Part shown: positions 1 to 64,000 of the stretch, piece after piece
Layout: each line of letters starts with the position of its first letter
Position numbering within the stretch: the first letter of the stretch is position 1
Source of the DNA: Leucoraja erinacea
Lineage: Eukaryota
Assembly: GCF_028641065.1 (NCBI RefSeq)
Contig: NC_073395.1
Span: 32,860,001 to 32,924,000, forward strand
Direction: 5' to 3'
DNA: 64,000 nt
Notes under the pieces: model-generated
Database searches by the model: none
What the model was told of the DNA's origin: nothing
Seen by the model: only the letters and a program-made list of their open reading frames with translations
Program-made: the position numbers and the translations under genes

Positions 1-2773
1 TGTGCCCATTGAAATTTCATGTTTCAGTTCCCCAGCTTCGCAGATGCCTGCAATTAATATTCCCCATGAGCTAATCAAACATATGATAACATATTAAATC
101 CTATTTACAGTAATAATTAGAAACCTGAATATAGTTTTGTTTTAGCACGGAGAGTAGTATTCTTTTACATGAGTAGTATTATTGTATTTGTCTTTCTCTT
201 TAATTTCTGTCAATTACTGCCATCTAATGGTGGCAGAATCTTACTCTGAAGGGAAACTTCAAATGCAAAGCAATCTCACAACAACAAAAATGTGGCAATG
301 CTTTCCACTTGATAATTACACAAATTACATGAAAGAGAGAAAAAACAATAATGTAGAGAAATGAATTGTTGTCATTGTGTCCTACATACAATTGAAACAG
401 CATTCTGTACTGTGTCCAAGTAAGAATTCCAGGAGGATATTTCAAATGAACTGCACACTAAGTGGATCAGAACACAGGACAGGAAGTTTGAAACACCGCA
501 TATACTGGCCAATATTAGCATGATCTGCCAAGTGTTGACACAACATAAGCACAAGAACAAGTACCTTATCTTTCTTCCAGAACCTTTGATGCATTTTTGG
601 CTTTAACATTGATTATAATGTTCTTATCTAGAGCTCCCATTTTTCCTCTTTTTCAAGAGGGCGAGGGCAAGATATTAATTGTTGTTTGACACGTGCTTCC
701 TGGGAATACACTGTGTTGATAGGATGGTGTGCATTCTTTTAGTGAAAAGGCTTCTTCTTCTAATTGGCTTCTCAGCTGCAGGAAGCTGATACATTTTACC
801 CATCTCACCCTTTCACTGGTTTTCACTGTATCTCGGTACACGTGACAATAATAAACAAACCCTTCTATTGTGCTATTCACCAACAACATAATTCGTTCAA
901 ATATTCTGTGCCTCACATACATTTTCAATTTTAGTGACCCAGTCAGTGTGCCTAAGGTTGCAACCTATTTATATCATCTGCTATTCAACACTTTCCTACA
1001 TTTCATGCAGATTTTCATTCACAAAAGGACACAAAGTGCTGGAATAACACAACAGGTCAGGCAGCATCTTTGGGGAACATGGATAGGTGACGTTTTGGGT
1101 CGAGACCCTTCTTTTGACTTTTCATTCAATTTACTTTGCTGAGACATGTGTTTGATTCTCAACATTTTGTCTTTATTAATATAATGTAATTCATCTGTAG
1201 TTTATTTTAGTTTCAAGGAGTCCAAACCTGAAACCTTAACTTATCTGTTTCCTCCACAAATAAAGCCTGACTTTCTGTTTGCTTCTGCAGTTCCCAATAT
1301 CAGCATCCTTTTATTTTGCCTTGTTTTCTTAGGTTTAACATTAAAGACAACAAATGCCCAACAAATGTTGGTAATTTCAGAATCATATAATTGTCATCCT
1401 TGCAAATCCTGGCAAGCCATGTAAGAATGTTGTACATTCAGTGAAACACTTCTCATTCTTCTAAGCTCAATAGAGTACAGGTCTAGTCTTCATTGGTTCT
1501 CTTTGGCCATTTAATCCATCATTTCAGGAAACAATCTGGTTAACCTTTTTTGCACTCCCTCTATTGCAAGTACGTCTTTAGGAAAGAAAATGAGATGCGT
1601 ACACAATATTCCAAATGTAGTCTTCCAGTGCCCTATATAATTGGAGCAAGATGTTGCTGCGGTGATGCTCAAATCTTTTGCTACAGTGGTTGCTGTACCA
1701 CTTGCCTTTCTAATTGTTTACTGAATACACATTTTGACACCAGTGATTCTTATACAAAGATCATTTAGGTCAATCTGAATACAAACACCTTTCAATCCCT
1801 CATCATTTAAAAAATACTCTTTTTGTTTTTATTACACCGAAGTGGATGGACCTACCATTTTCCATATAATTTCCCATTTGCCATGTCCTATTTATTTAGT
1901 TAACTGCATATACCCTCCTCAAGTCTCTCTGTATTTGTGTCACAGCCCACCTCATTGGTAGAAATTGTATTGTGTACAGCGTTCACAATTTGCAGTTTCA
2001 GCTAATAATATAAATACCCATAAAGACCGATTTAATAACTCACTTTGTTATTATTACACTGCTAAAGCTCCATTTAACGATATATTTTATCAAGTTGCCC
2101 AAACATTCTGCTTTAAGATTGCAGATTGCATAAAGCAAGTATAACCGATAAAAGACAAACCGATGACTAACTGCTGATGCTGGTTTATACCGAAGATAGA
2201 CACAATATGCTGGAGTGATTCAGCGAGATAGGCAGCATCTCTGGAGAGAAGGAATGGGTGACAATTTGGGTCAAGATCCTTCCTCAGACTGAGTCAGGGG
2301 AGAGGGAGACTAGAGATATAGAAGAGTGAGGTGTAAAAACAAGACATTAACGGGATTGTGGATCGCATTTATGTGCTCAAATAATAATATATTCTTATTG
2401 GTAACATAGAGGGGCAAAAATGAAATTAAAAAACTGCATGTGACAATGGAAGCTTTAAATGGGATGCATTGTTATTGCCACCGGTTTAGTTGTGACTTTG
2501 GGAAGCAAAATGATGTATTTTTTATAACCATAAAAGTGAAACAAAATACGAGTTTAAAAAAAAGCCTTACTTATACATTTGGCAAACAAAATTACAAAGG
2601 AACATTCTATAGATATATTTAATAAAATTTGTCATCAGCAATAATATTACTGGTGCAATTGAGGAGTTTAGAAAAAGTTGTTTGACTTTAATTCCAATCG
2701 CTAAACTAAACAAGCATACTAATTACAAAATTAATACTGTTTTTGTGAATCGAAGTAAGTTTACACCAGTTAC

Positions 2774-2920
2774 CTTCAGATGATGTTGTGATTTTAACAC
2801 TGGTCTTTGGTCCAGCTCCCACCACTGTCTCAGCAAATGCAAACACTTCATATTTTGTAAATGGTAGCAGGTTAGTAAAAATATATGCCATCTCTCTGGT
2901 GCTGTTCTGGGACATTTGCC
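2774..2920 (-). CDS. PTPRQ: PTPRQ exon, C-terminal half of an FN3 repeat
   Basis: 147 nt, phase 1-1, tttag/gtaac. Encodes QMSQNSTREMAYIFTNLLPFTKYEVFAFAETVVGAGPKTSVKITTSSE, like human [23 protein letters not shown]. Confidence 0.92.
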
Positions 2921-5900
2921 CTAAATACAAAACAAAATTACATTTAACTATTTTCTAACCAATTATGAATTATCAACAAAAATAAAACTCCCTATTCATG
3001 TTACTTGCAATATATTTAGAGCATACAATTCTATCTTCCATCTTAAATCAAATATAATTCAATGCAAACAGTGTGGAAAAAAACCCTAAAAACTAAAGCA
3101 CAGCACAGCACAGGAATGCCAACCCCCCTCACACCTCAAACTCCATCTGCCATTTGTCTGCCCATTTCCACAGCTGATCTATATCCCACTGTATCTTCTG
3201 ATGGTATTCCTCACTGCCTGTAAAAGCAATTCTGCTATTGTCGGCAATCTTCCTCACCAACCCATCTACATTTATGTCTAGGTCATTTATATATATATAT
3301 CACAAACAGCAGGAGTCCAAGCACAGATCCATACGGAACTCCACTGGTCACAGACTTCCAGCCACAATATCTACCTTCCACCACAACCCTCACAGTTGCA
3401 GAGCAGCTGGCATGAAATTCTTTTAAGAAAACACTATTGCCTAAATGCAACATTCAAAAGAGAAAAATATGTTTCCCCGGAAACTGCTATTTACATTAAT
3501 TTAAATGTTGTAAATTGAACACACAAGTAAAACTCACACCACTTACCTAATGGGTTCACTAGTTCAACTCTATAAAAGAGCCTTCCTGTAATTGTTGGTG
3601 GTGGATCCCAGTTCACCATGAACGACCTTGATGCAATCTTACTAACAATTAAGTTTTGAGGTGGTTCTTCTGGAACTGCAAGAACACATTTAACACCTTT
3701 ACAATACAATACAATACAATACGGTTTATTTGTCTTACCTTACCTTAACAATCATTGACTATTCATTGCACAAATAGACTAAAAGACAAGCTGAGATATT
3801 TCTTTGTGCCTGCAGAGGCACATTAAATGTGTAGTGAGTGTTGATTCGAGTTCCGCAGCAGTGCAATTCCACTAGACATGAAACCCAAGAAATTGTGCTG
3901 AGAACAAGCCTTGCACAATTTACATTTATTTAATTCACCTCTTCCTCACATCCAAGTGCACGAAGGCCTGATAAAGAATTTCAAGACAAGATTTTTACTT
4001 AAATTTAGGCCTGTTGAGCATTTAGAAATATTATGTAAATTAAAAAAATGATAATCATAATTTTAATTGCACAGTTAAACAATATAATAACTCCTTTGAA
4101 TTAAATGAAGCTAATTTTTTTATTTTTGTATATGTAGTTATTTAAATGGCAGAAACACTGAGAAATATTCAGAGTATTTTTGAGAGTTTCAGAACCAGAT
4201 AAGCTAGTGCCATTGTCCTGCTGTCTGTCAATATTTTAAAGTTTGGAGCATTGCCAGGGATATTAATCATTCCAAGGATGCTTAGGTCTGTGTAACATGG
4301 TTCTGGGTTGGGACCCCTCTAAGGTAAGAACCATGCCTATCTTTTCGCTTTTGGACCTTTGGATTCCCTCCCAACCGTACCGATCATAATACTGCACCCA
4401 AGTAGCTCCATCTCCAACCCGGCATTTCCTCCCAATCCTTGGATTAGCATAGATACATCCCAAATCCCTCACCAACCCAGCAATCCACAAAAGGCTCTGG
4501 GTGGGCCACCCTTGTCATTTCTCTGCCTGGTGACCCTATGGCTGACCATACCGCAACATACCAAGCAGCTTATACAATCCATCTAATCCAAAGCACCCTC
4601 CAAGCTGTACTGTACTCACAACCATGGACTCTCCAACCTAACTTCTGTATGTAGCAGCAGATCTAGGAAGCATATTTTTGTAGGTGAGATTAATGATCTG
4701 ACTGAGGTTTGATGTTATGGACCTGAATATTACAATTGTTGTCGTCACTGCACATCCACATAATTTACCCATTTGTATACACAGGAACCCCGGGGCATCA
4801 TGCTATCCAGTGAATATAGTAATGTGCAACAATCTCCAAACTGCACATAGCATCAACATTTTCATCTTCCTTTAATCAAGCGACCATTATATGTATATTT
4901 CCAGCCAGCATATTTCTTTCTCCTCAGTCTTTCCATTTCATCCCTTTCCATATGCACCTCGTCTGGACAAATCAGGCATTATTAACAAACCTCCACTGCC
5001 CTCTCTCAGCTGTATCACCACTTATGTGTCTCCCCATCTGTTCACAGACCAAAATATTCACATTTTTCTCTCCACCTCTCCCCATCCTTAGGCATAAAAA
5101 AAGGATGATTGATTTCTAACATTTGCTAGTTCTGAAGAAAGGTCATCGTAGAAGATAGAACAGAACAGTGCAAGAACTGACACTTCTGCCCACAGTCTCT
5201 GCTGAACCCGATGCCACTAATCCTTTATGCTTGCACTTGATCTGTATCCCTCCAATCCATGCATATTCATATGTATTTTTAAAAGCCTCTTAAATGCAAC
5301 TATTGTATCTGCCTCCATCACCACCCTGAGCAGCTGTTTTCAGGCATCCACCATTCTCTGTTTTAAAAATAAAATGTGTCCTGCACATCTCCTTTAAAGT
5401 ATGCTCACCCCACTTTAAAGTTATGACCTCTAGTATTAGACATGTTCACCCTGGGAAAAAGGTTCTGACTGTCTACCCTATCTATACCTCTCATCATTTT
5501 ATAAACTTCTATCAGGACTCCCCTCAGCTACTGACACTCTAGTGAAAATAATCCAAGAGGGTTGCACTTGAATCCAATCTGGACCCTCTTTTTCTCCACA
5601 AATGCTGCACCATCTTCTGATAAATCCCAGCATTTTCTGCATTTCTTTTATAATATACACATAAATGATGCCTAAAATTATATAAATATTGTTCCAAACA
5701 GAAACAAACAAATGCCTTGCCCAAGTTACAAGCTGTGTCCTTATTTTTACGTCTATGATAATAAATCTTAATGTTTTTTATGGTCTCACTGCCTGTCCAC
5801 ATACATTCCCAGAGCAATTTGTGGTCCTCGCTCTTTGTAACATGTACAAAATTACATCTTTGGCTTAAAATATTTCACTGGATACGCAAAATGTTCACAC

Positions 5901-8900
5901 TTTATCAATTGGTTCTTTAAAATAAAAAGCTGTAACGAATGCATGAAGAAATGCACATTTAAAATAAGAACACAAATTATTCATTATAGACTCACTCCAT
6001 TCAGGGGTTCTGAATAGAGCACTTGCTGCTTGGCCTTCTCCTTCCTTTGTGAATGCAGATACCTCACACAGGTAAGTGGTGTAGGATTTCAGGTGACCCA
6101 CCACAATACTGGCAGACTCAGGTGGTAAATCTTCATGTATTATATATCCTGATGTGGATGCTAAAAATACATTACTTGGATGAGGGGAAGATGAAGTCAA
6201 TGATCCAGGGGTGGTACCTGTTGGACTGCCATCCTACATAACAGAAATTAATAATTAATTATACTGTAACACTCCTTAGTATTTAGAGCAATTGAAACGT
6301 TTAAAAGAAAATTCAGATATTGGAAACCAAAAATAAAATCAGAAAATGCCATTAATATGTGAATCATGCCCTGATGAAAGATCATCAACCTGAAATATTA
6401 ACTGTTTTATTCTTCACAGATGCTGCTGGGTTTGCTGAGCAGTTCCAGCCTATTCTGCTTATATCTTAAGGGCCTGTCCCACTGTACGAGGTAATTCAAG
6501 AGTTCTCCCGAGTTTCCCCGATTCGAACTCGGAGAATTACGGTTTATAGCCATTCGTAGGTACTCGGGGCTCTCGTGGACATTTTTCACAGTGCTGAAAA
6601 AACTTCACGAGCTACCGCGTTTCCCCGAGTACGTGCCATTAGCATTACGAGCTGCTACGGGACATCCATGAGCTCCGATGTAGCCGTTACATACATGCCA
6701 TATGCTTACCACGAGTTTGATTATTTTTTTAAAACTCGGGAGAGCTCTTGAATTACCTCGTACAGTGGGACAGACCCTTTAATAGTAATAAGTCTGATGT
6801 TCTGGGTTGCTTAATAAAGTATGGGGCAGAAACCATGTGCTACAGTTTGGGTTGTTATCATGAATCAAAAGTGGCAATCACGCATGTACATGTAAATTCT
6901 CATCCACTCAGAAAGCACCTTGTTTATTTTACTAATCCCAAAGTATGAACCAAGAACAATTACGTCTTTAAAACTGTTGGTTCATAAATCTGATGTTAAT
7001 GGCTTAAGGTAGCAATTTGACATCCATGACCACATTAAGTATACAATGCATTCTTTGCACCTTCTACTCTGTTTCTGCAGGTTTTGAGTTTTCAGAGATA
7101 CAGTGTGGAAACTTCTGTATCTTCCTTCGGCCCATCATGTCCGTGCCGACCGAAGATTACCTGAACACTAATTCCATGTTATCCTAGTTTTGCATCCGAT
7201 ACACTCAGGGCAATTTACAGAAACCAATTAACCTACAAACCTGCACGTCTTTGGAATGTGGGAAGAAACTGGAAAACCCAGACAAAAACAAGCGGTCACA
7301 GGGAGAACACACATACTCTGTGCCGACCACACGTGTAGTCAGGATCAAACACGGGTCTCTGGCGCTGTGAGGCATCAACTTTACCGCTGCGCCACTTTGC
7401 CGCCTTTCAGTATAACTAATCCCATTGTTTTAAGTCATGTATGAAAAAAGCTTCAAGATGGATAAGCGTGCACTAAATCCATTATACCACTGGTCAAACA
7501 ACCTACCCAGAATAAAGTGAGAATGTAAACTTGACAGTAAGATTAAAAGTATATCCATTCAAGGATGTTGAATTGAAAAAATAAACAATTTTATTTTAGT
7601 ATACAGGCCTATAAAAGTTATTTATTATAGTTTAACCCAGGAGAATTTCATATATAACCTGCTTTGTGAACTGGTATACAGGGAAATTCAGCAATATTCC
7701 ATGTTGCCTTGAGAGATACAAAGAGACCATTTTGATCCATCAAGTCTATGCTGCCATCGCATTTCCATGTTTGTTTTCCCTGTTTCCTTCCTTCCCCACA
7801 TTCCCAACAAATCACCCTAGATTGTAACCACTACCTACACATCAAGGGTAAGTTACCACGGCCAATTAATCTTCCAAACTGCACGTTTATGATAAGAAAT
7901 CAGCACATTCAGTGTAAACCGACATGATCACAGGGTAAACGTGCAAACACCATGCAGACAGCACCGGAGGTTAGGGTTGAACCCACAGTGAACAGTGAAG
8001 CAATTGCAAAATGAGCTGTGCCACTTTATGCAGTGAATCATGGCATAACGATAGAGCAAGATGGATGTAATTTAGAATAAAAGCCAGTAACATTTTCACA
8101 GAATTTGACGGGAAGCAAGTATTTGTTGTCCCCAAAGTGACTGCCTAAAACAAAGACTAAGTGAAACTTCGATACAATGTGTAGGAAGGAACTGCAGATG
8201 ATGGTTTAAACTGAAGATAGACACAAAAAGCTGGTGCAACGCAGCGGGTCAGGCAGCTTCTCTGGAGAAAAGGAGTATGTGACGTTTCGGGTTGAGATCC
8301 TTCTTCAGACTGAGAGTCAGGGAAAAGGGAAACGAGAGATATAGACGATGATATAGAACAAATGAATGAAAGATACACAACAAGTAACAATGATCAAGGA
8401 AAGGTGGAGCCACAATGTTCCATTGTTATTGTAGCCTAGGTGATAATGAGTTACACAGGCAGTGAAACTCAACAGGGCGACAGTGAAACTAGTATGATGA
8501 CTCGGGTTGGGGAGGGACAGAAAGAGGGGGGGGGGGGGGTGCAAGGGGTTATTTGAAGTTAGAGAAATTAATATTCATTAGCTGCCCAAGCAAAATATGA
8601 GGTGCTGTTCCTCCAATTTGCATTTGACTTCACTTTGACAATGGAGGAGGCCCAGGACAGAAAGGTCAGTATGGGAATGGGAGGAGGAGTTCAAGTGTAT
8701 GGCAACCGAGAGACAATGTATGCAGCTTACACCTCTTTCTGATCATTATACGGTATGTAATATCTATGTAATTTTAAGACTAAATTGTTTTAAGATATAG
8801 ATTGGTACTCTAATCAATTATTGCAAAATGTTGTGAAAAATGCAAACTATATTTTAATAATCATTTTCGTGACAATGACATACATTCTTGAAATAAGTCC

Positions 8901-11900
8901 ATGGCTTTAGCTATAAGAATATGAAATCATCTCTTCAGTCCCTTGTCACTTACCTCACATTGCAGTAATGTGCTTGGGAAAAGTGTTTCACCATTCACTG
9001 ACATATTTTTTGATATCTGTCCTGTTCTCACAGACTTGATAATGATGCTGAAATGTGTAATTCTTCCATTTGGCCGTTTAGGTAAAAACCACGTCACATT
9101 GGCAGCTGAGTGATTGACTGCTTTTGCAGTAAGAGATAAAACTTGTCCAGGAGCTAGGAAACATGAGTTAGAAAGTAAATAAATAAATGGCCTGCAAATA
9201 GTTTCCTCAAATCTGACTTTTTATGAAAAACATTCTTCATCATCCATCCAGAATGAAACTAATATTTTTTATCAGACATCCGTACATTATTGCCAAAACT
9301 CTACATTTTAAAATACATGCAAGGTGAAATGAAAATATAATTGTGCTCCTATTTTAAATATGAACTCCACCCTACACATTCTTGGCAGATGAAGATCAAA
9401 CTGCCTGCTCAACCTACCTGCCTTAAACCAGGCTGCTTGCTAACATCTTCTCCAAACCTACAATGACCTATTCTACATTTTCCTTGAACTCCATTCCTGT
9501 TGTCCTATTTTCACAACTTAGAAACTTTATCTATGTATCTCCCTCTCCCCTGAAGGGTCTTGACCCGAAATGTCACCCATTCCTTCTCTTCAAAGATGCT
9601 GCCTGTCCCGCAGAGTTGCTCAAGCATTTTGTGCCATGCTTGCTAACATCGATGAGTGGATAGATGCGGGAGCCACCAAATATTATCAGTAGTGAGTGGG
9701 TAGAGAGGAACCGCAGGTGGTGGATAATACTGGGGTGGATAATACAGGGATAATACAAAATGCCGGAATAACTCAGCAGATCAAGCTGCATCTCTGGAGA
9801 AAAAGAATGGATGATATTTCAGGTCGGATATTTCTTAATACTGAAAGATAATGGTGGATGGGGGGGGGATACTGGAGACGAGAAAAGACCAGAATGAAAC
9901 AAGGCTGGCAACTGATGACCACAGGCTGGGTGGAGTCCATAATGGTCCATTGTTGGGGAAGATGCGCTAACAACAGGGATACAAGGATGCAAACAGTAGT
10001 ACTAGAAGGACAACTGGGGTTGGAGAGGGTGGAGGAGGAAAAGGAATGCAGGAGTTACTTGAAATGAGAGAAATCAAAATTCATACCGCTGGGTTGTAAG
10101 CTGCCCAAGCAAAAATATGAGGTGCTGTTCCTCCAATTTGTTTGTGGCCTCACTCTGACAGTGGAGGAGGTCCAGGGCAGAGAGGTCAGTGTGGGAATGG
10201 GAAGGGGAGTTAAAATGTTTGGCAACCAGGAGATCAGGTAGGTGTTTCAGCAAATGAACTAAATCTACTTCACAAATATCCTTGTATGGTGCCAAAAGTT
10301 ATTCCTCATTAAATATTTTCGCTGCATCAAATCAATCATAGAATTAAATATGATCAAATATCTAGGGGTTCAAAAACAGAAATATTTGAAGGTAGATGTT
10401 TAAAAAAGTTGAAAAAAATGTCAGAAAATTCATGGAATTAACACAAAAGTATTCAACTCTCATCAAGGTTTGCGCCAGTGTCAAGGATAGAATGATGATG
10501 TTTTCAGATGATGTTTGCTAATTGCACATTCAGGCAGCCCAGCCATAATCGACTCATCTACCATCCCCCCACCCCCACAACACTTAAACCAACCCTCCTC
10601 TCAACAATCAGATCCAGAATAAGATCCTGGGAAATATGGATCACCTTCCATATCTTAGAAGCCATCTCTCAACCAAAGAAGAGGTCAATGACAAGACTCA
10701 CCACCAATAGGACTGATAAAAAGAGTATTTAAAAATTAAGATCTCATAACTGGACAATGGTCATAAACATCTAGACAATAGTGATCCCCATCCTCCTGTA
10801 CATCTGAGACATGGACTACCTACAGAAAGCATCTCAACCCATTGAAAAGCGTAGCATGAATGCAATCCCTTAAAAATCCTCCAAATCCATTGGCTGGAAT
10901 TATGAAGCAATATCGCCATCCTCTCCCAGGCAATAAATATTCCCATCATCAAGCTTCTGATCATCCTCAACCAGTTCCAACATGCAGGACATACTATCTG
11001 CAAGTCGGGCCACAAACTCCTGGATCCAGAACTCCATTCTGAACTCCAATACAGCAAGGTATTTCCAGGATGACATCTAGGTGCTTACTTACTGTATCAC
11101 CTCCTTGTGAAAATGTAATACCCTCACCAAGCCATGGGAATTCCTGGCCCATAACTTTCAAAGGATGGATGAGCAATTGGGAAAACAATGAGCATCTTGG
11201 AAGCATGTGGAAGCCATTATCAAACAATGAAAGCAGCACATACCAGTCTCACCTGTGACATAATCTACACCCTGTGTGCTTCAGCCACCTTAGAACACAA
11301 TAATCTTGGCAGCAAGTAAGTTATGCTGTAATTTGAGGAACCAAATAAGAAGATGGAGAAGAGAAACATGGAGTGCAAGACTAAGAAAATGATGGTAAAG
11401 TTTTATGGATTATAGTTGGAGAATTTTGTCTTTTTTCTGGCCACCATTCTATAGAAGAATGCCATTGCCTTGCCGACAAGACAGAAAAGATTTACCAAAA
11501 TTATGTCTGAGAAAAAAACCTTTGTTACTTGCAGAGATGAGAGAAGCTTCCTCTCAAAGAGAAAAAGTTGAAGAGAGGTGTCCAAAATATGCAAACGGTT
11601 TTTGAGAGAATAAATAAGAAGAACCTGGTTCCATTGGAAGTAGGATCAGAGATCAAAAGACCTAAATCTAAGATAATTTGCAAAGTACGGGAGGTAATAT
11701 AAGATATACACAAAAAGCTGGAGTAACACAGCAGGTCAGACAGAATCTCTGGAGAAAAGGAATAGGTGATGTTTCAGGTTGAGACCCTTCTTCAGACAGA
11801 ATATGTGCCTTTTAAGCAGTGGACAGATTTAAAAGTAACTCTCTAAAGGAAGTTGGACATTAATTTGACAAGGAACAATTTGCAAGGTCATGGGTAAAGA

Positions 11901-14900
11901 GTGAGAAGGGATTAACTTGCAGAGACACAAGAGTCTGCAGATGTTGGAATATGGTGCAAAACACAAACTGCTGGAAGAACTCAGCGGGTCAGGCAGCATC
12001 TGGGAGGGGGGGTAGAGGGTGGAAGCTCCACAATGGATGCTGCTCGACCCGGAGTTCATCCAGTAGTTTGTGTTTTGAACTAACTTGAGACCTGCCATGT
12101 GTCTGATGAAATAAATGGTCTACTCCACTGTACCATTCCATAAATTTGAAAGGCCTTTTAAATACGATGTTATGATGTTTTGTTTTACTTCTTCATTGTT
12201 CAATAATCAGTAGCATTTGATATCGATAATTTGAAACAGTGGTGAACTAAGGACAGTTACAATATTAAAATTATTGGAATGAACTCACTGGTTTCTGCAG
12301 TTACCACATGACGAAAGCTACTAAAAGCTCCAATGCCTGCACTGTTCTCAGCTGCAACCTAATAAATGAAAAGATGTACAATTATTATATTTAATTCAAT
12401 TCAAATTATAAATTGGCAGCATTTATTGTGACAGAATAAACTTTGTGACAAATAAATACTATAAGTGCCTCATAATCTGAATTTGGGTTTGAAGAAAATT
12501 AAAAGTTCATTGACATGACAGAAATCAGTTTAGTTTATTGCCACGTGTACTGAGGTACAGTGAAAAGCTTTTGTTGCATGCTAACCAGTCAGCAGAAAGA
12601 CTACATGATTACAATCGAGCCATTTTATACATGATAAAGGTAAAGCCGGTAAAGTCCGATCAAAAATAATCCGAGGGTCACCAATGAGGTAAATAGTAGT
12701 TCAAGGCTGCTCTCTAGTTGTGGTAGGATGATTCAGTTGCCTGATATCAGCTGGGAAGAAACTGTCAAAAATGTGACCAATCATTTTTAGATGTTTTACA
12801 GCACAGCAGGTTTGGCGGCAATAGTTGTTGCTATAAAGATGTGTGAGGAAATGTCAGGCTTATTAATGGACTCATTTTGTAAGTGAACATTGTTATATAA
12901 TGAGCAAACAGTATTCAGAAGTAGATGATGTCTGTACAGATAATGACATTATTTTGACGGCATTTTTATTGAAGTGGACCATACAGCCTAGTGATGTAGG
13001 TCAGGAATAGTGGAGTGTGTAGGCATTATGCAAAATGAACACAGCCACTGTACAAATTGTACATATCCTACCTCACTGGGCTTCATTCAAAGAAATAGAA
13101 CCCATGAATTATTTTAGTACAAAATAATGTATAATTTTTTTTTCCAGACTTTTTTCAGATTATGACGCCTTCCAGAGAGCCGCTGAGAAGCCGAGGTCAG
13201 AGCCCCTCGGGTCGTAGCCCAGGCCTCACGGGCCAGAGGTGCAGCCTCGTGAGTCAATGAAGCCCGCAGGCAACAGCCCCTGGGTCTGCGGAGCCCGCGG
13301 CTGGGGCCTGAGTCGGCGCCATGGAGCCGTCTGGAGAAGGCCTGGCCTGCGAGAGTGGACAGGTGGGTGCGGCAGTCGATGGTGGTGCCGACTGACGGAT
13401 GAGGACGGACCACGTGGAAGTGAAGACGCCGCTGCCGGAGGAAGGAACAATGGATGACCCAGCGTGGGGGGAATGCTATGAGGGAGGGGGAGGGGGAGAG
13501 AACAAAGAGGGACCTAGTGTGGCAGTACTTTGTAACTTTGTAAGCAACCATTATGGGCAACTATTTGCATACCTTATGTATGCAAGCAAAGAATTTCACA
13601 AAGACTTGTCACATGTGACAATAAAGTATTCAATTGAATTCAATTCAATTCAATAAAATAAACCGTTTCCCTGAGGCAAGATGAGTAGACCCAACGATGC
13701 AGAAACAGATAACACCAGCAACCAAAAATATTTCAATACATATTCTTTCAAAAATAACATTTTTTCAAAGGTCAAAGCTTTTATGATTCTTTACATTCAT
13801 TATGAATGGAAAGACATACTGGATTGTTGATTTCAGATTATATTATGTTTTATTGGAAAAAACTATTAAAACTGCTCTTACACTGTACTAATCAAAGGTT
13901 AGCTCTCAGTTCATTCAATGGAAAATTGAGCCGTAGGATTTGACCAATTCCCAATTTTATTTTTAGTTGGTTTGTTTTGACCAGTTTATTGTTCTAAATA
14001 GACAATAGACAATAGGTGCAGGAGTAGGCCATTCAGCCCTTCGGGCCAGCACCGCCATTCCATGTGATCATGGCTGATCATCCCCAATCAGTACCCCGTT
14101 CCTTTTCCCCATATCCCCTGACTTTGCTATCTTTAAGAGCCCTATCCAGCTCTCTCTTGAAAGCATCCAGAGAACCTGAGGCAGAGAATTTCACAGACTC
14201 GCAACTCTGTGAGAAAAAGTGTTTCCTCGTCTCCGTTCTAAATGGCTTACCCCTTATTCTTAAACTGTGGCCCCTGGTTCCGGACTCCACCAAATTGTTC
14301 CAAATATTGATGAAAATCTGGGGATGTGTACTAATGTTCTGACTACATGTGGTCTGTGTGAGACTCTATTTTCCTGCTTCGAAAATATATAAGACATGAA
14401 GAAGCACAATTGAATTGAGCAAACAAAAATTGTTTAAAAACCATGACACGACTGCTATTCTTTGCAACACTCAGGACACTACTAGGAAAGGAAAAGACTG
14501 GGATATATATAAGGCTTTATATATATCACAGACTGCAGAAGTCCCAGCCTTGATACCTGTGGACTTTCACTGGTCACAGACCTCCAGCATGAATATTCCA
14601 CCATAACCTTTTGTCTTCTATCAGTAAGTCAGTTCTGCTTCCATATGTCGAAATCACTGCTAATCCTGAGCATTTTAATTTCCAGGATCAGTCTACCACG
14701 GGGAACGTTATCAAATGCTTTAATGAAATCCATGTAGACCACATCCACCACTCTATCCTTATCGATCACCTATGTCACCTCCTCAAAAATCTCAGCCAAC
14801 TCATTGTCTCTGTCAATGCAGTCTTTGTGATAAAGGAAGATTGCGAGTAAAATTTGCAGTGACTCGCTGGCGACTCGCTTTACAAAATACGGCAAAAGAA

Positions 14901-17900
14901 ACAGTCTTACCCGAATTTTATAAGTTGTGCCCGGTTTTAGATTGTTGAGAAGAAACTCTGTAGTGTCTGCATTTGTTGAAACTTGGATGAAGTCGGCTTG
15001 CTGTATAGGACAAACCTCTTTGTACTCCACCATATAGGATAAAATTCTTCCATTTGTCTGAGAAGGGATATTCCATGTCAGCATTATAGCAGTTGCACCA
15101 ATGAGGCCCACTGCCAGAGCATCAGGAGAGACTGCATCTGTTAAACAGAACATATTTCTCACCAAATAAAGAGCTTGCAGTGTTGCATATTCCTGAATTA
15201 TAGACCATTGTCTCAACAACTTTACAACATACATTATGAAGAAGAACAGAATAACATTAAGGTTTAATATTGCATCATATATGTTTCCACATTATCGGAG
15301 TATTCTGTCTACCACAAAATAAAACAAAAATAGTAGTCAGATTTTTTTGTGCACTGATATACTAATAGTTCCACATAGCTAAAAATGGTTTACAAGATAG
15401 TTACAAATCATCACGCAAAAAGAACTTTAATAAAGCTTTGATCTGGCAGTTCATGACACTTTTATGTTGCCTCAGATTTTTACTGCTGTAAGACAAACCA
15501 AAACAGCACTGCTCTATATTACTCAAAGTGTCCCCTGTGATGTCAATGAACTAAATGCTTTCCTCCTTGTCCTTCCCAAACTGACTGCAGCCTTGGACAC
15601 AACTGACCACACCATTTTCAGCAATGCTTCTCCATGGTCAGCAGCTACTTCTATTCAGATTTATCCATCCTCAGAGAATTATTGACAGTAATTCCTCTTC
15701 ATGCATCTGCACTCTTTGTAGCTCTTCCTCAGAAGGTCATACTTGACCTCTTTCAATAGCTTATCTGTGTACTGCCCATTTGGAAAATCAGTCAAGACCT
15801 TGACATTGGCTTCTCCATGTAAAGACATAAGGTTTGTAGGTTAATTGGCTTGGGTTTGTATACTTGGTATAAGTGTAAACTGCCCTAGTGTGTGTAGTAT
15901 AGTGTTAATGTTCAGGGATCGCTGGTTGGCATGGACGCGGTAGGCCGAAGGGCCTGTTTCCGCACTGTATCAGTAAAAAACCAAAATTAAAACTAAATTC
16001 AAGACTCACGACCTTTGTTGTCAAGTCTCAACAAGATAGTGTGCCACGTATGATCTAAAGTATCCTTGCTGGGATATCATTTTCATATTTTATATATCTC
16101 ATGGCTCACATCCCCAGTAAATAATAATAATAATAATGGATGGGATTTATATAGCGCCTTTCTAGATACTCAAGGTGCTTTACATCGCATTATTCATTCA
16201 CTCCTCAGTCACACTCGGTGGTGGTGAGCTACTTCTGTAGCCACAGCTGCCCTGGGGCAGACTGACGGAAGCGTGGCTGCTAATCTGCGCCTACGGCCCC
16301 TCCGACCACCACCAATCACTCACACACATTCACACACAGGCAAAGGTGGGTGAAGTGTCTTGCCCAAGGACTCAACGACAGTATGCACTCCAAGCGGGAT
16401 TCGAACCGACTACCTTCCGATCGCCAGCCGAACACTTAGCCCATTGCACCATCTGTCGATCCATGTAGAGTCATTTAAAAATCTTTATAAGTTAATACCT
16501 AAGCCCTGGGGACAAATTAAAGCATCTGAACACTTAAGGGCCTGTCCCACTTTCCCGGGCTGCTCACGAATTCTCCTGAGTTTTCCCCTTGATTCAAACT
16601 CAGAGAATGTTCGTAACGGGTCGGTAGATGTATCGTAGCGGCTCGTTATACCAGCCGTAGGTACTCAGGGCATTAAATGTTGCAATTTTTCTCCTCCCGA
16701 CTATCTTTTTACTCGTGGACATTTTTTATCAGGCTGGAAAAAACGTCCCGACTTACCTGATGCCCCGAGTACCTACGGCTGACATAACGAGCCGCTATGA
16801 TACATCCACGGACTCCTACGGCCTCCTACAGACCCGTTACGAGCATTCTCCGAGTTTGAATCAAGGGGGAAACTCGGGAGAATTCGTGAGCAGCTCGGGA
16901 AAGTGGGACAGGCCCTTAAATCTTAGGCCACGCTTGCTGCAAGCTGAGATTTTATTGTGATATGCCCCTAGTGGTCACTCAATGCCATGACCAGCTGCTC
17001 CATGGGCCATAAGATTTCCAAAGCAACATTACCCTCCTCGCCCCTTTCATCCTCCCTCCATGAATTTGTCACATTTCCTCTCCCCCAAGAGTGGCCACAA
17101 GGGGCACACCCATGTTCCCTCATCTCCTTCGCAGCCTCTGGTTCTCATGGAGAGACAGAGCTTCACGTTAATTGACTGCCAATGATTTTCTTATAACTAA
17201 GTGTGTGAATGATCCTGCATGTGCCTAATTTTACTTCGGAGTCACGTGAGTGACTACGTGAAGAACCCACCCAGCGCGCAGGCGCGGCATTACGTCAGCA
17301 GCGCAACAGCGGCAGCAGCTGGAGCCAGGCTCTCCAGCGGCAGCATAAAGACCAGACTCCAGGTAAGTGTCTTTTGTGTTTACAGAGTCGCTAAACGGAG
17401 GAAATACAATGGCTTCCCGAAAGCGACCAGCAAGGAGGACTGCCTGCCCAACTCCACCCGAGGAGGGGTCAATATCTGGGCGGCAGCCACCAGCGGCGGA
17501 GGAGCTGTTTCGACGCTCCCGCACACCCGAAGCCGAGCCGCTCCCTGTGCCGCCGATTACGACGCCCCGCACAGGGAGGAAAGCAACACGCAAATCAGAC
17601 CGGCCGGTGATCTCCGACTCGTCGGAGGAAAGGGAACGCTCTCCACCGGTGAAACGGGGAGACAGCCGCATCAGCTGCATGAGGCAGCTGCTTGAGCAGA
17701 TGCTCGACGAGGAGATGCGGGCTAGGCATCTCCAAGGAGGACGGGCTTTGGCCTCCTCCAAACCGTCGCCACACCCTTCTGTTCCCTCTCTGTTCGAGGG
17801 CAGCAAGGGAGGCCAGGACTGGGCTGGCCTATCACAAGGGCAGGCGGACGACAGCACAAGTATGCCGGGCGAGCTGGAGAAAGAAGAGCTGCTGGGTGTT

Positions 17901-20900
17901 GTCAGTCGGTACGCGGTGCCCCCGACGGCCGGGATGATACTACCACCAAGGATGGCAGCCAGTATCATCAACCTCTCCAACAAGCCCTTGCAGGAGAAGG
18001 TCGTACAGGCGGCCCTTGACACCTATACAGCGCCGCAAAACTGCGAGGCGCTGCGGGTGAAGACCGTGAACGGCCAAATATGGAACCAGCTGGGGCAGCA
18101 GATCAGGACTCAGGAGGTCAAAATGCAACGAATCCTGAAGCTCCACACTGCAGCCATTACCGCCTTTGCTCGGTCCGTCGGAGACGCAGAGCTCTCTACA
18201 CCCCAGCAGGATGTGCTGGCGTTAATGTGCAACACGCAGTACGAACTTAATAACCTCCGGCGTGAAAACATCAGGCCTGCCCTCAACCCCAAATACGCGG
18301 GCCTCTGCAAAGCTCCGGCGCCAGAAAGGGAGGCGCTGCTATTCGGAGCAGACTTGGCTAAAAAGCTCAAGGAATTGGAAGAGGCGGCCAAACCTGTAGG
18401 CCTTATGAGGGCAGCGCCAGGACCGAGCAGGGTGAAGACACCCAGTTGGCAGCACGCCTCGGCATCCACCAGTAGGTACCGAGCTGGTGAAAGCCTGGTG
18501 ACCGCCTCCCACTACCCCCAGAGCTCTTTTTTAGAGCGGGGCCCAGGGCGGAGCCGTGGGAAGATACGCCGCCCCACCGCAGCACCAACAAGGACACCCT
18601 CGGGCCAAACCCATCGGAAACGCTCCCAGAAATAAACATGGAGGTAGGTGGGTCTGGTTCCTGTCGACATACACAGACAAAGGGTGTTGTATTAACAGGA
18701 GGGCGTTTGAGGTTCTTCAAACACATGTGGTGCTCCCTTACTAACAACGAGTTTATACTCAACAGTATCAGTGGATACAAAATTGAATTCAAATCAGGCA
18801 TAGAACCGCCAGTTCAGCATATGCCCCAAAGGGTATTCCTTCCCTCAGATTTAGAGAAGGTAGAAGGACAAGCTGAACTAGACAGGCTCGTGGCCAAAGG
18901 CATCATAGAAAGGACCAGACACGAGCCGTTGGAATTTGTATCCAATATCTTTCTTAAAACTAAAAAACATGGTGGATGTCGTATTATCATTGATTTGACA
19001 TCACTTAATCAGTCTGTTGAGTATCAACATTTCAAAATGGAGACGTTTGTCACTGCCAGACTACTGATCTCCAAGGGATACTTCATGGCAAGCATAGATA
19101 TCAAGGATGCTTACTATTTAGTACCCATTCATAAGGATCATTACAAATATCTGAAATTTATCTGGATGGGGCAACTATGGCAGTAAAGAGCAAGGACACA
19201 TGCACTACGTCTAAGTAGGGGCCATTATGACCGCAAAATGGATTTACCCGCTGAAGCAAAATCAGAACTTCAGTGGTGGGTGCATAATATTTGGCACAGT
19301 TACAGTCCTATCACCGTCACCAATCCTAACATAACCATCGCTACGGATGCCAGTGCTTTAGGCTGGGGAGCTACTAACTCTATAGCCAGCACAGGTGGCA
19401 GATGGACTAACATAGAGGCATCGCTACTTCAATCACTTGGCATAAACTACTTGGAGATGCTCGCCGCATTTTATGGGCTAAAAGCATATGCATCCGATAT
19501 GCGGCATGTGCATGTCAGGGTTATGATTGATAACACAACGGCGGTGTCTTACATCCAGCACATGGGTGGCATAAAATCAGTATCATGCGACAAATTGACT
19601 ACTATAATCTGGCAATGGTGTGTCGAGAGACATATTTGGCTATCAGCTGCCTACTTGCCAGGCAAGCTAAACTCAGTGGCGGACACCAGGTCACGAAAAT
19701 TCAATGACAACATCGAATGGATGTTAGACCCAAAAATATTTGCTATAATTGTCAAGCAATACGGTACGCCAGATATAGATTTGTTCGCATCTAGACTAAA
19801 TCACCAACTACCCATGTATGTGGCTTGGGAACCAGACCCAGAGGCAGCAGCGGTAGATGCCTTCACGCTGGACTGGGGAAATTTATTTTTCTATGCTTTC
19901 CCTCCCTTCTGCCTCATCAGTCGGGTACTCCAGAAAATACAAGCTGACTCAGCTTCAGGTGCTCTGGTCGTACCCGACTGGCCTACCCAACCATGGTTCC
20001 CAATTTTCCACGACATGGTGGTAGAGTCACCTATGGTTTTTCACAGCCACCCACAATTATTGACTCACCCAGTATCTGGCATAAGCCATCCATGCCACCA
20101 AAAATTGAACCTCCTGGTTTCCAGATTCTGAACAGACCTTACCAGGGATTGGGGTTATCAGAACGAACAATCACCACCATGTCGGCATCCCTGCGAGTTT
20201 CTACCAAGAAACAGTACTTGACCTACATCAGGAAATGGGAACAGTACTGCCTGAATGCAGGGACATCTTACAAGACAGCTTCGATCAAGGACGTGCTGGA
20301 GTTCCTGGGCCACTTGCACCATGACCTAAAGATGAGCTACAGTGCCATCAACGCAGCTCGAAGCGCCCTGTCCGCATACCTTATGCCCTCAGGACATCAT
20401 AATATTGGATCCCACCCCCTGGTTATCAAACTCCTTAAAGGGATTTATAATACCAAACCCCCTACACCTAGATACACCCATGTGTGGGATGTTAGTGTAG
20501 TTTTGCAACACCTTCGAGGTTGGCCTCCGGTGGGATCCTTGAGCCTGGAGCAGTCCACTATCAAGACCCTCATGCTCATGGCGCTAGTCTCTGCTCAGAG
20601 GGTTCAGTCGCTGCATCAATTAAGACTGGACTACATGGTGACCACCCCAGATTCCATTACTTTTACCATGCCGGGGTTGGTTAAACAGAGCAGGCCAGGT
20701 ATATCCAACTCTCCGTTGATCTTCCGGGCTTACCCTCCAGAACCCAGGCTATGTGTTGTGACCCATCTACATGATTACATAGACACAACCCAAACACTTA
20801 GAGGGAGTGAGAAAGCCTTATGGGTCAGCCATAGAAAGCCTTTTGGACGGGTTACCAGCCAGACAATATCTAGATGGTTGAAACAGGTCCTAAATACCGC

Positions 20901-23900
20901 AGGGATTAACACGAATGTTTTTAAATCCCATTCAACCAGGGCAGCGTCCACGTCAGCGGCAATACGGATGCAGGTTCCCATAGACCACATCCTTAGTACA
21001 GCGGGATGGTCAAGGGAATCGACATTCCAAAAGTTCTACCATAAACCGCTGATGGAGAAGGACGTCTTTGCGGCGAAAATTTTAGAATCCGCAAAATTAT
21101 AATTTATAGCCCAGGGGAGCTATTTTTGTTATTGTCAAATAAACATTTTTGTTTTAAAAAACTAACAAATTCGTTGGTCTTTAGATACCACTTCCTCCCT
21201 CGATGATCTTTCGGCAGTGAGTGATATAACTGTTACACGGTTTGAAATCACAGACCTTTGAAGTCTTCACGTAGTCACTCACGTGACTCCGAAGTAAAAT
21301 AGTGAGATTAAACGAGTACTTACCAGTACGAAGTTTGATCTGTATTTTATGAGGCGTTACGATGAGGGATTACGTGCCCTCCGCTCCCACCCTCATTGTA
21401 TGGATCAAACTCGGGCTGATGTCTCATTAATCTTTACTTCAATATTGTGTCTACCTGTGATTCCACACCGCTGCTTGGAAGTATGCCGCGCCTGCGCGCT
21501 GGGTGGGTTCTTCACGTAATCCCTCATCGTAACTCCTCATAAAATACAGATCAAACTTCGTACTGGTAAGTACTCGTTTAATCTCACTATTAATCATATA
21601 AGATAAACCCATAACCTGGAGCAACTCATCGGATCTCTGGCAGCATCTCTGGAGAAAAGGAATAGGTGATGTTTTGAGTCGAGACCCTTCTTCAGACTGA
21701 GCATCAGCCCCTGATCGGTCTTGACTGGAAACTTCACCTACTCTTCTTCTTCAGATATGCTGACTGACCCGCTGAGTTACTCCAGCTTTTTGTGTCTATC
21801 TTCGATGTAAAGCAGCATCCTGTAGTTACGTCCTACATAATTAATCATGTAAGTCTGGTTTAAACTCTTCATAAAGAGACAGAACGGCATGGTGACCACA
21901 AATTTATGAAGGAGCTGTTTTGGCATTAATATCATCTTCCCGCGTTACTACGGACCTCTTTATAATGGATGTTGGTTCTAGTGGATGGAGCGTTCCCACA
22001 GTAATCAGACACCACTATCTCTTTAAGAATACAGGCTGCTAGTTACACTGCAGAGGTCATTGAAATTGACAGGCAATTGTTTTGATCGACACTTGTGCAG
22101 TGATATTTTATTAAATTATGTAACAAACTGCTAATGTATTTTTAACTTGCAGCAACAAAAATAATTTTTTAGCTTCACAAAGAACTTTGTATTTGAAAAC
22201 AACTCGCTATTCCACAAAGTGACCGCTAGGTGATTGGACCAGATCCCTTACGCGTTTAATACAGACAGTAGGCAATAATGGACACCATTCTCCCCTATGA
22301 TCTATTATATGAGGGTTGTCTGTACAAATATCTAAGTAAAATCCAATTGATAGACATGCCCATCGCATAATGCATTGTACAATCCAGGGTTATATCAAGT
22401 GCATAGATAACCACGTTAATGTTTAAAAGCAACATACAATAATGTCCAGAAGAATTAAAACATAACTGCCTCAGTTAACAAAAGAATATAATCTTTTTCT
22501 AGTTTTTTTAGGAAACTAAATTTAAATTATAAAGAACTCAAGTTTCATAAATAACTTGCATATCTAATTGTACAATGATCAATAAAAATGAACACAAAGA
22601 TTCACTTAGCAGAAATCCACACTTTTTGCATGTAATGGTGGAGAAACTATTGGCATTGTATCAATCCGCTGTGAAGGTGACATCGGAATTTATACACATG
22701 TGTAATTTATATGGAAATCTTGAAGCCACTGTCTGTAATTCATCCCTGTTTTACAGGCTGTGCAGTTTTGAAGACATCAGTCAGCCCAACTGATGAGAAC
22801 TTGAACTAATCACTGCAAAATAATCAGGTAATATCGCACAGACTTGTATGAGGTCTGAATAAGTGTTCAATGGTTCACTTAATCTTATTGGTAGATTGCA
22901 ATTCCCAGACATGTACCACGTATATTTTGAACCAATAAAAACTATACCATGTTTTAAAAATTATGCAAGAAAATTCAATTTCTATCCTAAACTGTTTCTA
23001 CCATCCATCTGAAGATAGATACCAAAAGCCGGAGTAACTCAGTAGGCCAGACAGCATCTCTGGGGAAAAGGAATAGGTGACAAATAGGTTCGAGACCCTT
23101 CTTCGGATTGAGAGTCAGGGGAAAGGGAAACAAGAGATATAGAAGGTGATATTGACACATATAGAACAAGTAAATGAAAGATATGCAAAAAATAATGATG
23201 TTAAAGGAAACAGGCCATTGTTAGCTATATGCTAGGTGAAAACAAGTTACAGACAATGGGACTCAACAATACGACTTTGAAGCTAGTTCAACAACTTGGG
23301 TGGGGGAGAGACGGAGAGAGAGAGAGGGAATGCAAGGGTGACTTGAAGTTAGGGAAATCAAAATTAATACTGCTGGGTTGTAAGCTGCCCAAGCAAAATA
23401 TGAGGAGCTGTTCCTCCAAATTGCATTGGGCCTCACTCTGACAATGGAGGAGGCCCAGGATTGATAGGTCAGTGTTGGAATGGGAAGGGGAATTAAAATG
23501 TTTGGCAACCGCGAGATCAGGTAGGGCCAGGCAGACTGAGTGAAGGTGATCAGCAAAACGATCGTCCAATCTTTGTTTGTATAAGAGTCTATACCTTGAA
23601 CAACGGATACAGTACATGAGATTGGAGGAGGTGCAAGTGAACCTCTACCTAACCTGAAAGGACTGTCGGGGTCCCTGGATAGAGTCGAGGGAGGAGGTAT
23701 AGCGACAGGTGCTGCATCTCTTGCAGTTGCAGGGGAAGGAACCTGGGGAGGGGGTAGTTTGGGCGGGAAGGGATAAAAGTTAACATGAGCAGATCAAAGT
23801 TAACCAAATATAACGGATCTTGATGCAGGGGCTATAACTTGGGAGAAGACACATTCATTGATTCGCTTAACTTGTAAGTGAATTTAGAGGATTTTGAAGA

Positions 23901-26900
23901 TACGGCATTAATTATGTCACTCCATTGTTTTGGGATGTGTGCTGAGATAGAGGGACCCCATGTCTCAGGAAAGCAAAGGTAGGCAGGATCATTGTTGCCA
24001 AGTACACTGTGAGCTTCGTGCTGGGTTTGGGATCTTGATCTTCAAACACTCTTTCCGTCAGATGATAATAGACTGCACTAACAATAACAAGGGAATGATT
24101 AATTTTGTCACTGATGACTTCCTTTGTTGAGTGTTTACTTCTCCAAATGGTTAGTAATCTACGTTTCCTGGGTCTCACCATGGACCTTTATTGATAGGGG
24201 TATATTGCAGAGGGGAGACACGTTGGTTATGACTTTTGATTTGTGCCTGCTCAGTGGCCCTCAAATGGACAATAGACAATAGGTGCAGGAGTAGGCCATT
24301 CGGCCCTTCGAGCCAGCACCGCCATTCAATGTGATCATGGCTGATCATCCCCAATCAGCCTTCTCCCCATATCCCCTGACTCCGCTATCTTTAAGAGCCC
24401 TATCTAGCTCTCTCTTGAAATGGTTGCATATCTAAGCAGACCCTTACCCTCCATGCCCTTATCATACAACATTTGGAAAATAACTTTGCATAAGTGATGG
24501 TAAAACAAATTCCCCAGGTTGTTTGACATCTGTCAGGATCTGTAAGCATGCTTAGTAGCCTCCCCATGCATGTTCACAAGTTCACCAGTTATAGAAGTAC
24601 AATTAGGCCATTTGGCCCATCAAGTGTACTCCGCCATTCAATCATAGTTGATCTCTGCCTACTAATACCATCTTCCTGCCTTCGCCCCATAACCCTTGAC
24701 ACCCATTCTAATCATGAATTTGTCTGTCTCTGCCTTCAAAATATCCACTGACTTAAGGGTAAGGGTAAGGGCTTTGAGGGTCGCTTACATACTGTTGCAC
24801 AATTATGCCTTGACTGTCACTGTCTGTTATCATTGTATGTATGCAAATTGCTGTGAAATTCAAATAAAAAGATTTAAATCAAAAATATCCACTGACTTGG
24901 CCTCCACAGCCCTCTGTGGCAATAAATTCCACAGATGAACTTCCCTCTGACTAAAGAAGTTCCTCCTCACCTCCTTTTTAAAAGAGTGCCCTTTAATTCT
25001 GAGGCTATGGCCTCTGGTCCTAGACTCTCCCACCAGTGGAAACATCCTTTCCACATCCACTCTATCTATGCCTTTCATTATTTTGTAAGTTTCAACGAGG
25101 TCCACCCTCAACCTTCTAAACTCCAGCGAGTAGAGGGCCAGTGCTGTCAAACGCTCATCATATGCTAATCTACTAATTTCTGGAATCATTCTTGTAAACC
25201 TCCTGTGGACCCTCTCCAGAGCCAACACATCCTTCCTCAGGATTTGGGACCCAAATTTGCTCACAATACTCCAAATGCGGCCTGACCAACACCTTATAGA
25301 GCCTCATCATTACATCACTGTTTTTGTATTCCTGTCCTCTTGATCCAAATGCTAGCATTGAATTTACCTTCCTTATGTGTTCCTTATCTATATTCATCAA
25401 AGATGGGAGGAGCAGAGTCTAATTTGAGGAAATAAGCTCCTGGCACCATGGTAAATGACTGTCCTTTGCAATTAAGTTTTGTAGTAAATTTTTAACAATC
25501 ACGTTGTGTGCTTCATAAGAGAATGTCTGGCTCACTAACTTTCACAAGCAGAATAAACTATAAAACCATTTTTTCCTGCAGATTTTATGACTATTTCAAT
25601 ATGCTACATTCAATAAAATTCTTAAAATCTTTACACAGCTGTTGTATCTTAAATCTTTGCAAAAAAAGCACCTATAGTTTCATTTAAAGTCAGTTGGAGC
25701 TAGTAGAAGTTGGCCGGACTTATTGATCATCACAAGTCCACTTACAAGTTTCATTCGTTGTAAATGATCTGCTGACAGACTTGCTAAACGATGACGAGAC
25801 TGAGGAGACGGTGGCAGTGTACTTTATACCTGGGGTAACATCAAAAAGGTCAGCCTGGAATAACACAAACACAAAATAAGCAATTCAATTGATATGAAAT
25901 TAAAATAAAAAAAGATCTTATTAAGCTTACATTCTTCATCTTTTCCTATCCAATTTCATAAGAATAATTTTCATTCTCTTAGTTGCAACTGCTTTCAGCT
26001 TACGGGAGCTCTCAGTTTCAATAGACATTTAACCAACTATGTAAAGTACAAATGAATTGCAGAACATGAAACAGATTGTTTAATTAAAAAGAGTACCTTT
26101 GTCCTTGCGGTCCCAAATATGAATGCCGTGAAAGATAAAATGAAGAGAAGCTTCATTATTGCATCTTACTTATCACCTCTGTTGGACAAATTCAGCCGTG
26201 CACTGCCGACCGGATTGAGATAGGAGTCATGTCATTAAACATTTAAAGTACTTACTGGCTAGGTACGTAATTAATATCATTGGCTGAATATTAGCACTCT
26301 GCTCTGTTACACTATACATGAATGGCTAGGAGATGTTTAGAACAAAGTAAATCTTAGGCCATACTCTGCTCATTTTGACAAAATCAATAAAACTGAGTGA
26401 GGCAAACAAATGTATGTTTAGGTGCAATTTTACCGCTGAACATAGATATACATAAAACTCTCTACTGTAGAAATTTATCACGCTCCACTAGTGATAGGCA
26501 TTGTGAAAGTCACACCTTGAAACTACCATCCCCCATGTTTGTGATATTAACAGAGCCTTGGTCAGGAATGAGATCCACTTTGTAATGAACATCATTTCCA
26601 GCGGGTCCTCTCCAATGTAAAGTAAATCCTCTGGCTGAAATATTTGAAACTTCCAACATTTGAGGGTTTTCATGCTCTTGAAAAAAAAAAGGAACATTTT
26701 ATTATAAGATTTAATCAATATGAAACAATTGTTTTGCAATGCAAAAAATATTAGTTAATTTCTTGCGCTGTTACCCAGAGAGAGTCAAGTTTATGTGGAC
26801 TCATCAGGTGTAGTTGCACGACAGATGAAAATCCGACCATGGTATGGAAACGTAGGGACCTTCAGGGCTCTGAATTTTACTGATCTGTGCCAGAATTACA

Positions 26901-29900
26901 AGATCACCTGGATAAATTTCAGATCATACCATGCCCCAGAGTCTCATTGCACAACTTTAAGACTGAAGAATCCTGTTGACCCAACCCAGAAAAGAGATGA
27001 AATGATCCTAACAACCCCTTTAATAAAGAGGCCACGTGGATAGGGAAGGTTTGGAGGAATATGGGCTAAACACAGGCAAGTGGGATTAGTTGTTTGTGTG
27101 CGATTACAAAGTCAAGAGTGAACCATTAGTCTTTTATTAAGATATAAAGGAGAGAGAAAATCATAAACAATCATGCATTTCAAAATCATCCAAGTTCTGC
27201 TTGCAGTAACAAAACCGACCGGTTGCCAAGGGCAGCCCAAAACCCGGACTGGATTACTAGTGGAATGTGTGGCATGCGTAATATGTGTAGTGGAGATTAC
27301 ATAAGCATGGATTAATATAGTTAATCTACACTAGTGTAGATGGATTACAGGATTGAAAAAATAATTTTGAATCAAATGGAAAATTGTCAACCAGAAACTA
27401 CGATTATTAGTTTCCCTGATCTTTGATCATCGTGAAGCCTTTGGACCTCCATCAGCCACTTATCGACTATTTAAAATCCCTCTGAAAGTCATTCCATTCC
27501 TATGATTCTACAAAATACTTGCTGTTTTCATTAGGTATCTCCAATTGAAAATCTCTACAGAGAATGTAGTGGCGACTCTCAGGACTCTCATGCCCAGGAC
27601 TATTGCACAAACCAGGCACGTGCCGTCAGGGTGGGCAAGGTAGGCACTGCCTACCCTGACTAAAATTATAACATAGTAATTACTAAATATAAATAGTAAA
27701 GGCGTGGGAGAATTATGGCTATCTAAGCGATCGATCTCTTACGTACGCACAATTCTCCGTGCCTTTCATCCCCAGCGCTTGCAACACTTGAAGATCTGTG
27801 CAGCCCACGTGCCGTCGTCGCTGCTTGAAGCTGTCAATGACAAGCGGGGCTGAAAGCAGCTGAAATTCTGCCTTTGCAGTACTGGGCATGTGCAGCAGTC
27901 TACTGCTTGCGCAGCGCCAGTTTCTTGGCGGGTTTTTCAAATATGGATTGCCATTATCTTAAGCGTATTTTAAGAAACAAAGAGAGAAGAATGGAGTTTG
28001 TGTAATGTGGTAAGTACATTTCTTGGTGCTATATGTTTTTAAATACCGTATTTCCCGGGGTGGGGCCCGGAAAGGGAGAGTTCCTTTCACAGCATTTGGA
28101 GTGTCTAGCCCGGGGTAAAGTTGCGGGGAGGGCAGGAGCATTGTGAGGGAGGGGGTCGGGATCATGCCAGTAACCCAATCGCGATGCTCCTTGCACAGAG
28201 CCACCGCATTGAGGCCGGGGAGGGAAGCAGCTCGTGTAGCTGCGAGCGGCCGCCGGGCCGGACAGCGGAACCGGCCGCCACCTCAGCTCCTTCTGCCGGC
28301 CCCCGTTCACCTCTGGCAGCTCTCCGTCTGAAAACCTCTCTCCTGCCACTCGCTGGCCTCACTCATGTCAGCCGCTTCCCGCAAATCCTTAAATCCCGAC
28401 GGCCCGATCAAGGGACCAATTGAGGTTACTTGGCTGTCGGAATTTAAGGATTTGCGGGAAGCGGCTGACATGAGTGAAGTCGGCGAGCGGCAGGTGAGAG
28501 GTGTTCATACGGAGAGCACTGCCAAAGGTGAGCGGGCCGGCAGTAGGTGCTGAAGTGGCGGCCGCTCACAGCCACCCGAGCTGCTTCTATCCCCGGCTAC
28601 AACGCGGTGGCTCTGCGTCCGGAGCGCTGCGACAGTGGTGAGTGAGTGAGTTACTGGCACTATCTCCGACCCCCCTCCTTCTCAACGCTCCTGCCCTCCC
28701 CGCAATTTTAACCCCTGGCCAGACTTTCCACACGCTGTGAAAGGAACTCTCCCCCCAACTGGTCACTTGAACTAGTATTATCATTCAATAAGATGACAAC
28801 TGATGGGTGCGCTCCCATTTTTCCCACCATCTCTCCACCTGCCATCATCCTTTACCCCCACCCATTCAGTAATTCAGAATGAAGGAGAATTGGAAGCCTT
28901 GGGCAAATTGAATTGTTACTGTCTTTATTTTTATTTTTTATTTTTACGGAGAGAACAATCTGCGCATGCGCGGTTTAAGTTATTTTTTAAAAAGCCGACT
29001 GACTGCCTACTACCCTGAGTAATTACTCACGGCACGTGCCTGGCACAAACCATTTGTTCGCTGACCTCCCTTTGTCTGGTACGTCAGTGAACATGTAAAC
29101 CACAGCAAGGTGCTGAAACAGGAGGAGGAGGAGAGAGAAGAGATGTCTCCATGGGAAATAATATCCACCCGGCTCATTCTGACATGAAGTCCCTGACCTA
29201 AACCAGGAATAGCGTGTGGTTTGATTTTGTTTTGATAAGTAGATCCTCACAAAAAACTACCAGCGTGTTAGAAAAATCATAATTCTCAGAACAGGGTAAG
29301 GATTGAATTGTCAACAGCTTTCAGGATGCCAATGGCGATAAACCACGAGTTCCTTCCTTCACAGAGAAGAGGACTCATGCACCAATTTTCATTTTCAAGC
29401 TATGGGTGTATCTCATGTCATATTGGCTGCAAAAATCAACTGATCAACTTTGTTGAATTCTTTGCCTTCCATGTCTTTGCCTATCTGGGCGCTCAGATGC
29501 AGCTTCGCTCTGTGGCTGTGCCCAGCCCTTCAAACCTACAAAAATAAACTAATTGATTGTAAATTGATTCAGGGCATTTGGTATGAAAGATTTGCTTTTT
29601 GCACAATGGACCTCTCTTGACGACGTGATTTCAGTAGCAGCACCTCAGAAATTCTTGTCAACTTTTCTGAAGTTATGAGAGAGGGTCATGAAAAATCTGA
29701 GAAAATACAGCATATCATTGGGTGGTTTAAACGGGCATCTGCAGTTCCTTCCTACACCATGTCTTTGGTCATTGCTTGGAGGATATAGCAGAATAAGAAT
29801 AATATTGAAAACTCTTACTTGTTTTTAATCTCTTTTGGATTCCTTCACTCGCATCCATGCCTTTAACTGTTTTTATTTGGAAAACGTACTCTATTCCTGG

Positions 29901-32900
29901 AATTAGATCATTGATTTTGATATTATTGCCTCGTAAAGTTGTTCTGTCTGTTGTTTCATTGATTCCTGGTGAGTAATAACTTAACTGTGTATAAAATAAA
30001 AAGTACAATTTGGGTCAATAACACTTTATTTTACCTGATGTAATGTAATTATAACAATATGATAAATGTTCGTCATTTCTGAAAATGCTTGAAATAAGTT
30101 AATTTGCTAAGCCTGTAAAAGAAAGTGGTACTTCCAAAATAACTTATAATAATTTTCTACATGGTGACTTGAGAAACTACCATGTAAGGTATTTAGCACA
30201 AAGTCCGAAAACAAGTCTACAAATAATGTTTATATTATAGTACAGTAGTTTCAGAAATGTTTATCACATAAACAGTAGGTTAAAATTAGAGATATTAACT
30301 GTATGAACAATTGGATATATATTAACAATATTAACTATTAGAGATATATATCTTTAGATTCTGTTTCTTCTTACTATGAAGTCATCTAAAATACCCTTCA
30401 GCTAATGGTACATAAATATGCTACTCACTTCAAGTGATCAACTGTTATCATGATAGGTAATAAGAGATTCAGTTATGAAATAAAACAAACACATTAAGAT
30501 TAATGGTAATTAAAATAATTAATTAATACATATAATGGTAAATTAGATATAAAAGCCACAATCAGTTGTATACTTGAAAAAACATCTACAGAACACCTAT
30601 TTAATTATTAGGACAACATTGCAACGTGGCTAAAGAAATATATTGTTCGATAATTAATTTTGAATGATAAGAAACTCAATCTAGGCCAGTGTAAACCCAC
30701 ATTGTTAGATGAGCCATATAATGATGCTTGTTCATTAAATATTAAAATATGGCTTCATTTCCACTGAAAGATCATCATTTGCTTATCACAGTCAGGCAAC
30801 ATTAACTTCACAACCATGAAACTGAAAACCCCACCTAGTAACCTGCTTTCCGTAGAAGAAGTTGAATTTCAAATATAAAAATGTAGCTGAATTTGACACG
30901 TCAAAGTTGATGCTTCACTTACCTCGAATATATCAAAATCCCCTCTTGGAAGCTTCCAATATAAGTATACAGTGTTCTCATCCAGTTCAACAAACTGCAA
31001 ATCTACTGGTGGTTCAGGATCTAGGGAATACATACAATGGCTTATTTTGATAACTTATGTATTTTTGTAGAATATTCCACAATATTTCCCAAAATGAATA
31101 TGAGCCTATAACAATGGTTATAGCTCCAGATATTCAAATATATGGAGCTTCAGATACTCAAATCAAATGGTCAATTGTACAACGTCAATTTTGTGATACT
31201 GATCCAGGGCCCGCACAGAAATAGGGATTGGTCTGATCGTGTTTAATCTGATCTACTGCTTGGCCTGGAAACAATGCTTATGGTTCCCAAGCATCTCCCA
31301 ATGCAAGCACAGTGGGCAATGCCCAACAAGGAGGCCTCCAATTGACACATGGCTGATGACAATTTGTGCTATCAAGACCCCATTTCACTGTTTTAAATAC
31401 CTCTGACGATCACAGCCAAAATTGATTTAAACAAGAAAACTTAAAGTATCAAAATTAATTAAAAGTGCATTAAGCTATTATTAATTAACTACAACTGCAA
31501 AATAAACAAAAGTAATCAAAAGCTTATCTAAACATATCTTGTTTATGAAGATTAGATCGCATCCAAGGACAAAAAGGCTAGCTGACAGAGAGTAAATTGG
31601 TTCGGGAAGGAAGGCACTATGGTGGAAGGCTTCACTTGGACTGGAGGCCTGCAGGAACTATACTTCAAGATTGGTGTGCAACCGTCCAGAGTGGTTTAAT
31701 AAAATCAGGATGGGAGACCCCTTCCACCCCTGCAACGGACTGTTCCAGCTGCGACGGTCAGGCAAACGCCTCCGTTGCCATGTGGTGAGAACGGAGAGGT
31801 TGAGAAGGAGTTTCTTCCCAGAGGCAATTCGGACTGTAAACACCTATCTCACCAGGGACTAACTCTACTGAACGTTTTTCCGTCCATTATTTATTATGTA
31901 AAAGAATATGTGTGTTATGATTGTGTTTATAATTTGTTTGGTTGTTTTGTTGTTTGTCTTTTGCACAAAGGTCCGCGAGCATTGCCACTTCATTTCACAT
32001 CTCGTATGTGTATGTGACAAATAAACTTGACTTGACTTGACTTGCATGGGTTCCAGAGAGTGCTAGCTGACTCCAGAGAAAATTGGCTTAATGGAAGGAA
32101 GGAAAGGGTGATGTGAGAAGGCTGGTTTTTGGACTGGAGGCCTGTGACTAGTAGTATGCTTCAGAGATTGGTGTTGGGCCCGTTGCTGTTTGTGGTTTAT
32201 ATCAATGACTTAGATGAGGATGTGGAAGACATGATTAGTAGGTTTGCAGATGAGTGGTATTGTAGATAGCGAAGATGGTTATCAAAAATTACAGTAGAAT
32301 CTTGATCGATGGACAGAGCAATGTGAATGGAGTTTAATGCAGATGAGTGTGAGGCGTTGCATTTTGGCAAGTCAAATCAGGATAGGACTTCACAATTAAT
32401 GGCAGAGCTCTGGTGAGTGTTGTAGAACAGAGGGATCTAGGAGCTAAGATACATAGTTCCTTGAAAGTGGTGCCACAGGTAAATAGGATGGTTAAGAATG
32501 TTTTCGGCACATTGGCCCTCATCCATCAGCATAATTAGTCCATAAGTTGGGATGTGATGTTACAGTTGTACAATAAATTGGTGAGGCCACATTTGGAATA
32601 TTGTAGGTACACAAAAATGCTGGAGAAACTCAGCGGGTGCAGCAGCATCTATGGAGCGAAGGAAATATGTAACGCTTCAGACTGTGTTGGAATTTTGGAA
32701 TATTGTGTTCAGTTTTGGTCACCCTGCTACAGAAAAGATAACATTAAGATGGAAAGAGATGGTTCTCATAGGATTTAACATTTAGCATTAAATCACATTA
32801 CTGGCATTGTGTACATGTACATAACAACTCAACGTACAGGTTATAACAATGTAGACTGATTATTAGACATTTTACTTTTGTAACAAAACTCACAGGTTGT

Positions 32901-35900
32901 TATAGTAATTGTCGTGGGATAGCTCTTCTTTGTTGCACTTGTGGTCTCAATAGTTATAGAGTAGGCGATACCTGGCATTAACTTATCATAATGGTATGTT
33001 CTGCACAATATGAAAATATATAAAATTAAATTGTTACATTCTTATAGTTATATCCTTACAGCAAAGCTTCTGCATTGTTGTAGCTCAGTAAGTTGTCCAG
33101 TTTAGTTCAAGAACTTTATTTCAAGAACAGTAAATGATCAGTATTTCCATTTGAATTCATAATCAATTAGAAGCACGTTATGAAGTTTCATGTGATATGA
33201 TCGGTATTTCACAAATGACTCCAAAGCCCAATAACAATAAGGTTAGTATGATTAAACGTTCAGCAGAAATAAAATTCCTATATCTCTACCCATATACTGG
33301 AAAAAGTAATTTTACAAATAGTAAAGATAATTAGACAAAGAAATATTGTAATGCAGATTTGCTATGGTAATAGGTACACAAAATTGCTGGAGAAACTCAG
33401 CGGGTGCAGCAGCATCTATGAAGGAAATAGACGACGTTTCGGGCCGAAACCCTTCTTCAGACTGTGGTAATATATTCATTTACATCATGAAACATCATTT
33501 ACATCATGCAGGCTTTAAATCCTTTGAATTCTCAGAATAATACATTTAAATCCTCAGAATAATCTATTTCAAAACACCTGATTTACTTTAAAAACAATGA
33601 ACTGCAGATGCTGGTTTACAAATGAAAACACAGAGTGCTGGAGTAGCTCAGCAGGTCAGGCAGCATTTCACAAGTACATGGATAGGTGACATTTCGGGTC
33701 AGGACATTTCTTTCAACTGATTATAGGTGGGGGGGTGGGGGGTGGTAAAGAAAGCTGGACGAAAGGAAGGATGGGATAAAGCCTGGCAGGTAATAGGCTG
33801 ACACATGTAGGGAAGATTATTTTATAGGCAGATGGTTGGACAAAGGCCAGAGATAAAAAAATCCAGAAGGTGTTAGATAAATGGATTGAAGTGTGAAGCT
33901 AGAGGAAGGAATGCAGGTGGAAGGGGAGTGGGAGGGGAGTAGTAGGTGCATGTCCAGGTGAGGGAGACGGGAGGGGGGAAAGTAGGGGGGTTCAACAGGG
34001 GGTGCAGATTGGCGGTTATGTGGGGGAAGAAGGGAGAGGGGGAGGGTTATGTAGTTACCTAAAATTGGAGAAATCCATGTGCATACCGTTTGGTTGCAAG
34101 TTATCCATGCAGAATATGAGGTGTTGTTTCTCCAGTTTGAATTTAGCCTCACTTTGGCAATGGAGGAGGCCGAGGACAGAAAGGTCAGTATGGGAATGGG
34201 AAGGGGAGTTAAAATGACCAGGTGGGGCACAGGGAAGTGGGGAGAGGGGGGTGGTGGGGGTGGGGCGTGGCGGCAGGTCTCCGGTTTTCCGATGTGGCCT
34301 CCTGTATATTGGTGAGACCGAGCGTACACTCGTCGACCGTTTCGCCGAACATTGGCCTCCAGGTTCTCCGTGTTAAAATCCATTTTAACTCCTCTTCCCA
34401 CTGCAAGTTTTCTGATTGTGCCTAGTTTGGTGCACTGTAAATACTGTGGACAGACCCAAATACTACAAATTTGACAAATTGACGGGCAACCGTGAAAAAT
34501 TAGATAAATGGCCTGAGCTAATAGGTGTATATCTGAGGAGATCTGCTTCTCATCCCAAAAAGATTTAAGTATTTTCTGAATAATGGTGAGTGGCAAGTTC
34601 TCTTTTGTGAAAAAGGGGTTGAAATAAATGAGGTAGAAAGTATGTGTTTAGGCATAATAAGCTGGTGTAACTCAGCGGGACAGACAGGCAGCATCGCTGG
34701 AGAAAAGGAATAAGTGACGTTTCCGGTCGAGACCCTTCTGTAGACAAATAATATGGTTATATTAACACTGAAGTCAAGATAAGAGTTCTGCAATCAGTTC
34801 TGTGGACTGCATGTCAGAAGGGATACACTGGCTTCGGAGGAGGGGCAACATGGATTCAAAGATTAATTGACTTGATTTCGGAAGTGGCGGCGCTGTTAAC
34901 AGCTGCGGCTTGCCTGCAGTCCGTCTGTCTTTACTTTTTGTTGTTGTTTTTTTTGTCTTGTTTTGGCTAAGTTTTAGTTTGTTGGGTTGTGTTATGGGGT
35001 GGGGGGGGGGGTGTGAAACATGTTTTTTTTTCTCTCCCTTCGGGGGAATGTGGCTTTTTCTTGTAATATCCCCCTCGCTTCTCTGCCTCCGGCTGCGCTG
35101 AGGCCTAATGGCGGAGCTGGCGGTCTCCAACCTGCGACCGACCTCGAGGCTCCGGAGGCAGAGCCAGCCAGAACTTACCAGCGCGAGGCTGGCTGACTTC
35201 GGGGCCGAGGCAACGGTGGCCCGACTCGCTGATGCGGCGTTCCAGCTTTCGGCAGCGGCCCGGAGCTGAGACTGCGGGACTCGGAGCTGATGCAGCGGCC
35301 CGGGCTGGGGCTGCAGGACTCGGAGCTGATGCAGCGGGACTCGGAGGCTGATGCAGCGGCCCGGAGCTGTTGCAGCGGGACTCGGAGCCGAGGCTGCGGG
35401 ACTCGGAGCTGGGGCAGCGGGACTCGGAGCTGGGGCAGCGGGACTCGGAGCTGGGGCAGCGGGACTCGGAGCTGGGGCAGCGGGACTCGGAGCTGGGGCA
35501 GCGGGACTCGGAGCTGGGGCAGCGGGACTCGGAGCTGGGGCAGCGGGACTTGGAGCTGATGCAGCGGGACTCAGAGCTGGGGCAGTGGGACTCGGAGCTG
35601 GGGCAGCGGGACTCGGAGCTGGGGCAGCGGGACTCGGAGCTGATGCAGCGGGACTCGGAGCTGAGGCTCTGGCAGGCGGACTCGGAGCGGAGACGGCGTT
35701 CCGGCTTTCGGCAGCGGCGACACCACCACGGAGGTCCGCTGGACTGGAGAGCGACATCTTCGGCCTGGATCGATCGCCTCAGCGCAGAGGGAGAACAGGG
35801 AGGGAAGAGACAGAGACTAAAACTTTTGCCTCCATCACAGTGAGGAGGTGCTTGGTGAACTCACTGTGGTGGATGTTAATTTGTGTTTATTGTATGTTTT

Positions 35901-38900
35901 GTTATTTATTGTTACTGTGTATGACTGCAGGCAACATAATTTTGTTCAGACCAAAAGGAATCAAATTCAAATTCAAATTTGGTTGTACAGACTAGATTTG
36001 CCTTATATTTGATGACATGAAATTACCAGGTGACCTATTAAATTATTTCAGGTATGTAAAATAATGTATAGGATAAAGGGAAGAAATTGTATCCTCTGGT
36101 TTGTGATCCCAGACAAGGAATTGCAACTTAAAAATCAACATTCAGCCATTGAGGGATGATGTCAGGAAGTCCATCTTCTTCACACAGGCAGTGGGGGAAG
36201 TCAAGTTCATTCCCAGGGCTAGATCAAATATAAATTAAAAAACTTAGATTGATGATTTATTTTGGCAAGATTATTATACCATGGGGAGGCAGAGTCAAGG
36301 TAGGGATCGTCCGTGATGGAAGTGAGTGGCAAATTATCAAAGACCTTGACAATCCTACTCTTATACTGTGGACAAGTGTAGCTGCCAACCTCTGCAAACA
36401 ACAAATGTTAAACGCAACTGATCTGGATTGTTGGAGTTGATAAGAAAAACTTTGACCATCACTCCAACAGAACATGTAATTTATCAAAGGTTACACAGAA
36501 AAGCTGGAGAAACTCAGCGGATGCAGCAGCATCTATGGAGCGAAGGAAATAGGCAACGTTTCGGGCCGAAACCCTTCTTCAGACTGATCGGGGGCGGGGG
36601 TGGGCGGGGACAAGAAAGGAAAAAGGAGGAGCCCGAAGGCTGGGGGATGGGAGGAGACAGCAGGGGGACTAAAGAAGGGGAGGAGACAGCAAGGACTAAC
36701 AAAATTGGGAGAATTCGATGTTCATGCCCCCAGGATGCAGACTCCCCAAACGGAATATGAGGTGCTGTTCCTCCAATTTCCGGTGCTGCTCGCTGTGGCC
36801 ATGGAGGAGACCCAGGACAGAGAGGTCGGAGACGGAGTGGGAGGGGGAGTTGAAGTGCTGAGCCACCGGGTTGTAATTTATCAACTCTTGCTATCTTTAA
36901 CGTCCACCTGAGTGGACAGAAAGATCCTCAGCTTTAAATTGTCATCATAAATAAATACCAGCACGTTGATGCTGTTCCATGGCTAGTTTGTGCACTCGTT
37001 GACAAAGAAATGAAAGTTCATTATCACATTATGGTACTATGTCACAATTTCCATAAATTATTTAAAATTTAACTGGTTATATATTTTGTATTTTATCAAT
37101 TTAATTTCAGATATCTGAGAAAGTAACATGTTTGTATTATTAATTTTAAGAAATTCTAGTTTCAAAAATGCTCTATCTTACCGTGAGCGGGTAAATGGAA
37201 TTTCAACAACGTGGTGCATAGATTTGCTGGAGACTGTTAGATTATAGCCATCAAATACATAAACAGCTTCTGGCCAGCTGAGTGTGATTGAATCCGATGT
37301 CTTGTTATAATTCAGATACTCCACTGGACTTGGCACTAAAACAGCAAGGATGAACAATGGTTGTGGGCTAACGTGGATTCACCAAATTTACAATAGTACA
37401 TATTGTCAGAATTAGGAAGGATGTGTTAAGAATGATAAATCTTTTTACTAATGATAGGGCAGTAGATGCAGCACCATTTGGAAACAACCAAAAATAATCC
37501 AGTGTTTAAGAAGGAACTGCAGATGCTGGAAAATCGAAGGTACAAAAAAATGCTGGAGAAACTCAGCGGGTGCAGCAGCATCTATGGAGCGAAGGAAATA
37601 GGCAATGTTTCGGGCCGAAACTCTTCTTCAGACTGATAATCCAAGGAGGATGGTTATAGTAGCCGACTTCTGGAATAGGAATAGTGTTATGTAAATTCAG
37701 AAAATGATTAAAGGACAGGTGTGCTTTAATGATATTTTGTTCACTCCAGTTTTATATATAGGATGCCTGAATGATATCCAGCTGAGAAATAAGTCTTGAT
37801 ACATGAACACAGCCATTTTAAACGATTTACTCATTGCCAAGAGTAAATAACGTAAATCAACTTCACCCCAATTTATTGGATTCGATTCATTATGAGTTGG
37901 GTGGGCATTAAAAAATATTTTTATTGAAATGAATGAAAATTCTTCTTTATATGGTTAACTGTGGCAGTATAATTTAGCTTTGTTTTTATACAACTGCTGA
38001 GACTGTAGACAAACTAAAACAGACTTTGGATCAGAATTGCTATCCACCGTACTCCAAACTTACCCCAAGGCAAATTACTATCCTAAACATTATGCTTCAA
38101 CTGAAATTTCATTTCATGAAAAAATATCCAAAAAATGTAATTATCTAAGAAGCCTTAAACATCACCTTCCCCAACCCATTAGGGTTGAGCATGATTATCC
38201 ACAACATTGGTGCCTTGTTCAGTTTCAGTTTCAATTTCAGTTTAGTTTATTGTCACGTGTACCAAGGTACAGTGCAAAGCTTTTTTTTGCATGCTAACCA
38301 GTCAGCGGAAAGACAATGCATCATTACAATCGAGCCATTCACAGTGTGCAGATACATGATAAGGGAATAACGTAAAGCGCAAGGTAAGGCCAGTAAAGCC
38401 TGATGTTTTAACCTAAGATATTCTCTAAACCCCAGTTTCAGTCCAAATGTATTACATTTTAATTCCTCATCCTCCTTTCTACCCTATTGCTACCTTGTTT
38501 AATTTTCAGGTTAAAGAACGATGTACAACTTTTGCATTTTGGCATTGCATTTTGTTTCTACATCCCCAACTGAATCCTCTGCCTTCAATACACCACCTCT
38601 ACTTCTAAAGCTTTCAACTACCTATATTCCACTCCTGCAAAGGCCATCATTAAACACATTAATCCACACACATCTTAAATCTTCAAAATCCAAAAAAACA
38701 TTCCCTTCAATATTTTAAAGTTTGGAAAGGATAATATAGATTTAATTTATGAATGGAAGAAAGCTCAAACATTAACATTAGCTGAAGGCTACCGAGCATT
38801 TAACCATTCCATCTACGCCACTGAAATGAACAGAGGAAAAATTATAATGTATTTAAAATAAAGTTAAAGTGAAACCTTACATGTACGTATTAATTGTGAA

Positions 38901-41900
38901 ACAGGAATGCTATCTTGATAGTTTTCCTTTTCTGTTCGAAGTGAAATATTATACAGTTTTCCTGGCGTCAGCTTTGTAAATACTATGTGCTCTCGTTTGA
39001 CCTTTTGAACCTGAAATAAACAACAGATAATGCAATAAATATTGCAAAATTTAAAGATTTGTAATTCAATATATCTCACTTTAATAAGTAAAGTTGGAAG
39101 ATCTTTCAATAAAATTTTGTTTGTCAAAAAGTCAGTATTAATTTAACTGCACAATGACATTTTATCTTAATTACAAATTGAAATTGAAAATCTGCAGTTA
39201 AATTTATGTTACTTTACATGCAAAATATGATAAATGCTTAAATAGACCAAGAGCAAAGTGAGGTTACCACAAGCTGTCTGTCACAATTTATACATATGAC
39301 TTCATATTGGTTGAAATGGCCTTCTGCTTTATCCCACAGTAATTCCAGTGATGTTTCTGTGACTTTCCCTTCACGTAAATTAGTGGGTGGGCCCAAACCT
39401 ATAATAAAAAGAGAATCAGTAACACAAACAATGTATAGAGTCAGTTACAGGTTTTTTTATTTTAGCATTATTGGTACAATACAAATGCAAGTTATCATGG
39501 CAGATCCCGTAGTCAGGATCAAACCCGGGCCTCTGGCACTGTAAAGCAACAGCTCCACTCCTGCACTGCTGTGCCACCCGTAACACTGTCTACACAGATA
39601 CTGCAATTCCAACTCTAGTCTATAGAAGCAATTTTTTGTTTTCTCCTATTTGAATATTGTAAGATATTGGCAATGATTACTGCAGAATTATTGGGCAGGA
39701 AGTTACAAATTCTGACAGTCAAAACCATCAGCCACAAGTTGATTAATTTGTCATCACATAGAACATTATCCGAACTGAAACAGATTATGTTGCTGTATGC
39801 AGCACACCCAGGCTGCATATTTGTATTCATATTAAGTAATGAGTTTGAACCAAGAAAAACTGAGCTGTAAATATCTGCCATCGTCATAATAAAGAAATAA
39901 GTAATGACCCCTTTAAGAAGTGACGTTTTTGCAAGATATTAATAAACTATAAAGAATTGCTTTAACGGTAGAAACTTCTGGAACTTATGTAATTCAAAAA
40001 CACAGACATAAGCTTCGTAGAAATAAATCTAACAACAAAAAATTTCAAAGTTCAGATGATGAAGGAAGTATAAACAGGTCATGGACATCTCTCTAGCACT
40101 TTGAAGTTCAGAGACCAAGATTGGGACTACAAAAATATGTTAGATAGGTAAATGTCTGATATGGGTAGACTCTGGCCTGTGTCCTTTTTTGTTTCTAGCT
40201 CTGGTTAGACTGGCGGTTATGAAGAGATTTGCTATCCTTCTTTTGATTTGGAATTAGGAGGACCATATGCTTCCACACAGCAAAGTAGCAAACTTTCATA
40301 TTCAAGGGGATAACTGTAAAGCACCATCTATGTAATGTTTCCTAAGTTTGACCTTGTAGTAGACATATCAATATATCATGACAGTCATCTTAAAATGCGG
40401 CAACAAGATATTTGTTCAAAGCGCTTGCTTATTGTGTTCATTTTCTTTTTGCAGTTGCCAAATAACACATTTGTCTATCCCAGTGCTTCTTTTCGAGCTT
40501 CATACGACTTTAATTTGCTTGGTAATGTCGCTGACTTGAATTTATACTGCCAGGAAACAAAGTGTAATGTAAGCTGATTGACCAATCCACTTTGTCATTT
40601 AACACACTTTAGTGATAGATCTACCAACCTAACTCCATTACTGAAACTGACACCTTAACCGTGTAACTTCTGGCTTCAACAGACAAACATATCATTTTCC
40701 AGATTAAAGAGGAATTTTGGATGCAGTATTGCACCCTAAAAAAGTGAAGTCATGTTTTCATTAATAACGGCACAGAAATTTGAGAAAATGTGAAGACCCG
40801 GGAATTAGTCACAGAAAAATCCTGTTCCTGGTACAAATAACAGAAATAAAGATTAAATATTTTTTGAGGAAGATATATTTACATTGATGTTAGAATTACT
40901 AGAAAAATCTGTGATGGCATCGGCATAGAATTTGCTGTGAGAAAGAAAGACAAAGTTGTCAAAGTACTTGGTGCTAATGAAGAATGTACATACAATTAAA
41001 CATTTATTATCAGTGTCTGTGGTCAGGCTGCACAGTTTTGCATTCTTCTCTTATTAAATCTATAGAAAATAATAACTAGATCAGAACTTAGGAAAACTGT
41101 GAACCATTATTTTGGTAAGAAACCTGGAAATGTTGTGGTTTGTGGCATGAAATGCAACTGAGCTTTTTATAGTGTAAGAAATTGTAATTACTGCCTAGCT
41201 ACAACAGCTTAAAACATGCTTTTATCTGCTTGGAACTTCATTCCTCTGTATAAATAAACCAACCATCTATTCTTTTTATAAACGTTTCCTTTAAAAGTTT
41301 ACTTTTCAGCGTTTACATGAATCTCATATGTAGAGAGAAAACTTTATTTCACTTTGTAAAAATGTTTTAAAAGTTAGAATTTCCTCTGATTTGCCATCAG
41401 AATTCTTCAAAATAAATGGCTGCTTATCCCTATTCAATATTATCACTGTTCCTGTATGCCAGAGGTCCCATAGGGTTGATGCTAGACAGCAAGTGACATT
41501 AAGAAAGAGGGAATATTCATTCCACATAGAATATTAGATCTTCAAACGTAACTCTCCTCATGGTCAGTGTAAATGCATTTGGTTTATCACCTGCTAACAG
41601 TCAGGTCAATGATCCTTCACCTTACACAGGGACATTTCAAGTAGGTATTTAATGGAAGTAACAGATTATTTCAGAATTCATAGGAGTAGAATTAGACCAT
41701 TTCTACCAATTGAGTATCATTCAATTGTGGCTGATCTAACATTCCCTCTCAACCCCATTCTCCCACTTACTTCCAGTAAATTTTGACACCCTTACTACTC
41801 AACAACCTGTCAATCTCCACTTTAAAAATACTCAATGACTTGGGCCCCACAGCCGCCTGTGGCAATGAATTCCATATATATTTTTAATGAGAAGGACGAT

Positions 41901-44900
41901 GGCTAGAGAGGCATGAGGAGGAGGACAGAAGTGTTCTGATTTAACGAAAGACCAATTGATTGGAGAGACAACTATGACTATATTCTCATGGTATTTTCTA
42001 TCAGTATCTGTAAAGAGAAGTTAAAGGTCACAACCAAGTCAATCTGCATCCTCGAACAGGTGCATTAACTGTACGTTGTGACAAATCAACCTCCCTAATC
42101 AGTGAGGGGAAAGTTTGACAGTTCACCAACTTCATCCTGAGCATTCACTGCTGGAAAACAGCATCAGGAAAATAAATTGATTTTATAATTAGATGTCACT
42201 CCAATATTTGACAAAATCACATTACTGTGCTATTAAGTGTGTTTGATTCATTTATACCTGGTTTCTAAATGTTAAAAAATCCCAGTTGATAAGGCCAGAT
42301 AATAAATAGTAACCTTTTCATTCATAACATTGATTTAAATTTCAAGTTCTATCTTTCTGGCTTTAAATTTATTATCTTCTGCCTGCCGTTTTAAAAATCG
42401 ATAATTTTTTAGTCGCATGTCTGAAAACTGATTAAAAACTGCCTAATAAAAATTTAAATTGAATGCAATATATTTAAATTCATACTTGCTTTGAATGTTT
42501 GCTAATTGTAATCTTCAATACTTACAGGTTTTCACAATAGGAACTCTGTACGTTTTGCTCTTCATATTGCCACTGCTTGAATGTACTGTTATTCATGATT
42601 AAAACCGGCCTCGACTAAAAATAGGTTGCCGTTTTAAAAATCGATAATTTTTTAGTCGCATGTCTGATCAAAAACTGATTAAAAACTGCCTAATAAAAAT
42701 TTAAATTGAATGCAATATATTTAAATTCATACTTGCTTTGAATGTTTGCTAATTGTAATCTTCAATACTTACAGGTTTTCACAATAGGAACTCTGTACGT
42801 TTTGCTCTTCATATTGCCACTGCTTGAATGTACTGCAAATTTATATTCTTCACCAGGTGTCAACTTTTCTATAGTTACATTAAAATCTCTCTTAGAAGTG
42901 GGTATTCTTTTATTTTCAACTCCATATGTAACAATGACTCCATCAAATAAACCAATGTTTGGCATTACAACGTACAGCGCTGTTGAGTGGGTTTGAATAT
43001 CAATGGGAAAGGCAATCACAACTGGTAGTGGTTCTGAAAAAGAAAGATGCTTTTGTCATTTCTTTCTGATGAAGGAAAGGGTTACAGAGTTGATTCTCCA
43101 CTTAACACAAATGGCAGATGCCAAGGGAGGGAATTTGTGATATTACAGAGGTAAACAGAGGTCATCTTTGGATCGGTTAAGATATGGGTTTGGGAGGACA
43201 GTAAAGGATCAAACAGAATGACAATTTGCATCAGCCTGAGAGAAGAAAATAAATCTGTGACCAAGGAGTAGACCAAATGCAATGTTATATGTGCAAACCT
43301 ACAGGCTGCCGGAGGGGCTCAGCAGGCCAGGCAACATTTGTGGAGGCACAGGGGTGGTTGACATTCCATGTCAAAATCCTGCATCAGAACAGAGTGTGAC
43401 GTGGGGAGATGTAATGTAAAGCCCCTGTCCCACTTGGGAGACCTAAACAGCAACCTCTGGTGATCTTGCCCGCCACACAAGGCTTCCGGAGGTTTTGATC
43501 ACTCTCCCTAATGGTCGAAAGTAGTTTCCGCGTGGTCGAGGCTTAATCTAGGTTGCTGCTGTTTTTTCATCATGATTAAAACCGGCCTCGGCTAAAAATA
43601 GGTTGCCGTTTTAAAAATCGATAATTTTTTAGTCGCATGTCTAGTCGAAGCCGGTTTTCTTCATAGTCGAGGAAGGTTTTCAACATATGCGTGGGAGGTG
43701 GTAGGAGATTGCAGGTCACCTCGACCTTGATTTTTTTTTTGGGTGGTGAGCAAGGTCACCAGTGGTTGCTGTTTAGGTCTCCTAAGTGGGACAGGGGCTT
43801 AAGGGTTAAACAGACTGTGAGCTGACATAGAGTTGTCAGCTAAATTAGCAGCAATGCATTTCGAACCCTGCTTAGGAAAACAAGTAGATGTTTTCGAAGA
43901 ATGCTTGGGCTAATTCAAATGGACCAGTAGATCATGAGGACACGGGTCTGCTTTCCCAGAGACTTTCAAGACTAGGTGTCTGATAGGACACATAACTCAT
44001 GCCATTATGGCACCAAGGAGGATAGCTAGCTTAACACATAATCATCTGTTGTTCTTAGAGATAAAATTATTATATGAATACAAGATACAAGATAAATTTA
44101 ATTGTCATTTGGACCCCTTGAGGTCCAAATGAAATGCTGTTTCTGCAGCCATACATTACAAACAAATAGACCCAAGACACAACATAATTTACATAAACAT
44201 CCATCACATCGCTGTGATGGAAGACCAAAAAAACCACTGCACTCTCCCACCCCCCCCCCCCCCTCCCCCCCCCCCGATGTCAGAGTCAAAGTCAAAGCCC
44301 CCAGCTGGCGATGGCAATTGTCCCGCGGCCATTAAAGCCACGCCGGGTGGTGCGAGGTCGCACACCGGGTCTTGGTGTTAGAGCCCCCGGCGTGCGCTCG
44401 CAGAGTCCCGCGGCCATTCCAAGCCGCGCGGGGCGGTGATGTCAGGCCCCGCTCCAGGAGCTCTTCGACCCCGCAACTCGGGCGGGAGAAGTCGCCGTTG
44501 CGAGAGCCCTGAAAAGCGGTCTCCCTCCAGGGACCCGCGGGCTCCCGGTGCCGCCGTCCGCAGACCTGCAGTTGAAGCCTCCGACTCTCCGGTCGGGCCG
44601 CAGCAGCAGCAGCGCTCCACCACCACCGCTCCACCCGCTCTGGACTCGGCCAGCTCCGCGACGGTGAGGTGAGTCGTCGGCACCAGAGTCCCCGGTCTCT
44701 TCCTGTTGGAGGCCGCTCCTCATTGCAGCCCCAACGATAACGTAGACCCGACGAGAACAGGTCGGGTCTCCCGTGCAGGGAGAGATTTAAAAGTTTCCCC
44801 CCTCCCTCCCACCCCCACCCCCACCCCCCCCCCCCACACACACACCCCCCAACAAAAAATAACAAAAACTACATAAAAAACATAGACAGAAAATAATAAA

Positions 44901-47900
44901 ACGCGAATACATGCTTCGACCATGACCTTCATCTTTGGGGAGAGAACACAGCTTCACCACGCAGAGAAAGGAAGAGAGAGAGAGGAAGAGCTTGGGTTGT
45001 GGTGTGTGCAGACAGGAGAGTCGAATACGCATTTTGTATTGTTTCTTTATTGATATTTGATAGTTTTCAGTGTTTGCTTTAATAAATAGTTATTTATGCT
45101 CTTCACCATGAGCTTCCTCTATTCACTGATCCAAATCCTTGAATTCTGCATATATTTAATTACAGGAGAAAGCCATTATAAAGAGGCAAGAGGGAGTAGC
45201 GGGGCATGGGCAGACAGGTGGAACCAGGTGAGAAGGGAGATGATGGGTTTAGACGACCCAGGCAGAATATGAGGCACTATTTGTATTTGACCTCACCCTA
45301 GCAGCAGAGAAAGCCGAGGACAGATAGATCGATGTGGGCACAGAAAGGGAAGTTAAAATGACATGCTCAAGGCTTCCCTTCTCTCTAAACATGAAATTCA
45401 TATTCTGTTTTACCCTGTCAATTAATGCCAACTAGCCTGGACGCTATGGATTCATTTGAAACTTTCTTCTTTTTACATTTGCAAGTACTGCACAGGCAGG
45501 CAATGTTTTTAATGTACATACGTATCAGAACTGAACAAGGAGGAGGACACAAATGCAGGCTCAGACACAGGGCAGATCAGTCTTCAGAGTTTAATCGGTC
45601 CAAGTCGGTACACAGGTAAGCAAAACAGAGGCAACAGTACAATCTAGGAGCAGGCAAAAACAGAGGTCGAAAAACAGGCAATGGTCGAGGTCACAAGATT
45701 TCTAGAGCTGGAACAAGGTGATACCAAGTAGCATACACAACGAACTGGCAATGAGAACTAAAACACAAAGGGCTTAAATACAGACTAGCAGGGGATAATG
45801 AGACACAGGTGAAACACATCAGGGCGGGGCCAATAATCACATGAGGGTAAACGACCTGACAGGAAATGGGACCTGAAACAAGAGGAGATGCGAGACACCA
45901 AAATAAAACAAGAATGCACACTCTAATACTAAAAAACAATAAGAAACAGAAACTAGATCAAACCCGAGACCTGACAATACGGAATATTTATACTGAAAAA
46001 TTATCCTTTTCAAGTTTACTAATGTGCTTTCAATCGAATGCTAAAACATAATAGCACACATTCGGATGTCCTCTTCATACTCACCTTATTCATAAGACCC
46101 ATCAGCTGCTCTCTCAATTATATTCCCTAAACTTGTAATTATTTATCCTTACTTCCTTCCTGTTTGCTGATACTGACAATACTTTGATCACTTCAATACT
46201 GTACTCTTTTTGTTCATCATGCTTCTCCTCAAAAATACCCTTCCTTATCAGATTATTGCCTCACACCTCAACTATGCCTTTACCTCTCTAAAGTCCAAGA
46301 AGCAGCTCTCTAAAATACGCCAATGGTGTCCCAGTGCATCTTGTGCAAACTCCTACAATTTGTTTTTTCGACCACATCACCAAAACATCATTTTTCATAG
46401 TTACTAACAACTGCCAAAAGGAATCCACCTGCTACATTATTTTCAAACTCCCTGCAACTTTAAGCAAGGCTGAACAAACTCATCGTCCAATTCATTTTCC
46501 ACTATTATTATCTTATATTTATTATTAAGAAAAACAGGGCCATTTTTACTTTTCTGTGACATCTTCTGAAAAAAAAGTTACAAGCATCCATTCCTTTGTT
46601 ACAATTCTCCATGATCTCAGTGGTTGTGCCATTGAAGATCTCCTAAATGATCCCAACGAACGATTGAGTGGAAGGATATTTCATTTTCATGGATATGTGG
46701 AAACAAATGTCAAGTCAAGTCAAGTCAATTTTGTTTCTAGAGCACATTTAAAAACAACTCTCATTGTTTTACATCAGTGCAGGTACTAAAGTGCAACATA
46801 CAGTGGTACATAGATCTAACAATACATACATAAATACATACATACAGCACTCCCTCAGAGGACCTCACGAAACGCTTGTGAGTAGAAATAAGTTTTAAGT
46901 CTAGACTTAAAGGAGTCGATGGAGGGGGCAGTTCTTATGAGAAGAGGGATGCTGTTCCACAGTCTAGATGCTGTAACCGCAAAAGCGCGGTCGCCCCTGA
47001 GCTTATACCTGAACCGCGGGATAGTCAGTAACCCCAAGTCGGCCGACCTGAGGGACCTGGAGGTAGAATGGTGGGTGGGCAGATTTTTGATGTAGGTGGG
47101 GGCAAGCCCGTAAAGGCCTTTGTATACATAAAGGAGGAGCGTGAAATTGATTGTGAACCGCACTGGGAGCCAGTGGAGAGAGGCCAATCGGGGTGATGTG
47201 GTCCCTTTTTTTGTGGTGCCCGTCAGAGGTCTTGCTGCGGCGTTTTGGACCAATTGCAGGCAGGACAGGGATGATTGGCTGATGCCAGTGTAAAGGGAGT
47301 TGCAGTGATCAAGGCGGGAGGAGATGAATGTGTGGATGATCTTTTCAAGGTCATTGAATTGGAGGAATGGTTTGATTTTAGCTATCGTGCGAAGCTGGAA
47401 TAAGCTAGCTTTAACATAGCAAGTGTCACTTGGCACCATTCTCTGTTGAAATTTGGATGTTTGGGCAAGTCTAACTTTGCAAGTCATGGATCAATCCAGG
47501 ATAAATCATCATTTTTTGTTCCTGGGTCAATAGACCATTGGCCATTAGCTCTACCTAGATTCCATGGTTATAACCCCACCATGTCCTTGTTGCAGTCAGC
47601 ATGCTCATGTTTTACAGTATGCATCAACACCCAGTAATTGTAACCCTGCATGATATGAAATGCCTCACTAATTTTAAGGTAACAAGGACATCCATAGAAA
47701 CACTACCTGGCAACTGAACTAAGTTCTCTCCATTTTCTTGAGGATTCTGTCAATTTGCTACCACAGTGGCAGCAACAGGTCTATGTGAGTAATTTCAAAA
47801 CCACAGAATATATACTGTTGGAAAATCCTCCCAAATAGATTATAACTAAAATAATTTACTTACTTGTAGTTTGTGTGATACATTTTGGTTTGCTTCTCTT

Positions 47901-50900
47901 TCCACTTCTTACTGCCATCACCTCAATGTCATATGTAGCTCCAGGAATCATGAAATCAAATTGAAACCATGTTATATTTATCACCGAATACTGTTTTATT
48001 TCACTGCTTTGATTGCTCATCTGTATGTGAAGGTGGTATTCGTCACATCCTTCTAATGGTGGCTCCCAGTGTACAATCATTGTGTTCTCCCAAACATCTG
48101 CATTATCAATGTAGATACTGGCAGGAGGGCTGGGATCTAGGTCACAATGTATGGTAAATAATTAGTGAAACATGCAAGAATAGCTTCAATGTTCAGATTC
48201 TAAAGGCTTAATTTTACTCTGGTAGTTGCTTCCATCTCAATACTATCGTGAAACACAATCATTTTGATTATTTTGTAACATTGTTTTAAACTACAGGGAA
48301 ACATTTTATAAATGTCACCTGTGAAAATGTATTTCAGAACGTATATAACTGAACATATTACAGAATGACACAGTTTTAATATAGGTTCATATCTCATTGA
48401 TTGAAAATAGTGCAGGAAGGAACTGCAGATGCTGGGTTACACCAAAGATAGACGCAAAATGCCAGAGTAACTCAGCGGGTCAGGCAGCATCTCTGGAGAA
48501 AAGCTGACTGACCCGCTGAGTTACTCCAGCATTTTGTGGCTATCTTTGCTTGAAAATAGTGGTCTCTGTACCTGTACTTGCAAACAACGGCCCTTCAGCA
48601 CAACTCAGTGATCCTCCCTCAGTCACTGCTTGGATATAGATTTCATAAGAGCGGAATGGCCTCAGGTTCTGAAGTACTACAGATGTATTCTCTGTTGCGA
48701 CATCTTCTGTTATTGGCCCTCTTGATTTTAATGGCATAAAGCTGATGAGGTAGTGATGAAAAGTTCCAGACTGTGATTTCTCTGGAGGACCCCAAAGCAG
48801 CTGTATTTCAGATGATGTTAACTCTCCCAATGTAAGATTCTGTGGTGGATTTGGCCCTATTTAAGAGAAGATTCAATTTAGTTTATTGCCATAAACACAA
48901 GGGTGCATGGAATGTTTTGTTCATATGAATCTCACAGAATAATCAGATATGCAAATAAAAATGATAAGTATGACAATAAATGTAACACCAATGCAAAACA
49001 GCAGAATGGTGCAAGATTGCAGTGCAATCCGAGTTGCTGCAAAAACAATGTTAAAGTACAATAATATAATGACCAAATGAGGTAGAGTTAAGAGTTAAGA
49101 GTATGTTGTAATACCTCCAGGAAGGGGCTGTAAAATAGATGATTCTACTGCAGCAGTCTGATATAAGTTGGGAAGAAGCTGTTCTTAAGTTTGGATAAAC
49201 AGGCTTCCATGTTCCTGCATCTTTTCCCAGAAAGTAGAAGAGAGAAAAGGGAATGTCCAGGGTAGCAGGCAATGACGATACTGCCAGCCCACCTGATGCA
49301 ACTCACTGTGAAGGTGGACAAGCCTGGGATAGACAGGGCTTTGTCCACAACTCTCTGCAGGTTCAGGCGGTCAAGAGCTGAGCTGTTGCCATAACAGGCA
49401 GAAAAGCATCCTGTCAGAACACTTTCTACAGCGCCTGTATAGGAGCTTGCGAGAACCCTCATGGATAAACCATATCTTTTTAGATGCCTGAAAAATTAAA
49501 TATGCTGATGTGTTTTCTTGATCATTACAACAGTGTGAAGAAACCAGGTTAGGATGTTGGAATGTGAAGCCATTGGTCAACTCTAGAGCAACTCGGTTGA
49601 GGTTAGGGTTGTATTCATCTCCTCGCTTCCTGAAGTCAACAATCATCTCTTTCATCTAGCTGACACTAAGAGCTAGGTTGTTGTCCTGACACATTGACAC
49701 AATGAGACAACATTCTCGATGTCTTTGTGCAGGAAAGAACTACAGATGCTGGTTTAAATCAAAGATAGACACAAAATGCTGGAGTAACTCAGCCGGACAG
49801 GCAGCATCTCTGGAGAGAAGGAATGGGTGACGTTTCGGGTCGTGACCCTTCTTCAGACACTGTCCCGCTGAGTTACTCCAGCATTTTGTGTCTATTCTCG
49901 ATCTCTTTCCTGTACTTCATCTCATTGTTGTTGTTGCTCAAACCGACAAAGTTGGATCCCTAGCAAACTTAAAGATCAAGGTGGTGTTATACTTGGCCAC
50001 ACCGTCATGGGAATGGTAACAAGGAACTGCAGGTGCTGGTATACTGCAGATGCCGTGGTGCTATTGTCACCATCACCATAGCACCTACATAGCATCCTTT
50101 GTGATGTCTGTCAAGTAAGGACAGCAAGTAGGGGCGGGGCAAGTGGGGGCGCTGCTTTTTAAAAAAGTTTTAAACGTCAATATCTTGTAAAATATACCAT
50201 TAATCTGAATGAAACTTGTTTCATTTCCATCACAGGACAACGGTGAGTAAGGTGGGCCATAATTTGTAGCGCTATCGTGTACAATTTTTGCGCAAATACA
50301 AAACGAGCAAGCAAACAAGATGAGAGTTTTAGTAATATAGAGATAATAAATATGAAATGTTATCTTCTATTGTCATTGAAAGAAGTTATATTGTTGATGA
50401 TATTACATTATCTACCAGCGGTGTAGCACATTAAAAAACTTACTTGTTTGTACATTCAAAACTGAGGTAACTGTTCTATGAGCACCCATGATATCGCTCA
50501 TCATTAATGCAAAATAATAGTGGTGCCCAGGTTTCAGCTCAGATATAACTGCTTTAGTCTCATTTGGGAATATTTTGTAGAAATGCTGTATTCCTTCAGC
50601 AGAATTTGATTTGTACCAGATAAATAACTTGGATGTTGAGGAGAATAAATCCTGTAAGCTATCCCAGATAATAGTGGCCTCATTTTCTCTCACGTCTTCT
50701 GATTTTAGTTTAATAGTCTTGGGAAGAATTAAGACTGAAAAACAATAAATGTGAAAATAATTTTCTCTTTTGTATAAATATTGTAATCTAACATAAATCC
50801 ATAATTAGAGAACATCTGTGATAAACTGACACACATTTTAATTTTTACTTCCAATGTTCAACATCAGCTATGGAAAGTGAACAAAATCTGCCAAAGTGCT

Positions 50901-53900
50901 GAAGCATGGAACATGATGCCAGGTGAAAGGAACTGCAGATGCTGGAATCTTGAGTCAAACACAATGTGCTAGAGTAACTCAGCAGGTCAGCTAGCATCTG
51001 TGGAGAGAATGAACAGATGATGTTTTGAAGCAGGACCCTTCCTCAGACCCAGACTGATAGAGATATGGTGCAGGATTCCATACTATCTAAAGAACCCACT
51101 GCAAGCTCTGCAATACAGTAATGATACCATATGCCCTACGATAAATCATTTTGGTGAAATTCTACAGCTGACATGGATAAAATAATGTAATTCTGTACAT
51201 ATTGTACGTACATATACAGGTACACCACACATCTGAATGATCATACATATAAAACAATGAACTGCATAAATGCATCACTTCATCATGAGTAAGACAGGCT
51301 ACTTCCACATTAAGCTGAACATTTAAATAGAAATCACCAAATACAAATATATCAGAAGTTCATGCAACAACAAAGAAGCACTTTTCAAATAAATGTTCAA
51401 AAGTTTAATTAGTAATTAAAGTTTTCTAGGCAAACTTAAAAATACTGATAAATGGTTTGTGTATGGTTTCCTGGATTGATATTTATGGAAGTAATTTAGC
51501 AAGAGCAAGAGATAAATTTGGTAAGAGTAATACTTTCAACCACTAATGGCTTTATGCATAACAAATTATACAAGTCCCAAACCAAACTAGATCAAGCATT
51601 CATCACTATTAGGAGCAGATGAGGGCATTCGATCCAATTTGAGATATCAGCTACCAAGACAGATGTGTACAGCAATTCGTTCCTCCCCCGCACAATTAAA
51701 GCATGGAATAGTCTTCATCCTACCATAGTTACTCAACCAGATGCAACTAAATTTAAGATAGCTCTTCTTCTCCAAGAATCCTTTTTTGCTTAAGTCCACC
51801 CTCTGCCACCTCCAGTTTATATTCCATTTGGAATATTTTGGAGGACCAAGAACCAAAAACCAAGAACTGTTAACAAGCAGATCACAGCAACACAGACAAT
51901 TCCATGTTATGAAGCCTTCTGCCATAGGTAATCTCTCTAGAATAATCCATAATATTAATTTAGATGCTAGAGCAACAAATTAAATAATAGTGATCATAAG
52001 AAAGTATCATACAACAGTTTGAAACAATCTTTGAAAAAATTAAGCATTGGATCTTCTGAATGTGCACAATAATTGCTTCAATTTGACATTAACTTTTGGT
52101 TGCTTGGCCACCAAGCCACATAAGGCAGTCCGCTTAAATAGTGCAAGCAAACAAGATATTAGAAGATAGATACAAAAAGTTGGAGTATGTCTGTGGGACA
52201 GGCAGCATCGCTGGAGAGAAGGAATGCGTGACGTTTCGGGTCGAGACCCTTTTTCAGACTGGTTAGTGATAAGGGAAACGAGAGATGTAGATGGTGATGT
52301 GGAGAGATAAAAAAAAATGAAAGATATGCAAAAAAAATAATGATGATAAAGAAAACAGGCCATTGTTAGCTGCTTGTAGGGTGAAATCGAGAACTGAGTG
52401 CGACTTAGGAGCGGGAGGGATAGAGAGAGAGAGAGAGAGATGAGGGAATGCCAGGGCAACTTGAAGTGAGAGAAATCAAGATTCATACCAGCGGGTTGTA
52501 AGCTGCCCAAGCAAAATATGAAATGCAAGATATTAGATTTGCTTTGGCCATTCAGCAAACATAGTACAGATGATCTGGTGTTGAAGCACGGTAAATTACC
52601 TTCATGTTCACAAATGTATGGCAAAGCCAAGAAGCAGAACAGCCCAGTAAGTACACTGTCGGGACCCACTGCATTCAATTGTAATGCATAGCAGTCACTG
52701 TCGTTTGATGGCAGAGTTTGCAGCAAGGTGGTGCTTAAATTAAAGGCACTCTTGTCAGTCCATTGAAGTTCATTTTCTATCTGAGAAATGGAAAATATTT
52801 ATTGTACTATATTCGGTCATATCGTAAGTCTTTCCAATCTTAATATTTTAAAGGAGAAAACGTTATGTGGGAGCACTTCCTTAAAACTAGTCAATCTCTC
52901 ATTTTGAAAAATTACTTAAACACCCGGTTAGTGAGTCATTAAAGATGCTAAGAGGTGATTGTACCAATAAGCCACCTGTCAACAATATCCTGGGGTCACT
53001 CCTGAAATTGAACTACACCAACTAGGGGTGGCACAGTGGCACCGCTGGTGGAGTTGCTTCCTCACAGTACCAGACGCCTGGGTTTGATCCTGGCCTTGGG
53101 TGCTGTCTGTATGGTTCTTGCACATTCTCCCTGTGACCATGGAGGTTTCCTCTGGGTGCTCCAGTTTTGCCACACATCCCAAAGTCGTGCAGATTTGTAG
53201 GTCAATTGGCCTCTGTAAATTGTTCCTTGTGTGTAGGGAGTGCATGCGAAAGTGAAATACCCCAGCGGTATGATCATTGATGTCTCCAATATCAGGTAGT
53301 CCCTGCTTTCTCCTCCCCTTCCCAGCTCTCCCTCAGCCCACTGTCTCTTTATCTTCCTTTCTTCTCCCCCCCCCCCCCCCCCCCCAACCCTCACATCAGT
53401 CTAAAGAAGGGTCTCGACCCGAAACGTTGCCTATTTCCTTCGCTCCATAGATGCTGCCTCACCCGCTGAGTTTCTCCAGCATTTTTGTCTACCTAACATA
53501 CAACTAGTGCAACCGGGCAGCATGGGCTGAAGGGCCTGTTTCCATGCTGTATTTATAAACCAAACTAAGCTATTGTTAACCAATCCCTGGATGAGTACAT
53601 TGCAAAGGGCCGAGCAGCTGAATGGTTCAGCACCTCTTTGGCTGAGGAGTTGGACATTATGTTACGGTTGTACAAGATACTGGTAATGCTACACTTGGAG
53701 TTTTGTGTTCAGTTTTGGTTACCCTGCTGCAGGAAAAATGCCACTAAACTGGAATGAGTGCAGAGAAGATTTATGAGGATGTTGCCAGACTCGAGGATTT
53801 GGCTATGGGGAAAGATTGCACATGCTACCAATTTATTCCTTAGAGTGCAGGAAGTGGCTGGGTGATCTTATAGAAAAGTACAAAATTATAAGGGAAATAG

Positions 53901-56900
53901 ATAGGATGAATCCACACATTTTTTCCATGTTATGGGTATCAAGAACCAGAGGGCAGTGGTATAAGATTTAACAGGAACATGAGGGACAACTTTTCAGGGT
54001 AGTGGGTATATGAAATAAGCAACCAGAGGAAGTAGCTGAGGCAGGTACAATTAACAACATTTAAACGAGATTTGGACAGGTACTTGCATAGGAAAGGTCT
54101 AGAGCAGTGGTTCCCAACGTGGGGCGTACGCCCCACAGGGGGGCAATTTGATTTTTAAGGGGGGCAATTGAGCGCGACTGAGGTCTGGGTCCAAATTTTC
54201 GATTTTTATTTTTTAGGATTTTCCATCAGGTAAACATATGTGGTTTATGTTTCAGATATTATTTTGAGTAAATAATTTTTTTGGGGTAAAAAAGGTCTTT
54301 ATTGTGTAGTTATTACAACCAAGGTATTGGCGTTTTAAGCTTCTTCAGCTGAAACGGAGTTCACTTTTTAAATTATAAGAATTATATATCACCACATGGG
54401 GAGGGGGCATCAGGATTTTAGAGGTGATTAGGTGGGGCATGGCCAAAACAAGGTTGGGAACCACTGGTCTACAGGAATGGGCTAAATGCAGACAAATGGG
54501 ATTAGCTTAGATGAAGCATCTTGTTGGCCTTCGGCCCATGTTGTCCATGTTGTTTGACTATTATCAAATGCTCTGTTTTGATGTTGTCCTTTCTAAGTGT
54601 TGCCTTTGTATTAAATTATAAAAATAACAATATTTATTTTTTCAAATCAAATGTTTGTATACTTTGAACAGGGATGGTAAAGGTTGAAAATGTGATGATT
54701 TTCATAGTAGGCTTTTCCTAATTAGCTTCTATTGATTCTGCAAGCTGATCTGAATGTAACTGGAAGTACTCCCTTGACTAATTAACTTTGTCGATCTCCC
54801 ACGGAAAGGGAGGGATGTAAAGCAGCTGTCTGGAATATTTATTGCTTCAGTCAGGAAAACAAATTTAAGTTTGTGGAACATGACAACCTATAATATATCA
54901 CACAAAAATAAAATCTGCAATAGCTCTTTTCACACATGAACTACCTAATATAATGCAAAATCATACTTATTTATCTTATTGTTTAATAATCATTTTGTTT
55001 CTAATGAACTACCTAACATTTTCTTTAAAAATTGTGAAATTTGCTGCAATATTTATTTTTGATAAAAATTCTACACTCAAATCAATCATTAGATAAGGCG
55101 TTTGTCCTTTTCACAGAGGGAGACAACAGCTAAGTCTGATTTATCAGTTTTTGATACCTCTCTGGGGTTTTTCTCCAATGGACATCCTTCGTGCATGATC
55201 CTGTACACTGGTGACGTAACAATATTTATGAAATAACATAAGTTCCAACTTACTTCAATGTCATTTAGCCCAGTCCATAACATGCTGAAGTCATTCTGTG
55301 ACCTCAGGTGAGTAGATATAAACTGAAATTCCTCTTCGGTATTGATGTCAACAAGGTGGACGCCGTTAGTTGCTGACTTACAGAATTGAGAAGCATCTTT
55401 CCATTTCTTGCAGTCTTTTCTGATCCAGTAACAGCTATAGAATGATCCTATCCAGCCAGGAGGACATGGTGCTACCAAGGTAATTTCTGTGTTATTCATT
55501 AGTGCTCCAATAATAGAATTATAAACATTTTGTCTATTTGATACAATCTCTGCAAAATGAAGGCAAACATTTGCTTTTATATTTTTACGGTGCCATTAAC
55601 CATTCAATATTTGATCTATACTCCTAAACAAATACTTGCCGTTCAAGGGCTCTGCATTTATCTGTTGTACAGCGGCTAATCAATGATCATTGTACAAGGC
55701 CATAGCAGCAGAAAACCAAATATAATATCTTAATATTCTTCCAAAATCAACTCAAATGGCAGAACTATTTGTGCCAGATTAGGCAATCTGGGTGCAAACG
55801 GGGGGGGGGGGGGAAAGAAATGGGGTACAAGTACATAGAACATTGAAATCTCCAATTTAACTACCCCCCCCTCCTTGCACCTCCCTTTCTTTTCCCCACT
55901 CCCTCTCCTGTGCCTGACCTAGATTTGTGCCTAAATCTCCCTCTCCCCTTCCACCCCCATTCCTTCCACTAGCTTTACAATTCTCAACTCTTCAATCCTT
56001 TCTCACATCATCTGTCTTTTCATCTCTGTCCTTCGTCAAAACCACTACCTCCCCTTACCTGTATCCACCTATTACTTGCTGGGCTTTGTCCTCTCCTCCA
56101 GCTTTCTTCCCCCACCCCCCCTCTCCCCCTATCTAGTCAGACTGAAGAAGGGTCCTGACCAAAAACTTCACCTATCCATATTCTCCAGAGATGCTGCCTG
56201 ATCCATTGAGTTACTCCAGCACTTCATGTCTTTTTTAATCGATATATTAGGTTTGAGCATAAAAATTCTCTCCAGCATATTAGTTAGATACGTAAGACAA
56301 GCTTTTTTGTTATGCAAAATAGAATGCTTGTTTTTAAAATTCTTTAATTTGAAACATATGTTAATTGATTAGTCAACCTATCAGAATATTTCAATTTTAG
56401 TTTAAATAGCAAAAATGTTTCCTACAAAACAATCGGTTTTCAAAATAGAATGATCAATTTCTTATAAATTCAACATGATTGTCCATTCATATACATCAGT
56501 TTATCGTACCTGTTTCAATAATTATATTAAATACTTGTGTGAAAGTGAGTCCAATATGATGTGTTTGCTTGAATTCCAAGGAGAAATTGTACAAAGTTCC
56601 AGGCTTTAATTCATTCCACACGTAATTGTTTGTAGTAGCTGGTATATGGTATGAAGTGAAATTTAGGCTTATTGTGGTTATAAATCTTCCAAACCCAAAT
56701 TCACTCCAATCAAATGAAGCAGTAGTTGTTGAAATGGTTGTTTTAAAGCCAGCTTCTCCATACAAACCTGAAATATATATATATATATATTCCTCTCACC
56801 AAATCAATAATTGACATTTTTGAAGAAATCAAATTTAAAATATTTTTCTTCTACATTTACTCTATAAGTTAATGTCACACCATCATATAATCTTGAACCA

Positions 56901-59900
56901 TAAATGATTTGGATTGCCAATAACCTAACAAATAACCTAATTAAAAATATACATTTTCCATTACTACAAGAATAATTACTCAATAGCAAAAAATGTCATG
57001 CTAAATAGTTTTTTTGTTTTATATAATGGTAAATAAAAGCATGCCGTAAAAAACTCATACTTACAAGTAGTAAATGATTTGCTGTCTTGGATTTTCCCAC
57101 TGGTCACTGATTTTATAATAAAATAATAGCTAATATCTTCCTGAAGGTCATCCAAACTGACACTTGATCCCTGAACAGATCTCTGAACAGCAGGAAGTAA
57201 GTAGCAATAGTAGTTATAAAGAGAGAGTCCTTAGCTTTGGGGGAGACTATCCTTAAAAAGATCTTGTTTAATATTTGATGAGCATGAAATAATAAATGAA
57301 CTCATTTTGACTCCAATGTATACACAATTGTTCACCTTTATTTGATTCCAATCTAAACACATTTTTCATTTAACATTAATTTTGGTAACTTACATCTTTT
57401 AATTGTGCATTTTTTAGTGACAATGTATTTGATGTATCATAATATCTACTTTTGTTTTAACTTGATAGTCAATAACCAAGCTAAATCCAGAAGAAAACAT
57501 TGCTCTCCGAATTTAAAGTGAAATGATGTGATTTTCTTCCTGGAATATGTGTGCTCCTGTATAAGCATCTCACAATCTCAAACCAAAATAAGATGTAATT
57601 ATGGACACAAAGAGCTGGAGTGGGACACGCAGCGTCTCTGAAGAGAAGGAATGGGTGATGTTTCGGGTCGAGGCCCTTCTTCAGACCAGAGTCTCGGTCA
57701 CGACCCGAAACGTCACCCATCCCTTCTCTCCAGAGATGCTGCATACCCTGCAGATTTACTCCAGTTTTTTGTGTTTATCTTTGGTTTAAATCCGCATCAG
57801 CAGTTCCTTCCTACACATAAGATGTAATTATGTTACTGAACTCACCACAGTACTGGAAAAATGTGGAGACAATGTTCCATATGTGATCAAGTAACTGTCT
57901 GCATGTTTTCCATCTGGGAAATGATTCCATTCGACCAACGCAGTTAGTGCCGATCTATTCGTAGCCAACTGGCAATTTAAGCAATCCGTCACCTGAAAAA
58001 TATGTGTTATTTGGATCTTTATCAGGTTACGCAGTGATATTTGACTATAATATACTCTTTTTCAACTATCTCTAATTTTGTATGATTACTATTATTTTTG
58101 TACCATTACAACTGCATGTACTGTTTCTCTCTTCTTCTACTAGTGAAGCTGGATGATAAGACATGAAATGGTGCCTGATCCCATTTCATTCCACACACAT
58201 TTCAAATTGAAATGAATGAAATTGTGGTATAGTGTGCAAGACCATCTGCGTACGAGGTCCACGTAGCTCAAAAATAGATTTAAATTCTTCTCCAGAGCAT
58301 TCAATGGAGGTGCTTTTTAGCCTGAAATTATTTTGAGTGGCTCTTCACCAGAACCAGGAAGCTGTCCACACCTTTCTTGAAGTGATTTATGTGTACACAC
58401 TTGAATGGTTTCAGGAAACATTACCACATTTGGCATCTTGCTTCTCATGATCATTATCTTCCAGATCCTTGTTTATGCTGCAGGTTTCTTGGTTCCGTAT
58501 TAACAATATTCAAATATTCTAAAAGAACGTCCTCCAGCAGTCCATTCCATAATCTTTCAGTGGTTATTTAGGAATAGCTGTGCTGCAGTCCCATTTTGGA
58601 CATGTCCCATTCCGGCATGCTGGATTCATTGAGCTTTACTGTATTTTGAGCTAAGATTTTGAGGATAGGCTATAAAGTCTGTATTGGAAAAGCTTGAAAT
58701 TCAAATATGGATTCATATCAGCCCAAGCCACACAAGGAATATTCGTACTCTTGGTTGAATACTGGGTCCCACTGCATCAGTATTAATATCTCTATCAATG
58801 TCACGGGTAAATCATCCTCAATGCTAATCCTAGTTTTGGTTCACCAATCCTATTAATTAATCTGCTGTCGCATTCCATTTAATATTTAATATTCAATATT
58901 GTAATAATATCAGGACGGGAGACTAGCTCTGCACTGTTCCATCATAGGAAGTGCAGATATGGGTCCAAGAATGGTCAGTGATTATTCAGAAGCTTTTCAC
59001 GGCTAATTTTTCAAATTAACTGTTATTTCGGGTAAAGCAATAATCTGCTATCCAAATCTTTAGAAATTTTGCTGTGCATCATCTGGCCATCAGCCTTTCC
59101 CCATAGGTGCTAAATCCCATGCTCTCTTCAATTTCATTCTAGATTAGTACAGGTGTCAGAGGTTATGGGGAGCAGGCAGAAGAATGGGGTTAGGAGGGAG
59201 AGATAGATCAGCCATGATTGAATGGCGGAGTAGACTTGATGGGGCAAATTCTATTCCGATCACATGACCTTAAGACCTTATGACCTCTTTGAGACAATGG
59301 AACCCCGTATTCTGTACTCACTTGAAACTCAGCAAGTTTCTGGAAAAGTTGTTTGGGTCCCTGATTAGTAAACAGGGTGGATGTGTAGGGACAAGTGTAC
59401 TGTTGCAGGGGAAAGTGCCTGCGGTGGGTGAGAGAGGAGAGAACCAGGGGTTTATGGAGAATGTGGTCTTTGCGGAAAGCAGATCAGTGTAGGGAGGGGG
59501 CCAATGTGATGGGTGGTCGCATTGCAGCTAAGGGAAATGGTGAAGAATGATATGTTAGATGTGAAGGCTGGTGGAATGAAAGGTTTGAACCAGGGGTCTC
59601 TATCTGTCTGTGGAGAGGTAGAGTGATAACAGATGTAGAGGAAGGCAACATCAATCTACATCATGGAATCCTTATTTACTGAAGAAAGTAGATATTTTCG
59701 ATGTCCTGGAGTGAAAAGCCTCATCTCGACAACACATGGAGTCAGGGTGAGAAACTCTAGGAAGGGATGATGCCAGGAAGATGGGACAGGAAGAGGTGTA
59801 GTCCAGTTAGCTCTGTGACTTAGTGTGCTTGGAGTAAACGTAGGGGAGAGTTTGTTTTCTGAGATGAAGACTGAGAGCTGAAGAAAGGGGACAGAGGTGT

Positions 59901-60281
59901 CAGAATTGGTCCAAGTGAATTTGAGGGCTCCTTACAACAGACAGGATGGGAAAGGATACATTCTCAGTAACTGTGGAGTCGGTCTGTTTGTAGCACCTTA
60001 CAGGATGGGAAGCGGTTGATGTCACAAACATCCAATTAGTTCAGTATATCGAAAAATTACCTTGAAACTAATATTCTTTGCAGATTTATTTTTAACATGA
60101 GCAGTACAAAATGACATAATCCATTATACATCTCACAACCATGTTAATATTCAATACATAATAATTAGAATCAAAAGTACATACTCTATGATCTTACCTG
60201 AAATGCACTCCTTAGAATATTTAAGAATATACAAATATATATGGCTCCATCCAATTTGGTACTTCTTTTATTCTGCTCCAT
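2774..60281 (-). CDS. PTPRQ: PTPRQ (R3 receptor-type phosphatase / phosphatidylinositol phosphatase), 5' multi-exon portion including a putative long N-terminal extension; gene continues beyond the left edge
   Basis: Chain of GT-AG exons with matching phases. Exons 26156..2774 translate to segments matching the recalled human PTPRQ N-terminus (e.g. WNIPSQTNGRILSYMVEYKEVCP, VAAENSAGIG, PEEPPQN..WDPPPTITGRLFYRVEL). Confidence 0.85.
3547..3675 (-). CDS. PTPRQ: PTPRQ exon, N-terminal half of an FN3 repeat
   Basis: 129 nt, phase 1-1, ttgcag/gtaagt. Encodes PEEPPQNLIVSKIASRSFMVNWDPPPTITGRLFYRVELVNPL. Confidence 0.93.
5996..6233 (-). CDS. PTPRQ: PTPRQ exon, Ser/Thr/Pro-rich insert plus FN3 C-terminal strands
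   Basis: 238 nt, phase 0-1, gtag/gtgagt. Encodes DGSPTGTTPGSLTSSSP...VVGHLKSYTTYLCEVSAFTKEGEG...FRTPEW. Confidence 0.9.
6469..6778. mobile_element. PIF/Harbinger-type MITE
   Basis: About 45-bp TIRs agggcctgtcccactgtacgaggtaattcaagag.../...gtacagtgggacagaccct; TTA TSD. Confidence 0.85.
7090..7405 (-). mobile_element. HE1/V-SINE-like element
   Basis: Reverse-orientation homolog of 53025-53255; a further degraded copy lies at about 7720-8030. Confidence 0.72.
8180..8712 (-). mobile_element. Penelope-like 3' fragment
   Basis: Same GIY-YIG C-terminal coding remnant and 3' repeat as 23010-23780. Confidence 0.8.
8954..9153 (-). CDS. PTPRQ: PTPRQ exon, FN3 N-terminal part (not in ORF track)
   Basis: 200 nt, phase 1-0, cctag/gtaagt. 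Encodes PGQVLSLTAKAVNHSAANVTWFLPKRPNGRITHFSIIIKSVRTGQISKNMSVNGETLFPSTLLQCE. Confidence 0.93.
9750..10245 (-). mobile_element. Penelope-like 3' fragment
   Basis: ORF remnant VAKHFNSPSHSHTDLSALDLLHCQSEATNKLEEQHLIF. Confidence 0.8.
12289..12358 (-). CDS. PTPRQ: PTPRQ small exon, end of an FN3 repeat
   Basis: 70 nt, phase 0-1, ttag/gtgagt. Encodes VAAENSAGIGAFSSFRHVVTAET. Confidence 0.92.
13155..13655 (+). mobile_element. GC-rich retroelement-like 3' fragment
   Basis: CpG-rich core, G-rich tract, atgtgacaataaag(attca)n tail. Confidence 0.6.
14000..14290 (-). mobile_element. CR1 LINE 3' end
   Basis: TRGHSLRIRGKPFRTETRKHFFSQ and (ctattgt)n tail; the same tail occurs at 24268-24420. Confidence 0.85.
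14911..15137 (-). CDS. PTPRQ: PTPRQ exon (mammalian exon 3 equivalent), FN3
   Basis: 227 nt, phase 1-0, aacag/gtaaga. Encodes AVSPDALAVGLIGATAIMLTWNIPSQTNGRILSYMVEYKEVCP...LKPGTTYKIR. Confidence 0.94.
15490..15820 (+). mobile_element. Old L2-like RT remnant
   Basis: TKTALL...LLVLPKLTAALDTTDHTI resembles L2 TETALL..LVLLDLSAAFDTVDH. Confidence 0.6.
16120..16455 (-). mobile_element. tRNA-derived SINE with L2-like tail
   Basis: A/B-box-like tggtgcaatgggctaag and ggttcgaatccc, core gtccttgggcaagacactt, (att)n tail. Confidence 0.8.
16537..16916. mobile_element. PIF/Harbinger-type MITE, related to 6469-6778
   Basis: Long TIRs agggcctgtcccacttt.../...aaagtgggacaggccct; TTA/TAA flanks. Confidence 0.85.
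17409..18635 (+). CDS. DIRS ORF1 (gag-like)
   Basis: Open ~408-aa ORF from ATG 17409 directly before pol. Low-complexity N-terminus, then PQNCEAL..VN..IW and LLFG motifs typical of DIRS ORF1. Confidence 0.85.
   Translation: MASRKRPARRTACPTPPEEGSISGRQPPAAEELFRRSRTPEAEPLPVPPITTPRTGRKATRKSDRPVISDSSEERERSPPVKRGDSRISCMRQLLEQMLDEEMRARHLQGGRALASSKPSPHPSVPSLFEGSKGGQDWAGLSQGQADDSTSMPGELEKEELLGVVSRYAVPPTAGMILPPRMAASIINLSNKPLQEKVVQAALDTYTAPQNCEALRVKTVNGQIWNQLGQQIRTQEVKMQRILKLHTAAITAFARSVGDAELSTPQQDVLALMCNTQYELNNLRRENIRPALNPKYAGLCKAPAPEREALLFGADLAKKLKELEEAAKPVGLMRAAPGPSRVKTPSWQHASASTSRYRAGESLVTASHYPQSSFLERGPGRSRGKIRRPTAAPTRTPSGQTHRKRSQK
18638..20131 (+). pseudogene. DIRS pol (RT-RNase H-methyltransferase-like), disabled by a stop at 19184-19186 and loss of the RT catalytic core
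   Basis: RT start (FVSNIFL..KK.GGCRIIIDL, ASIDIKDAYY) present; LPxGL and YxDD absent. RNase H (TDASALGWG, INYLE, DNTTA, NSVAD) and MT-like (DLFAS, YAFPPF, VVPDW) motifs follow in the same frame. Confidence 0.9.
19993..21102 (+). CDS. DIRS tyrosine recombinase (true start uncertain)
   Basis: Intact ORF with catalytic R (AQRVQSL), HSTR, AGW and Y (TFQKFY) motifs; overlaps the 3' end of pol. Confidence 0.93.
   Translation: MVPNFPRHGGRVTYGFSQPPTIIDSPSIWHKPSMPPKIEPPGFQILNRPYQGLGLSERTITTMSASLRVSTKKQYLTYIRKWEQYCLNAGTSYKTASIKDVLEFLGHLHHDLKMSYSAINAARSALSAYLMPSGHHNIGSHPLVIKLLKGIYNTKPPTPRYTHVWDVSVVLQHLRGWPPVGSLSLEQSTIKTLMLMALVSAQRVQSLHQLRLDYMVTTPDSITFTMPGLVKQSRPGISNSPLIFRAYPPEPRLCVVTHLHDYIDTTQTLRGSEKALWVSHRKPFGRVTSQTISRWLKQVLNTAGINTNVFKSHSTRAASTSAAIRMQVPIDHILSTAGWSRESTFQKFYHKPLMEKDVFAAKILESAKL
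21265..21376 (+). repeat. DIRS internal complementary region (ICR)
   Basis: First part is the reverse complement of the element's 5' end (about 17228-17263). Second part is the reverse complement of the 3' end (about 21513-21591, one mismatch). Confidence 0.93.
21483..21591 (+). repeat. DIRS right inverted terminal repeat plus 3' extension
   Basis: atgccgcgcctgcgcgctgggtgggttcttcacgta is the reverse complement of about 17255-17290. Confidence 0.9.
21600..21837. mobile_element. Short Penelope-derived insertion with inverted structure
   Basis: Same repeat family in both orientations; right flank taattaatcatgtaag duplicates the reconstructed left flank. Confidence 0.75.
23010..23780 (-). mobile_element. 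Penelope-like element fragment with GIY-YIG endonuclease remnant
   Basis: YCIRCSR..LLY..RLDDRFADHL..VAKHFNSPSHS..LEEQLLIFCLGSLQP, followed by the family 3' repeat. Confidence 0.85.
24570..25372 (-). mobile_element. CR1 LINE 3' fragment
   Basis: LYKVLVRPHLEYC, LERVHRRFTRMIP, YSLEFRRLR, TRGHSLRIKG, RRNFFSQR..LWN. Confidence 0.9.
25746..25854 (-). CDS. PTPRQ: PTPRQ exon (mammalian exon 2 equivalent), C-terminal half FN3
   Basis: 109 nt, phase 0-1, ttccag/gtaagt. Encodes ADLFDVTPGIKYTATVSSVSSSFSKSVSRSFTTNET, like human VDVSNVVPGTRYDITISSIS. Confidence 0.92.
26097..26156 (-). CDS. PTPRQ: PTPRQ signal-peptide exon of the short (mammalian-type) isoform
   Basis: ATG at 26156, MKLLFILSFTAFIFGTARTK, then phase-0 donor gtactc. 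Resembles human MDFLIIFLLLFIGTSETQ. Confidence 0.85.
26516..26676 (-). CDS. PTPRQ: Linking exon of the long isoform: N-terminal half FN3, phase 0 into PTPRQ exon 2
   Basis: 161 nt, phase 1-0, polyT-caag acceptor, gtgtga donor. Encodes HENPQMLEVSNISARGFTLHWRGPAGNDVHYKVDLIPDQGSVNITNMGDGSFK. Confidence 0.82.
27613..29042. mobile_element. Non-autonomous hAT-type transposon with a large internal inverted repeat
   Basis: TIR caggcacgtgccgt / acggcacgtgcctg; perfect 8-bp TSD gcacaaac (27605-27612, 29043-29050). Confidence 0.88.
29819..29984 (-). CDS. FN3 C-terminal half exon (PTPRQ N-terminal extension)
   Basis: 166 nt, phase 0-1, acacag/gtaaga. Encodes LSYYSPGINETTDRTTLRGNNIKINDLIPGIEYVFQIKTVKGMDASEGIQKRLKT. 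Confidence 0.88.
30923..31020 (-). CDS. FN3 N-terminal half exon (extension)
   Basis: 98 nt, phase 1-0, ccctag/gtaagt. Encodes PEPPVDLQFVELDENTVYLYWKLPRGDFDIFE. Confidence 0.88.
31690..32045 (+). mobile_element. Rex1/Babar LINE 3' fragment
   Basis: DPFHPCNGLFQLRRSGKRLR...RLRRSFFPEAIR; tgacaaataaa(cttga)n tail. Confidence 0.8.
32060..32760 (+). mobile_element. Degraded CR1 RT fragment with nested Penelope repeat
   Basis: VLGPLLFVVYINDLD..FAD-like and LYNKLVRPHLEYC motifs. Confidence 0.75.
32894..33000 (-). CDS. FN3 C-terminal half exon (extension)
   Basis: 107 nt, phase 2-1, gtgcag/gtgagt. Encodes TYHYDKLMPGIAYSITIETTSATKKSYPTTITITT. Confidence 0.87.
33590..34215 (-). mobile_element. Penelope-like 3' fragment
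   Basis: Same GIY-YIG C-terminal segment and 3' repeat. Confidence 0.75.
34878..35980 (+). mobile_element. GC-rich non-autonomous retroelement-like insertion carrying the minisatellite
   Basis: T-rich tract, poly-G, CpG-rich core, (caaatt)n tail; abrupt composition change from the intron. Confidence 0.6.
35274..35690. repeat. 21-bp GC-rich minisatellite
   Basis: Unit gcgggactcggagctggggca; about a dozen near-perfect consecutive copies plus degenerate flanking units. Confidence 0.95.
36490..36872 (-). mobile_element. Penelope-like 3' fragment with intact hammerhead-like motif
   Basis: PVAQHFNSPSHSVSDLSVLGLLHGHSEQHRKLEEQHLIFRLGSLHPGGMNIEFS, then CTGAAGAAGGGTTTCGGCCCGAAACGTT. Confidence 0.85.
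36553..36586 (-). ncRNA. Minimal hammerhead-ribozyme-like motif (Penelope-associated)
   Basis: CUGAAGA, extra A, GGG..CCC stem II, GAAA, CG, UH. Confidence 0.6.
37182..37335 (-). CDS. FN3 N-terminal half exon (extension)
   Basis: 154 nt, phase 1-2, ttttag/gtaaga. Encodes PSPVEYLNYNKTSDSITLSWPEAVYVFDGYNLTVSSKSMHHVVEIPFTRS. Confidence 0.88.
38881..39010 (-). CDS. FN3 C-terminal half exon (extension)
   Basis: 130 nt, phase 0-1, tttcag/gtaagg. Encodes VQKVKREHIVFTKLTPGKLYNISLRTEKENYQDSIPVSQLIRT. Confidence 0.89.
39268..39398 (-). CDS. FN3 N-terminal half exon (extension)
   Basis: 131 nt, phase 1-0, tatag/gtaacc. Encodes LGPPTNLREGKVTETSLELLWDKAEGHFNQYEVICINCDRQLV. Confidence 0.89.
42384..42835. 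repeat. Tandem duplication (~205 bp) including an exon 3' end and its donor
   Basis: 42384-42588 is nearly identical to 42627-42835 (4-bp indel). Confidence 0.92.
42773..43033 (-). CDS. Single-exon FN3 repeat (extension)
   Basis: 261 nt, phase 1-1, tttcag/gtaagt. Encodes PLPVVIAFPIDIQTHSTALYVVMP...IEKLTPGEEYKFAVHSSSG...VKT. Confidence 0.88.
43420..43799. mobile_element. PIF/Harbinger-type MITE
   Basis: TIRs agcccctgtcccactt.../...aagtgggacaggggct; TAA TSD on both sides. Confidence 0.85.
44082..44903 (-). mobile_element. GC-rich non-autonomous retroelement-like insertion
   Basis: Same layout as 34878-35980; aatgacaattaaa(tcttgta)n tail; possible gaataca TSD. Confidence 0.6.
45523..45976. 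mobile_element. Solo LTR (Gypsy-like)
   Basis: Termini tatcag...ctgaca (TG..CA with one change); 5-bp TSD atacg; no internal ORF. Confidence 0.75.
46710..47420 (-). mobile_element. L2 LINE 3' fragment
   Basis: FISSRLDHCNSL, LQLVQNAAAR, LASLHWLPV, GDRAFAV..LWNSIP; (ttgac)n tail. Confidence 0.9.
47864..48136 (-). CDS. Single-exon FN3 repeat (extension)
   Basis: 273 nt, phase 1-1, cctag/gtaagt. Encodes PSPPASIYIDNADVWENTMIVHWEPP...MIPGATYDIEVMAVRSGKRS. Confidence 0.9.
48413..48549. mobile_element. Short Penelope-derived inverted insertion next to an exon donor
   Basis: 12-bp TSD ttgaaaatagtg; internal inverted repeat. Confidence 0.75.
48572..48856 (-). CDS. Single-exon FN3 repeat (extension)
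   Basis: 285 nt, phase 1-1, aatag/gtacag. Encodes PNPPQNLTLGELTSSEIQLLWGPP...LQNLRPFRSYEIYIQAVT. Confidence 0.9.
48875..50010 (-). mobile_element. Degraded Rex1/Babar LINE with nested Penelope repeat
   Basis: KEMIVDFRK, ESVLTGC...YG, PGHSLFSLLLSGKR..LKNSFFP motifs. Confidence 0.8.
50444..50734 (-). CDS. Single-exon FN3 repeat (extension)
   Basis: 291 nt, phase 1-1, tttcag/gtaagt. Encodes LILPKTIKLKSEDVRENEATIIWD...ISELKPGHHYYFALM. Confidence 0.88.
51575..51870 (+). mobile_element. CR1/L2-group LINE 3' end
   Basis: YSNSFLPRTIKAWNSL motif and (aagaacc)-like tail. Confidence 0.6.
52165..52520 (-). mobile_element. Penelope-like 3' fragment
   Basis: HFIFCLGSLQPAGMNLDFSHF remnant plus 3' repeat. 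Confidence 0.78.
52600..52780 (-). CDS. C-type lectin domain, C-terminal exon (extension)
   Basis: 181 nt, phase 0-1, tctcag/gtaatt. Encodes IENELQWTDKS...DSDCYAL...LFCFLALPYICEHE (CTLD motifs W-x-D, C, C-x6-YICE). Confidence 0.88.
53025..53255 (+). mobile_element. HE1/V-SINE-like element (interrupted by a Penelope repeat)
   Basis: tRNA-like head, then V-domain-like tgcacattctccctgtgacc..ggtttcctctgggtgctccagttt..ccacacatcccaaag. Confidence 0.75.
53640..54560 (+). mobile_element. Degraded CR1 3' fragment (interrupted by hAT MITE)
   Basis: LYK.LV..HLEFCVQFW.P and later CR1 C-terminal motifs. Confidence 0.75.
54105..54466. mobile_element. hAT/Charlie-like MITE nested in a CR1 fragment
   Basis: TIR cagtggttcccaac / gttgggaaccactg; 8-bp TSD gtctagag / gtctacag. 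Confidence 0.85.
55254..55549 (-). CDS. C-type lectin domain, N-terminal exon (extension); alternative in-frame acceptor possible at 55471
   Basis: 296 nt, phase 1-0, ttgcag/gtaagt. Encodes CPPGWIGSFYSCYWI...WKDASQFC...HLVDINTEEEFQFI...LWTGLND. Confidence 0.88.
55850..56235 (+). mobile_element. Penelope-like 3' fragment
   Basis: Pyrimidine-rich tract followed by ctgaagaagggtcctgaccaaaaac and the family tail. Confidence 0.7.
56510..56767 (-). CDS. Divergent FN3 exon (extension)
   Basis: 258 nt, phase 1-1, tttcag/gtacga. Encodes LYGEAGFKTTISTTTASFDWS...WNELKPGTLYNFSLEF. Confidence 0.85.
57065..57182 (-). CDS. FN3-like C-terminal half exon (extension)
   Basis: 118 nt, phase 0-1, gttcag/gtaagt. 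Encodes RSVQGSSVSLDDLQEDISYYFIIKSVTSGKIQDSKSFTT. Confidence 0.8.
57604..57816. mobile_element. Short Penelope-derived insertion with inverted structure
   Basis: Two oppositely oriented copies of the 3' repeat; 16-bp TSD ataagatgtaattatg. Confidence 0.8.
57846..57992 (-). CDS. FN3-like N-terminal half exon (extension)
   Basis: 147 nt, phase 0-0, tttcag/gtgagt. Encodes VTDCLNCQLATNRSALTALVEWNHFPDGKHADSYLITYGTLSPHFSSTV. Confidence 0.8.
58145..58790 (-). mobile_element. Highly degraded Gypsy integrase remnant
   Basis: FKSIFELRGPRTQMVLHTIPQFHSFQFEMCVE*NGIRHHF.SYHPAS resembles the integrase core IF..G.P..IVSDNGPQF.S.EF....NGI.H....YHPAS. Confidence 0.55.
60198..60281 (-). CDS. Putative first coding exon of the long isoform (signal peptide)
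   Basis: gacATGG Kozak context with an upstream in-frame stop. Encodes MEQNKRSTKLDGAIYICIFLNILRSAFQ, then donor CAG/gtaaga in phase 0 matching the next exon. Confidence 0.72.
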
Positions 60282-60509
60282 GTCATATTTAACTTCTCGG
60301 TTGAATGTGCGTTTTCTCCTCCAGGAACATGTTGTAAAAGATTAAGCACTCCTGCACAAGGATAAGCCATCTTAAAGATCCCGGTTTTCTGAGGCAGACT
60401 ATATGTAGACTAAAATACTTTGGGATGTACAACCCACAATTATATGTATAATTAACATCTAATTAACATACAGATATCAAACAAAGCTTTGTACTCATAG
60501 TTAAGATAG

Positions 60510-61010
60510 TTATAGAGTCATGGAATCATACAGCCTGGAAACAGCCCCTTCAGCCCATCTCATCCATGCTGACCAAGTTGCTCCACCTAAGCTATTCCCA
60601 TTTTCTGCATTTGGCACATATCCCTCCAAACTTTTCTTATCCATGTACCTGACCAAGTGTCTTTTAAATATTATTGCATCTGCCTCAACTACTTCCTCTA
60701 ACAGCTCATTCCATATACCCACCAGCCTTTTAGTTAAAAAGTTGCCCCTCGGGTTCCTCTTAAATCTTGCTCCTCTCACCTTAAAACTATATCCTCTGGT
60801 TCTTGATACCTCTACCCTGGTAAAAAATAAAACTGTGCACATTCACCTTATCAATTCCCCTTGTGATTTTAAACACCTCTGTAAGATCACCTCTTAGTCC
60901 CGTACACTCTAAGGAATACATTCTTAGCATGCCCAATCTCTCCCTTTAGTTCAAGCTCCCAAGTCTTAGCAACATCCTCATAAATCTTTCCCGTACTCGT
61001 TCCAATTTGG
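60510..61010 (-). mobile_element. CR1 LINE 3' fragment
   Basis: SRTRGYSFKVRGARFKRNPRGNFLTKRLVGIWNEL and tatgactc tail. Confidence 0.85.
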
Positions 61011-62556
61011 ACTTCTCTGCTCTCTTTCCAGCATACAGATATTTAACAGACAAATACTTGTTTGATTCTATGCACAGGAAGACTACATTTGGCCCATTAA
61101 GTCTGCACCAGTTACAGAGCTACTGACCTTTCAGTCCCCTTCCCTCGACTCATAGTATCCACATTCATAAATATCCCATTCCTTTCTGAAGGCACTGATT
61201 GATTCTGAACCCATTATATTTTGGAGTAATTGAATTCCCCATCAGAAGTTTTCCATCATTTTAACCTCATATCTTTGATGTCTGAACCATACACCAATGA
61301 AAGAGCTCCGCCTGTTCATATTCACTGAACATTTTCAAATTATTAACTCCAAGTCACATCATCGAGTATTGAATTGGGATACCGCCCTTCAGTGGATTAT
61401 CTTGCATTTGTTTTTTTCTTTAAACATGCTTTCTCTGCTTAAATGTGTGGTGTATTAAAGTGTTCTAGTTGCTTGTAATGAATACTTGTTCAATGTCCTC
61501 TGTAGAAGGATAGTTCCACAGCATGACAAGTATTCATTACAACCAGATATCTGCCTTTCTGAAAGATGCAATTTTGTATGTTTAACAAATTCTATAACAA
61601 TCTGTCCAAGTATACTCTAAATCCATCACTTTTAGTAAAAACAGATGCTGGAGGAGCTCAGGGAGTCAGGTAGCATCAAAGGAGGTGGAACAGAAACTAT
61701 CCCCCTACCTCCACAGATGCTGCCTGGCCTGCTGAGTTCCTCTAGCGGGTTTGGTTTTTTTCTTTTGGCTCCAGAATGCAGCATGTGCCGTATTTTGTGT
61801 CTTCCCTTTACTGGGTTGTTGGGGACTAATCCTTGGCAAGTTAAATAACGACATTAACACCAGGTCGCGTTCCTGTGCTGCAATGGTTACGTTGGTGTAA
61901 TCTGTAAATTACTTGGCGCAGTGTGAAGTCATGTAATTCCACAGTTGAAACCGCATTCCTGAAGTGCACGGGGAAGAGCGAACATGTTGCAAAGTCAGTG
62001 TGTTCTGGTCATACAGTAACTTGAGGAAGATAGAACATGTATCTAGGTGGTCAGGAAGCATCACGGACCGGCTAAAAATACATCCGATGCCACACTTGTA
62101 GGGACATGTCTGTACAGTTTATAAATTTAAAAACAATGTTAAGTGTATTTAACAGTAAACGCACACCGGATACTAACTAAACATCCCTCACTCTACACTT
62201 GAATGTGTCAATTCAGTCGCAATTGAGAGCTGTAACTTAGTGCCAGGCAGTGTTATTGCAGAATATGGAGAAAGATGCATGTTGCACTATAGTTATCAAG
62301 TCGCATCTTTCAGTTTGTTGTTTATTATTAATTCCGAGGTATTTTGGGCGCGAAAATTCCACAGCGGGCGGAATAAATGAAGGTTATGTGTAGGAAGGAA
62401 CTGCAGATCAGATGCTGGTTTACACCTAGGATCGACACCCGCTGAGTAATTAAATGAAGGTTAGACCCAAAATGCTGGAGTAACTCACTCAGCGGGTCAG
62501 GCAGCATCTCTGGAGAGAAGGGATTCCAGCATTTTGTGTCTATCTTCGATTTAAAC

Positions 62557-62588
62557 CAAAGATACTAGAGGATCCTCTAGTATCTTTG
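62557..62588. mobile_element. 32-bp perfect palindrome with 8-bp TSD (minimal hAT-like insertion)
   Basis: caaagatactagaggatcctctagtatctttg flanked by atttaaac on both sides. Confidence 0.7.
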
Positions 62589-62859
62589 ATTTAAACCAGC
62601 ATCTGCAGTTCGTTCCTGCACTTAAATGAAGGTTAAACTGATTTACCTGCCACGGGGAGAAGAGTCTGCGATCGGGAACAGACCTCCCTCTTCCACGCAA
62701 GAATTTAATGCTCCGGGTTCTCTCCTTGTCTCCGGGCCACCGAACAATTCACAAGCACAGCCCCCCTCGCTGGCTCTGGATCATCGCAGCCCACTCCTGT
62801 GTTCCGCAAGGATGGTATTGCCGTGGGGACAGCGGCCGGGGCGGGCTTGGCTGATACCT

Positions 62860-63325
62860 ATGTAGGAGGGAACTGCAAATGCTGGTTTAAAACCGAAGAT
62901 AGACACAAAATGCTGGAGTAACTCGGTGGGTCAGGCAGCATCTCTGGAGAAAAAGAGTAGGTGGCGCTTCTGGTCGAGACCCTTCTTCAGACTGAGTCGG
63001 GGGAGAGGGAAACGAGAGATATAGAGAGAGATAAAACAAATGAATGAAATATATGCAAAATAAATAACGATGAGCAAGCTGTGGGCTAGGCGAAAACGAG
63101 TTATAGACAATGAAACTCACAAGGACTACAGTGAAACTAGTCCAATGACAAGTGTGAGGGAGGGACAGAGAGAGAGGGGATGCAAGGGTTACTTTAAAAG
63201 TTAGAGAAATCAATATTCATACTGCTGGGTTGTAAGCTGCCCTAGCGAAATATGAGATGCTGTTCCTCCAATTTGCATTTGGAGAGTGAAGCCAATTGCA
63301 AAATGGAGGAACAGCACCTCATATT
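62860..63325 (-). mobile_element. Penelope-like 3' fragment with a small 5' inversion
   Basis: Same family sequence; short inverted segment around 63265-63325. Confidence 0.78.
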
Positions 63326-64000
63326 TTACAAGATGATACTGTGAAGGTACCTGAAGCAAATTCTCTGACATGCCCACAAAACCTGCCTGCGTAGCAAAGA
63401 GCGTGTTTAGGGTCAACATGCTTCCATTCAAAAGTCTATTTTCTTGTCATGGTGGGGATTAGTGTCCATCATTACATAATTACAAAAAATATATATCTTG
63501 GTGTTCTGAAAGAGTTGTTTGTTTTAAATTTAGAAAGCAGTTATTGCTTAGAAAAGTGATGAGATGACAACCCTTAATAGGGGAATGGTGTAGGAGGGTA
63601 ATCCTTGTTTTTTCAACACAACTCCTTGTCTGCCATCGTCATATCAGCAATATCCCCCTGAATATTCTCCCACTCAATGATGGTATTTCGGAAAGCATTT
63701 CATGTTGAAATATTACAGCTGTGCTTAGTGTATCCAAGGAAGAAAGGATATTTTATGTATTAAGGTTTCCTTGGAATTTGCATTTCACATTAAATTTACT
63801 TTTACCACAAAATAACTTTAGCCGGAGAAACTACATTATTTTAAGAAAATTACGAAACAGTACAGAGAAATTGGGATTCACAATTCGGTCCAAAGTCCCC
63901 ATTTGACTGAGAACATTGACAAGTCAGAATGTTTTGCATGCTCTGAATGAAAACTATAGCTTGAACACAAAGAAACTATGTTTCTCCATTTTATATTTTG

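Follow-up and report, generated by a model that had tools for sequence, protein, structure and literature searches.

Two candidate leader exons, one inside a split fibronectin type III domain, in the PTPRQ gene of the skate Leucoraja erinacea

In a gene of the skate Leucoraja erinacea, an exon resembling the first coding exon of mammalian PTPRQ lies within an intron that divides a fibronectin type III (FN3) domain. This arrangement raises the questions of whether the gene has one start or two and why the mammalian protein begins with half of an FN3 domain. An earlier note, made from the sequence alone, had proposed that two promoters give a long and a short receptor and that the half-domain of mammals is a vestige of the long one. 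We followed up this proposal in a window of 64,000 nt (contig NC_073395.1, positions 32,860,001 to 32,924,000 of the forward strand). Coordinates below refer to the window unless stated otherwise, and statements drawn from the literature refer to the accessible parts of the papers cited.

Gene identity and exon map of the long form

By comparison with homologs, 24 coding exons were mapped on the minus strand of the window, from 60281 to 2774, with AG/GT at all internal junctions. Joined together, they make a long form of 1394 codons with no stop, which is 82% identical to the sawfish PTPRQ model P0157 across 1393 positions. The in-window translation is 82-91% identical to named batoid PTPRQ models and 39-42% identical to PTPRQ of mammals and amphibians, and is colinear with them exon by exon, which identifies the gene as PTPRQ. 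The nearest homolog is the skate model P0167, with 48 of 52, 34 of 36 and 67 of 75 residues identical in the exons here called A and B and in the next exon, respectively. The stretch has a single match in the genome. The best genome matches for the phosphatase domain (80-86%), which carries WPE and not WPD, lie at contig positions 32769617-32776071, about 85-90 kb past the window end, on the same contig and strand; the sawfish homolog P0157 has one Y_phosphatase match in Pfam.

The first coding exon of the long form (60198-60281, minus strand) comprises 28 codons from the ATG at 60281 to the phase-0 donor gtaaga, and matches sawfish and ray N-termini with 75-76% identity by tblastn. It encodes a hydrophobic stretch (hydrophobicity 2.9), which is likely a signal peptide. 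Exons 2-4 (57992-57846, 57182-57065 and 56767-56510, minus strand) would encode two FN3-like repeats, judging from motifs and exon phases, and they are followed by a C-type lectin domain on exons 5 and 6 (55471-55254 and 52780-52600, minus strand). Exon 5 matches Pfam Lectin_C above the cut-off (E 1.2e-05), exon 6 alone gave no Pfam match, and in the sawfish model P0157 Pfam recognises a full C-type lectin domain at residues 224-333. Exons 7-16 (29819-50734, minus strand), each with AG/GT and no stop, carry seven FN3-like repeats, of which four are single-exon 1:1, two are 1:0:1 and one is 1:2:1. Exons 17 and 18 are the exons A and B described below. The shared exons 19-24 (15137-14911, 12358-12289, 9153-8954, 6233-5996, 3675-3547 and 2920-2774, minus strand) encode the first complete FN3 repeats of the mammalian-type form. 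By motifs and exon phases, the long form would have about ten FN3-like repeats, counted through to the split one. It adds 1021 residues ahead of exon B, and the short form adds 20.

The B-C loops of the repeats shift in type at the internal start. W4G4, the PTPRB-type loop code (PMC5336234), is found in the split domain and two upstream ones (26516-39398), versus W7G4 or W7G3, as expected of PTPRQ (W7G4Y or W7G3Y), in all three loops found downstream of the split domain (2774-15137), and a short form would begin near the border between these two FN3 types. A PTPRQ-like sequence of Ciona savignyi in the supplement of the same paper has, judged by eye, W4G4-like loops near its N-terminus. A protein search with the single exon at 14911-15135, among candidates of at most 2000 residues, gave no match.

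Several other elements were noticed in the window. A tyrosine recombinase frame at 19948-21102 on the plus strand (Pfam Phage_integrase, E 1.1e-07) lies within a GC-richer intronic stretch, beside three long open frames (17367-18635, 18491-19186 and 19187-20131) that had no match in Pfam; this stretch is likely a DIRS-type retrotransposon. A 247-nt tandem duplication (42384-42835, 98% match) adjoins exon 10 and copies its last codons (tblastn match at 42592-42524). At 35261-35667 is a GC-rich tandem array, in which a 21-nt unit is repeated about 20 times.

The split FN3 domain and the leader within its intron

Exon A (161 nt at 26676-26516, minus strand; acceptor aag, donor gtgtga, phase 1 to 0) and exon B (109 nt at 25854-25746, minus strand; acceptor cag, donor gtaagt, phase 0 to 1) were found where the earlier note had placed them. 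The former encodes the first part of the split FN3 domain, and the latter encodes the rest and is common to both forms. FN3 domains split 1:0:1 are a described pattern in R3 receptor phosphatases (PMC5336234, Chicote et al. 2017). Searched against Pfam, exon A alone matched fn3 over positions 2-42 of 84, with an E of 0.00097 that falls short of the curated cut-off, and exon B alone had no match. A broken reverse-transcriptase fragment, presumably LINE-like as classed by eye, lies just downstream of exon B at 24860-25418 (minus strand).

Structure predictions were run on homologs, the skate model P0167 and the carp short form, rather than on the window's own joined sequence. For the P0167 segment comprising A, B and the next repeat, the mean pLDDT was 89.2, and the first domain was predicted as a seven-strand beta sandwich spanning residues 6-86 (block pLDDT 72-95), with Trp in strand B and Tyr in strands C and F. 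The exon junction is predicted to fall inside strand E, exon A contributing strands A, B, C, C' and the start of E, and exon B contributing the rest of E, F and G. The model resembles FN3 tandems of neogenin, LAR and PTP delta in the PDB (E about 1e-11 to 1e-9). These predictions favour the earlier view that the joined halves fold as one FN3 domain (pLDDT about 90 in this close skate homolog). In the carp short form, which starts at exon B, the half-domain blocks had pLDDT values of 51, 53, 48 and 69, and the next repeat 84-94; without exon A, exon B is predicted to be unstructured, a loose half-domain of about 36 residues. The contrast between the joined domain and the orphan half is uncontrolled, since the species differ and the alignments had 12 and 10 rows, respectively, and we regard it as suggestive.

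Between the two exons, a signal-peptide-like stretch of 20 codons, MKLLFILSFTAFIFGTARTK, runs on the minus strand from the ATG at 26156 to 26097 and ends at the phase-0 donor AAG/GTACTC, in agreement with the leader exon of the earlier note. It ends in G-T-x-x-T-[KQ], as do the exon-1 leaders of mammalian PTPRQ. Every open phase-0 stretch of 15-30 codons from an ATG to a GT, on either strand of the window, was ranked (736 in all), with 11 distinct exon-1 leaders from 12 mammalian short forms as the reference set. The leader ranked first by global alignment, second by end-anchored score and 51st by hydrophobicity, and its scores were matched by 2 of 3000 shuffles (global) and 1 of 3000 (end-anchored). 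An unrelated plus-strand stretch at 39431-39490 reached a global score of 21.9 versus 25.7 for the leader, and outscored it in the end-anchored comparison. The long-form leader scored 1.2 by global alignment against the mammalian leaders, and the idea that the internal leader is a duplicate of it was unsupported.

By a matrix built from the gene's own 24 donors, the leader donor scores 1.5 bits, close to the lowest of them (range 1.3-11.9), a score reached by 23% of 3531 minus-strand GT sites; two real donors of the gene are also low (1.3 and 1.9). Stronger donor-like sites are present just upstream of it, at 26255 and 26169. A frame of two codons starts at an out-of-frame ATG (26164) and has a stop that overlaps the leader ATG (TAATG), and the intron contains 11 upstream ATGs ahead of the leader. 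The candidate promoter and 5' UTR of the short form would occupy 26157-26515 (minus strand), an interval with a CCAAT at 26283, GATA motifs at 26480 and 26175 and no TATA match; no CpG island was found at the internal start (o/e 0.20-0.66 per 200-nt bin, window mean 0.45).

Use of the leader as a cassette exon was ruled out, since no upstream AG yields an open in-frame exon, and with no in-frame acceptor the leader can serve only as a first coding exon. It thus combines the features of an alternative first exon, namely an ATG, a hydrophobic core, a donor in phase with exon B and no in-frame acceptor. Exon A ends in phase 0, as do both leaders, and exon B can therefore be spliced to exon A or to the internal leader; the join of leader to exon B is open for 393 codons. 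RNA was examined in 8 of 24 runs, in which blanks carry no weight on expression. Four runs over 25690-27020, with coverage near zero, gave 2 reads in total, at about 25780-25900, crossing the acceptor of exon B, and in four runs over 14500-33300, swamped by repeats, no exon junction was among the 15 joints listed of 1926.

We consider it probable that the two hydrophobic leader exons, at 60281 and 26156, are alternative starts for a long and a short PTPRQ receptor. An upstream promoter would give the long receptor, in which the leader, a C-type lectin domain and about ten more FN3 repeats add some 1000 residues and the internal leader is skipped. An intronic promoter would give a mammalian-type short receptor, whose mature N-terminus would be the loose half-domain (about 36 residues). 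Both receptors would have the downstream FN3 repeats, membrane span and WPE-type lipid phosphatase in common, and a switch of start would alter ectodomain length and ligand binding and leave catalysis unchanged. To this extent the interpretation in the earlier note is supported, with the predicted single FN3 fold, the non-cassette leader, the upstream leader at 60281 and the fact that both forms are modelled within one species, in human and in common carp, in its favour; the part concerning mammals was mostly not borne out, as described below.

A different reading is that the internal leader is an ancestral exon now unused in this lineage, or a chance look-alike, and that cartilaginous fish make the long receptor only. 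The weak donor, the competing donor-like sites, the upstream ATGs and the nearly equal score of the stretch at 39431-39490 are consistent with it, and none of the 43 retrieved cartilaginous-fish models uses the leader (A is joined to B in 42 and skipped in one). However, two real donors of the gene score about as low, and automatic gene models often miss first exons expressed in rare cells. Moreover, the ATG, frame, hydrophobic core, phase and G-T-x-x-T-[KQ] ending are intact in the same intron where mammals start, and a 60-nt stretch out of use should have decayed over such a distance. We regard an unused or fortuitous leader as unlikely and retain the two alternative starts as the preferred reading.

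Long and short forms among vertebrates

Among 336 retrieved proteins, 165 contain a homolog of the exon after B, comprising 138 long forms (A joined to B), 20 short forms (leader and B) and 7 others; the ratio of long to short is meaningless, as the isoform sets are redundant, the models mostly automatic and the searches seeded with long forms. The 138 models with the A-B join are spread across jawed vertebrates, and long forms were found in sharks, rays, chimaera, sturgeons, gar, bowfin, cyprinids, amphibians and a lizard. The long PTPRQ models in RefSeq from sharks, rays, sturgeons, gar, cyprinids, amphibians, ruminants, bats and macaque have the same lectin and FN3 extension and the same A-B join as the skate. 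Chicken and zebrafish PTPRQ are also long forms, in which the joined domain has been numbered 16, and the half in human and mouse was left unnumbered (PMC5336234). Many bony-vertebrate long models differ from the skate in having one more FN3 before exon A; this repeat, present in chicken, amphibians, gar and cattle, was not found in 26677-29818 (best tblastn E 0.12). The macaque models and one pangolin model likewise have no such repeat, which may be optional or may have been lost more than once.

Short forms are found among the models of mammals, carp and arapaima. In the Conger conger model P0027, a hydrophobic leader-like segment lies between the two FN3 halves (about residues 1005-1041) and is probably an internal first exon mis-modelled as a cassette. 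Compared with mammalian leaders, the teleost leaders have global scores of 13.5, -0.6 and -2.5, and the skate leader 25.7; because their likeness to mammalian leaders is weak or absent, homology of the teleost leaders rests on position and phase. As far as sequence comparison can tell, the last common ancestor of jawed vertebrates likely already had both starts, and several mammalian orders retain the long form, the supporting proteins being nearly all automatic gene models. The arrangement is likely an old two-start design and not a relic.

The upstream exons might instead form a separate secreted lectin-FN3 gene, fused to PTPRQ by annotation, with the internal leader as the sole true start. 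Such a gene would fit the separate models, named 'tenascin-R-like' and 'fibronectin-like', that cover the upstream part in baboon, pangolin and Xenopus, and also the curated human and mouse RefSeq entries, which begin at the internal leader. But exon A stops mid-strand at a phase-0 donor and the domain is whole only with exon B, the A-B join is made by 138 models across jawed vertebrates, and alternatively spliced human 5' exons are on record (PMC5993672). We judge a separate gene very unlikely, and prefer one gene with two starts.

The earlier note had further held that the orphan half-FN3 of mammalian PTPRQ is a vestige, and had suggested a search for a homolog of the 161-nt exon upstream of human or mouse exon 1. 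The homolog was found, in the 2332-residue human model P0248, which we assume to be the UniProt sequence Q9UMZ3. This model is like the skate long form in that A is joined to B, but unlike it begins 60 residues before the junction, without leader or lectin domain. Human and chimpanzee exon A are identical to the skate exon at 23 of 52 aligned residues. The join is made in models of human, chimpanzee, macaque, colobus, gelada, cattle, buffalo, muntjac, bat and pangolin; in 22 mammalian models of primates, ruminants, bats and pangolin, chosen for having exon A, this exon is intact in all, and 8 of them have the lectin motif. Judged from these models, the mammalian orphan half is a by-product of starting within a domain that is still coded whole.

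Muroid rodents gave a different picture. The PGxxY motif of exon B is present in none of 10 muroid sequences (a count that omits two further isoforms of species already included) versus 15 of 16 other mammals, the shrew being the one that lacks it. Identity to outgroups in exon B is 0.51 in muroids versus 0.57 in other mammals, and in the next domain 0.80 versus 0.81. No rodent was among the 39 matches of the exon A search, in which 110 candidates were scored, and none of the 14 rodents among the 15 listed of 42 cluster members has exon A. The half-domain looks decayed in muroid rodents and one shrew only, and these sequences hint, as a lead, that the long form was lost in muroids, which as a single clade count as about one event. 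That mammals at large lost the long form and kept the half-domain as a vestige could draw on these muroid data, but at the level of gene models it is refuted by the intact exon A joined to B in primates, ruminants, bats and pangolins, and we consider it very unlikely. For muroids the vestige reading may hold.

Relation to known PTPRQ forms and significance

RefSeq gives 45 exons for human PTPRQ; with the alternatively spliced 5' exons of Schraders et al. 2010 the number is 58 (PMC9310072, PMC4412678, PMC5993672). The human protein (DFNB84A/DFNA73; NP_001138498.1) has a leader of similar length and ending to that of the skate, joined to the same half FN3. The survey of R3 phosphatases (PMC5336234) defines their ectodomains as FN3-only and in its accessible parts mentions neither a lectin domain nor an internal first exon. 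In the mainly open-access literature covered here, no paper on a lectin-bearing PTPRQ, or on the internal leader outside mammals, was found; the internal start may already have been described by Schraders 2010, Seifert 2003 or Nayak 2011. The long models are already known from databases and the human 5' exons from print, and alternative first exons that carry a signal peptide of their own are known as a kind. What is new is that a cartilaginous fish has an intact leader of the mammalian type, by which the two-start design would go back to early jawed vertebrates, together with the hint that muroids have lost the long form.

For mammals, the phosphoinositide phosphatase activity of PTPRQ and its location in the hair bundle are known, and it is still debated whether the protein is mainly surface coat or enzyme (PMC9900141). 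In kidney, PTPRQ gives a band above 250 kDa (PMC5547938). It is conceivable, although we put it forward tentatively, that jawed vertebrates have since their origin had a short receptor and a lectin-tipped one longer by about 1000 residues, that the latter was overlooked because the internal leader is where the curated references for human and mouse start, and that it is functional in primates and ruminants and lost in muroids. If this is true, the mouse is a model for just one of the two, and human variants in the upstream exons could be of clinical relevance. The internal start accounts for the odd half-domain at the mammalian N-terminus, and, PTPRQ being a deafness gene, two conserved ectodomain lengths, one of them lectin-tipped, would give a basis for the size variants seen on blots.

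Follow-up and report, generated by a model that had tools for sequence, protein, structure and literature searches.

The window analysed here (64,000 nt of Leucoraja erinacea DNA, contig NC_073395.1, positions 32,860,001 to 32,924,000; window coordinates are used throughout) carries on its minus strand exons of the receptor-type phosphatase gene PTPRQ. Three-frame reading and scripted assembly placed 17 exons, running from 60281 to 26516, ahead of the exon 25854-25746 (Table 1). All 17 introns of this long chain have GT...AG ends, the joined frame of the 17 exons and exon 25854-25746 is free of stops and the phases agree at every junction; the single phase-2 junction is that of 37182 to 33000, and the junction 26516 to 25854 is of phase 0. 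The last intron, between exon 17 and exon 2, also holds a 60-nt leader exon like that of mammals (26156-26097, phase 0). The domains of the extension can be aligned in order with those in the proteins of sturgeon, caecilian, emu and cattle (identity 26-57%). Since every one of them is conserved, a chance origin of the open chain is excluded.

Table 1. Predicted exons of the long and short PTPRQ forms in the window.
Feature	Position	Strand	Basis
First exon of the long form, with ATG and a leader of 28 aa (probable signal peptide), phase 0	60198..60281	-	N-terminus identical to XP_032894276.1; hydrophobic core at residues 12-23
Exon 2, FN3-1 first part	57846..57992	-	Assembly; seven-strand domain in AlphaFold model
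Exon 3, FN3-1 second part	57065..57182	-	Assembly; AlphaFold model
Exon 4, FN3-2	56510..56767	-	Weak fn3 match (E 0.024); assembly; AlphaFold model
Exon 5, CTLD-matching	55254..55471	-	Lectin_C 26.5 bits vs cut-off 22.6; acceptor by orthologue spacing
Exon 6, CTLD second part with degenerate sugar-site loop	52600..52780	-	Assembly; CTLD alignments
Exon 7, FN3-3	50444..50734	-	fn3 scan; assembly; AlphaFold model
Exon 8, FN3-4	48572..48856	-	fn3 E 8.6e-15
Exon 9, FN3-5	47864..48136	-	fn3 E 2.4e-06
Exon 10, FN3-6	42773..43033	-	fn3 E 3.2e-06
Exon 11, FN3-7 first part	39268..39398	-	fn3 scan; assembly
Exon 12, FN3-7 second part	38881..39010	-	fn3 scan; assembly
Exon 13, FN3-8 first part, ends in phase 2	37182..37335	-	fn3 scan; assembly
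Exon 14, FN3-8 second part	32894..33000	-	Assembly; tblastn
Exon 15, FN3-9 first part	30923..31020	-	fn3 scan; assembly
Exon 16, FN3-9 second part	29819..29984	-	fn3 scan; assembly
Exon 17, FN3-10 first half, ends in phase 0	26516..26676	-	FN3 profile positions 4-43 of 93
Short-form (mammalian canonical) alternative first coding exon with a leader of 20 aa, phase 0	26097..26156	-	Placed and similar as in marsupial short isoforms and human NP_001138498.1
Shared exon (canonical exon 2), FN3-10 second half	25746..25854	-	FN3 profile positions 62-86
Six more canonical PTPRQ ectodomain exons	2775..15141	-	Approximate tblastn spans 15141-14908, 12358-12287, 9151-8954, 6233-5997, 3676-3542, 2966-2775

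The PTPRQ gene extends past the start of the window. Phosphatase exons with the WPE loop were found approximately 82-90 kb beyond it on the same contig and strand, the WPE exon and the exons of the catalytic motifs being 88-98% identical to XP_032894276.1, the RefSeq protein of the thorny skate Amblyraja radiata. The locus thereby encodes a single PTP domain in which WPE replaces WPD, the feature by which PTPRQ is recognised. At the other end, the last of the OTOGL-like exons lies upstream on the same strand, approximately 3.1 kb beyond the window end, and these exons match the OTOGL-like half of an alligator model. We take the upstream neighbour to be OTOGL, which would place PTPRQ directly downstream of it, in agreement with human PTPRQ, reported to adjoin OTOGL in the accessible text of PMC5993672.

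The length of the extension depends on the acceptor chosen for exon 5. With the acceptor at 55471, the upstream chain amounts to 3063 nt (1021 aa). The sequence-only reading had given 3141 nt and 1047 aa; the additional 78 nt are gained when the upstream in-frame AG at 55549 serves as the acceptor, and this is presumably how the earlier figure arose. The AG at 55549 is preceded by the better pyrimidine tract (13/20 vs 9/20 at 55471). The spacing between FN3 and the CTLD (C-type lectin-like domain) equals 33 residues in 106 of the 108 orthologues in which it was measurable (13 of the 121 were not), and in the skate it would be 33 residues with 55471 and 59 with 55549. The 55549 acceptor was dropped as the main form on this comparison of orthologues, not on RNA, and 55471, giving 1021 aa, is favoured. 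Thus the 17 exons, their GT/AG ends, the lack of stops and the compatible phases, with the one phase-2 junction, stood as first read, whereas the length did not. Assembly and hydropathy also bore out the description of the last upstream exon (26516-26676) as ending in phase 0 with no transmembrane segment; none stands out in the extension, where the highest 19-residue hydropathy value (1.64) falls inside the CTLD core.

The order of the predicted domains is leader, FN3, FN3, CTLD, seven FN3 and, of a tenth FN3, the first half. With two FN3 domains N-terminal to it, the CTLD does not form the end of the protein. The Pfam scan of XP_032894276.1 returned Lectin_C at residues 224-333 (40.8 bits, cut-off 22.6), 21 fn3 stretches and the phosphatase domain. 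The long isoform of PTPRB carries a ricin-type domain; no such domain was present among the 18 families in the scan of the thorny-skate protein. AlphaFold, applied to the first four domains with an alignment of 33 sequences, modelled FN3-1, FN3-2 and FN3-3 confidently as seven-strand folds and the CTLD poorly, with pLDDT <50 over most of the domain. The Foldseek matches to the AlphaFold model were, among those listed, FN3 arrays only. The CTLD exon had one match in the skate genome among the 20 candidates scored.

Whether the extension and the canonical PTPRQ belong to one gene is decided at the junction of 26516 to 25854. The FN3 profile gave 24.2 bits for exon 17 and exon 2 joined, and 14.5 and 7.6 bits for the two apart; judged by this profile, the two exons are the halves of one FN3 domain. 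XP_032894276.1 (3324 aa) contains the same chain, with 28 differences over 1057 positions aligned without gaps (97.4% identity). The search for homologues of the caecilian extension returned 183 proteins of 1982-6309 aa, and the best 120 of the 183 were listed by name. Nearly all of these 120 are named PTPRQ, and they come from sturgeon, bichir, tarpon, amphibians, turtles, birds, squamates, a marsupial and laurasiatherian mammals. In a set of 124 long models, all aligned across the junction, 121 have the CTLD, 119 the phosphatase and 117 all three features; the set was chosen by likeness to the extension and by length (1982-6309 aa), a window that favours joined models. The same junction is crossed by three human entries with the name 'PTPRQ, partial' (KAI2567173-5), and for the tammar wallaby gene both a long (3022 aa) and a short (2301 aa) isoform are present.

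The upstream exons might instead form a separate gene for a secreted CTLD/FN3 protein, of the kind annotated in 'tenascin-like' or 'fibronectin-like' models, lying beside the canonical PTPRQ. RefSeq splits the region in many other species as well as in this skate, where at least two Leucoraja erinacea models (XP_055506752.1 and XP_055506905.1) share it, both agreeing fully with the window in the exons that match. The terminal exon of one short model, P0001, is present in the window (42150-42098), and the 26515-25855 intron contains one AATAAA/ATTAAA hexamer, at 26084. This hexamer, however, sits close to the start of the short form's intron, and a gene ending with exon 17 would stop in the middle of a domain that PTPRQ exon 2 completes. 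The 46 short upstream models picked by hand end at 31 different positions, at most four of them at one place, and have unrelated tails. With no tail in common they have no shared terminal exon, and they look like truncated annotation, not like models with a real last exon. The human partial entries that span the junction also speak against two genes, and we consider this arrangement very improbable.

The long orthologues are all automated models and could share errors through homology transfer. In the alligator, OTOGL-like sequence and PTPRQ stand fused in one model of 5721 aa, and because of such over-joining the automated joins are not proof. Four RNA runs of unspecified tissue from four studies (four of at least 24 runs; 5-25% of each) showed, between 25600 and 33100, zero depth over exons 14, 15 and 17 and over the greater part of the short first exon; the surroundings of exon 2 reached a depth of 0.25-0.49x in one of the four, and nearly all placed reads were repeats, so that these runs weigh on neither side of the junction question. 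The run search with 25740-26690 had no RNA run among the matches listed. The hair-cell antigen is quoted in the accessible part of PMC9900141 at 275 kDa, nearer to the short form. The single long PTPRQ first proposed from the letters is supported by the split FN3 domain, the thorny-skate model, 117 of the 124 long models and the human partial entries, and exon 17 is very likely spliced from 26516 to 25854 in this skate.

The assignment of the CTLD is based on the Lectin_C profile, the six cysteines of the long-form fold and the WIGL-like core. The six cysteines are kept in 120-121 of the 121 orthologous CTLDs aligned, and in conservation the domain equals the core FN3 repeats (to cattle, 47% vs 39-57%). 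The closest solved structures by sequence are CTLDs of the mannose-receptor family (MRC1, LY75, MRC2, PLA2R), with the best E value of 4.6e-22. In contrast to these proteins, PTPRQ has a single CTLD placed within an FN3 array and lacks the sugar-site motifs.

The fold signature and the mannose-receptor matches would suit a true calcium-dependent lectin that grips stereociliary-coat glycans or those in the otolithic/cupular matrix. The same could be said of the conserved residues D273 (114/121), E277 (121/121), N301 (119/121) and D304 (120/121), which we take, by mannose-binding-protein numbering, to be the structural calcium site (calcium site 1). However, EPN, QPD and WND were each found in 0 of the 121 orthologues. 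The place aligned to EPN/QPD reads L/I-P-x and that aligned to WND mostly F/Y-T-G, with F-T-G the commonest; compared with the mannose receptor CTLD2, L/I stands at the motif glutamate and a hydrophobic-T-G triplet at W-x-D. Moreover, a conserved N-x-S/T sequon fills the sugar-site loop (N in 119/121, S/T at 303 in 120/121). We therefore regard a glycan-gripping lectin as improbable. As the sugar-binding motifs are absent from all 121 orthologues, the CTLD probably binds protein, as a module stabilised by calcium, and is probably not a lectin that binds sugar. The term 'lectin-tipped', used for this protein in the sequence-only reading, had to be given up on both counts, the two FN3 domains N-terminal to the CTLD and the missing sugar-site motifs.

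The thorny-skate chain, the 117 complete models and the human partial entries indicate that the long form dates back at least to the first jawed vertebrates and is not special to this species, as far as gene models can tell. The suggestion that the architecture is an old one was confirmed by the same domain order in cartilaginous and bony vertebrates. The RefSeq long models, those of Amblyraja (XP_032894276.1), Stegostoma (XP_048405542.2) and Microcaecilia (XP_030070441.1) as well as those of birds, reptiles, cattle, whales, dog and others, share the exon chain or the domain order, and all are automated predictions. The notion of a form confined to this species, or missing in mammals, did not survive the comparison, since the long form is found in the models for cattle, whale, dog, bat, camel, sheep, pig and Tasmanian devil, and primates keep pieces of it. 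In the bony vertebrates compared, an additional FN3 precedes the junction domain, and the skate and the zebra shark lack it; tblastn with three queries gave no credible match to this domain in the 29818-26677 intron (best E 2.7). Two of the human partial entries skip the extra FN3 of bony vertebrates.

Upstream models with the leader and the CTLD were found for chimpanzee, mangabey, macaques, squirrel monkey and mouse lemur. The chimpanzee and human upstream models end alike at bovine residue 585 (FN3-5), after a short deletion common to the mangabey model. These gene models hint that the long frame may be broken in apes. No human-labelled protein spanning the CTLD was present among the homologue matches listed. 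Primate and rodent names were both missing from the 120 listed of the 183 long matches, and rodent names also from the 110 shorter matches; a rodent loss of the long form is weakly indicated. It is conceivable, though we doubt it, that the locus also yields soluble CTLD-FN3 fragments by early polyadenylation or shedding, with the long frame broken in some lineages (great apes, perhaps rodents). The stop shared by chimpanzee and human, the missing primate and rodent names and an ectodomain-only PTPRQ band in human CSF (PMC5547938, accessible part) are in line with this proposal. On the other hand, the mangabey model continues to bovine residue 959 and that of squirrel monkey to residue 835, the names come from the best 120 of 183 long matches and a word-based search can miss relatives. 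Such fragments would in any case be compatible with a long form in the skate.

The long form is already known, as automated RefSeq models and one table row of 2004 (PMC514892), and apparently functionally unstudied, so the novelty at first attached to it falls away. In the accessible text of that paper, Zelensky and Gready list Fugu 'PTP-GMC1' among CTLD proteins in group U, which is by their own account the group of the lowest prediction quality, and name it once in the main text with no discussion. As rPTP-GMC1 is an alias of PTPRQ (PMC13536820, accessible part), the Fugu row is, like the skate locus, a PTPRQ gene model with a CTLD. Schraders et al. (2010) proposed extra human PTPRQ exons between OTOGL and the reference NM_001145026.1, which lacks them (as described in the accessible text of PMC5993672). 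These are likewise upstream exons, and may correspond to those of the skate. The human entries KAI2567173-5 start at bovine residue ~785-792, cover about the last three FN3 domains of the extension and the junction, and contain no CTLD. No functional study of a CTLD-bearing PTPRQ was found in the open-access literature, and the word 'lectin' occurs 0 times in the supplement of PMC5336234.

The human reference protein NP_001138498.1 (2299 aa; DFNB84A/DFNA73) is the product of the same gene, with the WPE-loop phosphatase downstream, the OTOGL-like neighbour upstream and the same short leader exon and exon 2; its leader is printed in the supplement of PMC5336234. It differs from the skate long form by the lack of the 1021-aa extension. 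Its first 36 residues after the leader form half of an FN3 domain, and the other half is encoded by the last upstream exon. A start with half an FN3 marks the canonical human protein as an internally started form. R3 ectodomains are described as FN3-only in the accessible parts of PMC10815196 and PMC5336234; the short form agrees with this description and the long form, with its Lectin_C domain of 40.8 bits, does not.

Overall, we find it likely that PTPRQ is one gene with two first exons, giving a long and a short form. Two promoters would produce long and short receptors sharing one phosphatase, the internal promoter before 26156 yielding the familiar 2300-aa form that starts in the middle of an FN3. 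The short leader exon resembles those of the marsupial and human short forms in both place and sequence, which argues that both starts are old, and they were probably already present in the jawed-vertebrate ancestor. An FN3 domain is approximately 3.5 nm long, and the 9.5 FN3 domains of the extension would add about 35 nm of reach, with a binding module near its end. On hair-cell stereocilia or other apical surfaces, the long form may serve as a ligand-bearing link of greater length or as part of the surface coat; the short form would be a version with the same enzyme and no ligand. We give this function of the long form, as a ligand-bearing link or coat protein, an even chance. A role in the lateral line or in electroreceptors found no support, ptprq being mentioned in none of the 15 papers listed.

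PTPRQ is a component of the hair-bundle shaft connectors, and its structural versus enzymatic role is treated as unsettled in the accessible parts of PMC9900141 and PMC4281357. Its phosphoinositide phosphatase activity and hair-bundle localisation are known for chick, mouse and human (PMC9900141 and PMC5005036, accessible parts), and the chick stereocilia proteomics tables give PTPRQ at the protein level only (supplements of PMC5005036, as far as accessible). A more far-reaching proposal, which we hold to be rather unlikely, is that in most vertebrates the CTLD form is the one that actually builds the shaft connectors or the coat of the stereocilia, cross-linking through its CTLD. The mouse and human references would then be truncated derivatives. 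In the human inner ear the upstream exons would still be expressed, wholly or in part, and unsolved PTPRQ deafness alleles would lie in exons that the reference transcript does not cover.

The long PTPRQ isoform is almost certainly real and functional. It matters because the PTPRQ literature, in its accessible parts, treats the ectodomain as FN3-only (PMC10815196, PMC5336234) and leaves the link-forming role and the ligand open (PMC4281357, PMC9900141). The CTLD, conserved from skate to cattle and devoid of the sugar site, is a candidate ligand-binding module. Multiple PTPRQ isoforms were reportedly described on hair cells by Nayak et al. in 2011. Such isoforms, and the >250 kDa band in human kidney (PMC5547938, accessible part), could be accounted for simply by the two first exons. 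The primate remnants suggest that the OTOGL-PTPRQ interval is worth attention in unsolved hearing loss. As a discovery in this genome the finding is small, the same protein being already in RefSeq for the sister skate and many vertebrates; the long chain corrects the split annotation in Leucoraja erinacea.

The terminal exon on which P0001, the split RefSeq model ending among the upstream exons of the long PTPRQ, closes was found in the window, where it has both a good acceptor and a stop codon. The transcript may genuinely finish early at this exon, leading to a secreted fragment, or the exon may be a closure introduced by the gene predictor.

The models of the same upstream region in primates were also compared. 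Relative to cattle and squirrel monkey, the fibronectin type III domain encoded by exon 9 (FN3-5) carries a short deletion in the human (P0404), chimpanzee (P0405), and mangabey (P0397) models; the first two terminate directly after it and the mangabey model extends beyond. In the public alligator model P0190 (5721 aa), OTOGL-like sequence is joined to the long PTPRQ and the PTPRQ leader is internal. PMC5993672 notes a comparable predicted fusion for human. The alligator fusion is probably a prediction artefact.

The skate leader is approximately nine residues longer N-terminally than the leaders of bamboo shark and bony vertebrates. Judging from the alignment, a leucine codon in skate seems to stand where the orthologs have the start methionine, with an upstream ATG apparently used instead.

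A tandem duplication (98% match) was noticed around exon 10, representing either a recent event or an assembly artefact. It copies the last 60 nt of the exon together with the donor; the end-copy is preceded by AG and would keep the frame if included, and its pyrimidine tract is nearly absent.

Several repeats lie in the introns. The GC-rich tandem repeat produces spurious long ORFs, and the short interspersed repeats, one of them roughly 60 nt away from where exon 16 ends, attracted hundreds of RNA reads of other origin in all four runs. The last of the overlapping long ORFs in the intronic element encodes a tyrosine recombinase (Pfam Phage_integrase, E 1.1e-07); the remaining three had no Pfam match at E 0.001. 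This layout resembles that of a DIRS-type retrotransposon.

Features in and around the upstream PTPRQ exons (window coordinates)
Feature	Position	Strand	Remark
Intronic element	17367-21102	+	overlapping long ORFs
Short interspersed repeats	29724-29757, 31700-32000, 32550-32750
Tandem repeat, 21 bp, 19.6 copies	35261-35667		intron between exons 13 and 14
P0001 terminal exon	42150-42095
Tandem duplication, 247 bp	42384-42835
Exon 10 end-copy	42585-42526
Additional leader residues	60281-60255
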